From Candidatus Eremiobacteria bacterium (lineage in GTDB: Bacteria; Vulcanimicrobiota; Vulcanimicrobiia; Vulcanimicrobiales; Vulcanimicrobiaceae), in the NCBI GenBank assembly GCA_963737065.1, contig CAVTRC010000002.1:288001-352000 (forward strand): DNA of 64,000 nucleotides, in the 5' to 3' direction. A program made the position numbers and the translations under genes. How positions within the stretch are numbered: the first letter of the stretch is position 1; each line of letters begins with the position of its first letter. Positions 1 through 64,000 of this stretch are shown piece after piece. Below the pieces are notes generated by a model, which saw nothing but the letters and a program-made list of their open reading frames with translations, searched no databases and was not told the DNA's origin.

Positions 1-1
1 T

Positions 2-2614
2 TTGCTGCGCCTCGAGCGCGTGGTTCGCGAACGCATGACCGTTCAGGACATCGAAACCGTCACGCCGCAAGCGCTGATCAACATTCGTCCGGTCGTCGCC
101 GCGATCAAGGAATTCTTCGGTTCATCGCAACTTTCGCAGTTCATGGACCAAACCAACTCGCTCGCCGAACTGACGCACAAGCGTCGTCTCTCGGCGCTCG
201 GCCCGGGCGGACTTTCGCGCGAACGCGCCGGCTTCGAAGTTCGCGACGTTCACCACTCGCACTACGGCCGTATCTGCCCGATCGAAACGCCGGAAGGTCC
301 GAACATCGGTCTGATCGGTTCGCTTGCGACGTATGCGCGCGTGAACAAGTTCGGGTTCATCGAGACGCCGTATCGCGTGGCCGAGAAGGGCCATGTGACG
401 GACAATATTCAGTACCTCACCGCAGATCGCGAAGACGAATACATCATCGCGCAAGCCAACACGCCGGTCGACGAAGCGAGCGGCAAAATCACGAGTGAAA
501 CCGTCGTTTGCCGTTACGCCGAAGAGTACATCGAAGAACCCGCCGCGCGCGTTCAGTTGATGGACGTGTCGCCGAAGCAGATCGTCTCGGTCGCGACGGC
601 GCTCATCCCGTTCCTCGAGCACGACGACGCAAATCGCGCGCTGATGGGCGCCAATATGCAACGTCAAGCGGTACCGCTGCTTCGCCCCGACGCGCCCGTC
701 GTCGGCACCGGCATGGAGTATCGCGCCGCGAAAGATTCCGGTTCGCTCATCGTCAGCGAAGCCAGCGGTCAGGTGACCGCGGTCGATGCGAAAGCCATCG
801 CGCTGACGCTCGACGACGGCACGACGCAGGTCTACGATCTGCTGAAGTTCGTACGCAGTAACGCGGGCACGTGCATCAACCAGCGTCCGATCGTCTCGCT
901 CGGTGAGCGCGTCGTTCCCGGTCAAGTGCTCGCGGACGGACCGTCGTCCGATGAGGCGGAGCTTGCGCTCGGCCAAAACGTCCTCGTCGCGTTCATGCCG
1001 TGGGAAGGTTACAACTACGAAGACGCGATTTTGATTTCCGAGCGAATGGTCAAAGAAGACCGCTTCACCTCCATTCACATCGAAGAGTACGAGTGCGAAG
1101 CGCGCGACACGAAGCTCGGACCCGAAGAGATCACCCGCGACATTCCCAACGTCGGCGAAGACGCGCTCAAGGATCTCGACGAGCGCGGCATCATCCGCAT
1201 CGGTGCGGAAGTGCGTCCGGAAGACATTCTCGTCGGTAAAGTCACGCCGAAGGGCGAAACCGAGCTCACCGCTGAGGAGCGCCTGTTGCGCGCTATCTTC
1301 GGCGAGAAGTCGCGCGAAGTGCGTGACACGAGCTTGAAAGTTCCGCACGGCGAAAAAGGCAAGATCATTGACGTCAAGGTCTTTTCGCGCGAAAACGGCG
1401 ACGAGCTTTCGCCGGGCGTCAACCACTTGGTGCGCGTCTACGTGGCGCAGAAACGCAAGATTCTGCAAGGCGACAAGATGGCCGGACGTCACGGTAACAA
1501 GGGCGTTATCGCGAAGGTGCTGCCGGAAGAAGACATGCCGTACTTGGAAGACGGTGCGCCGGTCGATATCGTGCTCAACCCGCTCGGTGTTCCGTCGCGC
1601 ATGAACCTCGGTCAGATTATGGAAACGCATCTCGGTTGGGCGGCGCGCATGCTCGGCATGAGCGTTGCGACACCGGTCTTCGACGGCGCGCACGCGGAGG
1701 ATATTTCCGAGTGGCTCCAAGACGCCGGCATGGCGCCCGACGGAAAGACATGGTTGCGCGACGGACGTTCCGGTGAACGCTTCTCCCGTCCCATTACGGT
1801 CGGCATGATTTACATGCTGAAGCTCGCGCATTTGGTGGACGACAAGATCCATGCGCGTTCGACGGGCCCGTACTCGATGATCACGCAACAGCCACTCGGC
1901 GGTAAAGCGCAGTTCGGTGGCCAGCGCTTCGGTGAAATGGAAGTCTGGGCACTCGAAGCCTACGGCGCTGCATACACGCTGCAAGAGCTCTTGACGGTGA
2001 AATCCGACGACGTCGTCGGCCGCGTGAAGACGTATGAAGCGATCGTCAAAGGCGAGAACGTAATGGAACCCGGCGTTCCGGAATCGTTCAAGGTTCTCAT
2101 CAAGGAACTGCAGTCGCTCGCGCTCGACGTGAAGGTACTGACCGAGAACCGTGAAGAGATCGATGTACGCATGCAAGACGACGATATGGGCGATCGCGAG
2201 CGTCAGGAGATCGGTCTTCTGATGGGCGACGATCAACCGGTCGTGTCGCAAACGCAAGTCGCGGCGCGTGAGGCCGTGGCGGAAGCTGCAGCGGAAGGCG
2301 CGCTCGGCGCGGACGGCGTGGCGCAAGCCGGCATTGCCGAGGTCGAGACGGAAGAGGAAGAGGAAGAAGAGGAGATCGACGACAGCAAACCGCTGGATGC
2401 GACTCCGCTTCCCGCTCCGCCGCCGGCCGCGGCTCGCGAAGCCGATGAGGATATCTTCGTCGAAGAGGAAGAACCTGATGACGCTGAGATCGAGGAAGGC
2501 GTGCAGGGCTACGAACTCGAGGAAGAAGACGAGGAAACCTACAGCGAGGACAAGGGCTTCGAAGAAGAAGACGAGGAGCCGTACAGCGAAAACCCCAACG
2601 AGGAAGAGTTCTAA
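2..2614 (+). CDS. rpoB: RNA polymerase beta subunit, 5' partial, with acidic C-terminal extension
   Basis: Motifs [63 protein letters not shown]. Confidence 0.99.
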
Positions 2615-2632
2615 GGAAGCACCCATGCAAAG

Positions 2633-2670
2633 AAAAGCCCGGCGACGAATCGCCGGGCTTTTGTGTTTTC
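2633..2670. terminator. Intrinsic, probably bidirectional terminator after rpoB
   Basis: AAAAGCCCGGCGA-CGAA-TCGCCGGGCTTTT hairpin with T/A tracts, between convergent genes. Confidence 0.9.
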
Positions 2671-2680
2671 GCAGTGTGCG

Positions 2681-3094
2681 TTACACGCGGTGCGCGGGAG
2701 AATTTCGCCCGGTGCGCTGTTGAGAAGCGCTATGCGAGCCTAGGACCGCGAGCTGCCGGCGTTGCGCTTCGACGACACTGTGCTGGTACGCGAGCTCTTT
2801 CTTGAGTTCTTGATTGACTTGCACTTCCTCGGCATACGCCTTTTGCTCTTGATGGTAGGCGGCCCATGCGTCGTTGTTCTCTTGCGAAAGCGCGGCCTGG
2901 CGGCGATCGTAGTGTGCGTATTTTTCATGAATTTGCCGATCGTGTTGGACGATCAAATATGCAGCGGCCGCACCGCCGAGCAGAATCAAATTTCGCGTGG
3001 TCGCCGCGCCGTCGGCGTGCACCGGCACGGCGGGAATCGCGAGTGCGAGCGTTCCCGTCAGCGCGAGCGACCCAAGTGCTTGCTTGATTTTCAT
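2681..3094 (-). CDS. Secreted hypothetical protein with coiled-coil region
   Basis: Start MKIKQALG after a GGAGGG RBS; signal peptide ending VHA-D; Q/E/A-rich helical C-terminus. Confidence 0.7.
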   Translation of the reverse strand: MKIKQALGSLALTGTLALAIPAVPVHADGAATTRNLILLGGAAAAYLIVQHDRQIHEKYAHYDRRQAALSQENNDAWAAYHQEQKAYAEEVQVNQELKKELAYQHSVVEAQRRQLAVLGSHSASQQRTGRNSPAHRV

Positions 3095-3144
3095 GCGAGT
3101 CGTCTTCCCTCCATTACGAGAGAACGTAACGCGCGCACATTCCG

Positions 3145-5143
3145 TCACTCTGGGCAGCTGCGTGCTACCGGCTTGTTGATTGGAAGCGACACGCCGAGCG
3201 AGATGACGGAGGGCGGAGCGTAGCGATCGATGCTCGACAGATACCGTGCATCGGTCACGTTATCGCCGCGCAACACGAGCCGCACCCCGGTACCGATCGG
3301 AACGCTCGCGGATAAACCCGTGGTAATCGCGGTCCCGAGCGGTTCACGATTGAGATCATCAGCGTACGTTTGTCCGATGTACGAAACGTTCACGCCGACG
3401 CGCGTCGATCCGACGAGCGTGCTGTAGCCCGCGTATGCCGATCCTTCGGGAACGTACGGCAACTGCTTGCCGATTGCGGCCGACGACCCTGCCGTCACGC
3501 GCGAGCTTTGCTGCGTCCCCCACACGTTTACGCTGGAGCACGGTCCGACGCGTTGCGTGTAGCTCGCGGTAACGCCATTGGTTTGCGCGTGCGCGAAGTT
3601 GCTGCGCACCTCGTGCGTCGCATCAATCGTGCGAAAGGAAATCGCGTCCGAGATGAACGTTTGCACGTAGTCTACGGCAAATTCCGACCCGCGATTCGTC
3701 CAGTCGAACCCCGCCGTCTGCGAATAGCTGCGCTCCGGCACCAGATGTGGATTCGGAAGATACGTGATCGGCCCGATGACATAGCCGCGGACCAATTCGT
3801 TGAGATACGGCGCGCGAAGTCCCGATCCGCCCGCCGCGCGAAACGCGAGGTGCGACGTAACATCGTACCGGACGGCGGCCCGCGGCGAGAGCGCGCGATC
3901 GGTTCGCGGCGCAATCGTCGTCGTTGTGCCGCCGCTCGTCAGTTTCGCGTTCGGTAAAAAGATCGATGTTGCCGCGACGCCCGCGATCATTTCGCCGCGA
4001 GCGAATCGCCACGTGTTTTGAACGGCGATATCTGCAATCTGCTGCACGCCGCTACCGCTCGCCGTTTGAACGTTCGCCGCATTGAGTTGTTCGCTCACAC
4101 CGCCGGCGAACCGTGCGTCGCCCCGTATCTCGAACGTCGACTTCGAACTATCGACGATCCAGTTCAGCGATCGCTCCGCTTTCATGCGTTGGAACGTACT
4201 GCGTGTACAGCAGCGATGCCGGCGACGACGACTTGTCGGCTCGATTCGTGACGAACGTATTGCGCGCATACCCGGTCACGCTAACGGATGCGCGCGTCCA
4301 CCGGCGTGCAAACGAAAGAGCGTTCTGAACGAAGTCGCGCCAGAAATCGTAATTCGGACGGCCGTATTGCTGGTAGTCCCAGGCCCCGCGGTAGCCGTAG
4401 TCCAGCGTCGTGTTCGCGTCCGGCGCATAGCGGAAGCGCAACGAGATCATCTTCGAACGCGCGACGGCGTTCGTGTCGATCGGCGATTGATAGCCGGGCG
4501 CAAGCGCGTAATACGAGAGCTGTTGATCCGACGCGGAGAGCGATGTCGAAAGCCGCGTTGCCAGCGGTGCCGACGTTTGGAGATACTCATTGAGATACGC
4601 GTGCGTGCCGGGAAGAATTCGAACGTTTCCGCTCGCCGGACCATTCGATTGCGTCGTCGGCGCGTACGTTTGCAGCGAGAGCACGCCGCCGATCGCGCCC
4701 GACCCGTACAACGCGGAACCGGGCCCGCGCAACAACTCGGCACGCGTGATATCGTTTGCGGGATATGCGGCCCAATCGATCTGTCCGCCGAATGCGTCTT
4801 GCGCGAAGACGTTGTCAACGAGCACGAGTCCACGATCGTTGCCTGCTCCGGAAAACGAAGCGCGCAACTGGCCGTAATTCGTAAACCCGCTGTTGCTGCG
4901 CGTGTGGTCGTATCCCGGGAGCGCGTTCAACAGCTGATCGGCCGTCAGAGCGGGGTTCGCTCTAATCTGCTCCGTGGTGAGCAGCGATGCGGGTAGCGGC
5001 AGGCGGTGGAGGGTCTCGAGCGATCCCGTTGCGACGCTGACGCTTCCGATGACGGGTGGCGTCGACGGCGTCGGGCTCGGCGATGGCGTCGGAGACGTCA
5101 CGACCGCCTGCGCGAGAACGAAGACCACAGAAAGTGCGTGCAA
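3145..5143 (-). pseudogene. TonB-dependent receptor with a frameshift near 4165 (or sequencing error)
   Basis: ORF 4148-5143 holds the signal/plug (ELLRGPGSALYGSGAIGGV); ORF 3145-4269 continues the barrel (SPRAAVRY, RAPYLNEL, DNVTDARY); frames join at ESGA/SLNWIVD. Confidence 0.8.
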
Positions 5144-5271
5144 AGCCTGTACGTCTTTCCCCGTCGCTCGCCGTCTACCGCTTGATTGTCGGTTCGTGTC
5201 TACGGGAGCTCCGCTCGCTCATGGCGATATACCGTCGTATCACCTCCGCTCGATTAAGCAGGTGCGCACGA

Positions 5272-6189
5272 ATGAGTAGTCTCCCGCGAATTGGAGTCGT
5301 TGGAACCGGCCGCATGGGCGGAAATATGGCGTTGCGACTGCACGACGTCGGCTACCCCATTACGGTCGTGTACGACACGCACCGCCCGGCCGCCGAAACG
5401 ATCGCGAACGAAACGGGAGCGACGGTGGCGTCTACGCTGAGCGAGGTCACGCGCGATGCGGACGTCATCATTACCGTCGTAAGCGACGATGACGCGATGG
5501 ACCGTATTTTTGCGCAAAGCGGCGACTCGCTCCTCAGCGGTGCCGCGGGAAAAACGTTCGTCAATTGCGCGACGGTTTCGCCGGCAGTTCATGTCGAGGT
5601 GCAAGCGCGCAGTGAGCGCGCCGGCGCACGTTCGCTGGAAGCCTGTATGGCGAGCTCGATCCCGCAGGCGCGTAACGGGACGCTTTACCTCATGGTCGCC
5701 GGCAGACCGGAAGTCTTCGCCGAACTCGAACCGATGCTCAAGAAGCTGAGTTCTTCGTTGCGTTACATCGGTGAAGCCGGGCGCGCCGCGCAAGTCAAAG
5801 CGCTCGTCAATATGGTGATGAACATCAACACAGCCGGGCTTGCCGAAGGCCTCGGGCTGGGTGATGCGCTCGGCCTCGACCTCGACATGCTGCGCGAAGT
5901 CTTTTCGCAAACCGGCGCAAATTCGCGCGTCCTCGAAACCGACGGCGCCGACATGCAGAATCGCGAGCACGACGTGTACTTTTCGGCAGAACATGCCGCG
6001 AAGGATTCAGGCATCGCGCTTTCACTCGCGCGGGAACGGCACCTGTCCCTGCCGCTCGCGCGGGCGACGTACGAGCAGTACGAATCGATGAAGTCGCTTG
6101 GGCTCGGCGGACTGGATAAATCGGGCGTCTCCGAGCTTACATTCGTTTCTCGTCACGGACAACAATTCGCAGAAAAAACTCACGCGTAA
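5272..6189 (+). CDS. Beta-hydroxyacid dehydrogenase family NAD(P)-dependent oxidoreductase
   Basis: IGVVGTGRMG Rossmann motif; catalytic Lys in QVKALVN. Confidence 0.9.
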   Translation: MSSLPRIGVVGTGRMGGNMALRLHDVGYPITVVYDTHRPAAETIANETGATVASTLSEVTRDADVIITVVSDDDAMDRIFAQSGDSLLSGAAGKTFVNCATVSPAVHVEVQARSERAGARSLEACMASSIPQARNGTLYLMVAGRPEVFAELEPMLKKLSSSLRYIGEAGRAAQVKALVNMVMNINTAGLAEGLGLGDALGLDLDMLREVFSQTGANSRVLETDGADMQNREHDVYFSAEHAAKDSGIALSLARERHLSLPLARATYEQYESMKSLGLGGLDKSGVSELTFVSRHGQQFAEKTHA

Positions 6190-6205
6190 TTGCTGGGAGG
6201 ATAAC

Positions 6206-6667
6206 ATGTCCACGTCGGCCACTTCAGGTCAAAAGGTCGTACCCGTGCTCAGCTCCGACACCGCCGGTCCGCTCGGAGCGATCCATCTTCCGCGTCTTTG
6301 GTTGAAGCTCTCGCTCGCGGCGGCCGGATTGCTGCCGCAGGACTACGACGAGTGCGGTTCAGGCTTCGATCAGATGACGCTGAACGCTCTCGGACTCGAT
6401 CGTCAGAAGACGATCGATTACATACGCACGCACCATCCGAGATACATGGAATTCGAAGAATGGGTGATGGAGCAAAACGGCGGATCGATTTCCGAAGACC
6501 GCATTCGCAAGCACAACGAAGCGGTGCGCGGATACAATCATGCGGACGATAAAGCCGCGAAGATGCGTGAGAAATCGGGAATCACGAAGTCGGACGTTCG
6601 CGACGCCGTCACGTTGAACACGATGGAAGATCTCGACGACGTCTACGAGCAAATCACACGGAAGTAG
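6206..6667 (+). CDS. DUF5069-like protein
   Basis: GGAGG RBS; GPLGAIHLPRLWLK and GFDQMTLNALGL motifs, ending EDLDD; family recalled from memory. Confidence 0.65.
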   Translation: MSTSATSGQKVVPVLSSDTAGPLGAIHLPRLWLKLSLAAAGLLPQDYDECGSGFDQMTLNALGLDRQKTIDYIRTHHPRYMEFEEWVMEQNGGSISEDRIRKHNEAVRGYNHADDKAAKMREKSGITKSDVRDAVTLNTMEDLDDVYEQITRK

Positions 6668-6673
6668 GCAGCG

Positions 6674-9295
6674 TTAGATCGACGACCACTGCAGTTGCAG
6701 GGTGAACGCGCGCGCCTGCGGATACGAGGACGGAACGTAGCCGCCTGTGCCGTACGTCCACGGAAGCGCTTGATGCACGCCGTCGGCGGTTGGAACGCCG
6801 TTCCCTAAAGCATACCGTCCGCTTGCGATCGCGCTACCATACCACGACGAGTAGAGCGCGTTGCCGCCGACATACCCCGGCGGCCCGATGAGGTATGGAT
6901 TTCCCTGCAATTGCGTCGGAGCAGCGGTTCCGAACACGTTTGCGATGTCGAGCATGACGCGCAACCCCCGCTCGAATTGGGCTTCAACGTGAAGCGAAGC
7001 GACGAGTTGCGGCGCCGTGTGCAAGGTATTCGGATCGTCGCCTTCCGGCGTTCCTAGCGTCGCGATGTACGGATTCGTGAGGGCGTTATACGGCTGAGAC
7101 GGATCCCGCAGAAAATAATAGTTATATCCGGGATTGACATAATTGTCGTTCGGGACGCTTTGCGGTTTGCCGTTGCGTCCGAAGATCCAAACGCGTCGTC
7201 CGTTACCGTACGGATATCCGGATTCCCACGAGAGTCCGGGAGCGATCGTCACCATCCCGGCGCGGAGACGCACGTTCGCGAGTGCCGTGACGTCGGGAAC
7301 ATATCCGAGCGGAAAGAGATGTCCCGCCGCGATCGCTGCGGCATTGAGTTCGTTGATTGCGAATTGTTCTGCGCTCGATGATACGCCGCGCGCAGCGCTC
7401 GCCCCGAGCGTGAGCGCGCCGCGCGCATATGATAGCTCGAAACCGTGAACGTTAAGCGCGCCCGTATTCTGTGGAATCTCGATGGAGCCGCTGAGCGGAA
7501 GAAGGTCGATTCGGTTTCGCTCCTCTCTGTTGAAGTACGTCAACGCGATCAGCGACCTTCCCGCGTGTTCGTAGGAAAGCTCCGTCGAACTCGAATGTTC
7601 GGTGGAAAGCGGCGTCACCGCAAGCGCGAGTTCCAAGCCGTGTGGAGCGACGGAAACGGCATCGTAGAGCAATCGAAATGCGTCCTTCCCGGTGTCGTAT
7701 ACGAGCGAGGCATGCGGATCGATTGCGCCGGTATGAGCCTCTGCGGCGTTTCCGGCACGCGATGATTCCGAGAGTCCTCGTAGCGCTCCCATCGCGTCGA
7801 TGCGCGGCGTCACGTGCCAGGTATCTTGCGCGTAGCCGACATATGCATTCGACGACGGCGTCGCATTGATGTTGCCGTTGTGAAGTTGCGGAATCGCTTG
7901 ATCGAGTTTGAACTGCTCCGCGTGCACGTCGACGCCGTACGAGAGCTCGTTGCGTGAATTCGGCAGCACGTGGGTTTCAACGCGGAATCCTTGCAACGCA
8001 CCGGCTTGCGTTCCAAAATACGAAACGATGCCGTTGGGAAACGAAAGATCGTCAAAGAACGGAGCATCGGTCGTTGCATTATATGAGGATGCATACACGG
8101 AAGCGCTCGTTGCCGAACTGCGCGAACGCCACGTCATCGCGGCTTTGAATACGTCGAACGTTCCGCGAATCCGCGACGGCGTTTCGGAAGAGAACGGCGC
8201 GAACGCGGCGGATAGCGGCGTCCCGTATTGATCGGAGACGGAACTTCCCGTCAGTGCATCGACTTCGAGCTGCTGCGAGTGCGCGGTTTGAAACTCGGCA
8301 TTCAGCGATGCCGACCAGTCTGCACGATTCGCGAGTGCGAGGCCGTATGTCGCAGCCTCAGCCGGATAGAACGTGTGCCCGTCGCCATAGGAAAAGGCGG
8401 CCGTCGACGAGCGTACGTCGACGGCATAGCGTTGCCGCAGGTCGGTCGTCGCCCATCCGCGCGAGACGTCGACCGCGGCGGCGCTCGGTGTTCCGCCCGC
8501 AATGGTGATCTGCGCGTTTCCCGGCGATGCACCCCGTAACGGAATTTCATCGACAATACCGCCGAGCGCCGCGTCGGGGCCGCTGAAACCGCCTAAATAG
8601 ACGTTTGTAAAGGCGACCCCGGTCGTGGGCAGCTGTGCACCGACGACGTTGCCGCCCGGCTCCGCAATCAACGCTTGCACGACGGGGACGCCGTCATACA
8701 TGTAGAGCGTGTCATTGGTACGGCCGTCACGTACCAACGCATTCGCAAACTGATCTTCTTGTACGCCGGGCACGCGCGCTGCGGCGCCCTGCGCCGTACC
8801 CTGCACGTATTGCGCGAGCCCGGATGGGACCGAAACGAGCGGCGCGCGCGATTGCGACGCATCCAGCGTGTACACATCGTTCGACGCGCCGATGCGCACG
8901 CCGCGCTGCAGGACCGAGCGCACCGTGGTGATCGTCGTGAGCGCAAGCAGATGAACGGAAATCGACGACGTTCGACCGGGCAGCACGGAAATGGCAAAAT
9001 CCATCGGCTGCATTCCGGCGGCTGTTATATGGACGCCGTAGCGGTCCGGGGTTACGTCGACGGCAGCAAAGTGTCCGCGGGCGTCCGTTATAAAGCTCTG
9101 GTGTGACGCCGGTGATGAGAGCCGAACGGAGGCCGCTGCAAGCGCGTGCCCGTCGCCGTCCGTTACCGTGCCGATCAGCGTTCCCGTGGTTTGCGCGGGG
9201 AGCGCCGGTATCGGCACGGCAAGACAGAAAAACAGAGCAATGCCGGCGCGGGCGGAGACGATCATAGCAGCTTGTCGCCCGCGGCCGAGGGTCAT
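6674..9295 (-). CDS. TonB-dependent receptor with N-terminal carboxypeptidase-regulatory-like domain
   Basis: AQTTGTLIGTVTDGDG N-domain; plug-like YMYDGVPV; terminal beta-strand RAFTLQLQW. Confidence 0.8.
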   Translation of the reverse strand: MTLGRGRQAAMIVSARAGIALFFCLAVPIPALPAQTTGTLIGTVTDGDGHALAAASVRLSSPASHQSFITDARGHFAAVDVTPDRYGVHITAAGMQPMDFAISVLPGRTSSISVHLLALTTITTVRSVLQRGVRIGASNDVYTLDASQSRAPLVSVPSGLAQYVQGTAQGAAARVPGVQEDQFANALVRDGRTNDTLYMYDGVPVVQALIAEPGGNVVGAQLPTTGVAFTNVYLGGFSGPDAALGGIVDEIPLRGASPGNAQITIAGGTPSAAAVDVSRGWATTDLRQRYAVDVRSSTAAFSYGDGHTFYPAEAATYGLALANRADWSASLNAEFQTAHSQQLEVDALTGSSVSDQYGTPLSAAFAPFSSETPSRIRGTFDVFKAAMTWRSRSSATSASVYASSYNATTDAPFFDDLSFPNGIVSYFGTQAGALQGFRVETHVLPNSRNELSYGVDVHAEQFKLDQAIPQLHNGNINATPSSNAYVGYAQDTWHVTPRIDAMGALRGLSESSRAGNAAEAHTGAIDPHASLVYDTGKDAFRLLYDAVSVAPHGLELALAVTPLSTEHSSSTELSYEHAGRSLIALTYFNREERNRIDLLPLSGSIEIPQNTGALNVHGFELSYARGALTLGASAARGVSSSAEQFAINELNAAAIAAGHLFPLGYVPDVTALANVRLRAGMVTIAPGLSWESGYPYGNGRRVWIFGRNGKPQSVPNDNYVNPGYNYYFLRDPSQPYNALTNPYIATLGTPEGDDPNTLHTAPQLVASLHVEAQFERGLRVMLDIANVFGTAAPTQLQGNPYLIGPPGYVGGNALYSSWYGSAIASGRYALGNGVPTADGVHQALPWTYGTGGYVPSSYPQARAFTLQLQWSSI

Positions 9296-9826
9296 TTACC
9301 GCGACTGTTTGCCGGCGTAGTCTTGTTCGATCTTAGCGGCGTTCGTCAGTGGCCCGGCATCTTCGCAGCGTCGTCCGCATGCCGAGATCATCTCTTCGAC
9401 CGTGCCGCGCGCTAGCGGGTCGTCGCTTGCCACGCGGATCGGTTCGTGAGGGTCGACGACGTCGATGAACGCTTTGACGACGTGCCGGTTATCGAGTTTT
9501 TTCGCAAGAATCTCGGCCCCGCTCGTCCCCTCGAGTTCCGGCGGGCGCATGGCGTCGATGACGACGCCGTCCTTATAGTCGCCGAGCGCTCGGAGGCTGT
9601 CGTCGACCTCTTCCCAGCGAACCGCGAAAACCAGCGCTTCGCTTGACGTTGCTTGGTCATACGTCGTGCAGGCTTTTGCATCCCCGCCGAGTGCTTCGGC
9701 GGCCTGCTCCGCCGATTCCGGCCGGCACGGGTCGCTGAAGCTGATCTGATGTCCGCAATTCTGCAGCAGCCGGCCGATCGTCACCGCACGGTCGTCTGTT
9801 CCGATGATCCCTATCGTCATAGCCAT
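9296..9826 (-). CDS. F420/NADP oxidoreductase-like NAD(P)-binding protein
   Basis: TIGIIGT Rossmann start (degenerate Gly motif), VVIDAM, HVVKAF, DAGPL. Confidence 0.7.
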   Translation of the reverse strand: MAMTIGIIGTDDRAVTIGRLLQNCGHQISFSDPCRPESAEQAAEALGGDAKACTTYDQATSSEALVFAVRWEEVDDSLRALGDYKDGVVIDAMRPPELEGTSGAEILAKKLDNRHVVKAFIDVVDPHEPIRVASDDPLARGTVEEMISACGRRCEDAGPLTNAAKIEQDYAGKQSR

Positions 9827-9874
9827 GCGGGTGTTGTACCCGTCGACGTCGGTCCCGCAGCGGGAACGCTGAGA

Positions 9875-9903
9875 TTGAATCGTGTCGCTTCGCGTGATAC
9901 ACT
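9875..9903 (+). promoter_or_regulatory. Sigma70-type promoter of rpoC
   Basis: TTGAAT-17 bp-TACACT with extended -10 TG, ~155 bp upstream of the rpoC start. Confidence 0.75.
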
Positions 9904-10057
9904 AAGCGTCTGTGCCCGAACGGACGCGTCTCTGACGAGGGACGTTGCCGCGTTCAACCGGCGGCGCGACGGTGGGTCCCCTTACGAGACAACGTGAGAC
10001 GCGGAAGCCCTGCGTAAGCAACGCCCGGCGGCATTAACCACCGGAGTTTCCTCCAAC

Positions 10058-13000
10058 TTGAATCTCATCGACGTCAATAACTTCGATGCCATGCGCATCG
10101 GATTAGCTTCGCCCGAGCAAATCCGCGCATGGTCGTTCGGCGAAGTCAAGAAGCCGGAGACGATCAACTACCGCACGCTGAAGCCCGAACGCGATGGGCT
10201 TTTCTGCGAAAAGATCTTCGGCCCCACCAAAGACTGGGAATGTCACTGCGGTAAGTACAAGCGCATCCGTTTCAAGGGCATGATCTGCGACCGCTGCGGC
10301 GTCGAGATCACGCGCGCGAAAGTGCGGCGCGAACGTATGGGCCATATCGAACTCGCGACGCCGGTTTCGCATATTTGGTATCTCAAGGGCGTGCCGTCGC
10401 GCATCGGCATTCTGCTCGACATGTCGCCGCGTCAACTCGAAAAAGTGATCTACTTTGCGGCGTACGTCGTCATCGATCCGGGCAACACTCCGCTCACGAA
10501 GCGTGAAGTGCTCTCCGAGCAGAAGTACCGCGAAGCGCGCGAAAAATACGGCGCGAATTTCAAAGCCGGTATGGGTGCCGAAGCGATCCGCGAACTGCTT
10601 CGCGATCTGAACCTGAAGAAGATTCAAGACGATCTTCGTAAGGAATTCAAAGAAACGTCCGGGCAAAAGCGCCTCAAGGCGATCAAGCGTCTCGAGGTCG
10701 TCGAAGCGTTTCTGGCGAGCGGAAATCGGCCGGAGTGGATGATCCTCTCCGCGGTTCCCGTCATTGCGCCCGAACTGCGCCCGATGGTCCAGCTCGACGG
10801 CGGGCGTTTTGCGACCTCAGACTTGAACGATCTCTATCGCCGCGTCATTAACCGCAACAATCGCTTAAAGCGTTTGTTGGAATTGAACGCGCCCGAGATC
10901 ATCATTAAAAACGAAAAGCGCATGCTCCAGGAAGCGGTCGACGCGCTGATCGACAACGGCCGTCGCGGCCGTCCGGTCACCGGTCCGAACAACCGTCCGC
11001 TGAAGTCGCTCTCCGACATCCTCAAAGGTAAGCAAGGCCGCTTCCGGCAGAACCTGCTCGGCAAGCGCGTCGACTACTCGGGACGTTCTGTTATCGTCGT
11101 CGGTCCTTCGCTGAAACTCCATCAGTGCGGTCTGCCGAAAGAGATGGCGCTCGAACTCTTCAAGCCCTTCGTGATGAAGAAGCTCGTTGACCGCGCACTC
11201 GCGCATAACATCAAGAGCGCAAAGCGAATGGTCGAACGCGTGCGTCCGGAAGTGTGGGACGTGCTCGAAGAGGTGATCAAAGAGCATCCGGTTCTACTGA
11301 ATCGCGCGCCGACGCTCCATCGTCTCGGCATTCAGGCGTTCGAGCCGGTCCTGGTCGAAGGTAAAGCGATTCACCTCCACCCGCTCGTCTGTACGCCGTA
11401 CAACGCCGACTTCGACGGCGATCAGATGGCGGTGCACTTGCCGCTCAGTGCGGGCGCGCAAGCCGAAGCGCGCATCCTCATGTTGTCCTCAAACAACATT
11501 CTGTTGCCCGCATACGGCAACCCGGTTTCGATTCCGACGCAAGACATGGTTTTGGGTCTGTACTATCTCACGTTCCAGCGCGACGAGTACAACGGGCCGG
11601 CAAAAGCTGAAGTCACCGAAGACTTCGACAACACCGTTCGCGCCGTGAAGCAAAATGCACCGGCCAAAGACGCGCCGGGTGCGATTCCGACGTTCTTCGA
11701 TTCCAAAGAAGCAGTCATGGCGTTTGAAACCGGAAACGCGAAACTGCAAGAGTGGATCTACGTTCGTTGGAAAGGCGAACTCATCAAGACGACGATCGGC
11801 CGCGTGATCTTCAATCTCGCGTTTCCGCTATCGTGGAAGAAAGAGTTCGTCAACCGCACGATGGACAAAGGCACGCTGAAGAAGACGATTACCGATTGCT
11901 ATCGCAAGTATGGTAACGCGGAAACGGCGCGCTTCCTCGACGCGATCAAGGAACTCGGATTCCACTATGCGACGCTTTCCGGTACGACCGTGTCGATTTC
12001 CGACATCATCGTGCCGCGAGCCAAGCACGACATTCTCGAAACGGCGCAAAACGAAGTCGATGAGTTGCACCGTCTCTTCGATCAGGGCTTCATCTCCGAC
12101 GACGAGCGCTACAACAAGACGATTGAAATTTGGTCGAAAGCCGGCGACGCCGTTACCGGCGCGATGCAAGCCGCGCAAAACCCGTTGAACCCCGTCTTCA
12201 TGATGGCAACGTCAGGTGCTCGTGGTTCGATCGCGCAGGTGAAACAGCTCGGCGGTATGCGCGGGCTCATGTCCGACCCGTCCGGCCGAATCCTGGAAAT
12301 TCCGGTAAAGGCGTCGCTCAAAGAAGGCCTCACCGTGCTCGAGTACTTCATCTCGACGCACGGCGCGCGTAAGGGTCTCGCCGACACGGCGCTCCGTACG
12401 GCAGACTCCGGTTACCTCACGCGTCGTCTCGTCGACGTTGCGCAAGACGTCATCATTCGCGAAGACGATTGCGGAACGGCAAGCGGCATCACCGTTTCCG
12501 ATATCCGCGTCGGCAAGGAAGTCATCGAACCGCTGATCGATCGCATTATCGGTCGCCGCTCGGTCGAAGACGTTCAAAGTGGTTCGAACGGTTCGGTACA
12601 GGCCGTCGTCGCGCGCGGTGAAGAGATCGACGAAGAGAAAGCAAAGGCTATAGTCGATGCGGGTATCGGGACGGTGAAGATCCGTTCGGTGCTCACGTGT
12701 CAATCGAAGTACGGCGTGTGCTCGACGTGTTACGGTCGCGATCTCGCAACCGGCAACCGCGCGGACATCGGTACGGCGGTCGGCATCATCGCGGCGCAAT
12801 CCATCGGTGAACCGGGCACGCAGCTCACGCTGCGTACGTTCCACACCGGCGGTGTCGCGACGGAAGACATCATCACGGGTCTGCCGCGCGTCGAAGAAAT
12901 CTTCGAAGCGCGTAAACCGAAGGGTCAAGCGATCATCACCAAGGTCGCCGGTACGATAAAGTTTGGCGAAGACAAGAGTCGCCGTCAAGTCTTCGTCGTC

Positions 13001-13852
13001 GATGAAACCGGCGAAGAGCACGAAGCCGATACGATTCCGAACAACACGCATCTCACCGTGCGTGAAGGCGATCACGTTTCGGTTGGCGATCAGCTCAACG
13101 AAGGCTCGCTCAATCCGCACGATATTCTTACGTTTAAGGGCGAGACTGCGCTCCAGAACTACATGGTCCAGGAAGTGCAGAAGGTCTATCGTTCGCAAGG
13201 CGTCGACATCAACGACAAGCACGTTGAAGTCATCGTTCGCGCGATGATGCGCAAGGTGAAGATCGTCGAGGGCGGCGACACGCTCATGCTTCCGGGGCAG
13301 GTCATCGAAGCGTCGGCGTTCCACGAAGCGAACGATCGTGCGAAGGCCGAGAACCACGAAGAGGCGACGGCGAGCCCGGTGCTGCTCGGCGTCACCAAGG
13401 CATCGCTGGCGACGGAGTCGTTCCTCTCGGCCGCATCATTCCAAGAGACGACGCGCGTCCTCACGGATGCCGCCATCAAGGGCAAGTACGACCCGTTGCT
13501 CGGTCTCAAGGAGAACGTCATCATCGGTAAGCTTATTCCGGCCGGCACCGGGATGTCGCGGTATCGCAACATCGAGATCCAGCCCGAAGGTCAAGATGTC
13601 GACGAAGAAGGCCGTCCGCGTCAGCAGTTCGAGATGGCATACGCCGGAATGACTGCGGACGAAGCGGCACTCGCGGAAGTGATGGGCGGCAACGGTGACG
13701 GCATGAGCCGTCTCGTGAGCGCGTACGAACGCAATCGCGAACCATTGACCGTGCAGTACGAAGGCGAATACGACGACACGCTCGCCGTGCATGCCGCACC
13801 GAAAAAGACGCAGTACGACCGGATCAAGGGTATCAACCCCGAAGATCTGTAG
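10058..13852 (+). CDS. rpoC: RNA polymerase beta' subunit (unsplit)
   Basis: NADFDGD catalytic motif, N-terminal zinc finger, [16 protein letters not shown] start after GGAG. Confidence 0.99.
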
Positions 13853-13870
13853 CGCTACCCGCGTGATGAA

Positions 13871-13902
13871 GAGAGGCCCGGCGAAAATCTGCCGGGCCTC
13901 TC
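13871..13902. terminator. Hairpin terminator between rpoC and the EAL gene
   Basis: GAGAGGCCCGGC-8 nt-GCCGGGCCTCTC 12-bp inverted repeat. Confidence 0.75.
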
Positions 13903-13927
13903 GCTCATTGAGATGTGTGTTCGCGGC

Positions 13928-14749
13928 TTAGCTGGCCGTTGACTGCGAGAGCGATGCGAGGTTGATGAGTTCGATGCGCGCCGGACGCGCGAAGAGAAAC
14001 CCTTGCATAACATTGCAGCCGAGTTCCTGAAGAACCGCAACCTGTTCCGCGCGCTCGACGCCTTCGGCGACGATCTCCATGTTGCAGCTCGACGCGACGG
14101 TCATAATCGCGGAGACAACCGCTTTATCGACCTTTCCACCGGGTAGATCTTTCACGAAGCAGCGGTCGATCTTTAGCACATCGGCGGGAAACGACTTTAT
14201 GCGCCCGAGCGTGCTGTAACCCGTACCGAAATCGTCGATGACGATCTTTACGCCTTCGCAACGCAACGCGGCCACCATTGCCGTGATCGCGTCGACATCG
14301 CGCATGATGCAGGTCTCGGTGATTTCGAGCCAGAGCGACGTGGGCGGGAGTCCGCTCAATGCAAGTGCGCGCTGGATGCTCTCGACAAATGAGCCGCTGT
14401 CAAACTGACGGACTGAGACGTTGATCGATACGGGAACGTTGTAACCGGCGTCATGCCATCGCCGCGCTTCACGGCAAGCTTCTTCGAGAATGAGCAACCC
14501 GATTGCATCGATCAATCCGGTCTCTTCCGCAACATCGATGAATGTTTCGGGCAGCATCAAGCCGCGATTCGGATCGCGCCATCGTACCAGCGCTTCCACC
14601 GCAAACGTTTCTCCTCGCGCCGTATCGACAATCGGTTGATAGTGCAGTTCGAATCGCCGCCGCGCGACCGCGCGTCGAAGCTCCGACTCGAGCGTAGCCG
14701 TCCCGGTACGCGGAAAATCGGTTCGCGCTAACATGGACCAGATGCTCAT
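13928..14749 (-). CDS. Stand-alone EAL-domain c-di-GMP phosphodiesterase
   Basis: YQPIVD, EALVRW, LEITE, DDFGTGYS, LKIDR and AEGVE all intact. Confidence 0.95.
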   Translation of the reverse strand: MSIWSMLARTDFPRTGTATLESELRRAVARRRFELHYQPIVDTARGETFAVEALVRWRDPNRGLMLPETFIDVAEETGLIDAIGLLILEEACREARRWHDAGYNVPVSINVSVRQFDSGSFVESIQRALALSGLPPTSLWLEITETCIMRDVDAITAMVAALRCEGVKIVIDDFGTGYSTLGRIKSFPADVLKIDRCFVKDLPGGKVDKAVVSAIMTVASSCNMEIVAEGVERAEQVAVLQELGCNVMQGFLFARPARIELINLASLSQSTAS

Positions 14750-16098
14750 GCCGATCTACCGAGCCAGCTACGATGAAATGAGGTCGCGCGTCTGCCTGCG
14801 TCGGCTACATGCCGTTCGTCCTTGGTGATTGACGCGATCGCGCGTGCAGTCTTTGCCGCGCGCCACTGAAAGCCGAGGCGATCCCAGGTGGACAAGGCGC
14901 TGTTTAAGTAGTCGAGTCCGCGTTCGACGTCACCGTTGGCGGCCGCAACCGCGCCGAAAGCGTCATATTCATATGCCCGCCAGCGATGAAGCGTTCCGCT
15001 TGCAATGAGCATCGGGTCGATCGGCTTACGAATCGCCTTGTAGCGCGCTACCATCGCTTCCGCGCGCTTGGGATTGAACGATGCCGCAAGCTCCGCGCCC
15101 CAGAGTAACGCATACCGGTCTTCGCCTTGCGTCGCGTTCCAATCGACAAGCGCGCACAGTTGTTCGGCCTCATCGAAACGTTCGCGTGCCGACAGCACTT
15201 CACCGATCGCGCCGAAGAGAAACGAACGATCCAAAATCGCTTCGATGCGCCGCGGTATCGTGGGCGCGTGGACTTCAGCCTTACGCAAATCTCGGAACGC
15301 CGCGATTTCGTTTCCTTCGAGCGCTTCGTTCCATCCGAGAGCGCGATAGACGTTATACGCCCAGCCCGGCATTTCGCCGTTCCAGGGCAACGTAGACGCG
15401 CGCGTGCGAACGAAGTTCGCCACATCGGGCATGTGCATCTCGGGGATAAGCGAAGCAAGGTTGTTCAAGAGTGAGGCTTCTGCCCATATCTCAGGTTGCG
15501 TCGCAGCGGCAAGCGCAGCCAAACCTTGTCGCAGGTAAGCAATTTGCGCTTCGTGACGCTCGTTCAGTCCTTCGATGAGGGACAGCAGCTCATACGTGAA
15601 CGCAACGGATGCTGCGGCCGGATGGGCGCCCACACTGCTATATTCGCAACCTTCGACTTCCGCGAGCGATTCCCGCGCAATGCGTTGCGCTTCCGCGACG
15701 TCCTTGCTTCGCCACGCTGAAAGCGCGACGTAGTAGTTGAGTTCGACCCGCAGCGCGGGCGCTGCGATGCCGCAAAGCGATTCGCGAGCCTCGACCCACG
15801 CTGAATCGGCACCTGTCTCATCACCTTGGCGGTCGAGAATCGTGCCGAGCAACGTGCAATAGAGCGCGCGGTCAAGACCGTTGCGCACCGTTTGTCCGGC
15901 TTGCCGGATGGCGGCTTCGGCTTCTCGTAGACGGCGCAACCGAAGAAGCGCGCGCGCGCGCAGCACGTCCGCCTCAAAGCCGGAATGGAAACGAAGAGCA
16001 CTGATGCAGTCTGCGTTACGGGCAGACGCATAGTGATCGACCGCTATATGAAACGGCTGTTGCTTCGGGACGAACGTGACGACGCGTGCTGGTTGCAG
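14746..16098 (-). CDS. TPR-like all-helical protein, probable CTG start
   Basis: Frame of ORF 14746-15966 stays open upstream to CTG at 16098, 5 nt after GGGAGG; Ala/Leu-rich helical repeats; ATGA overlap with the EAL gene. Confidence 0.75.
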   Translation of the reverse strand: MQPARVVTFVPKQQPFHIAVDHYASARNADCISALRFHSGFEADVLRARALLRLRRLREAEAAIRQAGQTVRNGLDRALYCTLLGTILDRQGDETGADSAWVEARESLCGIAAPALRVELNYYVALSAWRSKDVAEAQRIARESLAEVEGCEYSSVGAHPAAASVAFTYELLSLIEGLNERHEAQIAYLRQGLAALAAATQPEIWAEASLLNNLASLIPEMHMPDVANFVRTRASTLPWNGEMPGWAYNVYRALGWNEALEGNEIAAFRDLRKAEVHAPTIPRRIEAILDRSFLFGAIGEVLSARERFDEAEQLCALVDWNATQGEDRYALLWGAELAASFNPKRAEAMVARYKAIRKPIDPMLIASGTLHRWRAYEYDAFGAVAAANGDVERGLDYLNSALSTWDRLGFQWRAAKTARAIASITKDERHVADAGRRATSFHRSWLGRSA

Positions 16099-16196
16099 GA
16101 CGGCCTCCCGAAAAGCGAAGCTTGACGAAGACTATATAAATGCTCGCTTACTGGGTATCGGCAGACCGCACGTCAGTCTTGAGGGGTAGCGGCTAT

Positions 16197-16268
16197 TTAC
16201 TTGCCGCCCGGCCCCCCGCAGTTCGAAGCTGCAGCAACGACAGCGAGAAGAGCAATAAGCGTTAGCAT
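16197..16268 (-). CDS. Small exported peptide precursor MLTLIALLAVVAAASNCGGPGGK (23 aa)
   Basis: AGGAGA RBS, ATG at 16268, TAA at 16197-16199; hydrophobic core then Cys-GGPGGK. Confidence 0.65.
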   Translation of the reverse strand: MLTLIALLAVVAAASNCGGPGGK

Positions 16269-16376
16269 GGCCGTCTCCTAATGTTGGCTTGTAGAGAGTT
16301 GGACCACGCCGACGGCTTACGCGATCGGGTGGCACCCCGTACCCGCCTATTCCTCGGCCGCTTTACGATCCCTTTG

Positions 16377-17354
16377 CTATCCCGATACGAATCTTTGACA
16401 ATATGGAACGCGGGCCGCCGGTCGCCTCGCGGAGCGCATCAATCGGGCGCGGTTGCGCGGTGCGCGCAAGGCCTCTAGCTCTTCGAGCGTCCGCGGCCAA
16501 TCGGCGCCGAGCAATCTCGAGAGCGCGCGATCCGCGAGGAGTTTTCCGCCCGTTTGGCATCGCGCGCAATAGTTCGTTTCGTTGTCGGCGTAACGAATGC
16601 GTTGCACCGGGTCGCCGCAACGCGGGCATGGCTTGCCGTAGCGGCCGTGTACTGCCATGTCTTTGCGAAATGCCGTGACTTTTTCCGGAAAATGCTCGCG
16701 CGCTTCGGAAGCAAGACGATCGATCCAAAGCTCGAGAACCTCTCGCGTAGCATCGTAAAGTCGTTGCCATTCGTCATCCGTAAGTTTTTGCGTCATCGCA
16801 ATTGGCGAAAGCTTTGCATGGTGCAGGATTTCGTCCGAGTACGCGTTGCCGATGCCATCGATGATGCGCGGGTCCGTAAGCGTGCGTTTGAGCGTGTGGT
16901 TTTCGCGCGAAAGCGCGTGGCGAAACGTTGCCGGATCCGAAGAAAAGACGTCGATGCCTCCCGGGTCGATCGAGCGCAACGCATCTCGACTTTTGAAGAC
17001 GTACAACGCAGCGCGATGCTTCGAACCAGCTTCAGTCAAGACGAGCGAACCGCTCGGAAAGTCGAGTGCTGCAAGGGTATTGCGCCCGGTGAGCGCTGCG
17101 CCGCGCTCACGCCAATGCAGTCTTCCGGCGATCATGAGATGGAGCGCGAGCCAGAGGTCCTCGTCGAATCCAATCGCAATGCGTTTGCCGATGCGCCGAA
17201 GTTCGCGAACGCGGTGATCGTCGAGCGCAGAAACCGGCGGATCGGCGGTCCGTAGCAAAAACGGATTGCCGATGCGAACGCGTTCGAGCCGTTCGCCGAC
17301 GATGCGTCGATCGAGCGCTGTGATGTATGCCGTGATATCCGGGAGCTCGGGCAT
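16377..17354 (-). CDS. Fpg/Nei family DNA glycosylase
   Basis: N-terminal PELPD, HLMIAG, H2TH GIGNAYSDE, zinc finger CPRC...CARCQ. Confidence 0.95.
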   Translation of the reverse strand: MPELPDITAYITALDRRIVGERLERVRIGNPFLLRTADPPVSALDDHRVRELRRIGKRIAIGFDEDLWLALHLMIAGRLHWRERGAALTGRNTLAALDFPSGSLVLTEAGSKHRAALYVFKSRDALRSIDPGGIDVFSSDPATFRHALSRENHTLKRTLTDPRIIDGIGNAYSDEILHHAKLSPIAMTQKLTDDEWQRLYDATREVLELWIDRLASEAREHFPEKVTAFRKDMAVHGRYGKPCPRCGDPVQRIRYADNETNYCARCQTGGKLLADRALSRLLGADWPRTLEELEALRAPRNRARLMRSARRPAARVPYCQRFVSG

Positions 17355-17357
17355 CGC

Positions 17358-17915
17358 TCACCGCTCGAGTTTGATATCGAGAATCGCCGCGGCTTCCGCA
17401 AGCGCCGGGTGATCGATCGTCAGCGGTTCGATTCCGCTCTCCCTCACGATCGTGACATCCCACAGACCGGCACTCTTCCAACGCGCATCGTTGAACGACC
17501 ACCATGCAATCCCGCTAAACTCGCCGCGGTCGAAAATTCGCAACGACCAATTTTGCGATTGCGAATAGTCGCGAGTGATGACGTTCGACGGCCGCAAGCC
17601 GAATTCGATCAGCCGATGCGGATCGTCTAGATCGACGATTGCCGCGTCATGGGCAACGTCATACCACGCGAGCGATCGCACGAGATCGGGATACCGGCGC
17701 AACGGAAGCATATCGGCCGTCCACTTCAACCGGTGCGCACCGCGATAGAAGACTTCGGCGCACGCACCTGCAGGCGAATCTCCGACGTAGAGGACGCGGT
17801 ACTGTTGCGGATTGTCGATGCGTCCGCCGCCTTGTTGCGCCGGAATGTAAAGAACGCCGCCCGGTTCGTCCGGTGCGGCGTTCGAATCGTGGAGAAGAAC
17901 GCGATAGAGCCTCAC
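17358..17915 (-). CDS. RES-domain toxin
   Basis: R (GGRIDNP), E (CAEVF) and S (GIAWWS) motifs; GTGA overlap with the antitoxin gene. Confidence 0.85.
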   Translation of the reverse strand: MRLYRVLLHDSNAAPDEPGGVLYIPAQQGGGRIDNPQQYRVLYVGDSPAGACAEVFYRGAHRLKWTADMLPLRRYPDLVRSLAWYDVAHDAAIVDLDDPHRLIEFGLRPSNVITRDYSQSQNWSLRIFDRGEFSGIAWWSFNDARWKSAGLWDVTIVRESGIEPLTIDHPALAEAAAILDIKLER

Positions 17916-18346
17916 GCGAACGCGCCGGCAGCAATCGCATCGATTGCGCCGATGACGCGAGCCGGCCCGGAGATCGTCAATACATTGATCGGGATGCTAT
18001 TGCCGAGCAGCGCCTCGGGCGACGCAAGCCAAGGCCCAACGTCTTCGGGATTCATCACGTGCAATGCGCGATCGATGATGTACTCAACGTCGCTGACGCG
18101 TCGGGCGAGCGCCGGGCTCACCCGCTCGTGGCCCTTGATGCAGCGATTGAGCTGCGACTTATCGACGTCGAGAATATCTGCTGCGGCGGAGAGCCCCAGC
18201 GCAGTAATCACGCGCTCGAGTTTCGGCTCGACCGGAAAAGCCTCGTCGGCATTCGGCTTGAGTTCGATCACCCGGTCGGAGCGCACGTTCCAGCGCATCA
18301 GCGCGGCGCGGCGACGCGAAGCCTTCTTGCTGCGGGTAATGGCCAT
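17912..18346 (-). CDS. Xre/MbcA/ParS-type antitoxin
   Basis: HTH (AADILDVDKSQLNR) and C-terminal WL..P..LLG..PI...GAFA; GGAGGT RBS. Confidence 0.85.
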   Translation of the reverse strand: MAITRSKKASRRRAALMRWNVRSDRVIELKPNADEAFPVEPKLERVITALGLSAAADILDVDKSQLNRCIKGHERVSPALARRVSDVEYIIDRALHVMNPEDVGPWLASPEALLGNSIPINVLTISGPARVIGAIDAIAAGAFA

Positions 18347-18365
18347 TGGTTTACCTCCCGCCTGC

Positions 18366-18417
18366 ATTATACTCCACGGAAAGCGTGGAGCCAAGTCGCG
18401 TCCACGCAAACCGTGGA
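18366..18417 (-). promoter_or_regulatory. TA operon promoter with two palindromic operators
   Basis: TTGGCT-17-TATAAT on the minus strand; TCCACG-N5-CGTGGA palindromes at 18372-18390 and 18401-18417. Confidence 0.8.
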
Positions 18418-18425
18418 GAAGGGCG

Positions 18426-18800
18426 TCAGAGGCCGCCGTAGGGACCCGTCGAGGAACTGTAGCTCCCGCTGCCGCGCGCATCTTTGACCTCTTGGTACCA
18501 TAGCGCGATGATCAGCAGCGTCGGAACCCACTGGCCCACAAGAAGTGACTCGTGTTTCCGGCCCATGAAGTTTAACGCGAGCGATATGCCGATCGAAAGT
18601 CCCGCCGCGCCGAGCAGTAAGCTGCGCTTGGTGGAATTCGTCGGTTCCTGGGCGTCATTGCGTTCGGTAGCTTCGCTGATCGCCGCGGCAGCGCGCCCGG
18701 CGCTCGTGTCCGTTGCATCGCGGATGCTGCCCGTAATTGATTCCGCTGCGGAACCCGCAGCGCGTTCCATCGATGAATCGGTGCTGTCGTATGTGCTCAT
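18426..18800 (-). CDS. Small membrane protein
   Basis: Polar N-terminus then two hydrophobic segments (GLSIGISLAL; VGQWVPTLLIIALW). Confidence 0.7.
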   Translation of the reverse strand: MSTYDSTDSSMERAAGSAAESITGSIRDATDTSAGRAAAAISEATERNDAQEPTNSTKRSLLLGAAGLSIGISLALNFMGRKHESLLVGQWVPTLLIIALWYQEVKDARGSGSYSSSTGPYGGL

Positions 18801-18840
18801 GAGGTCGCCTTACCCAAATGCGTTTACGCCGAACGCGCAA

Positions 18841-18868
18841 ACATGCGCGTTTCGCCGAACGCGCATGT
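18841..18868 (-). terminator. Perfect 11-bp hairpin downstream of the desaturase
   Basis: ACATGCGCGTT-6 nt-AACGCGCATGT; short T tract on the minus strand. Confidence 0.5.
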
Positions 18869-18895
18869 CCGCACGACGGGTAACGGAGTAGGCGC

Positions 18896-19795
18896 CTAGT
18901 CTGCCATCCAGCGGCGGAAGTAACGACGCTGAAGTTCTTTCTCGGCGTTCGCGAGACGTTCGCGCATTTCGCCGCTCGGCACCCGCACCTTATCGACCAG
19001 ATGCATTGCCTGCATCAGTTTGATCGTCCACCACGTGCAGTCGATCTCGAACCATTTCAAGCCGTGCCGCGCGGAGAACGGAAATGCATGATGATTGTTA
19101 TGCCAGCCTTCGCCCCACGATATGAGCGCGACCCACCACGAATTGACGGAACGGTCCGCGGTTCGATACGTGCGGTAACCGGCGAAGTGCGCAGCGCTGT
19201 TCACGAGCCACGTCGCGTGATATGTGAACACGAGGCGCGCGAAGACGCCCCACACGACCCACGACCATCCGCCGAGCAGAAATAACACGCCGGCAAGCGC
19301 GACTTGCAGCGGTACGTGAAGATACCGCAACGCTTGATAAAACGGATCGTCCCAAAGATCAGGCGTAAAACGCTTCTGTTGTTCGGGCGTGGGGAGGTTT
19401 TCGTTCGGGCGGAAAAGCCACGTCAAATGCGCCCAGCTCAATCCACGACGAGTGCTATGCGGATCGCCACGTCGATCCGAGTGCGCATGATGAACGCGAT
19501 GCGTCGCAACCCAATCGATCGGGCTTCCTTGAAATGCGAGCGTTCCTGCGATAGCCGTGGCATATTCCAGCGGCCGGACCATGCGTAGCGCACGATGCGT
19601 CAGCGCGCGGTGGTAGCACAACGTCACCCCAAATCCCCCGGTGACCCATGTGACGACGAACGCCGCGACGATCGCGGACCACGAAAAGAACATCGGAAAC
19701 AAGGCGAGGATCGCGCCTAAGTGAATCAAGAGCAGGCCGATGCCGGTGGCCCAGTTCGCACGGTGTTGCATGAAGGCGCGAAGTTCAAGAACCAT
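18896..19795 (-). CDS. Delta-9 type fatty acid desaturase
   Basis: His boxes HRALTH, HRVHH and GEGWHNNHH. Confidence 0.95.
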   Translation of the reverse strand: MVLELRAFMQHRANWATGIGLLLIHLGAILALFPMFFSWSAIVAAFVVTWVTGGFGVTLCYHRALTHRALRMVRPLEYATAIAGTLAFQGSPIDWVATHRVHHAHSDRRGDPHSTRRGLSWAHLTWLFRPNENLPTPEQQKRFTPDLWDDPFYQALRYLHVPLQVALAGVLFLLGGWSWVVWGVFARLVFTYHATWLVNSAAHFAGYRTYRTADRSVNSWWVALISWGEGWHNNHHAFPFSARHGLKWFEIDCTWWTIKLMQAMHLVDKVRVPSGEMRERLANAEKELQRRYFRRWMAD

Positions 19796-19838
19796 GATGC
19801 CATGCCCTTGGCATGTGCGTACGCTATATTAGCCAGGT

Positions 19839-20367
19839 ATGGATCCCTTGCTCGCCGTGGCGCATCTTCCGAAGCTTGCTGAACAAGCTATGCGCGCCTC
19901 GGTTATCGGTGCGCTCCAACGTGGACGTATGGCGCATCGCGCGGTGATCGATGATGCGCTCGTGCGCTTCGAACGCGACGTGCAAAGTTACGCGACCGAA
20001 GGGGTGCGGCCGGCGGTTTTGTTCGCCGAGCGCGATCGCATCGTACGCGAGCTGCGCGGCTTCATCGACGGCCGTCTCGCTGCGCGACTGGCGGAAGTGC
20101 GCCGGCGTGACCTGGTTGCGACAGCGGTAGGCTCGGCGCCGTTCGATGCAATTGTACGCAACCGTTTCGGCGATGCGTACGCGCGTCGTGCTCAGGCGCA
20201 TCCCTCCTGGCGCAAAACGGCTCGGAGTTATTCGACGCATCGCGCGGGCGGCCGAACGCTACAATTGCGTTCGGCTAAGCGGAGTGGTCCTCTACGACTT
20301 CACATCAGCGAGCACGCGTCTCTTGGCGGAAGCGCCGAGTCGCGCTTCCCGCCGCTCGGTGGCCTAG
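19839..20367 (+). pseudogene. Hypothetical protein, probable frameshift in the A-run near 20215
   Basis: As given, the ORF runs 186 bp into the convergent LuxR gene; removing one A in CGCAAAACGG gives HPSWRKRLGVIRR... ending at 20367, just before 20373. Confidence 0.5.
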
Positions 20368-20372
20368 CCGCC

Positions 20373-20864
20373 CTATACGATGCCGGCACGCAACGCGTGA
20401 ACTGCAACTTGCGTGCGCGCTGTGAGATGCAATTTCGCGAGGATGTGCGAGACGTGATTCTTCACCGTTTTGTCCGACAGCTGCAATCGCATGCTGATTT
20501 GTTTATTCGAAAGACCTTCGGCGACGAGGCGGACCACTTGGAGTTCTCGTTCGGATAAGAGAGACCGCCAATCCGTTCCGCTTGGAACGGGCTGAAGATG
20601 TCGTGACGGCGCGGACGGCATTGCAGCCAGCGACTTTACCGTCGCGATGAAGTCTGCGATCGGGACGTCGTGCAGCACATCGAGCAACGACTGATCGATA
20701 ACGACGTGGGCGGCCGGGTGATCGGAGTCATTCGTTGCGGACGTGCCGACGACCGCGATGCCGGGATCGAGCTGAAGCAGTCGCGCGATCGCGGTGCGAA
20801 CAGCAGAATCAGCACCCACTATAAACGCTGACGTGACGTCAGCTTGGGATGATGCAAGGGACAT
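20373..20864 (-). CDS. NarL/LuxR-family regulator with a degenerate receiver domain
   Basis: LSERELQVVRLVAEGLSNKQI...KTVKNHVSHIL HTH; shortened N-domain lacking the acidic pocket. Confidence 0.85.
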   Translation of the reverse strand: MSLASSQADVTSAFIVGADSAVRTAIARLLQLDPGIAVVGTSATNDSDHPAAHVVIDQSLLDVLHDVPIADFIATVKSLAAMPSAPSRHLQPVPSGTDWRSLLSERELQVVRLVAEGLSNKQISMRLQLSDKTVKNHVSHILAKLHLTARTQVAVHALRAGIV

Positions 20865-20923
20865 GGTTGCCTTTCCGTGGCTCGGCTGGCGCCAGCATAA
20901 TACGACGTCCGGCTTTCTCGGGA

Positions 20924-20962
20924 CTTACGGACTAATTACAGCGCCATTACAAACCGATTACA
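20924..20962. promoter_or_regulatory. Four direct repeats with 11-bp period
   Basis: TTAC at 20925, 20936, 20947 and 20958; the last three read ATTACA. Confidence 0.7.
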
Positions 20963-20967
20963 CTGGT

Positions 20968-23743
20968 ATGGTGCCCGCTGCGACCGTCGACCGGGTGCGA
21001 CTGCGTAGCCGCTTGGAGCGGTTGCGGCCGGCTATTGTCGTGCTTGCAGCGCCCGCCGGCTACGGGAAAACTGCGCTGATTCGGTCGCTCTACGGGGCCG
21101 ATCCCGACGCGCGGATCTGCGATTGTGACGGATTACGCGACGAGCTCGACCTCGCGCGGCGGCTGATGCCGGAAATCGACGCTGAGCTGAGCGACGGCGG
21201 CCGAACGATCGCGGAACGCGTGTCGCTCGCGCTCGACTTCCTTTCGCTACACGCGCCCGGCCGAATGATCTTCGACCGCGCGCGCTTCATCGGGCGGCAT
21301 CCCGAGGCGCTGAAGTTTTTTACGCAGATATTGGAGCGCCGCTCGGCCGGAACGACGATCGTCATCTCGGCACGCGACGCCGTTCCGTTGCGGCTGACGC
21401 GCTACGCCGCCCCGCACGAGATCATCGTGCTCCGCGCCGCCGATCTCGCCTTCGATCGCGACGAGCAGCGCGCGCTCTTTGCCCCTTACGTGACGGAAAA
21501 CGCCGCGCTGGAACGCATCGCTGAAGTTTCCGAAGGGTGGCCGATCGCGGTGTTCTTGCTGCAGCGTTTCGCGCGTGAAGGAAGGCTCGACGAACTTCTA
21601 CATCGCTTGGATGACGTCGCGTTCGACGAACTGCGCGATTATCTCGTCGACGAAGTGTTTTCGCTCTACGATTCGCCGGCGTTGTTCGCTTTGTTTGCAT
21701 GCGCCGCGATGCCGCACGCTACCGACGCCGATGTTCGCGATGCGTTTCCCGAATGCGTTGAACGGAACCGCACTCGCCGAGTTTGCCAGGGAGTCGCCGT
21801 TCCTCCGGCGCGACGCGGAAGGGCGCTATCGCGTGCATCCGCTCGCCGCGGCCGCGGTCTTGGCGCATCAGCACGAGCGGCAACGTCTGCTCGTGGCGCA
21901 ACTCGCACGTGCGCGTGAAGGCGACGGCGATTATCTTCGAGCGGCCGAATTATACGTCGCGAATCGTGATTTCGACGCAGCGGCGAGAGCGCTTGCGCGC
22001 TACGACGTTTTGCCGATGGCGCGCCCGCCGCAGCGATATCTCGATCTGCTGAACGGGTTTACACCCTCACAGCTCATCCGCTATCCGCAGCTTTTTGGCG
22101 TTCACGCGCTGATGCGGCTCTTTCGCGATTCGCCGCAAGCACTTCTCGACGAAGCGGAGTCGCTCTGGCGAACGATACCGCGGGCGGCGTTGCCGCGCGA
22201 GCGTTATGCGCTCTTGGTGCTTCGCATGCAGTTGCTCGCATATCTCGGTGAACACGCGCGCGCTTGCGAGCAACTGCAAGAGGCAATCGGTGGCGCATCC
22301 GGTACGAGTCTAGAGACGTCACTTCTGCCGATGCGCGCCTTCGTTCGCGCGCGTTGCGGTGAGCTCAGCGCTGCGACCGGCGACATCGACCGTTCGTTGC
22401 CCGCGATCATGGAAGCCGATGGGATGGCAGCCTGCTTGTATGTGACGATGGCGGAAGTCGCGCGCATACGCGGCGATCGCACGGAAGTGCAATTTCTCCA
22501 AAGCGCGCTCGTACGTGCACGCGAATCGGGTTTCGCAAACCTGCCGGCATTGGTGCTCGCGCAGATCCTGGTTGGCGCGTGGCTCTGCGGAGACGACGAG
22601 CGAGCGCGCGGCGCAGCCGAAGAGCTCGGTCGATCAATCGCAGGCGGCGTTTGCGCTTTTACGTACGTCAGCGGGACGATGCTCCAACGCGACGTCGCTC
22701 CGTCGCCGCGCGATCTGCCGGAATTCGTAATTTACGGAAACCTCATCGAGCTCGTCGATACGCTCGACGAACGGCGGCGGCTGGAACTTGCGCGTGCAGC
22801 CTTCGAACGTGCCGAGCGCCTCGGTCATGCGTTTCTCTCCGTCCTTACTTGCGTGGCACTTGCGCTCGTGGATGAAGCGAATTTTGCGGAGCACGCCGCA
22901 TGCGCGGCGGAGTGTGCAGCATCAATCGACTCGGACGCATTACGAAGCGCCGTTTCGCGCCTCGTCGAGCGAAAACTGGATTGCGGCATGCTATCGGCGT
23001 TCGTCGCGCGCCTCACTCGGGGGGAAAGCGTCATTGCGCCGCTCGACGTCTCGCTCGCGAGCGGGCGCGTTCGCGTCGATGGTGTGCCGGTCGCAATTGC
23101 GCGCCGCGAGCTTGAACTTTTGCTCGCAATTGCGAGCAAACGAGAACCATCGTCGCGCGCCCGGATCGCATCGCTGCTCTGGCCTGATCTGGACGATACT
23201 GCGGCGCGCAACGTTTTTAGCGTCTGTCTTCATCGCTTGCGCGCGCGTCTGCCGCGGCGTGACGCGATCGAACGCGACGGCGACGGATATCGGCTGCATG
23301 CCCATGCGTTCGTCGATCTGTGGGAGGTCGACCGCGCGTTGCGCACTGCGCGAAAGAAAGCGCCGCTCGATGAGCGAGACCGCGCGCATCTCGAGCGCAT
23401 ATGGTCGGTCGTGAACGACGGCGGCTCGCTTTGCGGCGAGGAGTGGGAATGGTTTGAGCCGATCGCGCACCGTCTGCACGAGGCGCGCGTCGAGCTTGCG
23501 CAGATCCTTGGAGACGATGCGCTCGCGCGCGAAGATGCCGTGACGGCACTGCAGTATTCGAAAGCGGCACTCCACGCCGATCGTTGCGACGAACGCGCGG
23601 TCGAAATCGGCATTCGCGCGCACCTAATAGACGGCGATCGTGCGGCCGCGATGCGCCTCTTCCGGCAATACCGCAGCGCGCTCGCCGCTGAACTCGGCGC
23701 TGAGCCGTCGTCATTGCTTTCCGCGCTGGTAAAAAGCGCATGA
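20968..23743 (+). pseudogene. MalT-like ATPase/TPR regulator with C-terminal winged-helix and BTAD (SARP-like) domains; frameshift near 21750
   Basis: APAGYGKT, DLAF and EGWP in the first frame; FPNALNG...YRVHPL, wHTH and DRCDE...AELGAEPS in the second; one extra C in TTTCCCGAAT. Confidence 0.8.
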
Positions 23744-24420
23744 TGTATGTGGTTCTCGCGCTCGCGCTTACGCAGGTCGACGTGCTGATCTCCGCCGGAC
23801 ACGAGGGCCGGCCCGCATCGTGCGCTCGCTATCCCAAGCGCGCCTGTAACTTAGGGGCGCACGGCGAACGCGAATGGACGCCCGTCGTCGCCGATGAAGC
23901 GGCGCGCGTCTTGCGCGAACACGGCGTTTCGGTTGCGCGAGAACCGGCAGACTTCGACGGCACGTACGATGTCGATGCCGCGGTGTTCATTCATTTCGAC
24001 GGTTCGACGTCACCGTGTTCGAGCGGCGCATCGATCGGCTATCACGAAGAGCGGTTCGCGCCGGTCGCGCGACAATGGCGTGCGCTGTACTCGCGCTACT
24101 TTCCGTACGGATTTGAACCCGACGACTTCACCGTCGGCCTTCGCGATTATTACGCGTTTCGTCAAGTCGATGCGCGCGACGCTTCGCTCGTTCTCGAACT
24201 CGGCGAATTGACGTGTCCGCCGCAGCGTGCGTGGCTAGCGCCGCGCCTTGCGTTCGAAGGACGCTTGATCGCGTACTTTCTGAGCGGGCTGATCGGCAAA
24301 GGGGACGTGCCGTTACCCTCGGCCAACATCGCAACCCATGCGTCAACTGCCGTTAGCACTGACCGCGCTCGTCGCGTCGCTCGCGCTCATTCCGTGCCGC
24401 GCTCACGCATCCGCCGCTGA
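23740..24420 (+). CDS. N-acetylmuramoyl-L-alanine amidase (Amidase_3-like)
   Basis: Zn ligands ISAGH, GERE and FIHFD; catalytic VLELG. Confidence 0.8.
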   Translation: MMYVVLALALTQVDVLISAGHEGRPASCARYPKRACNLGAHGEREWTPVVADEAARVLREHGVSVAREPADFDGTYDVDAAVFIHFDGSTSPCSSGASIGYHEERFAPVARQWRALYSRYFPYGFEPDDFTVGLRDYYAFRQVDARDASLVLELGELTCPPQRAWLAPRLAFEGRLIAYFLSGLIGKGDVPLPSANIATHASTAVSTDRARRVARAHSVPRSRIRR

Positions 24421-27400
24421 TCCGTTCTCCGGCTTAACGTGGCGCAATGCCGGCCCGGCTGTTTCCGGCGGCCGTCTTGGCGCGGTCGCGGGAACCGATC
24501 GAGATGCGTCTTTGTATTACGCGGGCGCGGCCGGCGGGGGCGTATGGAAGTCGACCAATGCCGGCGCGACGTGGACGAGCGTCTTCGACGGTCAGGACGT
24601 GCAGTCGATCGGCGCGATTACAATCGATCCGGTCGAAAAAGAGACGGTCTGGGTCGGCACGGGAGAGTCCAATCCGCGCAACGATGTGACGCAAGGCGAC
24701 GGCATCTATAAAACAATCGATGGCGCAAAAACGTGGACGCGCGTATTGATGCTTCACAACTCGCTCGTGAGCCGCATCGTGGTCGACCCGCGTAACACCG
24801 CGCACGTGGTCGCCGCCGTACTCGGCGATCCGTTTGCGAACAGCGAGGACCGCGGTATCTACGTGACGACCGACGGCGGCGCGACCTGGAAGAAAACGTT
24901 ATACGCCGGTCCTTCAACGGGCGCGTCCGACCTCGTGGCGGATCCGAAAAACGCGAGCGTGCTTTTCGCCGGTATGTGGCAGTATCGCCGTACCGGCTGG
25001 AGCTCCGATAGCGGCGGTCCGCAGGACGGATTGTTCGAATCTACCGACGGCGGCGAAACGTGGACGAAGCTTCACGGCAACGGGTTGCCAAACGAAACGA
25101 TGGGCAAGATCGGTCTCGCGATCGCGCCGTCGAATCCGCAGCGTATCTACGCGCTGATCGAAACGAAGCACGGATTGCTCTGGCGTTCCGACGATGGCGG
25201 AGCAACGTGGCAAGCGACGACCGCGGACCCGCTCATCGACGAGCGTCCGTTCTATTACAGCAAAATTTTCGTCGATCCGGCCAACGCCGATCGCGTGTGG
25301 ACTGAGAACGTGCACATGACCGTCAGCGTCGACGCGGGCAAGCACTTTACGATTACGGGACGAGGCGTGCACGGCGATCACCACGGCATGTGGATCGCGA
25401 ACGACGGGCGGCGGATTATCGAAGCGAACGACGGCGGCGTAGCGTTCTCGCGCGATGGTGGCGCAACGTGGCAATGGGAAAAGAACTTACCGGTTTCGCA
25501 GCCGTATCACATCGGTTTTTCCCGCGAATCGCCATATCGCATTTGTCTCGGATTGCAAGATAACGGAATGTGGTGCGGTCCGTCCAATCCCCTCAATCCC
25601 GCCGGCATCAGTTCGAGTCAATGGATGCGAACCGGCGGCGGGGACGGCACGTGGACGCTCTTCGATCCTCGCGATCCGCGGTATGTATGGCAAACGGCGG
25701 GCGGCGGTAATTTTGCGGGGGCGCTTTCAATTCACGACTTCACGACCTCGGAAACGAGAGAGGTCGGCCCATACGTGCGCGACCAGAACGTGATCGATCC
25801 GAAAGCAATGCGTTATCGCTTCAATTGGGAAACACCGATCGCGTTCGATCCGTTCGACCGTAGCCGCGCGTACACCGCGGGCAATGTGCTCTTCACGAGC
25901 AGCGATCGCGGCATGACATGGTCGCGCATCAGCCCCGACCTCACGCGCAACGATCCGTCACATGAAGTCGTCACCGGCGGAATCACGCTCGACGGAACGG
26001 GCGCCGAAACGAGCGACACGATTCTCTTCATCGAGCCCTCGCGCGCCGCGCGCGGCGAACTCTGGATCGGAACCGACGACGGCCTCGTGCAACTGAGCCG
26101 AGACGGCGGCAAGCATTGGAAAAACGTCACGCCGGCGGGCATCGCGCCTTTCGGACGTTTCGCTTCGATCTCCGCGTCGTCGACCGACTCCGCGACCGCG
26201 TACGCCGTCTATGACTTGCACATGACGGGCGACCGCCGTCCGTACGTATTCGTCACGCATGACTACGGCGGACATTGGACCGGTATCGCAGACGGTCTGC
26301 CGAGCGATGACGAAGCGCGCGCGATTCTCGCCGACCCTCGCGTTGCGCACGTGTTGTATCTCGGCCTCGAGCGTTCGTTGTGGGCGTCGTGGGACGACGG
26401 CGCGAGCTGGCAACGGATCTCGAGCAATCTTCCCGCGCTCTCGATGCGCGACATCGAGCTGCAACCCGACCGTAACGATCTGCTTGTTGCGACACACGGT
26501 CGCGGCGCGTGGATCCTCGACGACGCCGCCGCGCTGCAACACTATGCACAAGCGCGTCGTGCTGACGTCTATCTCGTGGCGCCGCGCGACGCGATCGAGT
26601 GGAATCGCTTCTCGTATTGGGGAACGCGCACGGACGGAGCGGGTCCGGAATACGGAGCGATCATCACTTATTACATGAGATCAGCGGCATCCAACGCCCC
26701 GACGGCCGAGGTCATCGACGAGCATGGAGCAGTCGTACGGCGCTTCACGACGCACGAAGAAGCCGGCAAAGAAGTTGGGGATCTGAGCAATGACCCGGGG
26801 TTCAACCGCTTTGCGTGGGATTTAACGAGCGAAGACGTGCATCCGTGGACGTACGCGCCGCAATGGAACCGCACAACGTTCGCGGGCGGTGCACCCGTCG
26901 TACCCGGGCGCTATACCGTGCGGATTCACGTCGACGGACGAACGTACGCGCGCGCCTTCGTCGTGCGGCAAGATCCCCGCACGCACTACACGATCGCGCA
27001 ATTGAAGGAACGGCGTGCACGCGTACAGGGACTGCTCGGCGATCTTTCGCGTGTCGACGACGCGCTCAATACGCTTGGCGCCGTGGCGGCAAACGGACCG
27101 TCGCGTGTCGCAGCCTTGAACGCCTCGGGTAATACACGTCTCGCGCGCAGCATCGACGCACTTGTGCAGCAGACGCCCGCGCTGATCGCGTCGTTCACGT
27201 CCAATCCGAAAAACGATCAGGACAACGACTTTTTGCCCGACGTCCTGCGCGAACGGCTGCAAACGCAAATCGACACATACTTCGATTCGCTTGCGCCCGC
27301 GACCGCGGAACAACGCCGCGAAGACGCGATCCTGCACCGCCTGACGCAAACGCAGCTCGCCGCATTCGCGCCGTTTGCCGTGACCGTCCGAAATGCCGAT

Positions 27401-27445
27401 GCGCAGCTGCGCGCGGCGAAGATGCAGCCGTTGGATGGACGCTAA
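24338..27445 (+). CDS. Secreted BNR/Asp-box repeat beta-propeller protein (VPS10/glycosyl hydrolase-like)
   Basis: Many S/T-x-D-G-G-x-T-W Asp boxes; WRNAGPAVSGGR start; ATHGRG. Confidence 0.9.
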   Translation: MRQLPLALTALVASLALIPCRAHASAADPFSGLTWRNAGPAVSGGRLGAVAGTDRDASLYYAGAAGGGVWKSTNAGATWTSVFDGQDVQSIGAITIDPVEKETVWVGTGESNPRNDVTQGDGIYKTIDGAKTWTRVLMLHNSLVSRIVVDPRNTAHVVAAVLGDPFANSEDRGIYVTTDGGATWKKTLYAGPSTGASDLVADPKNASVLFAGMWQYRRTGWSSDSGGPQDGLFESTDGGETWTKLHGNGLPNETMGKIGLAIAPSNPQRIYALIETKHGLLWRSDDGGATWQATTADPLIDERPFYYSKIFVDPANADRVWTENVHMTVSVDAGKHFTITGRGVHGDHHGMWIANDGRRIIEANDGGVAFSRDGGATWQWEKNLPVSQPYHIGFSRESPYRICLGLQDNGMWCGPSNPLNPAGISSSQWMRTGGGDGTWTLFDPRDPRYVWQTAGGGNFAGALSIHDFTTSETREVGPYVRDQNVIDPKAMRYRFNWETPIAFDPFDRSRAYTAGNVLFTSSDRGMTWSRISPDLTRNDPSHEVVTGGITLDGTGAETSDTILFIEPSRAARGELWIGTDDGLVQLSRDGGKHWKNVTPAGIAPFGRFASISASSTDSATAYAVYDLHMTGDRRPYVFVTHDYGGHWTGIADGLPSDDEARAILADPRVAHVLYLGLERSLWASWDDGASWQRISSNLPALSMRDIELQPDRNDLLVATHGRGAWILDDAAALQHYAQARRADVYLVAPRDAIEWNRFSYWGTRTDGAGPEYGAIITYYMRSAASNAPTAEVIDEHGAVVRRFTTHEEAGKEVGDLSNDPGFNRFAWDLTSEDVHPWTYAPQWNRTTFAGGAPVVPGRYTVRIHVDGRTYARAFVVRQDPRTHYTIAQLKERRARVQGLLGDLSRVDDALNTLGAVAANGPSRVAALNASGNTRLARSIDALVQQTPALIASFTSNPKNDQDNDFLPDVLRERLQTQIDTYFDSLAPATAEQRREDAILHRLTQTQLAAFAPFAVTVRNADAQLRAAKMQPLDGR

Positions 27446-27630
27446 GCACGGTCGCGATGGCAAGGCTGCTCGTCAAATATTCCGGCTACCGGCGAGCGGC
27501 TATTTTCGCGGCCGAGAACGCGCTGTTGGACGGGAAAGTGCGCTTGCTCTATCTAGAGGAGGACTGTATCGGTTACTATGAGGGCGAGGATGAGTATCCA
27601 GCGGCGTTCGAAGGGCTCACGTAGGAGCCA

Positions 27631-30291
27631 ATGATCCGACCGGTTCGCCCCGACGGTACGATCGAGACCGGCGGAGTGTTCGTACCGATCCAACGGCGGC
27701 GCGTGCTCGACCGTATTGCGTCTGCTGCAATGCAGCGCGTCGTCCTCATCGTCGCACCCGCGGGTTACGGCAAATCCGTCGCATTACGCCAGTTCTTAGA
27801 GCGAGTCGACGGCCCGTACGTTCGCTTCGACGTTCTCTCCGACAACGGTGGATTGCTCGGATTCCTGCGCGGCCTTTCCGATGCGCTTGTCGAGGTCGCG
27901 CCCGATGCGCGCGCGACGCTGGCCGGTGCATATGAAAAGAACGCGGCGTCCGCATCGCCGGGAGCCGATCTCGCGCTGTGGATGCATTCGCATTTGAAGT
28001 CGTATCGCGGCGTGATCGCGATCGACGATCTCCACGTCGCGCAGGACGATCGCGAAGTCACGCGATTCCTCGCATCGCTCATCGACCGGACGAAGGGACG
28101 GGTCCAGTGGGTCATTGCGTCGCGGTCGACGCTCGGACTTCCGATCGGCACGTGGCTTGCCTATGGTGACAGCGATCTGGCAATCGACGAGCATGATCTC
28201 AAGTTTTCGGTGGAAGAAGCCCGCGATGCCGCGCGCGCGTTTCGCCTCGCCGTTCGCGACGAAGAACTCTACGAACTGTTAAATCTTACCGACGGCTGGG
28301 CCACCGCGATGACGTTTGCATTGCGTTCAACCACGCGTTCGGTCGAGCTGCGTAACATCTCGTCGATGACGCGCGACATGGTCTACCGGTATCTCGCAGA
28401 GCAGGTCTACGAGACGCTTAACGACGAGGAATGCCGTTTCATCGAAACCGCGGCGCTGCTAGGCGAGATCGACGTGGACGCTATGGTCGGCGCCGGTTTC
28501 GATCGCGCGTCCGCGATGCTCGATAATTTGCGCCAACGTGTCGCGTTCATTCACGAAGGCGAGCCGGGCCACTACCGCCTCCACGACCTTTTCCGCGAAT
28601 TTGCGCTTCACCAACTGAACCTTCGCGGCAAAGACGTCGTCCTCGAGTATGCCGCGTCGATCGCGCAATCGCTCGAAAAGAAAGCTGACTGGGTCGGGGC
28701 GGTTCGGCTCTACACCGAAGCGCGCGATGCTTCCGCGCTAACGCATCACCTCGAAAAGCAGGGCCTCGACCTCGTTTCGCGCGGCCACGCGGATGACGTC
28801 GAGCGCGCACTCCACGTTATTGAAGAAGCCGGGCAGAGTTCAACGCCCGTGTTTGCGATGCTTCGCGGGACGATTGCCGTCGCGCGCGGGCGGTACGCCG
28901 AAGGCGAGTCGCTTTTACGTTCGTCGGTCGGACGTCTCGAAGATCCCGTCGTGCGCGCGGATGCGGCGACTCGGCTCGCGCTCTTAATGTTCAACCGGCA
29001 CGATGACGTCTCCGAGGTGCTCAACGGGATTTTGTCGGATTCGCGTCTCGATCACTGCCGGCAGCTCGAAGCTCGAGCGATCGTGGCGGCGTGGTATGCG
29101 CATGCTTCGCGCGAGGCGGAAGCGCGGAGCGAGATCAACATCATCGAACGCGAAATCGAGGGTTTGACCGACCAGTCGTCGCTCGCGCGAGTCACGCAAC
29201 GGCTTGGATTCGCCTACATGCGCGTCGGCGACATTACGAAAGCCACGCAACGCCTAAAAGTTGCAGTCGAAATTGCGACCGCACGCGGTATGTGGAGCTT
29301 GGCGGCACGTGCCTACCTATTGCTTTCGGCGATCGCATTTTTGAACGAGAACCAGTCGACGCTGAGTCTGTGGAACGCGCAACAAGCAGCCCTCGCTGCC
29401 GGGCGCGCCGGCGACTATCTTGACTTACAATCATCGCTGCTCACGATCCTTAGTATCGAAAATCGGCGCGGTAATGCGGAACGCGCGCAGCAGGTCGAAC
29501 GGCAATTGGCGGAACTTGGTTCGGCCGATTCGTCGCGCGTACATTACATCACATCGAGCCAGGCGCATCGGCACGCGTGGAACGGACGATACGCGGACGC
29601 GCACCGGCTCTTCGGCAGCGTTCTCGGACGACAAGCGTATGAGGCGGACCGCGTCCTGATTCATTCGCTGTACGCCCTCTCGCTCGCGCTCGACGGACAA
29701 GCGCGTGAAAGCGCCGATGCGGCCACGACTGCCATCGACGTCATTGACCGGACAAGCGACACCGCCGCGTACGGCGAGCTGGTCGTCGAGGTGTCGCGGT
29801 TGTTCGTTATCGCGGCCGAGGTCGCGAGCGGCCGGCTCACCGCGGCGACGCGCCTGCTGAAGAAGCCGCCGCGTTCCGATCACGACATTGCGCGCTGCAT
29901 GCACACGATCGTCGAGGACCTTCTGCGCATCGCCAGGAGCTCGTCGTACGAACCTGAAGAGTTCTCTGCCCGCCTCGAGACCGTACGGGACTTCGGCCTC
30001 GGCGGCTACGCGAAATACTTTGCCCTGGTGCGCGATCATGTTGAATTTCGGCACGACCACCGTGCCGAGATGGAGATCGCTCTCACACCGTCAGAGCTGC
30101 GCATTCTCCGTGCGTTAGCCGCCGGAATGTCTCCGAAGGAAATCGCGGCCGATATGGGGCGGTCGGTCTACACAATCCAGACACATATCCAGAACTTGAT
30201 TGAGAAACTAGGCTGCCACGGTAGAGCAGAAGCGATTGCGGCGGCCCGGAAGCGAGGGTTTCTAGTGGCCGGAGGTAACGGCTCTACTTAA
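27631..30291 (+). CDS. MalT-like LuxR regulator (ATPase, helical repeats, HTH)
   Basis: APAGYGKS, IDDLH, DGWA, YRLHDLFREF; C-terminal LTPSELRIL...TIQTHIQNL. Confidence 0.92.
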   Translation: MIRPVRPDGTIETGGVFVPIQRRRVLDRIASAAMQRVVLIVAPAGYGKSVALRQFLERVDGPYVRFDVLSDNGGLLGFLRGLSDALVEVAPDARATLAGAYEKNAASASPGADLALWMHSHLKSYRGVIAIDDLHVAQDDREVTRFLASLIDRTKGRVQWVIASRSTLGLPIGTWLAYGDSDLAIDEHDLKFSVEEARDAARAFRLAVRDEELYELLNLTDGWATAMTFALRSTTRSVELRNISSMTRDMVYRYLAEQVYETLNDEECRFIETAALLGEIDVDAMVGAGFDRASAMLDNLRQRVAFIHEGEPGHYRLHDLFREFALHQLNLRGKDVVLEYAASIAQSLEKKADWVGAVRLYTEARDASALTHHLEKQGLDLVSRGHADDVERALHVIEEAGQSSTPVFAMLRGTIAVARGRYAEGESLLRSSVGRLEDPVVRADAATRLALLMFNRHDDVSEVLNGILSDSRLDHCRQLEARAIVAAWYAHASREAEARSEINIIEREIEGLTDQSSLARVTQRLGFAYMRVGDITKATQRLKVAVEIATARGMWSLAARAYLLLSAIAFLNENQSTLSLWNAQQAALAAGRAGDYLDLQSSLLTILSIENRRGNAERAQQVERQLAELGSADSSRVHYITSSQAHRHAWNGRYADAHRLFGSVLGRQAYEADRVLIHSLYALSLALDGQARESADAATTAIDVIDRTSDTAAYGELVVEVSRLFVIAAEVASGRLTAATRLLKKPPRSDHDIARCMHTIVEDLLRIARSSSYEPEEFSARLETVRDFGLGGYAKYFALVRDHVEFRHDHRAEMEIALTPSELRILRALAAGMSPKEIAADMGRSVYTIQTHIQNLIEKLGCHGRAEAIAAARKRGFLVAGGNGST

Positions 30292-30361
30292 ATTTCAGTA
30301 GAGCGTCCGCGCTCGTCACCCCGTATTGTGAAGATAGTCACTTGTCCTGAGGGGGTTTACT

Positions 30362-30451
30362 TTGATCACCGCTGCTGTTCTCGTTGTCGCGCTCGTCTCC
30401 GCCGCCGCCATCGCGCACTGTGAATTTCCTCCCGGCACCATCGGCCACTAG
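30362..30451 (+). CDS. Small exported peptide precursor MITAAVLVVALVSAAAIAHCEFPPGTIGH (29 aa)
   Basis: GAGGGGG RBS 6 nt before TTG; TAG at 30449-30451; hydrophobic core then Cys-EFPPGTIGH. Confidence 0.65.
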   Translation: MITAAVLVVALVSAAAIAHCEFPPGTIGH

Positions 30452-30476
30452 TTCGAACCGCTAAGGCTTTCCAGAA

Positions 30477-31460
30477 ATGCCCGCCGCTCGCACGCTAACC
30501 TCCCTTGGGGCATCGCTTGGCCAAGAGGTCCCTGCGCTTGCCGCTAATGCGGTGAAGCAGCTGACCCTCGCCGCGACGACCAGCGAGCCGGACATTGAAA
30601 AGTCGCTCGAACTGTTGCTGGATCGTCTCTGTCTTTCGCTGACGCTCGCCAAACCGGTGGGGCTTGCCGCTTGGGCTGAGCGCGAGGCGCTCAAGTTCGG
30701 CCGAGCCGGCGTTATGGATCTTACCATTGCGGCCACCCATACGCTTTGCACCGCAGCGTTGGCCTACGAGGCCGACCAGCGGCGGGTGTTGGCGTTTCTC
30801 GATGTCCTCGCTCATGAAATCGAGCGGACCGCGCTCGGCGTCGACACGGCCGAATCGGAATTCTCCGGCCTCGACACGACCGATGCGCTCTTGGCCATGC
30901 TCGGCGAGCGCGACTACGGCACGTGCTGCCATTCGAAGGCGACGGCGGAGTGGGCGCGCCGGCTCGCAACCGCGATGGGGTGCGATGCGGAGACGACGGA
31001 GTTCGTCGAACTCTGTGCGCTGCTTCACGACATCGGAAAGATCTCGACGCCGGACGGCGTGCTTTTGAAAGAAGGACCCCTTACCGCAAGCGAGTGGGAC
31101 GTCATGCGCGATCATGCGGCGGCAGGCTCGCGGATTCTCCATCAGATCCCGTCGCTGCAGCGCTGTTCCGTCGTCGTACGCGCGCACCACGAGCGCTATG
31201 ACGGCGGCGGATACCCGGACGGGCTCACCGGCACGAGTATCCCGTTCGAAGCCCGCGTCGTCGCGGTGGCCGACGCGTTTCACGCCATGATCAGCGAGCG
31301 TCCGTACCGGCGCCCGATTCCCCCGCGACAGGCACTCCAGATTTTACAAGAAGGCCGCGGTTCTCAATGGGATCCCGAGGTAGTCGACGCGATGATCGGC
31401 ATGTTCAGCCGTCGCCCGTTGACCGCCGCCCAAGAACATGCGCACCTTTCCTCAGCGTAG
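30477..31460 (+). CDS. HD-GYP phosphodiesterase with helical N-terminal domain
   Basis: LHDIGK, HHERYDGGGYP, VADAFHAM, RPYR. Confidence 0.93.
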   Translation: MPAARTLTSLGASLGQEVPALAANAVKQLTLAATTSEPDIEKSLELLLDRLCLSLTLAKPVGLAAWAEREALKFGRAGVMDLTIAATHTLCTAALAYEADQRRVLAFLDVLAHEIERTALGVDTAESEFSGLDTTDALLAMLGERDYGTCCHSKATAEWARRLATAMGCDAETTEFVELCALLHDIGKISTPDGVLLKEGPLTASEWDVMRDHAAAGSRILHQIPSLQRCSVVVRAHHERYDGGGYPDGLTGTSIPFEARVVAVADAFHAMISERPYRRPIPPRQALQILQEGRGSQWDPEVVDAMIGMFSRRPLTAAQEHAHLSSA

Positions 31461-31571
31461 CGTCCACGCCGAGGAAAGCCCCGCTATCGGGTGGTGGGCA
31501 GAGGCGCCGTTTCACGGCGCCTCTTTAATTTATGCCATGCAGTTGGCACTGACGCGTGCGAGACTGGGGCC

Positions 31572-32027
31572 ATGAACGACTACGTCATAGGTGCCGGTGC
31601 GGTGCTTACCGCCGGTGCCTCCGCAACGATCGCTGGAGCGACGCTTCACATGCAGGTCGATGCGACGCTCGCGCGCACCGTGCAGGCCGCGCTCGTGGAC
31701 TTCGAATCGTCCGGCAAAGCTGAGCTGACCAAAGTCGTGGTCGTCGCCTGCGGATGGAACCCGCGCCGCGTCCAGCATGATCTCGTCGCGCCCCTGCTGG
31801 CACGCGGCGAATGTACGTTGACCGACGTGCTGATCGCGCTCGCACACGCGGCGGGAAGGAGCGAGGTGCATGTGTTTGCGCAGTGGCTCATCGACGACAT
31901 GATGAGTGCGTCAGCGGCGAAATCGGGCGTTACGCTGGTATCGCATCCGCTAGAGTCCGTTCGACAGGCCGCCCTGATCTCTGGTCAGACGTTTTCCCGA
32001 TGGCCCTCGCCCTTGCGCGCGGCTTAG
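31572..32027 (+). CDS. Hypothetical protein
   Basis: Fills the gap between flanking genes with protein-like composition; no recognised motif. Confidence 0.6.
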   Translation: MNDYVIGAGAVLTAGASATIAGATLHMQVDATLARTVQAALVDFESSGKAELTKVVVVACGWNPRRVQHDLVAPLLARGECTLTDVLIALAHAAGRSEVHVFAQWLIDDMMSASAAKSGVTLVSHPLESVRQAALISGQTFSRWPSPLRAA

Positions 32028-32089
32028 GGTATTGGACCGTCGCACCGCCTCAGCGGCCTCCAAGGAGAGCCCGAGTAGTATCGGTGTAG

Positions 32090-32782
32090 ATGCTCACCAT
32101 GGTAAATTCCCGCGTGGCCGTCATCGACGACGACCGCATGGTTCGTGAAATGCTCGAGCTGGGGCTTTCGCGCGAAGGATACGACGTTCAGACTGCATCC
32201 GACGGCTTCGCGGCGCTCGATCTTGTGCGCCGCTTCGATCCCGAGGTTATCGTGCTGGACATCATGATGCCGAAAATCGACGGCATCACGCTCTTGCCGA
32301 AACTTCGCGAAATCACGCAGGCACCGATTCTGATGCTGACGGCGAAGGGCGGCACCGACGACAAAGTGCAGAGCTTGAGTTCCGGTGCAGACGACTATCT
32401 CGTCAAGCCGTTCATCTTCGAAGAATTGATCGCACGCATTCAAGCCAAGCTCCGGCGTCCGCAACTCATCGAAGAGCATGTTCTGCGTTGGCGCGACGTT
32501 GCTATGAACCCGCAGACGCGTGAAGTCTGGCGCGGCAAGGACCCCATCGAACTGACGCAGCGGGAGTTCGACTTGCTGCAAGTGTTCATGCGCGAGCCGC
32601 GGCGCGTCTTCAGCAAGGATCACTTGCTCGAAATCGTCTGGGGACACGACTTCGAGGGCGGTCCGAATATCGTCGAAACATACATCTCGTACCTTCGCGC
32701 GAAGATCGATCGGCCCGGCGAGCGCGGCTCGTTTCTTCGCACCGTTCGAGGAGTCGGCTACGGGCTTTCGCAGCAGTCCTGA
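32090..32782 (+). CDS. OmpR-family response regulator
   Basis: IDDD, LDIMMP, GADDYLVKPF, RTVRGVGY. Confidence 0.96.
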   Translation: MLTMVNSRVAVIDDDRMVREMLELGLSREGYDVQTASDGFAALDLVRRFDPEVIVLDIMMPKIDGITLLPKLREITQAPILMLTAKGGTDDKVQSLSSGADDYLVKPFIFEELIARIQAKLRRPQLIEEHVLRWRDVAMNPQTREVWRGKDPIELTQREFDLLQVFMREPRRVFSKDHLLEIVWGHDFEGGPNIVETYISYLRAKIDRPGERGSFLRTVRGVGYGLSQQS

Positions 32783-32797
32783 TACATCGAACACAGA

Positions 32798-34186
32798 ATG
32801 AAGCAATCGCTCGCGTCGCGGCTCTCTGCGATGTACACCACGCTGCTCGGGATTACGATTCTCTTGGTGCTCGTTGCTTCGGGCATTGCGCTCGTACTCG
32901 AGATGACGCGTTTCACCGGCGACATCGTGATCGCCAAACACGAAGAAGCGCGCATTATCACCGAGCAGAAACGTATGGAAGGACAATCGCTCGCGCAGAC
33001 CGCGCCGGAGCTGGTTGAAGATTTGAGTGGGATCGGCTTGCGCGTCGCGGTCTTCGATAACGAGGGCCGCTTCCTCGCGGGCGACAAGGCATTGCGCCCG
33101 AAGTTGCTCGATCGCGTCGTGGCGATGAATCAAGGGCGAATTCGTTTGATCTTTCCCGGGCCGCCGCCGGGCACGCCTCTTGAACGAACGCGTCATCCCG
33201 AGCCCCTCGACCTGACCGAAGTCGACGGCGGCTACGTCGCCTTTGAACCGTCGATTGCGTTGCTGCTCGTTTCGCTCTTGCCGTATTGGCGCGTCGTCAT
33301 TACGATCGCGATCGCAGCGGTGCTCGTGTCATGGTTTGTGGGCCGTCTCGTGGCACGTCAGGCGCTTCGCCCGGTCTCCGAGATCACCGATTCGCTGCGC
33401 GCGCTTGCGGCGGGCGACTTCACGCAGCGGCGCTTCATGGCGCCGGGCGGTGACGAGATCGGCGAGTTGACGATCGCGTATAACGACGCGGCGGCGGGCG
33501 TCGCGGCTGCGATGAGCGAGCGCCGGCAGACCGAAGAGCGGATGCGCCAATTTGTCGCCGATGCGGGACACGAGCTGCGCACGCCGCTCACGGTCATCGG
33601 CGGATACATCGACGTGCTGCGGCGCGGCGCGGTCGCCGAACCGACGATCGCGCGCCAGATTCTCGGGACGATGTCGATCGAGAAGGAACACATGCGCGGT
33701 CTCATCGACCGCTTGATGCGTCTTGCTCGCCTGGATTCCGAGACACCGCCCAACAAGGAGACGATCGACGTCGCGCAGCTTTTGCGCGATCAATGCGACG
33801 CTGCGCGGCGGCTCGATGATACGCGTCAGATCGATTACAGCGTCGACGGCGCGAGCGTGATTGAAGCGGACCGTGCCGAACTCGGCGAAGCGATCTGGAA
33901 CGTCATCGAAAACGCCTTGAAATACGCGCCCGACGCGCCGATCCATCTGCGCGCGAACCGGATGAACGGCCATACCGCGATTACCGTTAGCGACGAGGGA
34001 CCGGGGATGAGCGAATCCGAGCGCATTCACGCGTTCGAGCGTTTCTATCGCGGCGACCAGCGCGGCGAAATCAACGGAAGCGGGCTCGGTCTGGCGATTG
34101 CCAAACGCGCGGTCGAGCGTGCCGGCGGCTCGATCGAACTGCAGAGCGCGCCCAATCACGGCACGACGGTCGTCATCACACTTTAA
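32798..34186 (+). CDS. HAMP-containing sensor histidine kinase
   Basis: Two TM helices, HAMP, HELRTPL, NALKY, DEGPG, GSGLGL. Confidence 0.96.
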   Translation: MKQSLASRLSAMYTTLLGITILLVLVASGIALVLEMTRFTGDIVIAKHEEARIITEQKRMEGQSLAQTAPELVEDLSGIGLRVAVFDNEGRFLAGDKALRPKLLDRVVAMNQGRIRLIFPGPPPGTPLERTRHPEPLDLTEVDGGYVAFEPSIALLLVSLLPYWRVVITIAIAAVLVSWFVGRLVARQALRPVSEITDSLRALAAGDFTQRRFMAPGGDEIGELTIAYNDAAAGVAAAMSERRQTEERMRQFVADAGHELRTPLTVIGGYIDVLRRGAVAEPTIARQILGTMSIEKEHMRGLIDRLMRLARLDSETPPNKETIDVAQLLRDQCDAARRLDDTRQIDYSVDGASVIEADRAELGEAIWNVIENALKYAPDAPIHLRANRMNGHTAITVSDEGPGMSESERIHAFERFYRGDQRGEINGSGLGLAIAKRAVERAGGSIELQSAPNHGTTVVITL

Positions 34187-34242
34187 TCCAGATCGATCAT
34201 TTCCTCAGTCTCTTATCAGCCGTTTTCGCAAAAATCAGCGCG

Positions 34243-37200
34243 ATGGTCTGTCGTTTGCTTGCCGTTTGGAGCGCGCTTGCCCTGTTGTTCGTTTCGGTTC
34301 CCGCTGCGGTGCTCGCACAGGACGATTCGGGCTCGATCCGCATTATCGTGAACGATGAAAGCGGAAAGACGCCGCTCGCGCTCGCGCGCGTCGTGCTCGA
34401 CGGTCCCGTCGTCACGAGCGAGCTAACCGGCAAACGCGGAGACGTCTACTTCACCGACGTACCAGACGGCATCTATCACGCCCGCATCGCCGCCCGCGGC
34501 TATCAGACGATCACGTCGGCACCGTTTGAGGTCGTCAACGGTCGTAACGTAACGGTGAACGTCACGCTCGCGCTCGCGACGAATCTGAAGATCATCGGAT
34601 CGGTCACCGCCAAGTCGTCCGCGTCGATCTCCACTACGTCGATCAACGAGAACTCGCCGCAGCGGAAGCTCTCGTCCGATCTCGCCGACGCACTCAATAA
34701 GCTCTCCGGCGTCAACGTGTCGACATCGGGCGACGACAGCGACTCCGAGCAAACGATATCGCTCGAAGGTCACGATCCCAGCCAGACGCAGTTGACGCTT
34801 GACGGGATCCCGCTCAACGCCCCGGGCCAATCCGGAAACCTCGGCGGATTCGCGACCGATCTCTTCGGCGGCGCCTCGGTCCATCAAGGACCGGGCATCG
34901 GCGGTCTTGGCGGCAGCGTCGGGTTTTCGACGTTGCAACCGACGTTAACGTGGCGCTCCACGCTGCAGCTCGGGGTCGGAAGCAACGGCCGCTACAACTA
35001 TTCGATGGGCGAAACCGGATCGTTCGGTAAACTCGGCACGGCGTTGCAGGGGACGTATCGATCGTATCCGAGCCTGGCCGACGGCATGACCTACCTCGAC
35101 GCGAGCGGTCTCGACTATTCGCACAATGGCGATTCCGGGATCGCAGGCGAACTCGCGCGCTTCCGCTATCAGTTCAGCGATTCCCAGACGTTGACGGGAA
35201 CGTTCCTCGGATCGAGCCGCTCGACCAACCTTGTGTGCCTGCGCATCACGCAAGCGGTGCCCTGCGGGTACGGTCCGGATAACACGTCGAGCAGCAACGT
35301 TCAAATGTATTCGCTTCAGGACAACGCGCTCGTCGGTCAAACGAGCATTGTGGCGTCGATCTATTCCACGTCGTTCTTCAACCTTAACGACCAGCTCAAC
35401 CGCTACGTTGACGGCGTGGCTCAGCCGATCGGCTTCGCGACGGACACGAGTAGTCACGGCTACACCGTGAGCGCGACGCTCCCCGAACGAGAGCGCCACA
35501 CGATTTCGTTGCAGGCATACGGCGCGTGGACCGATCAGAGCACCTCGCCGCTCGTCGCGCAAGCGCAACCGTACTACAACAGTGCGCAGTATTCGAACTA
35601 CAACGCGTTTCAGTTAACGGACACGATCTACTCCAACGATAAGTTGACGCTATCCGAATCCGTTGGAGGGAACCGTTCGATCCGCGGTCTCTCGAGCGGG
35701 CTCGCGACGATCGGCGCAACGTGGAAACCGACGACGCGCGATACATGGAGCGGCTACGTGTCGCTCGGTGGTGTGGCGCCGACGCTGTCGCGCTCGACGG
35801 TGCTTACCGACCCCGCGTCGCTGCGTTTCGACTGCAACGGAAACGTCATTTACGGCAACGCGCCCGGCGATCAGCCGGCCGCGAGTTCTTCATCTTCGGA
35901 ACGCGTCGGTTACACGCGCGCGTTCCGCGGAACGTCGGTGACGTTCCAGCTCTATAACCAAATACAAAACGGCACGGTGCTGCCGGTGCAAGTCAATGGG
36001 TCCGTGCTCTCCGCAAACGGCACGATCTCGCCGCAATATCTCGACGCCGTTCAGCAAGTCTACCAATCGACCGCGGGATGTTCTGCGAAGACGCCGCTGA
36101 ATGCAACGCAACTCTACTTCACGACGCCGGTCGGCGGCGTGAAGCGCGTGTTCCAGGGCGGTTCCGTGAGCGGCTTCGTCACGCTTGGAAACGTCATCGC
36201 GCAGCCGTTCTGGGATGTGAACGTTTCGAAGATCGTTTCGAACGATCCGCGCATCGACAATCCATATTCGATCGAGATTCCCGGCGATCAAGTCCCGAAC
36301 GTGCCGTTACAGCGCGGCGGCATCGTGCTCGACTATAAGTCTCCGCACTCGGCGATCGAGTGGCTTGCCGACGCGATGTACACGGGGAAGAACAATCCGA
36401 ATAACCTGCCGGCATACACGACGTTCGACGTGGGTGCGAGCACGGCGTTCGATCGAGGATCGCTAACGTTTGCGGTGAGCAACATCGGCAACACCTACGC
36501 CGGTACCTTCGCAAGTCCGCAATATGCGGTGCCGTACGTCACGCAGAACGGGACGTTCGTTCCGACGATTGCCCGTCCGCTTACGCCGCGGACGTATTCC
36601 GTCACGTATAATGCGAAGTTCGGCGCGGGCGGGTCGAATTTCGGGCAATCGCCCGTCGAAGTCGGGCGCCCGAGTATTCCGGGTGCACGTGGCGCGCGCG
36701 GCGGGCCGGGCGCAGCGGGCGCTCCCGGTGGACCAGGCGGCGGCCGTGAAGGCGGCGGCTTCCGTTCGATGTTCAGTCCGCTCCCCACGTCTGCGCCTTC
36801 GAACGCGCTCGACGTGCAGACCGCGTCGTGCACGGGCGACGCGCTTGCGACCTCTCAGAAACTTTCTGCCGGATTGAAGGCCTACGTTGCGCGCATCGAC
36901 GCAGCGAAAACCGCGCAAGGCTACCCTGCGTCAATGCCGCCGCCGTCGATCGACGGAGCGACCGTCACGTATCATGGCATGGGATCGACTTACGCGCTCA
37001 CGATCGTTCCACGCTTGCAATCGCAATCCGGAAACGTGGAGCTCGCATCGGAAGTGGTCGCGAATGCAGCGAAGTCGCCGAACGCGCAACGCGGCGAACG
37101 GGGCGGCGGTTTCCGCGCGTTCCTCGGATGTTTTCCGCTCCATATTGCAACGAGCGACGACGTGACGAGCCGTCATCTCTACACGCAGACGGGGACGTTC

Positions 37201-37677
37201 CGCGGCTTGCAGTTGACCTTTATGCCCCAGGTCGGACTGTATTTCAATCCGCGTCCGCAGCAGGCCGGTCAGGAAACGTTCCGTGTCTACGCGCTGCCGC
37301 AGAAGCCTCCCTCGAATCCGTTCGAAGTGCGCACGGCCGCGTCGTGTACCGGGGATGCGCGCAGCACCGCAACCGAAGCGCTCGACGAACTCAAAGCGTA
37401 TTTTGCGAATCCGTCAGCCGGGAAGACGGCGCTGTGGACGATCGCACCGCACACCGCGAAGAGCGGAACGTGGTACGATCTGATGCCGGGCGATCCGGCG
37501 ATCATCGGTTCGCTCTTGAGTTGCGGGCGCATTGGAAATGCAACGCCTCAGGACATCGTCGCTAAAGGCTGGGACGGGGCGATGCCGCCGCATCTGAATT
37601 ACGCTGCGCCGTACGGGCTCTACATCATTCGGCCGCAGCCGAATCCGAATCAGTCGCCTCGGCCGAGCGGCCCATAG
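34243..37677 (+). CDS. TonB-dependent receptor with a long C-terminal extension
   Basis: Signal peptide, N-domain, plug (LADALNKLSGV, LDGIPL), barrel ending PRTYSVTYNAKF, then ~350 extra aa. Confidence 0.8.
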   Translation: MVCRLLAVWSALALLFVSVPAAVLAQDDSGSIRIIVNDESGKTPLALARVVLDGPVVTSELTGKRGDVYFTDVPDGIYHARIAARGYQTITSAPFEVVNGRNVTVNVTLALATNLKIIGSVTAKSSASISTTSINENSPQRKLSSDLADALNKLSGVNVSTSGDDSDSEQTISLEGHDPSQTQLTLDGIPLNAPGQSGNLGGFATDLFGGASVHQGPGIGGLGGSVGFSTLQPTLTWRSTLQLGVGSNGRYNYSMGETGSFGKLGTALQGTYRSYPSLADGMTYLDASGLDYSHNGDSGIAGELARFRYQFSDSQTLTGTFLGSSRSTNLVCLRITQAVPCGYGPDNTSSSNVQMYSLQDNALVGQTSIVASIYSTSFFNLNDQLNRYVDGVAQPIGFATDTSSHGYTVSATLPERERHTISLQAYGAWTDQSTSPLVAQAQPYYNSAQYSNYNAFQLTDTIYSNDKLTLSESVGGNRSIRGLSSGLATIGATWKPTTRDTWSGYVSLGGVAPTLSRSTVLTDPASLRFDCNGNVIYGNAPGDQPAASSSSSERVGYTRAFRGTSVTFQLYNQIQNGTVLPVQVNGSVLSANGTISPQYLDAVQQVYQSTAGCSAKTPLNATQLYFTTPVGGVKRVFQGGSVSGFVTLGNVIAQPFWDVNVSKIVSNDPRIDNPYSIEIPGDQVPNVPLQRGGIVLDYKSPHSAIEWLADAMYTGKNNPNNLPAYTTFDVGASTAFDRGSLTFAVSNIGNTYAGTFASPQYAVPYVTQNGTFVPTIARPLTPRTYSVTYNAKFGAGGSNFGQSPVEVGRPSIPGARGARGGPGAAGAPGGPGGGREGGGFRSMFSPLPTSAPSNALDVQTASCTGDALATSQKLSAGLKAYVARIDAAKTAQGYPASMPPPSIDGATVTYHGMGSTYALTIVPRLQSQSGNVELASEVVANAAKSPNAQRGERGGGFRAFLGCFPLHIATSDDVTSRHLYTQTGTFRGLQLTFMPQVGLYFNPRPQQAGQETFRVYALPQKPPSNPFEVRTAASCTGDARSTATEALDELKAYFANPSAGKTALWTIAPHTAKSGTWYDLMPGDPAIIGSLLSCGRIGNATPQDIVAKGWDGAMPPHLNYAAPYGLYIIRPQPNPNQSPRPSGP

Positions 37678-38206
37678 CGCGGCCGAGATCAACCATCTCG
37701 CGCATGCGCGGATGGTCGCCCGGAATCGTGGTCACCCATGATTCGAACCGCGGTACTCGCTCGCCGAGGCGGAACAGCACGTACCACACGTTCATATCCC
37801 CGATGAACGAAAAGCGTTTCTTGACGTCTTTGGCGATCGCGTCGTAGCCCGAAAACGACGCGACGTAGCGGTGGAAGTCACCGTACTCGTGTACGAGGTC
37901 ATGGAGCGCGCGCGCGTTTGCGACGGTGGCTGCCACTTTGCGGCGCATGCGCAGAATGCCGGGTTCGGAAAGAACCCGCTCGATATCGGCTTCGGTAAAT
38001 TTCGCAACGCGGTCGATGTCGAATCCGTCGAATGCGCGCCGGTAAGCGTCCCACTGTAACGAAATTTGCGCCCAGCTTACGCCCGCCTGAAACACCGCCC
38101 GCGTCATCACTTCGAAGACGTCGGCGAGTTGCGGATTCACGACGACTTCCGGCACGCGGGTTTGCGCGTTCAAGGCAAGCGGGTCAGGGGGCGTTTCGCG
38201 GGGCAT
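37625..38206 (-). CDS. DNA-3-methyladenine glycosylase I family protein
   Basis: FQAGVSW, RRAFDGFD, KVAATVANA, KKRFSFIG. Confidence 0.85.
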   Translation of the reverse strand: MPRETPPDPLALNAQTRVPEVVVNPQLADVFEVMTRAVFQAGVSWAQISLQWDAYRRAFDGFDIDRVAKFTEADIERVLSEPGILRMRRKVAATVANARALHDLVHEYGDFHRYVASFSGYDAIAKDVKKRFSFIGDMNVWYVLFRLGERVPRFESWVTTIPGDHPRMREMVDLGRAMGRSAEATDSDSAAAE

Positions 38207-39362
38207 CGAGCGCAAGTGCCGTCATCATCGCAACGCCGTTGCGTAGCGCCGATTCATCGATGTCGAAAAGGCTGGAGTGATGCGGATGGCTCGTTTCCGG
38301 CGAGCTGCTCGCACCGAGCGTATAAAAACACGCCGGGACACGTTGCGCAAAGAACGAGAAATCTTCCGCGCCCATCAGCTGCGACGCGTCGACGACCATG
38401 TGATCTTCGACGAGGTTCGTCGCGAGCGCACGCGCGTATTGCGTTTGGTGCGCGTCATTCACCGTGACCGGATAGCGCCAGAGATACGTGTACTCGTACG
38501 TCGCGCCCGATGCATCGCAACACGCATTGAGCACGCGTTCGATGCGTCCCGGCATCGCTTCGCGAACCTCATTGGAAAACGCGCGAACGGTTCCCAGCAT
38601 GCGGCATTGCCGCGGAATCACATTGTGCGTCGTTCCCGCATAAATCGATCCGATCGTAACGACGGCAGGCTCGAGCGGATCGACTTGCCGCGATACGACT
38701 TGCTGGACGGACGTGATGAATGTTGCGGCCGTGTAGATTGGATCGATTGCGTCGTGCGGCGCTGAGCCGTGCCCACCGACCCCAATGACGTCGATCTCGA
38801 CCGAGTCGCTCGATGCGTACATCGGGCCTTCGCGAAATCCCAGCACGCCCGTCTGATATTTAGTGGAAAGATGAAGACCGTACGCGCGTTCGATTCCGAA
38901 TCGCTCGAAGAGACCGTCCTCAATCATGACCTTTGCGCCGCCAAGGCCTTCCTCGGCAGGTTGGAAAACGAGGCAGACCGTGCCGCTGAGTTCATCGCGG
39001 CGTTCGGCAATCAATGCGGCCGCACCGAGCAACACGGCGACATGTCCGTCGTGTCCGCACGCATGCATTCGTCCATCGGCCTGCGAGCGATACGCGTGCG
39101 TTCGTTCTTCCGTAATCGGAAGCGCGTCCATATCCGCGCGCAACATGATCGTGCGCCCCGGCTGCGCACCGTGCATCACGCCGACAACTCCGGTACCGCC
39201 GATGCGCTCGTGGACGTCGAACCCGAGCGCGCGCAGCCGGTCGGCGACGATACCGGCCGTGCGATGTTCTTGGAATCCGAGCTCCGGATGCATGTGCAGG
39301 TCTCGTCGAATCAAAATGACGTCATCGCACAAGCGCTCGGGAACGGTGATTGTCGGTGCCAT
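38184..39362 (-). CDS. M20D amidohydrolase
   Basis: HMHPELGF, RADMDAL, MHACGHDGH, QPAEE, GAEDF. Confidence 0.95.
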   Translation of the reverse strand: MAPTITVPERLCDDVILIRRDLHMHPELGFQEHRTAGIVADRLRALGFDVHERIGGTGVVGVMHGAQPGRTIMLRADMDALPITEERTHAYRSQADGRMHACGHDGHVAVLLGAAALIAERRDELSGTVCLVFQPAEEGLGGAKVMIEDGLFERFGIERAYGLHLSTKYQTGVLGFREGPMYASSDSVEIDVIGVGGHGSAPHDAIDPIYTAATFITSVQQVVSRQVDPLEPAVVTIGSIYAGTTHNVIPRQCRMLGTVRAFSNEVREAMPGRIERVLNACCDASGATYEYTYLWRYPVTVNDAHQTQYARALATNLVEDHMVVDASQLMGAEDFSFFAQRVPACFYTLGASSSPETSHPHHSSLFDIDESALRNGVAMMTALALDAPRNAP

Positions 39363-39523
39363 TCGTGCTCGTTCTTCGAGGCTACATCCGGTTCCGTGTG
39401 GGACTTGGGCCCTCCGCGGTATCCGAATCGCAGAAGGGACTTTAGTCGCAAGAGTCGGAAAAGGCCGCACACGCTCGCGGGATGGGGCGTTGAGCGCAAA
39501 CGTATCTTGGGGACCCACGGCTC

Positions 39524-39955
39524 ATGACGAAGACGGAATTGTTCACGGAGTACGGTTCGTATCACGCGGACCGGCGCAACCGTGTTTGTCATGCCGTTGG
39601 GATTCCATTGATCGTGTTGGGGATTATGGGTCTTGGGCACCTCGTGGCCCTCGGTCCGGTCGATCTCGCGGCCTTGGCCGCGATTGGCGTCCTCATCTAC
39701 TACGCCGCCATCGATCTTCGCGGTGCTTTGCTCTCGACGATCGTCTTCGCGATTCTGTACCTAATCGCGATCCGGTTGTCGTGGCAGATCAGTTTGGGAG
39801 CCTTCGTCCTCGGATGGGTCTTTCAACTCGCCGGCCATCGCTTCGAAGGAACCAGACCGAAATTTTTGGAGAACCTCGTGTACCTCCTCATCGGCCCGCT
39901 CTACATGTTCGAAGAGACGTTCGACGCCGTGACGCGATCGAGGCGCTTGACTTAA
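39524..39955 (+). CDS. DUF962/Mpo1-like membrane protein
   Basis: YH...NRVCHAVGIP and GWVFQLAGHRFEG.RP motifs. Confidence 0.88.
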   Translation: MTKTELFTEYGSYHADRRNRVCHAVGIPLIVLGIMGLGHLVALGPVDLAALAAIGVLIYYAAIDLRGALLSTIVFAILYLIAIRLSWQISLGAFVLGWVFQLAGHRFEGTRPKFLENLVYLLIGPLYMFEETFDAVTRSRRLT

Positions 39956-39969
39956 CTTTGCTGACAATA

Positions 39970-40065
39970 GCGTGGTAGGCATCCATTCTTCGGATGGGGT
40001 TAGGGTCCCACGGTAGCGTTTCCAACGTACCACGGCGAGTCTTACCAGTCGTTGACCACCACGTC
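39970..40065 (+). ncRNA. Candidate structured 5' leader of the zinc-ribbon gene
   Basis: Closing helix TGGTAGG/CTTACCA around a cUUCGg hairpin and a GGTA-G-CGTT/AACG-TACC hairpin. Confidence 0.45.
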
Positions 40066-40089
40066 GCACTTTGAGGAGTTTCTCGTTTC

Positions 40090-40431
40090 GTGTACGTAGA
40101 TGAAATGTTGAACTGTGTGGATTGCGGCCGGCAGTTCGTATTTAGCGCCGGTGAACAGAAGTTCTACGAGCAAAAAGGCTTCCAGAACAAGCCAAACCGT
40201 TGCCCTGACTGCCGCTCCGCGCGCAAAGCGATGCGCGCGCAAAACGGTGGTGGTAGTAGTGGTGGCGGCATGGGCACGGGCATGGGAGAACGTGGGGGCG
40301 GCCGTCCTCGTGAAATGTTCCAAGCGACATGCAGCAACTGCGGTAACGTCGCTGAAGTACCGTTCAATCCTCGCGGTGACAAGCCAGTATACTGCCGCGA
40401 CTGCTTCCAGTCGCGGCCGTCGTACCGATAA
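40090..40431 (+). CDS. Double zinc-ribbon (CxxC-x17-CxxC) protein with Gly-rich linker
   Basis: CVDC...CPDC and CSNC...CRDC; GAGGAG RBS; GTG start. Confidence 0.92.
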   Translation: MYVDEMLNCVDCGRQFVFSAGEQKFYEQKGFQNKPNRCPDCRSARKAMRAQNGGGSSGGGMGTGMGERGGGRPREMFQATCSNCGNVAEVPFNPRGDKPVYCRDCFQSRPSYR

Positions 40432-40536
40432 TTTCCGCCTGGTGTCGTCAGCGGCGGCCTTGTGTGCCATAGCACACTGCGGCCGTCGCTTCCTAACCAG
40501 ACGAAAATTCTCGGTACGACGATGTTGCGAGTTCGC

Positions 40537-41973
40537 CTAATTGGCGGGCTCTTTTGTTTTTGTGGCGAGGGAAATGCTGATGGCGAGCGCGACGTTGACG
40601 AGGAGCGCGATGAATCCGGCATTGATGCCGAACGGCGCGATACCGCGCGCGGCAAGGAACACTGCGATGGCGATCCCGGCGATCAGCCCTGCCGCTACGC
40701 CCGCCGTCGTGGTTCGACGCCAGAAGAAGCCGAGAAAAAATGCCGGCGCGAATTGCGTCACGCCGTTGTAGTACAGCAAGAGCATATTGACGAGTGTCGT
40801 CTTCAAAGCGATCCAGAGAATGAGTGCCGCTAAGCCGAGGACGGCGACGAGCGCGCGCGTCAGAACGACCCGGCTGCGGTCGGATAACGCGATGGAAAAC
40901 ACGTCGCCTGCGATGTTTTTCGCCAGGATACTTGCCGCGCTGAGCAGCAGCGCCGATGACGGAATCAACGAGCACAGCGCACCGGCCGCGCACACGAACC
41001 CGAGCACCCACGGCGGATAGAAACGCTGCACGACGACGAGAAACGATTGATCGACCGCGGTTTTCATCAGTCCCGGCGCGACCAGCAACGCACCGAATCC
41101 GGCAAAGAAGATCAGCAACATGATCAGTTGGTAGACCGGCAAGAGCATCGCATTACGGCGAAGTACGGATGCATCTTTCGCGCTGTAGACGGCGGCAATC
41201 GATTGCGGTCCCATGAAAAATCCGATGCCGGTCAGGAGCACGGTGGAAACATACCAAAGCGTTCCTTTCGGTGCGGTCGCGCCGCCAAGCGTCAGCATTT
41301 GCGGATGCGCGCGCAGCATCTGATCGAAGATCCGTGCCGGTGAGCCGAAAAACTGCAGCGGAATCGCGATTCCGACGAAAATCAGCGCGCCGATGACGAG
41401 GGCGTCTTTGACGATGCTCGCCCAAGCCGTTCCGCGCAAACCGGTCGCGAAAACGAAGAACACGATCGCGAGGAAGCTGACGATCGCGCCGGCCTGCGCA
41501 TTGATATGTCCGTAGCCCGCAAGCGTGAGAAAGATCTGCAAGCCCGAAAGCTGCAGCGTCACGTACGGTAAGATCGCCACCACGTGGACGGCCGAGGCGA
41601 ATGTGGCGAGCGCTTTGCTGCCGTAGCGCGCCGTGAAGAAATCCGGCGCCGTCAGCAGCCCGTACTGCTTACCGATTTCCCAGATCCGCGGGAGTAAAAA
41701 ATATCCGAGGATGTACCCGACCGTGCCGTACGCCATAATGTAGAACGCCGGCGCGCCGTAGCCGTACGTCCATCCGGCCGCGCCGAGGAACGTGAAGCTC
41801 GTGTAGATCTCGCCCGCGAGCAACACCCAAAGAAACACTGCGCCGAATCCGCGGCCGCCGACGATGTACTCCTGCGGCGACATTGCGACGCGACGCACGC
41901 TGATGAGCGCGAAGAGAATCGTTCCGACGACAATCGTGAAAACGATGCCGAGCGAACCGGCCGCGTTTACCAC
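40537..41973 (-). CDS. Sodium:solute symporter family permease
   Basis: EYIVGGR, AGEIYTSFTFLGAAG, many TM helices; GTG start overlaps the upstream small gene. Confidence 0.92.
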   Translation of the reverse strand: MVNAAGSLGIVFTIVVGTILFALISVRRVAMSPQEYIVGGRGFGAVFLWVLLAGEIYTSFTFLGAAGWTYGYGAPAFYIMAYGTVGYILGYFLLPRIWEIGKQYGLLTAPDFFTARYGSKALATFASAVHVVAILPYVTLQLSGLQIFLTLAGYGHINAQAGAIVSFLAIVFFVFATGLRGTAWASIVKDALVIGALIFVGIAIPLQFFGSPARIFDQMLRAHPQMLTLGGATAPKGTLWYVSTVLLTGIGFFMGPQSIAAVYSAKDASVLRRNAMLLPVYQLIMLLIFFAGFGALLVAPGLMKTAVDQSFLVVVQRFYPPWVLGFVCAAGALCSLIPSSALLLSAASILAKNIAGDVFSIALSDRSRVVLTRALVAVLGLAALILWIALKTTLVNMLLLYYNGVTQFAPAFFLGFFWRRTTTAGVAAGLIAGIAIAVFLAARGIAPFGINAGFIALLVNVALAISISLATKTKEPAN

Positions 41974-42155
41974 CGGCGGTCTACTCGTCCCATTGCCCAC
42001 ACGAACGCCGGCGTCAGCACAACCCAGAACGCAATCCAGGCGAGCAGAAAGGGCAAGCCCAGAATGCGGGGCTCCACGCGATTCACGAACGGCACCGCAA
42101 CCGTCAATGCAACGATCGGAATGCCTGCGAAGAGGAATCGCATCCGTGCTTGCAT
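41967..42155 (-). CDS. DUF3311 small membrane partner of the symporter
   Basis: PFVNRVEPRILGLPFLLAW motif; typical position upstream of an SSS gene. Confidence 0.88.
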   Translation of the reverse strand: MQARMRFLFAGIPIVALTVAVPFVNRVEPRILGLPFLLAWIAFWVVLTPAFVWAMGRVDRRW

Positions 42156-42169
42156 CAGTCTCCCTCATT

Positions 42170-42829
42170 ATGACGGCAAGAAGCGCGTTCCTCGACGAGC
42201 GCGTCCAACGATACATCGTCGAAGCAACCGTCGACGAACATCCCGTGCTGTCGCGGCTGCGCGCTGAGACGGCGCGGATGCCGAACGCCGGGATGCAAAT
42301 CGGCGCCGATCAAGGACGGTTCATGCAGTTTATCGCGCAGACGATCGGCGCGCGCCGTTACGTCGAAATCGGCGTCTTCACGGGATACAGTTCCCTGGCG
42401 CTCGCACTCGCGCTTCCCCCGGACGGTGAAATCCTCGCATGCGACGTTAGCGAGTCGTATACGGCGATTGCACGGCGGTATTGGCGCGAAGCGGGGATCG
42501 AAAACAAGATCGACCTGCGTCTCGCGCCTGCACTGCAAACCCTCGACGAGGCGGTGCGCACGCAGGCGCAGAGCTACGACCTTGCGTTTATCGACGCGGA
42601 CAAGGAAAACGTCGACCCGTACTACGAGCGGTGTCTGCAATTGCTGCGCCCCGGCGGCGTCGTTATGATCGACAACGTCCTGTGGGACGGGCGCGTTGCC
42701 GACGCTTCGAAAAACGACGAAGAGACCGCCGCACTCCGTGCGATCAACGCGAAGGCGTCGCGCGATCCGCGCGTCGACGCGGTCCTGCTTTCGGTCGGCG
42801 ACGGCTTGTTGCTCGCGCGAAAGCGTTGA
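42170..42829 (+). CDS. SAM-dependent O-methyltransferase (caffeoyl-CoA OMT family)
   Basis: EIGVFTGYS, FIDADK, IDNVLW. Confidence 0.94.
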   Translation: MTARSAFLDERVQRYIVEATVDEHPVLSRLRAETARMPNAGMQIGADQGRFMQFIAQTIGARRYVEIGVFTGYSSLALALALPPDGEILACDVSESYTAIARRYWREAGIENKIDLRLAPALQTLDEAVRTQAQSYDLAFIDADKENVDPYYERCLQLLRPGGVVMIDNVLWDGRVADASKNDEETAALRAINAKASRDPRVDAVLLSVGDGLLLARKR

Positions 42830-43609
42830 ACCATCCGGGTCGTTAGTCTCAATTCCAACGGCATTCGTTCGGCCGCGCGTAAGGGACTCTATGCGTGGCT
42901 TGCGACCGTCGATCCGGACGTCATCGCCTTACAAGAAACGAAGTCGCAAGAATACCAATTGCCCTTCGATGCCGAGCATCTCTCGCAATATTTCAGCGTC
43001 TACGCCGATGCGACGATCCGCAGGGGCTATAGCGGCGTGGCACTCTATGCAAGGAAGACGCCCGACGCGACGACGGTCGGCTTCGGCTGGCCGCAGTTCG
43101 ATGCAGAAGGACGATACGTTCAAATTGATTTCGGGAAATTATCGATCGGTTCGGTTTACGTTCCGAGCGGCACGATGGGCATCGAGCGGCAGAAGTGGAA
43201 AGAAAACTTCCTCGACCATTTCGAAGCCTGGTTGAAGCGCAAGCTGCGCGACAGTCGCAGCTATATCCTATGCGGCGATTACAACGTCGCACATCGCCCG
43301 ATCGACGTCAACAATCCGAACGCCGCCGTGCGCATCACCGGCTTTCTTCCGCAAGAACGGGCATGGATGGATCGCGTAATGCAAAGCGGATGGCTCGACG
43401 CGTTGCGTGTCGTGCGCCCCGATGAGCCCAAGATCTATACGTGGTGGTCGAATTTTGCGAAGGCGTTCGAGCGAAACTTGGGATGGCGCATCGACTATCA
43501 CCTCATTACGCCGGACCTGCGGACGTGCGTTCGCTCTGCGGAAGTCTACACTGCTGAGCGTTTTTCCGACCATGCGCCGGTCATCATCGATTACGACGTG
43601 ACGCTCTAG
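42826..43609 (+). CDS. xth: Exodeoxyribonuclease III; the start codon is one base out of frame
   Basis: Frame reads [13 protein letters not shown]...LQETK upstream of the tracked ORF, then GYSGV, GDYN, GWRIDY, SDHAP; the only start (TTG 42826) needs loss of one A. Confidence 0.88.
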
Positions 43610-43653
43610 GGGTCGCGCAGGCCCGTCGCATGCGGGAGGCTTATTCAACACCC

Positions 43654-45963
43654 ATGCGCATCGACGTGGTGGGCGGCGGCCCGGGCGGGCTGTATTTCTC
43701 GATTCTCGCGAAGAGCCGCTTTCCCGAGTGGAACGTGCGATTATTCGAACGCAATAACCCCGACGACACGTTTGGCTGGGGCGTGGTCTTTTCCGATGCA
43801 ACGCTCGACAATCTACGCGCGGCCGACGAACCGTCACACCGTTCGATTACGCAGGCATTTGCCCACTGGGACGATATCGACATCTACTTCAAAGGCCGGG
43901 TGATCCGCTCGGGCGGGCACGGATTCGCGGGGATTGCACGCAAACATCTGCTGCATATTCTGCAAGATCGCGCACGTGAGTTGCACGTCGATCTGCGATT
44001 CAACGAAAACGTCGAGAACGTTGCTCCGCTGCGCGACGAAGCGGATCTGCTCGTTGCTGCCGACGGCGTCAACAGCCGGGTGCGTACCGCGTACGCCGAC
44101 GCGTTCAAACCCGATGTCGACCGCCGCCTTTGCCGGTACGTTTGGCTGGGCACGACGTTGCCGCTTGATGCGTTCACCTTTATCTTTGAAGAGACGCAAT
44201 TCGGCTGGTTCACAGTGCACGCGTACCGCTTCGATGAAGCGAGCAGTACGTTCATCGTCGAGTGTCGCGAGGAAACGTGGCTTGCACTCGGCCTCGACCA
44301 GGCGGGAACTCAAGAAACCATAGCGTTTTGCGAGCGTCTCTTCGCTCAGTATCTCAAGGGCAACCGCCTCATGGCCAACACCGCGCATCTTCGCGGGCGC
44401 GATTGGATCAATTTCCTGCGGATCAGCAACGAACGCTGGATCGACCGTAACGTCGTGTTGCTCGGCGACGCCGCTCATACGGCGCACTTTTCGGTGGGCT
44501 CCGGCACGAAGCTCGCGCTGGAGGATGCCATTGCGCTCGCCGACGTGTTGACCGCGGACGGCGCCTCGGTAGCCGCGCTCGAGCGGTACGAACAATCTCG
44601 CAAAATCGAGGTGCTGAAGCTGCAAAACGCCGCACGCAACTCGACGGAGTGGTTCGAGAACGTCGGCCGCTACGCCGTGCTGCCGCCCGAGCAGTTCGCC
44701 TATAGCTTGCTCACGCGCAGCCAGCGCATCGGTCACGAGAACCTGCGCTTACGCGATAACACCTATGTCGAGCGGATGGAGGGATGGTTCGCAGAGCGGT
44801 CCTTTGCCGAACTTCGAACCGACGGCGAGATGACGCCCGCAGCGCCGGTCCCGCCAATGTTCACTTCATTCCGTTTGCGTAACCTGGTGTTGCGCAACCG
44901 CGTTGTGGTCTCGCCCATGGACATGTACAGCGCGGTCGACGGCATGCCCGGCGATTTTCATCTCGTGCATTTGGGGGCTCGCGCACTCGGGGGCGCGGGT
45001 CTCGTCTTCACCGAGATGACGTGCGTTTCGCGCGAGGGGCGAATCTCTCCGGGCTGTTGCGGCATGTATCTCGCCGCGCATGTCAACGCGTGGAAACGCA
45101 TCGTTTCATTCGTTCATGAATTCAGCGGCGCAAAGATCGCGTTGCAATTGGGTCATTCCGGACCGAAGGGCTCGACGAAGCTCATGTGGGAGGGCATGGA
45201 CGAGCCGCTGGACGACGGAAACTGGAGCGTTTGCGGACCGTCAGCGCAGCCATACGCCGCGCGCAACCAAGTTCCGCGTGAACTCGACCGCGATGAAATG
45301 GCGCTCATTCGCGAGCAGTTCGTGCGCGCGGCGCGCATGGGCACCGAGGCCGGGTTCGACGTGCTCGAACTGCATTGCGCGCACGGATATCTGCTGTCGA
45401 GTTTCATAACGCCGTTACAGAATCGGCGCACCGACGAGTACGGCGGATCGCTCGAGAACCGTTTGCGTTATCCGGTCGAAGTCTTCGCCGCGATGCGAGC
45501 GGTGTGGCCGCGCGAGCGTCCGATGTCCGTCCGGATTTCAGCGACCGACTGGTATGAGGGCGGAATCACGGGCGCAGACTCCGTCGAGATCGCGCGAGCG
45601 TTCAAAGCGGCGGGCGCCGATCTCATCGATGTCTCAACGGGACAGACGCATCCCGATGCAAAACCCGTATACGGACGCATGTTTCAAACGCCGTATGCGG
45701 ATAGAATTCGCAACGAAGTCGGCATCGCGACCATGGCTGTCGGCAATATCACCGACGCCGACCATGTGAACGCCATCATCGCCGCAGGTCGTGCAGATCT
45801 CGTTGCACTCGGTCGCCCGCATCTCGCCGATCCCGCATGGACGCTTCATGCTGCAGCGCAGTTGCACTATACGGATGCTGCGTGGCCAATTCAGTATCTG
45901 CCCGGAAAGTCGCAGCTCGAACGCTTGATCGCGCGCGCCGAGGGCGGAACCAATGCGCTTTGA
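43654..45963 (+). CDS. Anthraniloyl-/salicylyl-CoA monooxygenase-reductase (FAD monooxygenase fused to an OYE domain)
   Basis: [47 protein letters not shown]. Confidence 0.93.
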
Positions 45964-46705
45964 GCACGCGGCGCTGCTTGAAGGAAAGCACGCTCTGGTC
46001 ACGGGTGGTGCGCGCGGCATCGGGCGCGCCATCGCGGAAGCACTTCTCGCGCATGGCGCGCGGGTCAGCATCATCAGCCGCAACCCTGCCGACGCCCATG
46101 GTGAATTCGCGGCGGCACACGCCGACGTCAGCAACGAAGAACAGGTCCGTCGCGCTTTCACGGTGTGCCGGAAGGCGAACGGCCCGGTCGAAATTCTCGT
46201 CAATAATTCGGGAATTTCCGATTCCGCGCCGCTGGTGCGCACGAGCAAGGCGCTCTTCGACCGCATCGTCGCAACGAATCTTACCGGAACGTTCTTGTGC
46301 ACGCGCGAAGCGGCCCAGGACATGCTTATCAATAAGTGGGGACGGATTTTGAACGTCGCAAGTATTGCGGGACTTTACGGGGCGCCCTACATCTCCGCGT
46401 ACTGCGCGAGTAAACATGGCGTGATCGGATTGACCCGCGCGGTCGCGGCCGAATTTAGCGGAACGGGGATCACCGCCAACGCCCTCTGCCCGGGCTACAC
46501 GGAGACTGCGATGATGCATCAAGCGATCTCGAAGATCGTGCGGTTCACCGGAGCGAGCGAACATGCTGCGCGTGAAACGCTCGCGACGATGAACCCCGAG
46601 GGCCGAATCGCCACCGTCGAAGAAGTCGCGGAAGCATCGCTCGAAATGCTATGCGGGGATAAGAACGGCGTGTCGCTCGTTATACCAGGCGGGTTCGAAA
46701 CGTGA
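45953..46705 (+). CDS. Short-chain dehydrogenase/reductase
   Basis: [17 protein letters not shown]. Confidence 0.93.
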
Positions 46706-47151
46706 ACCGCATCGTGAACGTGCAAATTGAAAGCCGGCGTACGTCGTTGGGAATCTTGTTGCTTCGGATCGTCGTCGGGCTTGCGTTCATGGTGCACGGT
46801 TGGCCGAAGATCGAGCATCCCGTGTCGTGGATGGGATCGCAGGCGTTTGCGCCCCCTTGGTTGCAAGCGATCGTGGCCGTCGTGGAGTTCTTTGGCGGCT
46901 TCGCACTCATCGTCGGATTTTTGACGCCGCTTGTCGCGCTTGGAATGTTCTGCGACATGGCGGTTGCGATTCTTCGTGTCCATCTACCGATGGGCGGTCA
47001 TTGGATCGGCGGTCCGGGATCGTTTGAGGTTCCGCTTTTCTATCTCATCGCGATGGTTGCGTTTGTGACGATGGGGCCGGGGCGGTTTTCCGTCGATGCC
47101 GCCCTCGTGCGGCGCACGGCGCATCGCGTGGATCGCTCAGCCGATGGTTGA
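46702..47151 (+). CDS. DoxX family membrane protein
   Basis: LLRIVVG..F..HG..K, EFFGG, GPGRFSVD. Confidence 0.9.
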   Translation: MNRIVNVQIESRRTSLGILLLRIVVGLAFMVHGWPKIEHPVSWMGSQAFAPPWLQAIVAVVEFFGGFALIVGFLTPLVALGMFCDMAVAILRVHLPMGGHWIGGPGSFEVPLFYLIAMVAFVTMGPGRFSVDAALVRRTAHRVDRSADG

Positions 47152-47159
47152 CACACGGT

Positions 47160-48689
47160 CTATGCGCCGTACCAGCGCAGATGTTGCCAGATTTGCTCGA
47201 ACGGCTGTTTTGCACCGGCGCAAAAGTAGATCGGAGATGGCCCTTCCACGATCCACCTCAACGGCTCGGTCGATGTCGAAACGAGATCGCATCGCTCGTA
47301 GTATTGCTTCAAGATATCGATGCGCGTTGCGCCGATGGCGATGAGCGTTTGTCCGTCGTACCCCCGCGTGCCCCACAGCCAATAGGTGTTTTGGCTGCTG
47401 ATTGCTTTCGGCAATCCGTAGCGGGTTCCGAAGAGATCGATTGCTCCGGCGTCGGCATACGTATCCGCATAGATCGCGGTGAGATTGCGCGTGCTCGGCG
47501 GCATCGCGTTGTAGATCTGCGCGACGTCGCGTGCAAGGCGGTCCCAACCGAATTCTTCAGCGTACAGCGGCTGAATCAATCGCGCGGGCGCGCCGTTGCG
47601 CCCGGTTAAGCCGAGCGCTTTGCTGTACGTCAGAAATCCCCGCAGTGGCAAGACGGGTACGGACATCGGCAGTGATGCGAGCGCGACCGCCGCGATTGAA
47701 GCGACTGCCGCCGTCCGCAACCCCAAAGCGGTCCGTTCTACGAGCACGGAACCGATCGCGAAAAGACTGGCATAGATACCGGTCGTGTAATAGCCCTTGG
47801 CCTCCAAGCCGATTGCAACGGCGACGACCAGCACCCAGGCAATACTCAAGAAACGCACGTTACGCAAACGTAAGCTCAGGAACGGGCCGATGAGCCCCGC
47901 TACCCAAATTGGAACCGCAATCGGGTTCGTGTAGAGAATCTGCTCGCCGATAAAAACGATCGTATTCGAAGCAAGATTTCGCGATTCCAAAACGAGCCCG
48001 TTGTTGAAGGGATGACGATGCGCGGCGTCGCCGCTCAGAACTTCGAGAAAGGGAAATCCGTGCTGCAATTGCCAGACGAAATTCGGCAGCACGAGCAGGA
48101 ATGTCAGTACGACGGCGATCGGAAAATACCGCGTAGCAAGCACGCGCCGCTCGTCCGTAAGGAGCAGTCCCGCGAGGAAACATGCGGCGGCCAGACCCAT
48201 CGAGTACTTTCCGTAGAGGCCGAATGCGACAGCGAACGCGAGCGCAATCCAGACGGCGGCCCGTGCGCGAGCGCTCGGGTCGCGCGTCAGTTTGATCGTC
48301 AGCCACGCAACCAGCGTCCACGAAAGACCCTCGCATGACGAGGTCGTAAGGATGTTCCCGAGCGCGAGATACGCCGGCATGAGACCGACGGTGAGCGCCG
48401 TGAGCGCTTGCGCAAACCGTCCGCCGCCAAGCTCGCGCGCAATTGCGACTGCGGCGGCGGTGGTCAGTGCGGCAGCGATGATCGGAAGCGCGCGCAACGC
48501 GAGCAGCGAACTGTCCGCCGGCAGTGCAATCCATGCTGCGAAGGCGACGAGCGGCGGCTGATCGACGTATCCCCACGCGAGATGATGCGCGCACGCGATG
48601 AAATACAGCTCGTCCCGAAAATAGCCGTAACGCCATGCTGTCGCGGCGTGAACGATTAGGGTAATGAAGCCCGCGAACAGCGCGATCAT
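47160..48689 (-). CDS. GT-C fold (family 39/ArnT-like) membrane glycosyltransferase
   Basis: YFRDELYF, WGYVDQPP, GKY; multiple TM helices. Confidence 0.9.
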   Translation of the reverse strand: MIALFAGFITLIVHAATAWRYGYFRDELYFIACAHHLAWGYVDQPPLVAFAAWIALPADSSLLALRALPIIAAALTTAAAVAIARELGGGRFAQALTALTVGLMPAYLALGNILTTSSCEGLSWTLVAWLTIKLTRDPSARARAAVWIALAFAVAFGLYGKYSMGLAAACFLAGLLLTDERRVLATRYFPIAVVLTFLLVLPNFVWQLQHGFPFLEVLSGDAAHRHPFNNGLVLESRNLASNTIVFIGEQILYTNPIAVPIWVAGLIGPFLSLRLRNVRFLSIAWVLVVAVAIGLEAKGYYTTGIYASLFAIGSVLVERTALGLRTAAVASIAAVALASLPMSVPVLPLRGFLTYSKALGLTGRNGAPARLIQPLYAEEFGWDRLARDVAQIYNAMPPSTRNLTAIYADTYADAGAIDLFGTRYGLPKAISSQNTYWLWGTRGYDGQTLIAIGATRIDILKQYYERCDLVSTSTEPLRWIVEGPSPIYFCAGAKQPFEQIWQHLRWYGA

Positions 48690-49699
48690 TGCGCGGTGCG
48701 GCGCGCCGTTCCGATCAGGCTTAGCGCGAAACCGGTAACACCGCACCAAAGCCATGCGCCCAGGGCTTCATTCCAATCCCACCACACGTGGCTCAGCGCG
48801 AGCGTCACGACGAGGTACGTTCCCATATATGCAAGCGGTACGGTGACCGCAAAGAGGCGGTATGCTGCCGGGTTGTCCGGTTGCGGATCTCGGCGGCGTA
48901 CGAAAATATCGGCAACGAGTCCCGCGACGAGAGACTGCAACAACGTCGTGAGCAGCAGCGGACTTTCGTTCGTAAAGGCAGCCGCCGCTGCTGCGTTACC
49001 GAGCACGTAGAAGATCGTGAAGCCGCCGAAAGCCAAGCGGATGCGCGAGGCCGTGTAGAGGGCAAATCCCGTGATCGCCATCGCTTGGAAGATCGCGATC
49101 AGGACACCGATCGAAATCTTATAGTAGCCGATCGCCACGGCAGTGAGGTAATCCGGTGTGGCGCCGTTTTGCGTGGGCGGCGCATTCGTTCTTCCGGCGG
49201 CGGGATCGAACGCGTACGCTGTACCGAAATGGAAGAGCGTTAGCCACGCGACGAGACTCAAGATGAGCGGAAGTTGCGTTCGCAGTGTCGTTGAATTGAC
49301 GCGATCGGCAAGAACCGCGCGGATCGGGCCGGCGGCAAGAAAAAAGATGCCCAACCCCAAGCACTGATGCGTCGGACTCAAGAGTGCGTCGACGCCCTCC
49401 TCGATTCCGAGGAGTTCATGCCAAATGAGATCTCCAACACCCGCAAGGAGGAAGATCGGAATGCCGAGCACCGCGAGGTGATATCCGCGAGGCAACCCGC
49501 CGTTGCGCAGCCGGTACGCGGCAAGCACGATCATCATGGCAAGCATGCCCGAATAAAACACGCCGTGATACGGCGTAAAGAACGACTCGACCGGCACGTG
49601 ACCGTGCGCCCATGCGTCGAGAAAGAAACCGGTTGAAATCCACACGCTGCAAAGCGCGACGGTATAATCGAACGTCAAACTGCGCGGCGTTACCGTCAT
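48686..49699 (-). CDS. Polytopic membrane protein with duplicated D-x3-H...P-x-H motifs
   Basis: DAWAH...FFTPYH and DLIWH...LLSPTH; ATGA overlap with the GT gene. Confidence 0.75.
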   Translation of the reverse strand: MTVTPRSLTFDYTVALCSVWISTGFFLDAWAHGHVPVESFFTPYHGVFYSGMLAMMIVLAAYRLRNGGLPRGYHLAVLGIPIFLLAGVGDLIWHELLGIEEGVDALLSPTHQCLGLGIFFLAAGPIRAVLADRVNSTTLRTQLPLILSLVAWLTLFHFGTAYAFDPAAGRTNAPPTQNGATPDYLTAVAIGYYKISIGVLIAIFQAMAITGFALYTASRIRLAFGGFTIFYVLGNAAAAAAFTNESPLLLTTLLQSLVAGLVADIFVRRRDPQPDNPAAYRLFAVTVPLAYMGTYLVVTLALSHVWWDWNEALGAWLWCGVTGFALSLIGTARRTAQ

Positions 49700-49740
49700 G
49701 CGGCAGGATTTACGCATCATGCGAGCCGACCCTTGTTACG

Positions 49741-50163
49741 ATGTTGCGCACGATGATTGCGGGCGCTGCGCTCGTCGCACTAACGGCGTGTGCGTCGCCG
49801 CCGCCTGCAATGCCGAAGAACGTCACCGCTGTACCGTCGCGCACGGAACGCAATGTCGTACCGATGCGCGCGCCCGGTGCGCTGCCGCTCATCGTGCACA
49901 TCGACTACATGCCGTCGGTAACGCGCGGTCCGCGCGCACGCTTCGCCGGATGGATTTGGGCTAGCAGCAATGTTGCGAGCGTCGAAGTGCGCACGAATCT
50001 GTTCTCCATCGACGCCACGAAAACCGGAGTCGGGACGTTTTCCTTTGACGCCGCGGTCTACGACCTTCCGCCGATCTTCGTTCGCGCGTACCGGCTGCGC
50101 GTCATCGCGCGGACGACCGACGGCGTCGAGGCGGAAGAAGACCTTCCGTTCCGAATCCGATAA
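49741..50163 (+). CDS. Putative lipoprotein
   Basis: Lipobox LTAC after a hydrophobic leader. Confidence 0.7.
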   Translation: MLRTMIAGAALVALTACASPPPAMPKNVTAVPSRTERNVVPMRAPGALPLIVHIDYMPSVTRGPRARFAGWIWASSNVASVEVRTNLFSIDATKTGVGTFSFDAAVYDLPPIFVRAYRLRVIARTTDGVEAEEDLPFRIR

Positions 50164-50166
50164 ATA

Positions 50167-50955
50167 ATGACAAACGCGCACTACGACATTGCAGACCGCG
50201 TCGCGACGCTGACGCTGGACCGGCCGGAACGGAAAAACGCGTTGACGTTCGAACTCTATGCCGAAATGCGCGATTGGTTTCGCGACCTGCGCGCGCGTGA
50301 CGACGTCAAGGCCGTCGTCGTAACCGGCGTGGGCGAAAATTTTTGCTCCGGCGGCGACGTGCGAGAGATCATCGGGCCGCTCACCGAACGCGATCCCGAC
50401 GAACTGCTGCAATTCACGCGAATGACCGGCGATCTCGTCAAGGCGATGCGCGCGGCCCCCCAGCCCGTCCTTTCCGCAATAGACGGAGTGTGCGCGGGTG
50501 CCGGCGCAATCCTCGCGATGGCGTCCGATCTACGTTACGGAACCGCTCGCGCACAGGTCGCCTTCCTTTTCGCGCGCGTCGGCCTTGCCGGCAGTGATAT
50601 GGGCGCGTGTGCGATGCTGCCGCGAATCGTCGGACTCGGCCGTGCGTCGGAGTTGTTGTACACCGGCCGAACGCTCTCGGGCACGCAAGCGCACGAGTGG
50701 GGATTTTTCAACGCGCTATGTGAGCCGGACGATGTATTGCGCGAAGCAAGGTTCGTTGCCGTCGAACTCGCGAACGGACCGACGCTCGCGCACGCAATGA
50801 CCAAACGAATGCTGCACGAGGAGTGGGCGATGCCGCTCGACGATGCGATCGACGCGGAAGCCCGAGCGCAAGCTCGATGCATGCAGACGCGTGATTTTCG
50901 ACGCGCGTATGACGCCTTCGTGGCCAAGCGCAAGCCGGTCTTCGAAGGGAACTAA
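50167..50955 (+). CDS. Enoyl-CoA hydratase/isomerase family protein
   Basis: [31 protein letters not shown]. Confidence 0.93.
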
Positions 50956-50956
50956 A

Positions 50957-52081
50957 GTGGACGGGCGCGAGCTGAGCTGGCCGTTCTTCGACGACGAACA
51001 CCGCGCGCTCGCGCACGATGTAGACGCATGGCTTTCGCGCCTGCGGCTTGCCGAGAACGAAGCGGACCCCGACGGTGCCGTGCGCGCGTGGGTTCGTGCG
51101 CTCGCCGAGGGCGGTTGGCTTCGCGCGTGTACGAAGCTCGACGTACGGACGCTGTGTCTGATTCGCGAACGTCTTGCATACCGCTCCGCGCTTGCCGATT
51201 TCGCGTTTGCCATGCAGGGCTTGGGTAGCGCAACGATTTCTGTTTACGGCGATGACGATTTGCGGCGTCGATTTTTGCCGGGCGTCGTAGCGGGAACGTG
51301 CATCGCCGCGTTCGCTCTCTCTGAACGTGAGGCGGGCTCAGACGTCGGTGCGATTGCGACGCGCGCGAAACGCGACGGCGACCGCTATGTGATTGACGGC
51401 GAAAAGACGTGGATTTCCAACGGCGGAATCGCGGACTTCTACGTCGTCTTTGCGCGCACGAGCGATACCGGTTCGAAAGGCTTGAGCGCGTTTGCGGTCG
51501 ACGCCGCTACGCCGGGGTTGAACGTCGTCGAACGCATCGATACGATGTCGCCGCACCCGCTCGGCACGCTGGCGTTGACACGCATGGAGATTCCGGCTGC
51601 GCGGCGGATCGGCGCGGAGGGAGACGGGTTCAAGATCGCAATGGCGACCCTCGACACGTTTCGCAGCACCGTCGGTGCAGCGGCGCTCGGCTTCGCTCGC
51701 CGCGCGTTCGATGAGACGTGTGCTCACGTGCGCTCGCGTCAACTCTTTGGTGCGCCGCTTTCCGCACTGCAACTGACCCAGGGTGCAATTGCGGACATGG
51801 CGCTTGACATCGATGCTTCCGCGTTACTCGTGTATCGAGCGGCATGGACGAAGGACGCCGGCGCGCAGCGGGTCACCCGTGAAGCTGCAATGGCCAAGCT
51901 CTTCGCAACCGAAGCAGCCGGACGTGTTTGCGATCGCGCCGTGCAGCTCTTCGGTGGGCGCGGCGTGACACGGGGCGAAATCGTGGAACGCTTATATCGC
52001 GACGTGCGCGCCTTGCGAATTTACGAAGGTGCGAGCGAGATTCAAAAAGTCGTGATTGCGCGCGCTAGCATGGAGCAGTAG
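50957..52081 (+). CDS. Acyl-CoA dehydrogenase
   Basis: [29 protein letters not shown]. Confidence 0.94.
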
Positions 52082-53707
52082 ATGCGTTTCACCGGTCACG
52101 TCGACCGCTTCGCGGAAGAACACTTGCCGGCGGCTAACCGGATGCCGGAAATCGTGCTCGATCCAGGCGGGCTCCGTTACCCGGATGCGATGAACGCGGC
52201 CGAATACTTTTTGGACCGGCACGTCGACGAACGGCGGGGAGAACGCCGCGCGCTCGTCGTCCCCGGCGGAAGCGATTGGACGTATCGCGATCTGCAACGC
52301 GCTGCGAATCGGATCGCGAACGTCCTCGGCGAGGACCTCGGCGTCGTCTCCGGCGATCGCGTGTTGCTGCGCGCGCCGAATTGCCCGATGCTCGCCGCAT
52401 GCTGGCTCGCGGTGCTCAAGGTGGGCGCGATCGCCGTTACGACCATGCCGCTCTATCGCTCCGCCGAGCTGCGCTACATGATCGAGAAAGCGGCCGTTAC
52501 GGTCGCGTTGTGCGACGGGGCCATATCCGGCGAGCTGGAACTTGCGTGTGCCGGACGCGACGGCGTCGCGATCTGTTCGTTCAATACGGACGACGCGCAG
52601 AGTTTGGAGGGGCGCATGGAGCGCAAATCCGATCGGTTCGTCAACGCGCAGACGGCCGCGGAAGACGTTGCCGTCATCGCGTTCACGTCCGGTACCACGG
52701 GCACGCCCAAAGCCGCAATGCATTATCATCGCGATCTCGTCGCGACGTGCGACACGTACGGCAAGCATGTGCTGCAGCCGAAGCCTGACGACGTGTTCTG
52801 CGGAAGCCCACCGGTGGCGTTCACATTCGGACTCGGCGGTTTGCTGCTCTTTCCACTGTACGCCGGCGCCGCGACGCTGCTCGTGGAAAAGGCGACGCCT
52901 GAAGAATTGTTGCGCGCGATCGATGCATCCGGCGTCACGACGATCTTCACCGCGCCGATCGCGTATCGGACGATGCTCGGATCCATCGATCGGTACGACG
53001 TTTCTTCACTGCACACGTGCGTCTCCGCCGGCGAGACGCTGCCGAAAACCGTGTTCGACGCCTGGTACGAGCGCACGCGCTTGAAAATTCTCGACGGCAT
53101 CGGCAGCACGGAGATGCTGCACATTTTTATCGGCAGTCCGCAAGACGGCGCGCGTTCGGGTTCGACCGGCCAAGCCGTGCACGGATACATCGCGGAAATT
53201 CATGACGACGACGGCATGGCATTGCCGCCCGGAGAGGTGGGAAGACTCGCGGTCAAAGGCCCGACGGGATGCAAATATCTTGATGACGAGCGGCAATCGA
53301 CGTACGTACAGCGCGGCTGGAACTACCCGGGCGACGCATACCGCATGGACGAAGGCGGTTACTATTATTACGTCGCGCGGACGGACGACATGATCGTTTC
53401 CGCCGGCTATAATGTTTCCGGACCGGAAGTGGAGCAAGCGCTGCTCATGCACGAACACGTGCGCGAAGTCGCCGTCGTAGCGAAGCCCGATCCTACGCAC
53501 GATACGCATATCGTCAAGGCGTACGTCGTCATGACGGACGAGCGACATCATACGCCGCAAAAGATCGAGGAGTTGCGGGAACATGTCAAACGCGTGATCG
53601 CGCCGTTCAAGGCGCCGCGCGAAATAGAGTTCGTTTGCGAACTTCCGCGCACGGAAACCGGTAAAGTGCAGCGTTATAAGTTGAGGCAGCGTGCGTCTGC
53701 CGAATAG
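52082..53707 (+). CDS. Benzoate/2-aminobenzoate-CoA ligase
   Basis: FTSGTTGTPK, SAGE, DGIGSTEMLHIF, TGKVQR; gene context. Confidence 0.9.
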   Translation: MRFTGHVDRFAEEHLPAANRMPEIVLDPGGLRYPDAMNAAEYFLDRHVDERRGERRALVVPGGSDWTYRDLQRAANRIANVLGEDLGVVSGDRVLLRAPNCPMLAACWLAVLKVGAIAVTTMPLYRSAELRYMIEKAAVTVALCDGAISGELELACAGRDGVAICSFNTDDAQSLEGRMERKSDRFVNAQTAAEDVAVIAFTSGTTGTPKAAMHYHRDLVATCDTYGKHVLQPKPDDVFCGSPPVAFTFGLGGLLLFPLYAGAATLLVEKATPEELLRAIDASGVTTIFTAPIAYRTMLGSIDRYDVSSLHTCVSAGETLPKTVFDAWYERTRLKILDGIGSTEMLHIFIGSPQDGARSGSTGQAVHGYIAEIHDDDGMALPPGEVGRLAVKGPTGCKYLDDERQSTYVQRGWNYPGDAYRMDEGGYYYYVARTDDMIVSAGYNVSGPEVEQALLMHEHVREVAVVAKPDPTHDTHIVKAYVVMTDERHHTPQKIEELREHVKRVIAPFKAPREIEFVCELPRTETGKVQRYKLRQRASAE

Positions 53708-54401
53708 CCGCGCGCTGCTCATCGTTGTTGCCGTTGGTTTTGCCTTCGCGATTGAGCGGTCACCGCTTATCGGATGGACGGGCTGCGCATTATCGATCGG
53801 CGCGTTGCTCGTCGCCACGTCGTGGATGCGGCTCTTTCCTGACGCCGCTCGGCGGCGCTGGCTTTCACGCGCATCGAACTCGCCGATCGTGCTGCAGGCG
53901 CCCTTCGAGGACCGCTGGTACGTGGCTGCGGGCGGGCCGGACCCGCGTCACAATCACCACGCAGCGCTCAGCGACCAGTGTTTTGCATACGACTTTCTGC
54001 GCGAATCCGGCGAAGCGTGGGATCAGCCGATCCTTGCACCCTGCGACGGACTGATCGTTCACGTTGAAGGCCGGCAAGACGACGCGCTGCCGAATCGAGC
54101 GCTTCGGCACCGCCGGCTCCCGTTTGGAAATTATGTGTCGATTCAAACGCCGCGCGGCTACGTTATTCTTGCGCACCTGAAAGAGGGCTCAATCACCGTG
54201 CGTCCCGGTGATACGGTGCGCGCCGGTACGCCGGTCGCCCGTTGTGGCAATTCGTGCGACACGCGCGATGCGCACCTGCATCTCCACGCCCAAGACCGGC
54301 CGAGTCGAAACGTCGACGTCGCAAACGGTATCCCGGTCGCGTTCACCGACCGCCTGCGCAGCGAACCGTTGTTACTCGAATTCGGAGACTGCCTGGGATA
54401 A
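53691..54401 (+). CDS. Membrane-anchored M23 peptidase family protein
   Basis: GNYV, LAHLK, CGNS, HLH. Confidence 0.8.
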   Translation: MRLPNSRALLIVVAVGFAFAIERSPLIGWTGCALSIGALLVATSWMRLFPDAARRRWLSRASNSPIVLQAPFEDRWYVAAGGPDPRHNHHAALSDQCFAYDFLRESGEAWDQPILAPCDGLIVHVEGRQDDALPNRALRHRRLPFGNYVSIQTPRGYVILAHLKEGSITVRPGDTVRAGTPVARCGNSCDTRDAHLHLHAQDRPSRNVDVANGIPVAFTDRLRSEPLLLEFGDCLG

Positions 54402-54416
54402 CGAAAGGAAGCCGCC

Positions 54417-55139
54417 ATGCGCATTCGCTCCATCCGTCGTGAAATGCGTCTCTTACGTATCTATGCGGTCGTCAGCACCCTCTTCGCTGCGGTTGCACTT
54501 CTCGGTGCCGCCGCGGCCGTGCGGGAGGTGAGCTTCGATACGTTGACCGTTCATCGAATCAACATCATGGATCGTGAAGGCAAGCTTGCGATGGTGATCG
54601 CGAGCCATGATGACGCGCCTGCGCCTATTGTTCACGGATATCGGGTAACGCGCCAGCAAGGCAACAACACCGATAACGGCATCATTCTTTTCAATAACCT
54701 CGGAGACGAACAAGGTGGACTCAGTTGGCATGCCTCCGCCGACCGTTCGCAATCCGGCGACTACCTCTCGTTCGATACCGCCAACACCGATCAACTCATT
54801 CACGTTGAAGACGGTGACGAAAATGGCCGCCACTACGCGCAGATCGTCGGGTGGGACCGGGCGCCCAATGCAGCGACGTTGTTGCTGCCGCTGATACGAC
54901 AACTGGGTGCCGCAAAAACGGCGGATGAACGGGCCGCCGTTCGTAAGCGCATGTACGGCTTAGGAATCCGAGCGCCGGAACGATTCCGCCTTGGATACGG
55001 ACGAGACGGTGACGCCGTACTTGTCCTTTCCGACAAATCAGCGACGCCGCGCATCAAGCTTTTCGTCACGCCGAGCGGCGACGCGAAACTACAATTCCTC
55101 GATGCCGCGGGTCGCGTCACCGCGCAATATCCGAAGTAA
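54417..55139 (+). CDS. Hypothetical protein with N-terminal membrane anchor
   Basis: AAGGA RBS; one TM segment; beta-rich C-terminus (LQFLDAAGRV). Confidence 0.65.
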   Translation: MRIRSIRREMRLLRIYAVVSTLFAAVALLGAAAAVREVSFDTLTVHRINIMDREGKLAMVIASHDDAPAPIVHGYRVTRQQGNNTDNGIILFNNLGDEQGGLSWHASADRSQSGDYLSFDTANTDQLIHVEDGDENGRHYAQIVGWDRAPNAATLLLPLIRQLGAAKTADERAAVRKRMYGLGIRAPERFRLGYGRDGDAVLVLSDKSATPRIKLFVTPSGDAKLQFLDAAGRVTAQYPK

Positions 55140-55170
55140 CCGCGGATATCGAGGACCGCTCGGACAATCG

Positions 55171-56178
55171 TTATAGACGTGCTTGAACGTCGCTGAAGAA
55201 CGCCGGCCACTTCGTGCAGGGCGCGAGATCCTCGCCGCCATACCACCAGAACCCCGCGCGCGTATACTGCGCAATATCCGGAAAGTGCAACGTTTGGTAA
55301 TAGTTGAAGATGCCTTCCGCCTTTGCAAGGGTTGACGGCTTGATCGGATTGTCCATCCCGATCTCGCCAAAACCGACCTTGGCATTCGGAAAGTCCGTTG
55401 CAAGCTTCTTGAAGATCGCATCCCACTGCGCCGGCGTTGGACGAATGTTGTCGTTGTCGGTCTCGTAATACGAAACGAGTACGTACTTTAGTCCCTGATG
55501 CATCGTCGCGGGAATATACCGTTCTTCCCACGGGATCATGTCGTAGCCTGGAGTAACCGTTTGGGATGGTTCGTAGTAGAGCGTCAATGCCGTCGCGCCG
55601 CCGGCCGCGGTTACGGCGTCGTACATCGCTTCGACCTTCGACATCACGTCGTCTGCCTGCGCGCTGCACTCGTCGCCACCCGAACACGTTACCCTACTTA
55701 GCCATTCGCCGTTGACTTCGTTACCGATCTCCCAGATGTCGACGCTGCTCTTGAGCGTTGAGACGTAACTCGATGTGCGCGATCTTACCCTCGCGAGCGT
55801 ATACCGCGGCATCTCCGAACTATCGATCAGTTGACCCATCGTGTGTCCGTATTGATGGAACGCTTCCATGGCCGACCTATAGCATGAGGCGGAGCCCGGA
55901 TCGAAGACGACGCGGACGGTCGGGTCGTTCAGTGCCTTCTCGGCCGTAAGCTCCGAGGACGTGGCGCCGCAGTCGTTCGAAACATTATCGAACGTAATGC
56001 CCCGCAGGTTCGAACCAACTGGAGCTAACGTCGCCGAAGCCCGCGGCGACGCGTACGATACGACGTTCGAGCGCTCCGATGCGCCGGACATTCTATCGCC
56101 CGGCGACAATGGAACGGTCCCCGACGAGCACGCAGCAAATACAAGAACAGCCGGAACGGCTGCCACCAATCGTTTCAT
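55171..56178 (-). CDS. Lipoprotein, putative GH-A clan glycoside hydrolase
   Basis: Lipobox FAAC; WEIGNEVN acid/base-like and GFGEIG nucleophile-like motifs. Confidence 0.7.
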   Translation of the reverse strand: MKRLVAAVPAVLVFAACSSGTVPLSPGDRMSGASERSNVVSYASPRASATLAPVGSNLRGITFDNVSNDCGATSSELTAEKALNDPTVRVVFDPGSASCYRSAMEAFHQYGHTMGQLIDSSEMPRYTLARVRSRTSSYVSTLKSSVDIWEIGNEVNGEWLSRVTCSGGDECSAQADDVMSKVEAMYDAVTAAGGATALTLYYEPSQTVTPGYDMIPWEERYIPATMHQGLKYVLVSYYETDNDNIRPTPAQWDAIFKKLATDFPNAKVGFGEIGMDNPIKPSTLAKAEGIFNYYQTLHFPDIAQYTRAGFWWYGGEDLAPCTKWPAFFSDVQARL

Positions 56179-56363
56179 TCGAAATTTTCCTAGTGGCGCG
56201 CAATGCGCCGGACTATCTATCCAAGAGCAGACGGAGATGCGAGATCTCGAATTGGAGAGCGGCTGTAGTGCGTTGCTCGGCGGAATCGCTTCCGCGCGTG
56301 AAGCAGAAGTCATGTCCCGAAAGTGCAAAGTTTTTCATACACTTTAGCGCCGGGAATGAAAAG

Positions 56364-56391
56364 AAAAAGCCGCCCCGCGGGGCGGCTTTTT
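56364..56391 (-). terminator. Intrinsic terminator after the DUF2334 gene
   Basis: AAAAAGCCGCCC-CGCG-GGGCGGCTTTTT palindrome with a long T tract on the minus strand. Confidence 0.88.
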
Positions 56392-56438
56392 GATAACGGC
56401 GGCGATCCGTTCGACGAACGGCGGATTTTACAAATTCT

Positions 56439-58313
56439 TCACAACGAGGATGGACTGACGAAGGTGTAGCCCAAGGCTTGGATTCCGTTGATCGTCTGTT
56501 GGAGCGGCGCCCATCCGTATGTCGGATCGTAGAAGAAGCTTGCGAAGCCATCGCGCACTGCAAGATTGAGTTGCGCTTCGTTGATGATATTCGCGGGTAA
56601 CCGGATCGGATTATTATTGAGTGAGACCGGCTCGTAATCGCCCAGATTCTCAGGCACGACCTTCGTACCGTAGACGTCTTGAACGACGTACGGAAAGAAC
56701 TGCCCGATATATGAGAGATGGTTGACCGGTTGTCCGGAGATGACGCCGTTGAAGTAGATCGATCGCTCGTACCGTTCCGGATAGACCGTCGCGATCGCGC
56801 GATAGTCGATGTCGGTCGCAAAATAATGCGGGGTCACCCACAACGAGGGTTTCGGAAAACCAACCGTTTGGAACGCCGCCGCCGCGCTGCGCACGCGGTT
56901 TAGCGTCCACGCGGTCGAGTCTTCCGCCACGGGTCCATCCCAGATCACGTTGTTCGTCGTACCGTCGACATGCACCCTAAAGAACTCGGCGTCGTCGCCG
57001 CTAGCGCCGGTATAGGGATTCTTCACGTTGCTGTACTGATGCGTCCAGCCCTCGTCGATCATCGTACCGCCGTGCGTCGTCATATATCTGAGAACCGCGT
57101 CGAAGCTGAACGCCGCAAAGAGCGGAATCGTCCGCGGAACGCCGTTGTTGTACGCGCCGAGCGGGTCCTTATACAACGGAATGACGTTGAAGCCGTACGG
57201 GATGTGCATATTGTAGAGCTTCTGCGCGATCGACAACAGTTGCGAGGCATTATCCGTCGCGTTGAGGTCCTCCAGACGAACCATCGCGCGGTGACGCGGC
57301 GTCGTCGCCGGCGCGAGCGCATCGAAAAGCATATCCTCAAATGCAATGACGCGATCCGTTTCGTTCACGAACGAGAACGGGATCTCGCCGACGTACGTTA
57401 GGTTGCCCGAACGAAGCGCCCATGGGAACATCGTCGACGGCGACGTGCTCGTATCGACCGCAGTTGCGAGCGTCGTGACGGCGGGATACCCGCCGCCTAA
57501 AATCAGCGGGTGCAAAACGCCGCCGTCATCGGCTGTCGGAACCGAGCGCGTCAGCGTCTGACCGTTGTAGACGACGTTTGTCACGTCTCCGACGCTTCCG
57601 TTCGGAGCGAAAAACGAATTTGTCGGATCCCAACCGTACTCGGTATCGAAGTTCAACGTCCCCATCTCATCGGCCATATACCAAATGTTGTCGCCGATCC
57701 AAATGACGGGCGTTGCCGCGCCCGCAACGTCACTGTAAAACGCAGCCGGGATTCCCGTCGCGTCGGCATAGTACGTCGATCCGACGTAAATCGCCGCGCT
57801 GTACTGTCCCATCTGTCCGCTCGTGTACGATCCAATCGGCTCCGTCGTCACGTTTCCGAAGTGGCCGGCTAGGTTTGCGATCGCCATGCCGTACAGCTCG
57901 CCGAGAAAGGCGAATGGTCCGGTATTGTCATAGAGCACGAGCGCCGTTGCGCTTCCTAACGCCGCTGCACGGGTTTGCCCGCGATCTGCAGTTGAGATTG
58001 CGCGGACACGAAACGCGGGTCCCGGCTGTGAAGCTGGCACGGGCTTCGAAGGTTTTTGGCGATGCGCGCGTCCCACATCGGCCGCGCGCTGTGCCGCTGC
58101 CCAGCCGCCGAGCGACGTTGAACGCAGTCCGTCATGAATAGACGATGCGACATGCCGCGGTAATGACCGCGTCAGCCCGCCTGCAAGGGGTGCTCCGCTT
58201 GTCGCCGGCGTCGTTCCCGACGTCGAGCCGCCGCCGCAATTCGCTAATATGACGATCGTTCCGCTCAAAACGCAGAGCCGAACGACGCATGTGAATGAGC
58301 GCAAATGACTCAT
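56439..58313 (-). CDS. DUF2334 polysaccharide-deacetylase-like lipoprotein
   Basis: Lipobox-like LANC; VRLEDL, EGWTHQY, DDAEF, TPHY, ASFFY. Confidence 0.78.
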   Translation of the reverse strand: MSHLRSFTCVVRLCVLSGTIVILANCGGGSTSGTTPATSGAPLAGGLTRSLPRHVASSIHDGLRSTSLGGWAAAQRAADVGRAHRQKPSKPVPASQPGPAFRVRAISTADRGQTRAAALGSATALVLYDNTGPFAFLGELYGMAIANLAGHFGNVTTEPIGSYTSGQMGQYSAAIYVGSTYYADATGIPAAFYSDVAGAATPVIWIGDNIWYMADEMGTLNFDTEYGWDPTNSFFAPNGSVGDVTNVVYNGQTLTRSVPTADDGGVLHPLILGGGYPAVTTLATAVDTSTSPSTMFPWALRSGNLTYVGEIPFSFVNETDRVIAFEDMLFDALAPATTPRHRAMVRLEDLNATDNASQLLSIAQKLYNMHIPYGFNVIPLYKDPLGAYNNGVPRTIPLFAAFSFDAVLRYMTTHGGTMIDEGWTHQYSNVKNPYTGASGDDAEFFRVHVDGTTNNVIWDGPVAEDSTAWTLNRVRSAAAAFQTVGFPKPSLWVTPHYFATDIDYRAIATVYPERYERSIYFNGVISGQPVNHLSYIGQFFPYVVQDVYGTKVVPENLGDYEPVSLNNNPIRLPANIINEAQLNLAVRDGFASFFYDPTYGWAPLQQTINGIQALGYTFVSPSSL

Positions 58314-58503
58314 TTTGTCCCACCATTGGTCGCGTGTAGGCTTTGATTCTCCCACCAACGACCACACAAGAACATCACCCAACAATCGGTGAGTCGTTAT
58401 AGCCGTATACGCGTGACGAAAGTCCCACCCCAAAAACGGGTTTCAAGTTGGGGGTAAACGGTGGCACACTAAAGCTACAAACGATACAGCGGGACGAAAT
58501 ACT

Positions 58504-60327
58504 ATGCGTTCGCTCATCACATGCTGTCTCGTCGTTATTTTCGCAGCGCTACTTACTCGCACGCCCGCGAACGCTTCCGAAGAAACGACTGTCTCCTTCG
58601 CGGATCTCGGCTACCTCCACGGTACGACGACATATGGGCCGAACCCGCATGTCGCGCTGCGTCTTCCGCTTTATCCCGGAACGCGAGACGCAGAATTGAT
58701 CGCGAACGTCACGCTTTCACCGATTGCGGACGCGCGGTCGACGGTCGTGCTGACCATCGATGGGCATCCCGTCGCGTCGAGGACCGAGGGCCAGCTCCGG
58801 AACGACCCGACGTTGACGGCAGATTTGCCGTTGGCTTCCGTTCATAAACGGTTCATCGATGTTGCAATCGACGCGTACATGTCAAACGGCGGCACGGTTT
58901 GCACCGGCCCCGACCCGCACGCCATGTGGTTACGTATCGATCCGACCTCGATGCTGAAATTTACGCGCGATCCGCAGCCGGCGACTGTGGCCACATTCTT
59001 TGACGATTATCGTGGGCGCTTCGACGTTTCGGTGGCCGGTAACGCATTGCCGAGTACACGTGCGCTCGGCATCACGATGGCGTACTGGTTGCATCAGATC
59101 AATCGATGGCGCTATGTTACGGCGCACTTCGGTACGCGCGACTCCGCTCCGCATAAGACGATCGTTGTCGGCGATTTCCTCGATGCGCTTTCCGTTTCGG
59201 GCGATACACTTCGAGTGTCGCCCGCGGGAATCCAATTGCTGGCGGCGCGAGCGAGCGATCTGATGATTTCCTCGAACGCTAAAATCGGCACGTTGACGCA
59301 ATATCCGCAAGAGTTCCATCACATCAGCTTTCAGGATATGGGCGTGCCCACGGAGTCGATTTACGACGCCGGTCTGTATGACGTGCCAATTCGATTCACG
59401 CTCGGCGAGATCGGCGGAATGCCGAACGATTTGCATTTCATCATGGACTTGACGCACTCGTCCTTCCCGAGTCAAGACCGCGCCAGCGTGGATTTGACGC
59501 TCAACGGATTCGTGGTGAATTCCTTTCCGCTCGATCCGAAGGCGCGTGAAGAGAGCTTCGACGCGCCGATCGACGACCGTTTCATTCGCGCGAGCAACGA
59601 CGTTCGCGTAACGGTGAACTACCTTCCCGGACGCCAGACGTGCGAGTCCGGACGCCCCGGGTTGCTGCTCACGATGATGCCGGATAGCGGTCTGCAGTGG
59701 CGGGCCGTGCAGCATACCGCGCCGTCGATAAGCGATTTCTTCAACAACGCGTCAGGCCGTGTCGTCGTTCTTTACACCGACGGCCACGCGCTCGCGGCAG
59801 CGTCCGATCTGCTCGACCGGATCGGCTCTATGAACGACAGCATCGCGTGGATCGACGTGCGCCCGTACACCGGGACGATCCCGGATGGCTATGACTATGC
59901 GGTCGTCGTGGGCGCTCGTTCGCGCCCCGGCAGCTATTCGTCGTACATCGACCCGTCCAAGCAGACGTTCGCATTGCGTACGTTGACCAACCGCGTCGTG
60001 TTTCGCGCGCAGTTGAACGAGTCGTACGGCGTGCTCGAAACGATCGACGCAAACAAAACACCGACACTGCTTTTCACATACATCGGCAATCCCAATATCA
60101 TGAACGGCCTTGCCGCCATCGACCGGGAAGAGCTCGCCGAAGCGCAGGCCGACGTCTTCGTGTACAGCCGCAGCGGCGTTGCGTTTAGTGCTCACGACTA
60201 CATCGTCGCATTACACACCAACCCCGCGGACAACCGGCTTGCCATCCTGCCCGTGCTGCCGTTCTTTGGACTGATCTCTGTCGTTGCATTGACGTGGGTT
60301 TCGATGCGAGCGAGGAAAGCGTCATGA
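58504..60327 (+). CDS. BcsB-like periplasmic polysaccharide co-polymerase
   Basis: Signal peptide; two-fold repeat (VSFADLG...WLRIDPTS / ISFQDMG...MMPDS); single C-terminal TM anchor. Confidence 0.7.
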   Translation: MRSLITCCLVVIFAALLTRTPANASEETTVSFADLGYLHGTTTYGPNPHVALRLPLYPGTRDAELIANVTLSPIADARSTVVLTIDGHPVASRTEGQLRNDPTLTADLPLASVHKRFIDVAIDAYMSNGGTVCTGPDPHAMWLRIDPTSMLKFTRDPQPATVATFFDDYRGRFDVSVAGNALPSTRALGITMAYWLHQINRWRYVTAHFGTRDSAPHKTIVVGDFLDALSVSGDTLRVSPAGIQLLAARASDLMISSNAKIGTLTQYPQEFHHISFQDMGVPTESIYDAGLYDVPIRFTLGEIGGMPNDLHFIMDLTHSSFPSQDRASVDLTLNGFVVNSFPLDPKAREESFDAPIDDRFIRASNDVRVTVNYLPGRQTCESGRPGLLLTMMPDSGLQWRAVQHTAPSISDFFNNASGRVVVLYTDGHALAAASDLLDRIGSMNDSIAWIDVRPYTGTIPDGYDYAVVVGARSRPGSYSSYIDPSKQTFALRTLTNRVVFRAQLNESYGVLETIDANKTPTLLFTYIGNPNIMNGLAAIDREELAEAQADVFVYSRSGVAFSAHDYIVALHTNPADNRLAILPVLPFFGLISVVALTWVSMRARKAS

Positions 60328-61553
60328 TGTACACACTCGCTGCGATCGTTGCACCCGTTGATGGCGATCGAGCGCTCAAAGACCGTTTCTACGCCGCGAT
60401 GCGCGCGCGGCGGTTTCATGCAGCGCTCGACGTCGGGCGCGCATACGTGGAAAAGCACCCCGGCGACGCGCGGTTTGCACTGGACGTCGCATATGCGGCG
60501 ATCGCCGCAGGAGAGACGCAAGAGTCGATTGCGATGCTGCGTCAATTGTCGAGCTCTCCCAATGCGATGGTCGCCGGCACGTCGCAGAAACAACTGCTCG
60601 CGATGACGCAAACGGCGCCGCTCGTTTCGCCGCCGGCCTCGGCAAAGCAGCAGTTCTACGACGCGATAAGGCTACGTCGCTACCGCGCGGCGCTTTCGGA
60701 CGCCGAAACCTATCTTGCCGAACATCCCACCGATGACGCGTTTCGGCTCGACGCCGCATACGCGGCGCACAACGCCGGTGACGAAGAAACGGCTCGTGCG
60801 GACTTGCAATACTTATCGAAGTCGAGCGATCCGCGAATCTCCGCGGAAGCGACCAAACAACTGGCGCTCATTACGCCTGCGGCCGCAGGACGGGGTTATC
60901 TGTACTTCAGCGCCGACAACGAGGCACGGTTTTCGGACGTGTTCAACAGCATCAACCTCCGCTACGATCTCGGGCGCTCGCAGGTCCGTCCGTTTGCCTC
61001 ACTCGATGTCAGCTACGACACGCGTTCGGGCGTTCCCGGAATTTCACCGGTGTACAACGACAATTCGGCAGTCGTCGCGCTCGGTCTGCGGACGCCGTTC
61101 GGGCGGCTTCAGTACGGATATGTATACGCATCCGCGGGCGAGAGCATCGGATTGCGGGGAGAGCCGTCGTTCGGTGACGCGCGGTACGGTGCGGCGTATT
61201 CGCGCGACTATGGATCGATGTACCGTCCGCAACCGCACACGCAATTGTATGGGGACATTAGCGTTTACTCGCGGTATCAGGGCGACGCAATCGGGTATTT
61301 TCAGGCATCGCACGATTCGCCGATTGCGACGAGGATACGCGCAATCGGGGGCGTTTCGCTTGCGCTTGACAATCACCGCGTGTACTACAATAACTTCGCG
61401 GAAGCGTACGCGGGGATCGCGGTGCCCTTTGGGACGACGAGCCTTCGGATAGAAGGCGTAGCGGGTGAGTATTTGCCGCGAGGGATCGGCCTTCAGCGGC
61501 CATTCTATTCGACGCTGCGCGTCTTGCTCGTCTCCGGCCAATCGATTCGATGA
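60324..61553 (+). CDS. TPR plus beta-barrel outer-membrane export protein (NfrA-like role)
   Basis: Two near-duplicate TPR units (K..FY.A.R.RR..AAL....Y...HP.D..F.LD.AYAA) then Tyr/Gly-rich amphipathic strands. Confidence 0.7.
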   Translation: MMYTLAAIVAPVDGDRALKDRFYAAMRARRFHAALDVGRAYVEKHPGDARFALDVAYAAIAAGETQESIAMLRQLSSSPNAMVAGTSQKQLLAMTQTAPLVSPPASAKQQFYDAIRLRRYRAALSDAETYLAEHPTDDAFRLDAAYAAHNAGDEETARADLQYLSKSSDPRISAEATKQLALITPAAAGRGYLYFSADNEARFSDVFNSINLRYDLGRSQVRPFASLDVSYDTRSGVPGISPVYNDNSAVVALGLRTPFGRLQYGYVYASAGESIGLRGEPSFGDARYGAAYSRDYGSMYRPQPHTQLYGDISVYSRYQGDAIGYFQASHDSPIATRIRAIGGVSLALDNHRVYYNNFAEAYAGIAVPFGTTSLRIEGVAGEYLPRGIGLQRPFYSTLRVLLVSGQSIR

Positions 61554-63394
61554 CGTCGATAACGATTAGCTTCTATATCTCGCACGCAATCGCATTTTGG
61601 CTCTTCGTCACCGCATGTTCGTTTGCGTTTTTCCGCGTCGATGACCTGGTCTTCGACGGGATGTTCCTCGTGCTGTGGTTCCGGCGGTGGAATTCGCGCA
61701 AACAGCGCCCCGTTTTCGCGCCCGAATCGTTCGCAGGCGAGGCGCAGAAGCGAATCGCGATCTTCGTCCCATGCTGGCACGAGGACGACGTGGTCGAGCA
61801 CATGATCGAAACGGCGTTGCAAAACATTGACTATGAGCGTTTCGACGTCTTCGTGGGAGTCTATCCGAACGACCCGCCGACCGTTGAGAAAGTGCGCGCG
61901 GCAAGCCGCAAGTATCCGAACGTTCATGCGGTCGTGAACGAAAAAGACGGTCCCACGACCAAGGCACAGAACCTGAACTGCGTCTATCGCGTGATGGAGC
62001 GCATCGAGGGGGACGACCCGTTCGAGATTATCCTCTTGCACGATGTCGAGGATGTCATCCATCCGCTAGAACTTCGTCTCCACAATCATCTGCTTCCGAA
62101 AAACGATATGGTGCAGACGCCGGTGTTTCCGCTCGAACGCCCCATGCGCAAACTATTGGGTTGGACATACGCGGACGAGTTCGCGCGTAATCATCTCAAA
62201 GACATGTTCGTGCGCGAGGGCATCGGCGCATTCGTCCCTTCTGCGGGCGTCGGAACGGCGTTCTCGCGCACGGCGCTCGAACGCTTGTCGCTCTCCGGAC
62301 AATACGTTTTCCCGGAAGGCTCATTGACGGAAGACTATCTGCTCGCGCTGCGTCTTCACCGCTCGGGACTGCGCACGATATTCGTCAATCAGCGGCTTTC
62401 GCCAAACGGCGGCGGCCGTGCCGCCACGGCAACGGCATACGTTGCAACGCGGGAGTTTTTCCCCGATCGTTTTCGTACCGCCGTAAGGCAAAAGGCGCGT
62501 TGGGTTGCGGGCATTTGCTTGCAGGCCTGGAGCGAAATCGGCTGGTGCGGCGACATTTCCACGCGCTACGCGCTGTATCGCGATCGCAAGGGTCTGCTGA
62601 CGAATCTGCTTTCACTCTGGGGCTGGATCGCGATCCTTTTCGCGGGGTTGATGTACGCGTGGCGCGTGTTCGATGAACGCGTGTTCGTGCCGGCATTCGA
62701 CGGCAGCATGTCGACGACACTGCTGCTCGATTTCGTGCTTCTTGCGACGCTCGTGGAAATGCTGCAGACGGCGTGCTTCACGACGTGGGTCTACGGGCCC
62801 GTTTCCGGCACGGTGTCGATGGTGCGCGCTCCGCTTGCCGCATTCGTCAACGGATGGGCAACGATGCGAGCGATTTACATCTTCGCGAAAGCGCGGCTTT
62901 CCAACCGCGCGATGTCGTGGTCGAAGACGCAACACGAGTTTCCGTCGCAGGCAGTCGTTGCGCGTCGCCGGCTCGGTGAGCTCCTCGTCGAACAGACCAT
63001 TTTGTCGGTAGAGACGCTCGAACGCGGTCTGCAAGAACAGCGGCGAGTGGGAACGCCGCTCGGCGAAGCGCTCGTGAGTCTGGGATTCGTCGATGAAATG
63101 AAACTACTCGAAATACTCGCTCAGCAGACGGGAATGTTGATGCTACAACCGCCGGAGGTACGGTGCGACGCGTTGCTGGCGAGCGCATTTACGCACGACG
63201 AACTTTCGGCGATCTGCGCCGTACCCGTGCAGAGAATTTCCGCAAAAGTCATGGTCGCAGCCAGTCGAATGCTAAGCGATTCTGACGTTTCGTTTCTTCG
63301 CGAGCGCCTGGGAAGCGAGATTGTGCTACGTCTCGCCTCGTCGCTTTCAGTAAAGCATGCACTTTTCGGTATGTCGACGTCGGTGAAAATGTGA
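61550..63394 (+). CDS. NfrB-like GT2 glycosyltransferase with a C-terminal MshEN domain
   Basis: PCWHE, VYPND, GPTTKA, HDVED, SLTEDY, RQKARW; RRLGELL...LQEQ...LGEAL. Confidence 0.88.
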   Translation: MTSITISFYISHAIAFWLFVTACSFAFFRVDDLVFDGMFLVLWFRRWNSRKQRPVFAPESFAGEAQKRIAIFVPCWHEDDVVEHMIETALQNIDYERFDVFVGVYPNDPPTVEKVRAASRKYPNVHAVVNEKDGPTTKAQNLNCVYRVMERIEGDDPFEIILLHDVEDVIHPLELRLHNHLLPKNDMVQTPVFPLERPMRKLLGWTYADEFARNHLKDMFVREGIGAFVPSAGVGTAFSRTALERLSLSGQYVFPEGSLTEDYLLALRLHRSGLRTIFVNQRLSPNGGGRAATATAYVATREFFPDRFRTAVRQKARWVAGICLQAWSEIGWCGDISTRYALYRDRKGLLTNLLSLWGWIAILFAGLMYAWRVFDERVFVPAFDGSMSTTLLLDFVLLATLVEMLQTACFTTWVYGPVSGTVSMVRAPLAAFVNGWATMRAIYIFAKARLSNRAMSWSKTQHEFPSQAVVARRRLGELLVEQTILSVETLERGLQEQRRVGTPLGEALVSLGFVDEMKLLEILAQQTGMLMLQPPEVRCDALLASAFTHDELSAICAVPVQRISAKVMVAASRMLSDSDVSFLRERLGSEIVLRLASSLSVKHALFGMSTSVKM

Positions 63395-63407
63395 TATGGA
63401 GTAAGAT

Positions 63408-64000
63408 ATGGCGTTAGAGATCACGCTTGGTGACTCAGCGCACAGCGCTGTCGGTACGAAAACACCGCTCAAAGGCGTACTGAAGCGCCTATTTTCGCAT
63501 TTGGACGAGCACCGGTGGGTCATCGGTTTTTTTGGACCGGACGGCGATTTGACGGAGCTCTATGTGTCCGACGACGTCGACTTGCCGACTGCGCTGAACA
63601 TTCTGGTCAACGCCGAGAGCGGCGCGCAGCCCATGCGGTTCCGGTGCTCCGCGACGATCGATAAAGCGCACTCGGTCGCGCTCGTCATCGTGGCAGACGA
63701 CGCCGAAGAGCTCGAGTGGCAAAAAGTCATGGCGGCCTCGAAACGCGCACTCGCCTGGATTGCGGATTTCGTACGCGCACGTATCCGCGACGGCCACGGT
63801 GCAGCACTTCAAGGGCAGCATGCGAGTCAACCCGTCGTTTTGATCGTCGACCAAGACATGCGCGTCCACTCCGAGTGGTATCCCGAGACGTTCGGCGACA
63901 CGCACTTTGCCGCATTGCTGCCGCCTGAGGGCCGCGTGCTTCCGGCATTTCTTGCTGCTGCCGTTGCGCGCCTCACCGCCTCATGGGATACCTCGTCGAT
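63408..64000 (+). CDS. Partial ORF of unknown function running off the window
   Basis: GGAG RBS, ATG at 63408, frame MALEITLG... open to the window end; absent from the track because it has no stop. Confidence 0.65.
   Translation, partial: MALEITLGDSAHSAVGTKTPLKGVLKRLFSHLDEHRWVIGFFGPDGDLTELYVSDDVDLPTALNILVNAESGAQPMRFRCSATIDKAHSVALVIVADDAEELEWQKVMAASKRALAWIADFVRARIRDGHGAALQGQHASQPVVLIVDQDMRVHSEWYPETFGDTHFAALLPPEGRVLPAFLAAAVARLTASWDTSS

Follow-up and report, generated by a model that had tools for sequence, protein, structure and literature searches.

A candidate peptide-signalling system with MalT-type sensors and a link to c-di-GMP turnover in Vulcanimicrobiaceae

Main finding

Two loci of a Vulcanimicrobiaceae genome probably encode secreted-peptide signalling of an RRNPP-like kind, in which MalT-type sensors feed into the turnover of c-di-GMP – a reading drawn from sequence comparison, which we favour with reasonable but far from full confidence. 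The receptor appears to be a MalT-type helical-repeat sensor that comes in three formats – a full STAND/LuxR transcription factor, a fusion to a LuxR-type HTH, or the sensor alone – and each receptor gene seems to be adjoined by a propeptide gene of its own. Both loci lie in the window, that is, the whole 64,000-nucleotide stretch of DNA analysed here, in which a first-pass annotation had described them as one shared architecture of micro-peptide, helical-repeat protein and c-di-GMP phosphodiesterase in a diderm host. The diderm host was borne out and the parts were found at both loci; their order is not shared, as the peptide gene precedes the receptor gene in A and follows it in B. A literature search, thin on subscription journals, returned no description of the system.

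The two loci and their genes

Locus A comprises three genes:

16197..16268, minus strand: propeptide A, 23 aa, with a hydrophobic leader, the Gly-rich tail SNCGGPGGK and the Shine–Dalgarno (SD) sequence TAGGAG
14746..16098, minus strand: TPR-A, an all-helical putative peptide receptor of 450 aa, with a probable CTG start preceded by GGGAGG
13928..14749, minus strand: stand-alone EAL c-di-GMP phosphodiesterase, 273 aa (Pfam EAL, E 2.6e-72)

The first 44 codons of TPR-A, counted from the CTG, are kept in congeners, and the protein has neither a DNA-binding nor an ATPase domain. The ATG of the EAL gene overlaps the stop codon of the TPR-A gene, and an EAL gene follows the TPR gene in loci L001-L005 and L170.

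Locus B reads in the opposite direction:

27631..30291, plus strand: MalT-like STAND transcription factor, 886 aa, a putative peptide receptor (Pfam AAA and GerE; MalT model E 2.7e-41)
30362..30451, plus strand: propeptide B, 29 aa, with a hydrophobic leader, the Pro-rich tail EFPPGTIGH, a TTG start and the SD sequence GAGGGGG
30477..31460, plus strand: HD-GYP cyclic-dinucleotide phosphodiesterase, 327 aa (HD_5, E 2.8e-39)
31491..32027 (probable start 31572), plus strand: conserved downstream neighbour gene without a Pfam or NCBIfam match

The regulator consists of an NTPase, a helical-repeat sensor (about residues 400–805) and a C-terminal LuxR-type HTH, with APAGYGKS and IAIDDLH as its Walker A and B motifs (Pfam AAA_16/22, GerE); its top Foldseek matches are 6mfv, a STAND protein with a TPR sensor, and 8bob, MalT. 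Among 48 distinct relatives, 47 have the same order regulator–peptide–HD-GYP, and the peptide is intact in 46 of these 47, counts taken over top-scoring relatives and hence over a non-independent sample; a clear peptide is also present at 17 of 19 more distant loci.

The micro-peptides as conserved genes

Judging by their pattern of substitution and conservation, both micro-peptides are real, conserved coding genes in this genome of the Vulcanimicrobiota (Eremiobacterota). Peptide A occurs as four alleles across four congeneric genomes, with a synonymous bias: between the window and one congener (G114), 14 of 19 changes fall at codon position 3, and 12 synonymous codons stand against 3 non-synonymous ones. 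For peptide B, six disjoint pairs yielded 27, 12 and 45 substitutions at the three codon positions, and 30 synonymous versus 31 non-synonymous codons.

The ribosome sites and hydrophobic leaders first reported for both peptides hold up, as do conserved small ORFs beside receptor homologues at both loci, the observation on which the first-pass annotation had itself staked its idea. A tail with Cys and Pro-Gly as common motif does not survive comparison: among the B peptides, which are 20–44 aa long, Cys is found in 27 of 46, at variable position, and PG in 17 of 46, and only one of the four peptide A alleles has PG. The same scattered occurrence of Cys led us to reject an AgrD-type thiolactone, for which the Cys should be invariant and at a fixed distance from the C-terminus. 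A whole-genome scan of 15–50-aa ORFs, filtered for an SD sequence and hydrophobicity, left 58 small ORFs. Of these, 35 with short frames were listed, and 12 of the 35 lie outside long ORFs; only peptides A and B combine Cys with PG, a filter that was applied post hoc.

Relatives of TPR-A are present in 107 of 151 family genomes and form a lineage-expanded family. A leader-bearing peptide ORF lies upstream of 38 of 67 A-type genes, compared with 31 of 1286 control genes under the same filter (57% versus 2.4%), although two of these 38 appear to be false hits. The remaining 29 fall below the strict filter; four of them are second copies in tandem arrays, and several others have visible peptides. 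Genes fused to an HTH pass in only 4 of 15 cases. It is exceedingly improbable that the adjacency is incidental, with small hydrophobic ORFs simply being common and the two loci unrelated: the controls that pass the filter and the differing gene order of A and B would fit such a view, but the enrichment, the conservation at 46 of 47 B loci, the synonymous bias and the homology of the receptors (see below) argue against it.

Precursor formats

Tandemly repeated cores occur in 17 of the 38 A-type propeptides, in up to about 18 copies, and some of the repeat precursors in the A family are longer than 100 aa. In a paralogous STAND clade, most loci have a downstream lipoprotein peptidase that carries repeated xxxxxLPG cores.

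A leader followed by multiple cores is also the layout of RiPP precursors. The peptides might thus be RiPP precursors, or secreted antimicrobial or kin-marking peptides, with the TPR proteins as maturases, immunity proteins or regulatory partners – a reading with which the shared layout and the Cys in 27 of 46 B tails agree, yet one that we consider highly improbable. A scan of flanks of about 1.5–3 kb for RiPP enzymes and transporters (radical SAM, YcaO, lanthipeptide, AgrB, C39) gave no match among 63 flanking ORFs at 22 loci, and the neighbours of these loci do not recur. Across 100 sequences, TPR-A shows no invariant residue and no enzyme-like domain, and many members of its family bear a LuxR-type HTH; a C-terminal GerE/LuxR HTH was detected in 19 of 24 scanned homologues, which had been picked mostly for length.

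Fold, homology and divergence of the putative receptors

Profile comparison indicates that TPR-A and the sensor domain of the locus B regulator are homologous: the alignment of the two sensor profiles reaches 96.7% (E 4.7e-10 with the HTH left out), compared with less than 0.2% for reversed, shuffled and NTPase controls. The AF2 model of TPR-A, a TPR superhelix, has a pLDDT of 96. Its best structural match (VIA-align) is RapI (Z 20.9, rmsd 4.9, 340 aligned residues), which is not clear of generic TPR proteins, given the Z scores of 18.7 for APC6 and 18.4 for OGT and an identity of 9%; domain III of MalT follows at Z 17.2. An ESM Atlas search returned generic TPR clusters only. In Pfam, the window protein has a single match, to TPR_2 and under the cut-off (E 0.0045), and one homologue scores above the TPR_2/TPR_12 cut-offs.

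Mean identity among 46 orthologues of the B regulator is 0.40 in the sensor versus 0.71 in the NTPase (0.51 versus 0.61 in the paralogous STAND clade). Among congeners, the B sensor flips with tail type (83% versus 42% identity), whereas HD-GYP hardly does (85% versus 82%). Co-variation of peptide and receptor, put forward earlier as a check, gave a weak and divided answer: partial Mantel r was 0.11–0.17 (p 0.008–0.046) over all pairs but about zero among 118 close pairs, and some near-identical sensors, as in L038 and L069, carry unlike tails. One locus with an apparent frameshift in the leader (L080) was omitted from these runs. A complex prediction for a related, aligned receptor (L011) and 32 residues of its own repeat propeptide scored 0.01, which counts neither for nor against binding.

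A probable promoter of locus B

Two further elements lie around the start of the peptide B transcript:

30284..30301, no strand assigned: 18-bp (near-)palindromic operator-like box CTACTTAAATTTCAGTAG, spanning about −52 to −35 relative to the inferred start of the peptide/HD-GYP transcript
30324..30329, plus strand: TATTGT, the inferred −10 element of the peptide/HD-GYP promoter, at a fixed spacing from the box

Together, box and −10 element probably form an activator-type promoter of the peptide B gene. At all 47 loci with HD-GYP, the best-scoring box has TANNNT 22–23 nt downstream, and the arms of the box co-vary across loci. At three loci (L156, L158 and L161) the peptide ATG lies 6 nt past the −10 hexamer and lacks an SD sequence, so that the transcript looks leaderless and its start can be placed. 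In the window, the predicted +1 is near 30336. A scan of the genome itself found one strong site (34 bits) and three weak ones (11–16 bits); as shuffled genomes yield 2–8 hits, the weak sites are within the expected range, and we claim no wider regulon. Around the peptides of the A family, a Gibbs search revealed no common promoter motif, and the candidate CTGCCGA was discarded at 7.4 bits versus 6.8 in shuffled sequence and scattered positions. Neither the promoter box nor the homology of the two receptors had been part of the first-pass annotation.

A probable link to c-di-GMP

By gene content, coupling to c-di-GMP appears near-fixed at locus B, where HD-GYP is present at 47 of 48 loci, and a minority arrangement at A, where only 10 of 68 A-type genes have a phosphodiesterase gene behind them. 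Both enzymes have intact catalytic motifs, in the EAL enzyme including those for metal binding: EAL, NVS, LEITE, DDFGTGYS, KID, AEGVE and QG in EAL, and HDIGK, HHE..DGGGYP and RPY in HD-GYP. The substrate of the HD-GYP enzyme may be c-di-GMP, cGAMP or pGpG. The EPS synthase at 61550 is not supported as the suggested target: this NfrB-like protein, tried as a conserved target, occurs in 11 of 151 family genomes and went undetected in three congeners that have retained locus B, and the operator scan placed no strong box near it.

In both transcripts the peptide gene comes first, ahead of the phosphodiesterase gene, and the peptide could be a regulatory leader peptide or membrane micro-protein acting on the gene that follows or on its enzyme product (HD-GYP at B, the TPR/EAL operon at A), leaving the sensor to a metabolite as in MalT, whose sensor binds maltotriose (PMC10427625). 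The lack of co-variation among close pairs is consistent with such an arrangement, which we nevertheless judge very unlikely. The peptide persists where HD-GYP is missing – at L162 it still adjoins the regulator – and beside most TPR-A genes without a phosphodiesterase; a leader followed by repeats in many copies is hard to reconcile with attenuation; and the three B peptides that appear leaderless leave no space for upstream control.

Proposed mechanism

Under secreted-peptide signalling, the leader would carry the propeptide to the membrane and a protease would free a tail of 6–10 residues, approximately EFPPGTIGH in B and SNCGGPGGK in A, which would be re-imported by an Opp/Dpp-type transporter and enter the groove of the sensor. 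At B, the peptide-bound regulator would swap ADP for ATP, bind the palindrome at about −43 and turn on peptide and HD-GYP – a positive feedback that would lower c-di-GMP when cells are dense or confined. At A, the receptor, which has no HTH, may control its translationally coupled EAL partner through direct contact, the way Rap proteins control theirs. Each of these steps could be one of activation or of inhibition.

The genome has 16 SBP_bac_5 (OppA-family) matches above the cut-off, 12 of them near full length, and two M50 intramembrane proteases. The latter would suit a ligand that stays private, intracellular or bound to the membrane: its tail would be cut free or become accessible within the producing cell, for instance through an intramembrane protease, and would report secretion or protease activity rather than neighbours, with the receptor working in the same way. 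None of 46 B leaders has Lys or Arg within the first five residues, which makes them atypical as Sec signals, and some precursors are lipoprotein-like (10 of 46 B peptides are lipobox-like) or fused to a lipoprotein peptidase, and would remain tethered. Even so, a private ligand seems unlikely: the fast diversification of tail and sensor and the many-copy cores are better suited to a diffusing, diluted signal selected for specificity, and the OppA family is expanded.

Relation to known systems

RRNPP systems are recognised by a propeptide of 10–100 aa with a Sec signal peptide or SHP/PptAB-type export, gene adjacency of −60 to 400 bp, a receptor of 250–500 aa that descends from Rap, NprR, PlcR, Rgg or AimR, and a TPR HMM match at E < 1e-5; any HTH is N-terminal, and the mature peptide alters the receptor's activity from within the TPR groove (PMC10075063). 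The 23- and 29-aa peptides fall within this size, as do the distances of 98 nt from peptide A to the TPR-A gene and 70 nt from the regulator gene to peptide B; TPR-A is of the expected length, but regulator B, with its NTPase, is longer, and the HTH here is C-terminal and LuxR-type. Like RRNPP(A) systems (Rap-Phr, NprR-NprX, PlcR-PapR, AimR-AimP, Rgg-SHP), the loci pair a small leader-bearing propeptide with a cytoplasmic TPR-fold protein, which would serve as a transcription factor or, where it has no HTH, as an allosteric partner, and they share the duplication of mature peptides that PMC9765709 reports for RRNPPA propeptides. The differences are the diderm host, a profile that traces to a MalT-type STAND sensor, the low identity to Rap, c-di-GMP phosphodiesterases as outputs, leaders without n-region charge, and cores that are sometimes carried on lipoproteins or peptidases. 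The RRNPP analogy of the first-pass annotation has gained from the tandem-repeat precursors and from RapI as best fold match, but the present system is kept apart from the RRNPP class.

With MalT and other LAL-type STAND activators, the regulator of locus B shares the NOD module, the superhelical sensor and the C-terminal LuxR HTH, yet it scores 141.5 bits against the MalT equivalog cut-off of 537 (NCBIfam). It further differs in its hypervariable sensor, in having a peptide gene rather than maltose genes beside it, in a proposed inducer that would be self-encoded, and in its palindromic 18-bp box, MalT boxes being asymmetric. A palindromic box near −43, the position of the lux box, that replaces the −35 element before a presumed signal gene recalls the LuxR loop; here, however, the signal would be a ribosomal peptide, there is no LuxI, and a STAND repeat sensor takes the place of the AHL-binding domain. 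Like stand-alone EAL and HD-GYP enzymes, both phosphodiesterases have their catalytic motifs intact; they lack a recognised sensory domain and would instead be under peptide-linked control, by translational coupling at A and a shared promoter at B.

We tentatively extend this, at slightly less than even confidence, to a pheromone language of the Vulcanimicrobiaceae that arose from a STAND/MalT sensor independently of Bacillota RRNPP systems. Each genome would have as many as about ten orthogonal peptide–receptor pairs. Precursors would come in three formats (single-tail micro-peptide, tandem-repeat propeptide, repeats on a lipoprotein peptidase), as would receptors (STAND-LuxR, sensor-LuxR, sensor alone), and a core autoinducing circuit would set c-di-GMP. 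A STAND transcription factor would then have a secreted peptide of the cell's own making as its inducer, and peptide quorum sensing with cytoplasmic receptors would extend across a Gram-negative family. Peptide quorum sensing through cytoplasmic TPR proteins is held to be a Bacillota trait (PMC10075063), and a counterpart in a widespread lineage of Gram-negative soil bacteria would, if true, alter that picture. It would also add peptides as a ligand class for bacterial STAND regulators. The genomes offer dozens of natural peptide–receptor pairs, with operator and promoter spelled out, which makes the claim testable in E. coli with no need to grow the host; if right, the signals might help to grow or disperse hard-to-culture hosts and could supply orthogonal peptide-responsive parts.

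Further occurrences

When TPR-A by itself was used to scan species genomes by pattern, no relative came up; a metagenome scan gave one locus, whose peptide DNA is identical to that of L170. By eye, from its N-terminus, a homologue of the conserved gene downstream of HD-GYP could be recognised directly after the regulator in L088 and after the peptide in L162.

Gene layout and host

Two loci had been singled out in the first-pass annotation, each with a micro-peptide, a TPR-like protein and a c-di-GMP phosphodiesterase; the observation itself is confirmed for both, with all six genes at the positions it had assigned to them.

Genes of loci A and B and palindrome of locus B (window coordinates)
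13928–14749, minus: stand-alone EAL protein (locus A); its ATG overlaps the stop of the gene before it
14746–16098, minus: TPR-A, 450-aa helical protein and putative receptor; CTG start
16197–16268, minus: propeptide A, 23-aa ORF with ribosome site TAGGAG
27631–30291, plus: B regulator, 886 aa, AAA/LuxR
30284–30301: 18-bp palindrome ('box') between regulator and peptide B
30362–30451, plus: propeptide B, 29-aa ORF with TTG start
30477–31460, plus: HD-GYP protein (locus B)

Catalytic motifs are retained in both phosphodiesterases, as judged by the motif patterns of the EAL and HD-GYP families. The named relatives belong to the Vulcanimicrobiota/Eremiobacterota, for whose cultured representative an outer membrane is described (PMC9758169), and an Omp85 gene is present in the window's own genome. 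The window also carries an ordinary type II toxin–antitoxin pair (RES-domain toxin with an Xre/MbcA/ParS-type antitoxin; 17358–18481, minus) and, 3′ of a two-component pair, a TonB-dependent-receptor-like protein of 1144 aa whose C terminus is extended at length (34243–37677, plus).

The loci compared here are the best-scoring relatives and not a random sample. Counts take in unpublished genomes – G100 (loci L005 and L043), G051 (L008) and G041 (L025, L099 and L107) – with further ones entering the genome tallies only; no conclusion rests on unpublished genomes.

Conservation and promoter of locus B

The B regulator finds matches, paralogues included, in 123 of 151 family genomes. Fifty-nine loci, less 10 duplicates and one truncated locus, left 48 for comparison, and these show locus B to be an operon that is conserved and has a promoter of its own. 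The order regulator, small ORF, HD-GYP gene recurs in 47 of the 48, beside which mere coincidence of adjacency is scarcely credible; L088 is without peptide, HD-GYP gene and box. An intact peptide of 20–44 aa is found in 46 loci, that of L080 having an apparent frameshift, and each consists of a hydrophobic leader and then a Pro-rich tail of 6–10 residues (e.g. DMPPTGN, NYPPTGMG, DLPGPSVG, EIPPTVG). The Cys and Pro–Gly earlier taken for a shared motif are incidental, since they occur in only 27 and 17 of the 46 B peptides, respectively. Among 19 more distant loci, 17 have a clear peptide, one of them with a three-fold repeated core.

The box was found by pattern in 41 B loci; in the other six the best site scores 3–20 bits against a matrix built from those 41. 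A TANNNT hexamer lies 22 or 23 nt downstream of the site in 47/47 loci, and the arms of the palindrome change together (CTAC/GTAG, CTAG/CTAG, CTACCC/GGGTAG). In 14 of the 19 distant loci a box of at least 13 bits has equal hexamer spacing. In three of these 19 an ATG without a Shine–Dalgarno (SD) sequence follows 6 nt past the hexamer, which identifies the transcript as leaderless and the hexamer as its −10 element and so puts the centre of the box near −43. Class II activator sites sit near −43, and the adjacent LuxR-type B regulator presumably binds the box. The own genome holds one strong copy, its three weak copies being at chance level.

Locus L045 (genome G040) has a TPR-A family gene ~0.7 kb upstream of its B regulator, with a homologue of window gene 23740–24420 between them.

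The expanded TPR-A family

Locus A belongs to a family that has expanded, with relatives of TPR-A in 107 of 151 family genomes and up to 11 matches per genome. A profile search recovered relatives in 97 of 113 genomes of the bacterial family and in 1/3 and 1/15 of those of two sister families of the class, with only weak matches elsewhere in the phylum (E ~1e-11 to 1e-16). A C-terminal LuxR HTH is present in 19 of 24 scanned relatives, picked mostly for length.

Three congeners have also kept peptide A; its alleles are distinct (GGPGGK, GGIGGK, GGAGGK, GSAGGGK) and show strong synonymous bias. Between this peptide and TPR-A, the spacer (16110–16190, minus) contains GGTCTGCCGATACCC and GCGAGCATT, conserved in three congeners; they may form a promoter or RNA element, though not a family-wide one.

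Of 77 A-family genes in the loci compared, 67 had upstream sequence; a fixed filter for an SD-bearing ORF with a hydrophobic leader was passed upstream of 38 of these. Among 1286 control genes taken from the own genome there were 31 passes, which include peptides A and B themselves. Two of the 38 look spurious, and several plain peptides were missed. Second copies in tandem arrays (0/4) and HTH-fused members (4/15) gave few passes. A short core recurs 2 to ~18 times in seventeen precursors (e.g. DSGGSISG, STHGGAVD, ASPLGGSGIL, DSVGGGLP, PLDVHGV). A reading of such precursors as RiPPs seems very improbable, and no recurring modifying enzyme was seen in 63 ORFs around 22 A-family loci.

A second family member in the own genome carries an HTH (contig C2:3425–4933) and is preceded by a 67-aa propeptide ORF with DSIGGPS three times. 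This third cassette (L169:3428–5156, or C2:3425–5159) carries an 18-bp palindrome, CTAGTAGGGTGCTACTAG, just 5′ of the propeptide's ribosome site.

The coupling to c-di-GMP proposed at first sight holds in part: a phosphodiesterase does recur 3′ of A-type genes (after five close orthologues it is an EAL protein, after five scattered members an HD-type protein), but since it follows only 10 of 68, the link is recurrent and not general. In L125 and L128, a lipoprotein-like repeat propeptide and an HTH-bearing TPR-A adjoin an adenylate/guanylate cyclase–AAA gene, possibly a cyclic-nucleotide output in another genus. In L098 and L102 (genomes G080 and G004), one long repeat propeptide precedes three tandem TPR-A genes, which suggests that one signal has several receptors or that some copies eavesdrop.

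Kinship of the receptors

Profile comparison places the A and B receptors in one family. The A profile aligns with the B sensor – the helical-repeat domain of the regulator – plus HTH over 446 columns (99.4%), and with the HTH removed over 359 (96.7%, E 4.7e-10); reversed, shuffled and NTPase controls, among which there was no unrelated TPR family, stayed below 0.2%. The TPR-A model is a TPR superhelix (pLDDT 96). Its best VIA-align match is RapI (Z 20.9, rmsd 4.9, 340 aligned, 9% identity), and below that come a phage Rap (18.9), APC6 (18.7), OGT (18.4), NprR (17.3) and MalT domain III (17.2); Foldseek returns mostly eukaryotic TPRs, with a Rap at rank 14. The B regulator model matches a STAND protein with a TPR sensor, and MalT; in architecture the protein is a MalT-type STAND, though not MalT itself, whose cut-off its score falls far below.

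In a paralogous STAND–LuxR clade, ~32% identical, the next gene encodes a lipoprotein peptidase, by appearance a subtilase/S53 enzyme, whose N-terminal tether repeats a core that ends in LPG or MPG (pattern matching finds two or more copies in 14 of 20 loci, to which L135 is added by eye). The own genome has a member of this type:

C1:456891–458117: lipoprotein-peptidase type

The STAND locus there (C1:456891–460810) has DSAAALPG repeats in the neighbouring peptidase and an OppA-family gene ~2 kb off; at C2:433077–437468, the regulator is followed by an HD-type protein and by a lipoprotein peptidase in which no repeats are obvious. A further STAND regulator (AAA + BTAD; window 20794–23743, plus), with no peptide seen beside it, is split over two overlapping frames, through decay to a pseudogene or an error in the assembly; its congeners have a single open frame of 933–1067 codons. 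A LuxR-HTH gene (20373–20864) is divergent from it.

Specificity and probable mechanism

Across 46 B loci, the sensor has a mean identity of 0.40, compared with 0.71 in the NTPase and 0.65 in both the HTH and HD-GYP; the paralogue clade has a smaller sensor–NTPase gap (0.51 vs 0.61). Sensors paired with [ED][FL]PPG tails share 83% and 79% identity with the window's B sensor, and that of a DMPG-tail congener at equal HD-GYP distance shares 42%. With NTPase and HD-GYP removed, tail similarity follows sensor similarity at r 0.11–0.17 (p 0.008–0.046; tails of 7–10 residues), while the leader does not track the sensor (r −0.11). Rho values from 19 disjoint pairs are 0.59 (sensor), 0.47 (NTPase) and 0.32 (HD-GYP); among 118 close pairs the partial tail–sensor value is −0.01. 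The formal tests are mixed, and because kin are not independent we count the co-variation as suggestive only. It seems improbable that the small ORFs are leader or membrane micro-proteins unconnected with the sensor.

Peptide signalling, the interpretation first offered, is supported in part and extended, to a peptide/MalT-sensor family that spans the lineage and has a defined promoter. Probably, the propeptide would reach the membrane by way of its leader, a protease would release the tail, an Opp/Dpp-type importer would take it back in (the own genome has 16 SBP_bac_5 matches above cut-off) and the returned tail would bind the sensor groove. At locus B, binding would trigger an ADP/ATP switch of the kind described for MalT (PMC10427625), with transcription of peptide and HD-GYP gene – autoinduction whose output is c-di-GMP breakdown. 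The receptor of locus A, which has no HTH, would act directly as a gate on the coupled EAL enzyme. We infer every step from export on, sign included. That the peptide is instead a ligand private to the cell is unlikely, though less so than the micro-protein reading.

Comparison with known systems

The proposed system resembles RRNPP in having a small adjacent propeptide, a TPR-fold receptor and repeated cores, repeats being reported for 6.7% of large RRNPPA propeptides (PMC9765709; see also PMC11343458). By the criteria of PMC10075063, size and adjacency agree, but the B regulator does not conform in receptor length and the HTH is at the opposite end. As to Sec export, the leaders offer a hydrophobic stretch, yet none of 46 B peptides has Lys or Arg among its first five residues; as to TPR models, TPR-A of the window matches only TPR_2, at E 0.0045 and short of the cut-off, and a homologue reaches the TPR_2 and TPR_12 cut-offs. 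We do not class the system as RRNPP. Listings from the openly accessible literature show neither peptide signalling for this phylum nor a MalT-type regulator that a peptide induces; the candidate tables of RRNPP surveys could bear on novelty.

The glycosyltransferase at 61550

A synthase at 61550 had been proposed as the target of the system. The gene encodes an NfrB-like glycosyltransferase that could respond to the global c-di-GMP pool, since its c-di-GMP-binding motif exceeds the cut-off. That proposal is not borne out: the gene turned up in no more than 11 of 151 family genomes, was not found in three congeners and has no box, and it appears to lie outside the peptide system. Its operon (56439–63394) encodes BcsB-like, TPR outer-membrane-like and GT2 proteins, the last with the c-di-GMP motif; it is patchy in the family, and a DUF2334 gene is divergent from it.

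Follow-up and report, generated by a model that had tools for sequence, protein, structure and literature searches.

The 64-kb window analysed here, i.e., the whole stretch of 64,000 nt from a Candidatus Eremiobacteria genome, contains a gene of only 23 codons that is real and under coding selection, and it is firmly established that this small gene is the first cistron of a conserved operon, in which it is followed by the genes for a tetratricopeptide repeat (TPR) protein and a stand-alone EAL enzyme. Our leading reading of its product is a small peptide that acts as a signal or partner and is encoded beside its own receptor. A preliminary description of the locus, made from its sequence, had pointed to a genuine small gene with a product that starts like a signal peptide and ends in a short Gly-rich tail, and our analyses support these features. 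What that reading of the gene lacked was its connection with the TPR-EAL operon, and this connection is the main result of the present work. Standard gene callers are blind to genes of 23 codons, and for one of them both selection and a link to a sensor protein can here be demonstrated.

The small open reading frame (sORF) lies on the minus strand at 16197..16268 (23 codons plus TAA), with its ATG at 16268-16266 and its TAA at 16199-16197, and its 23-aa product is MLTLIALLAVVAAASNCGGPGGK. Residues 1-16 of the peptide are apolar and uncharged, and are followed by Cys17 and the tail Gly-Gly-Pro-Gly-Gly-Lys, the whole peptide having one charged residue. The Shine-Dalgarno (SD) sequence AGGAGA (16274..16279, minus strand) is separated from the ATG by a 5-nt spacer and lies inside a 17-nt block, extending from the ribosome-binding site to the second codon, that shows no change across four species. 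The AGGAGA, the ATG and the clean stop of the preliminary description were thus all found, on the minus strand. The source genome (G000) has a single copy of the sORF, and a simple scan of 15800-16600 returned neither promoter-like nor terminator-like sites. There was no exact match to the peptide or to its three orthologues in approximately 15 billion predicted proteins, and the earlier label “unannotated” therefore holds, while a 31-aa counterpart from another genus is present there once, as a “hypothetical protein”. The sORF tail does contain a run of six G residues (TGC GGG GGG CCG), at which a frame error had been suspected, and a run of five would indeed give the alternative tail that was written out for it. 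The suspicion can be laid aside, since the three orthologues have no G run at this place (GGA GGC, GGA GGT and GGC TCG, respectively) and keep the same frame, still ending in Gly-Gly-Lys-stop, from which it follows that the frame in the window is not an indel artefact. A separate idea, in which a frameshift has cut short a longer lipoprotein gene and the sORF is what remains of its 5' end, was rejected as well, as the stop (TAA or TAG) is at the same place in all four species and no conserved extension was found in any of the three downstream frames.

The evidence for selection comes from the genus itself. A DNA search of 40 relatives produced long matches, with 72-75% identity, in three of the six other congeneric genomes (G001, G003 and G005), and besides these two 40-nt matches, both inside the downstream coding region. 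The sORF is kept in all three of the long-match genomes, and two further contigs, L074 and L078, have the G005 form of it, so that conservation of the ORF in relatives, on which the preliminary description had made its reading depend, was borne out; a search for related loci gave four loci in genome contigs and one locus in metagenome contigs. Pairwise dN/dS values for the sORF are 0.07-0.22, at 0.52-0.68 synonymous differences per synonymous site, which is near saturation, and over the 22 comparable codons the variable alignment columns number 8, 3 and 19 at codon positions 1, 2 and 3, respectively. The sORF of G003 has one additional codon in its tail, in frame, the substitutions within the apolar run are conservative, and residue 20 varies freely (Pro, Ile or Ala). 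Short apolar ORFs are common in the source genome, where 1900 satisfy a loose criterion, and a chance ORF in a GC-rich intergenic region was accordingly considered as an origin of the sORF, but the dN/dS values, the in-frame indel and the invariant ribosome-binding site and start together refute it, and its probability can be regarded as negligible.

Within the genus, the sORF and the TPR gene occur together or not at all. A TPR orthologue (at least 74% identity) is found in exactly the four congeneric genomes that have the sORF, and the three congeneric genomes without a sORF match, which are 90-96% complete, have only paralogues of the TPR gene with 24-27% identity, i.e., both genes are present in four of four genomes and both are missing in three of three. 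The gene upstream of the sORF, in contrast, is not constant: G003, G005 and L078 have a DEAD-box helicase gene there, whereas that of the source genome and of G001 is Fpg-like. In each of these arrangements the sORF remains paired with the TPR gene.

In the window, the sORF sits in a 410-nt gap separating two same-strand genes, of which the upstream one encodes an Fpg/Nei-type glycosylase (16377-17354, minus strand; PF01149, PF06831, PF06827). ORF lists call the downstream one from a GTG at 15966, a version for which there was no Pfam match, and they likely mis-start it. The TPR frame upstream of that GTG (15967-16098, 44 codons) is conserved as protein and contains no ATG, GTG or TTG, and at its upstream end there is an invariant CTG (16098-16096) with a Shine-Dalgarno sequence, GGGAGG (16104..16109, minus strand), 5 nt ahead of it. 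At the aligned position G022 has an ATG, and the matches of TPR homologues in other genera start at residues 2-5 of the extended query protein. Based on the upstream conservation, the GGGAGG-CTG pair, the ATG in G022 and the match starts in other genera, the CTG is the likely start, and we read the TPR protein as 450 aa from 16098 (14746..16098, minus strand). Its stop overlaps by 4 nt (ATGA) the start of the EAL gene (13928..14749, minus strand), which encodes a 273-aa c-di-GMP phosphodiesterase (PF00563, E 2.6e-72) that by eye has the motifs Glu-Ala-Leu-x-Arg, Asp-Asp-Phe-Gly-Thr-Gly and Glu-Gly-Val-Glu, which we take to be the catalytic ones. Eight loci have an EAL gene immediately 3' of the TPR orthologue. 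Two of them are in genomes of genus g54, of which one is flagged as unpublished, and the other six are those of the four species and of L074 and L078. In the other genera read, no EAL gene directly follows. The EAL protein is without a sensor domain of its own, and its regulation by a partner is therefore plausible.

A candidate for that partner is the TPR protein, for which an AlphaFold2 model (19 sequences) gave an all-helical solenoid (pLDDT 91.5, pTM 0.89). A Foldseek search of the PDB with this model had at least 500 matches at E<=10 and 97 at E<=0.001, and among the matches listed all were TPR proteins (IFT-A, Ski3, TTC7B, OGT, LGN), with generic eukaryotic solenoids the best of them. 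The Rap receptor of phage phi3T was at rank 26 (E 2.7e-4, TMq 0.32), and the search does not separate RRNPP receptors from other TPR proteins. Other searches were of the same tenor: a profile search of PDB sequences identified the TPRs of kinesin light chain (E 2.7e-5), the ESM Atlas returned generic TPR clusters, and Pfam TPR_2 and TPR_12 were found in 10 and 7, respectively, of 19 family members. No Pfam HTH, RRNPP family or other known effector domain was found in the 450-aa protein, and by eye no signal peptide was seen in it.

The explanation we prefer, and to which we would give slightly less than an even chance, is that the sORF peptide is the cognate partner of this TPR sensor in a system that has an RRNPP-like logic and, as we propose, c-di-GMP as its output. 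TPR grooves bind short peptides, and c-di-GMP is the main switch between the motile and biofilm ways of life. The sORF would be translated as the first cistron of the sORF-TPR-EAL module, and its product would serve as the cognate peptide of the adjoining cytoplasmic TPR protein. Residues 1-16, being uncharged and apolar, would carry the peptide into or across the membrane, and since 23 aa are too few to reach the exit of the ribosome tunnel before synthesis is complete, targeting of any kind has to follow translation. Following its presumed export and processing, the groove of the TPR protein would recognise the short tail Cys-Gly-Gly-Pro-Gly-Gly-Lys, or Ser-Asn plus the same tail, and peptide occupancy would then govern the EAL phosphodiesterase, whose translation is coupled to that of the TPR protein, and through it c-di-GMP. 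If the peptide and the TPR protein are indeed partners, a diffusible signal that is re-imported has somewhat better than an even chance of being the form the partnership takes, and a membrane-bound tether or partner somewhat worse than an even one. Several findings count against the pairing of peptide and receptor, i.e., that generic TPR solenoids are the best structure matches, that the 450-aa protein has no HTH or effector domain, that an EAL gene adjoins the TPR gene in two genera only, that 15 of 33 close homologue loci have no sORF by the uniform rule given below, and that none of the 19 short upstream peptides of this family has a Lys or Arg in its first seven residues, unlike Sec signals; most SHPs also differ from these short peptides in having N-terminal Lys/Arg. 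A complex prediction was made with the G022 TPR protein and its own 31-aa sORF product, a pair that was used because the window peptide falls under the 30-residue guidance, and its score of 0.12 (mark 0.32) is evidence neither way.

A different role for the sORF is suggested by the DNA that follows it. The 98-nt spacer from the sORF stop to the TPR start (16099..16196, minus strand) is conserved in the four species and has invariant blocks, which are unusual for non-coding DNA at approximately 75% overall identity. One such block of 16 nt, at 16168-16153, is predicted by RNAalifold to pair with the GGGAGG region, i.e., the Shine-Dalgarno sequence of the TPR gene, and a hairpin is also predicted across the sORF stop codon. 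The sORF could then be a cis-acting leader ORF, whose translation remodels the spacer, in which the invariant block would sequester the TPR Shine-Dalgarno sequence, and so sets the translation of the TPR and EAL genes, with no role in trans for the peptide. The strong SD of the sORF would suit such a function, as would a distance to the next gene that is similar across genera (approximately 50-160 nt). Control by leader peptides or upstream ORFs has precedents in monitors of the secM-secA and mifM-yidC2 type, and the sORF resembles such systems in having an apolar product and in lying upstream of a gene whose SD can enter a predicted helix. Unlike those monitors, however, its 23 residues are too few to leave the ribosome and be pulled, and unlike arrest leaders it has no conserved arrest motif (residue 20 being the variable one). 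The alternative RNA structures of an attenuator would be expected to show covariation. Compensatory change was seen in two of the 57 predicted pairs, with a covariation term of -0.31 kcal/mol, although the key helix is invariant on both sides and covariation is therefore uninformative there; the single-sequence fold z-score of the spacer region is -0.78. In Rfam, three weak matches were obtained at E<=10 (best E 0.65), and none of them was on the sORF or the spacer. The anti-SD block is also approximately 30 nt past the stop codon, which is outside the footprint of a terminating ribosome, the strong selection on the amino-acid sequence goes beyond what mere presence of an ORF would require, and the long repeat-bearing lipoprotein genes that occupy the same place in paralogues (described below) are not leader peptides. 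With invariant blocks and a predicted SD pairing, yet so few compensatory pairs and such a z-score, we consider a cis-regulatory role to be a rival or an additional layer, and a leader ORF as the full explanation to be unlikely.

The preliminary description had proposed that signal peptidase II, acting at Ala-Ser-Asn/Cys-Gly-Gly, would give a 7-residue lipopeptide or, alternatively, that signal peptidase I would release a soluble or thiol-modified peptide, and the first of these amounts to a rival of the peptide-receptor pairing. As a minimal lipoprotein, the sORF product would be processed by Lgt and LspA to leave a diacylglyceryl-Cys heptapeptide in the membrane, which would act alone as an envelope component or a lipopeptide signal. 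Several observations would accommodate this. The apolar run followed by Cys-Gly-Gly resembles the N-termini of bacterial lipoproteins, Cys17 is invariant in the four species with both Cys codons in use (TGC in three, TGT in one), and the source genome encodes Lgt (PF01790, 193 bits) and LspA (PF01252, 122 bits). Moreover, two peptides of other loci, L085 (at the orthologous position) and L096, match the lipobox pattern, and the proteins encoded upstream of six TPR-LuxR paralogues are all canonical lipoproteins, which, with Lgt and LspA present, makes a lipid-anchored ancestry possible. The site itself, however, is weak as a lipobox. The PROSITE-type rule for lipoproteins asks for a small residue (Ala, Gly or Ser) directly ahead of the Cys, at -1, for an apolar stretch over positions -2 to -4, and for a Lys or Arg in the first seven residues, and in our regex, written from that pattern, the window peptide and its three orthologues failed on the Asn at -1. 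The missing basic N-region, already a caveat in the preliminary description, was found as stated, there being no Lys or Arg in the first seven residues of the window peptide. How unusual the Asn is can be gauged from 107 lipoprotein-like N-termini in the source genome that have Gly/Ser-rich sequence after them, in which -1 is Ala in 51, Gly in 14, Ser in 10 and Asn in one. That one belongs to a 664-aa ORF of the window (56439-58433, minus strand), whose lipoprotein-like N-terminus is from an internal start; it is the lipoprotein that had been cited for its likeness to the sORF product, and an Asn before Cys-Gly-Gly-Gly after an apolar stretch was confirmed in it, so the window does have one other protein with Asn at -1.

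The Cys also has a restricted distribution. Its conservation in relatives, which had been made a condition of the lipopeptide reading, holds in four of four species of the genus. Beyond the genus, where homology of the peptides rests on position and architecture, four peptides have Leu in the Cys17 column of the peptide alignment and further ones have Thr, Gly or Ser, and in genus g17 one species has a lipobox-like Cys where its sister species has Leu. A mature part of seven residues would be shorter than that of any lipoprotein known to us, and a lipopeptide that acts alone leaves unexplained the strict linkage of the sORF to a cytoplasmic TPR protein. Lipidation of the window peptide is thus possible but not favoured, and the stand-alone minimal lipoprotein is an improbable explanation; of the two earlier readings, it is the release of a soluble peptide that better fits the picture obtained from the family.

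That picture begins with the TPR protein, whose family is found in Eremiobacterota/Vulcanimicrobiota, in MAGs of the Baltobacteraceae type. It is a multi-copy family, with matches at E<=1e-5 in 103 of 121 genomes of the order, at 1-8 matches per genome, and with matches at E<=1e-36 in 40 of 348 family genomes. Close homologues can be aligned from the N-terminus, at approximately 29-48% identity, and many of them have a same-strand small gene approximately 50-160 nt upstream. The products of these small genes are mostly 20-58 aa long, start with Met-Leu or Met-Ala followed by 12-20 apolar residues, have 0-4 charged residues and in most cases end in a Gly-Gly pair plus a few small residues; several have 2-4 His and some have internal tandem repeats.

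Two rules were used to put numbers on this recurrence. The uniform rule, an N-terminally apolar ORF of 18-81 aa on the same strand that ends 30-200 nt upstream, was positive at 18 of 33 N-terminally alignable homologue loci (12 genera), with no such ORF at the other 15, and at 6 of 25 distant paralogues, against a background of 89 in 1425 (6.2%) upstream of long ORFs in the source genome. Beyond the 18 there are His-rich sORFs at L011, L014, L021 and L086 that fall under the hydropathy cut-off. The stricter, post-hoc rule (an SD, an apolar start and Gly-Gly within the last seven residues) was positive at 9 of 31 loci versus 0.013 expected, although both rules were set after the peptides had been seen and related genomes are not independent, and the ratios therefore overstate significance. 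Applied across the whole of the source genome, the stricter rule had eight hits, among which only the window sORF resembles the family. A 6-row peptide profile run against 301 family genomes found no member beyond its training rows at E<=0.001, its weak matches being inside long ORFs, and homology of the peptides across genera thus rests on position and architecture and not on sequence statistics. Two loci of the family have unusual upstream regions. At L016 (G112; 2947-3090, minus strand) there are two tandem sORFs of 24 and 20 aa with the same architecture, and between them and the TPR homologue lies a GC-rich hairpin of 11 bp. At L019 (G091) a unit of 27 nt (9 residues) is repeated head to tail at least 13 times in one open frame, approximately 100-600 nt upstream of the TPR homologue, and this frame may encode a long propeptide built of repeats or may be nothing more than repetitive DNA.

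The recurrence of the pairing in 12 genera, and the co-occurrence and co-loss of sORF and TPR gene within the genus, also bear on whether the peptide could be a membrane-resident micro-protein that is unrelated to the TPR protein and in its operon by chance, e.g., one that regulates a membrane complex or forms a small part of it, or a membrane peptide similar to type I toxins. The size and composition of the peptide, with a 16-residue apolar run and only one charged residue, are like those of known bacterial small membrane proteins. Such a run is short for a bilayer span, though, and the single copy in the genome and the failure of the simple scan to find an antisense promoter-like or terminator-like site also argue against a micro-protein of this kind, which together with the recurrent pairing makes it quite unlikely.

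The distant paralogues of the TPR protein show another version of the same layout. They are 506-533 aa long and combine the same TPR domain with a C-terminal GerE/LuxR HTH (8 of 10 scanned), a domain make-up from which we read them as sensor-regulators. By the rule that requires an SD, an apolar sORF was found upstream in one of 20 distant paralogues, and with the HTH-bearing paralogue of L020 there is an sORF of 50 aa that is similar to the window peptide at its beginning as well as at its end. In six loci (L024, L025, L027, L033, L036 and L037) the gene just upstream of the TPR-LuxR paralogue is longer, and its product of 70-130 aa opens with a canonical lipoprotein signal, in which basic residues in the N-region are followed by an apolar stretch and then by Cys20, itself preceded by Leu-Gly-Gly or Leu-Gly-Ser. 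All six proteins pass both the lipobox and the basic N-region rules. They continue with 2-6 tandem copies of a 10-15-residue unit that has a Gly-Gly-Gly-Pro core. In a seventh locus, L098, there is a similar repeat protein without the Cys. The repeat lipoproteins have 25 relatives in 5.8 billion sequences, of which those with a source name are “hypothetical”, and no Pfam family was found in the repeat lipoproteins or these relatives. Judged by these architectures, the Gly-rich part appears to be presented by several means that can replace each other, a lipid anchor being one of them.

Cassettes that consist of a peptide and its TPR receptor are well known from Bacillota, where the RRNPP(A) systems include Rap-Phr, NprR-NprX, PlcR-PapR, PrgX-PrgQ, Rgg-SHP, ComR-ComS and AimR-AimP. 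As in those systems, there are several paralogous cassettes per genome, to judge from the 1-8 TPR family matches, and the sORF peptide is like the SHP/PrgQ class in being short and apolar and in not being an obvious Sec substrate. The criteria of the RRNPP signature include a propeptide of 10-100 aa, a receptor of 250-500 aa, TPRs and adjacency (PMC10075063), and four of the five signature criteria apply to the sORF-TPR pair, with its 23-aa peptide, 450-aa receptor, TPRs and adjacency, the small propeptide gene directly adjoining that of a cytoplasmic TPR receptor here as there, on the same strand and with the 98-nt spacer between them. A further criterion is a secreted propeptide (with a Sec signal, or with SHP/PrgQ-like export by PptAB), and in this respect the sORF peptide shows an apolar N-terminus without basic residues. 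RRNPPA systems are described in which one propeptide has several copies of the peptide or in which there is more than one propeptide gene (PMC9765709), and the tandem sORFs at one locus and the repeat copies in the upstream proteins of paralogues are similar to some of these. The differences from RRNPP are of equal interest. The phylum is Eremiobacterota/Vulcanimicrobiota and not Bacillota, and no sequence similarity or preferential structural similarity of the TPR protein to RRNPP receptors was found, nor does it have their N-terminal HTH or Rap-type domain. The output is different too: in the paralogues it is an HTH of the LuxR type at the C-terminus, and here it is an EAL enzyme encoded by a gene of its own. 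The peptides of the sORF type are without a basic N-terminus while the propeptides of paralogues are canonical lipoproteins.

A wider proposal, which is tentative and in our estimation rather doubtful as a whole, is that Eremiobacterota would have a family-wide, undescribed system of peptide-receptor communication, analogous to RRNPP but of independent make-up, which would be the first outside Bacillota and the first wired to c-di-GMP. It would have exported propeptides encoded 50-160 nt upstream of cytoplasmic TPR sensors, and these propeptides would be either bare and apolar with a Gly-rich tail or anchored as lipoproteins with 2-6 tandem Gly-rich units. The sensors would have a C-terminal LuxR HTH or, as here, be coupled to an EAL enzyme, with a signal of 7-9 residues acting on c-di-GMP turnover. 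In the open-access literature searched, no paper on a peptide-TPR pairing in Eremiobacterota was found. Should the TPR protein prove to have the peptide as its ligand, peptide-TPR signalling would extend beyond Bacillota and into an uncultured phylum of soil and peat, a peptide signal would be tied directly to c-di-GMP, and the paralogous cassettes (1-8 per genome, some with repeat-bearing lipoprotein precursors) would be natural variants for tests of specificity.

One further pair of genes in this part of the window deserves mention. On the minus strand at 17358-18481, beyond the glycosylase gene, a 185-aa RES-domain ORF (PF08808, E 6e-16) has a 4-nt overlap with an upstream 189-aa ORF for which there was no Pfam match, and the pair has the appearance of a RES toxin and its cognate antitoxin.
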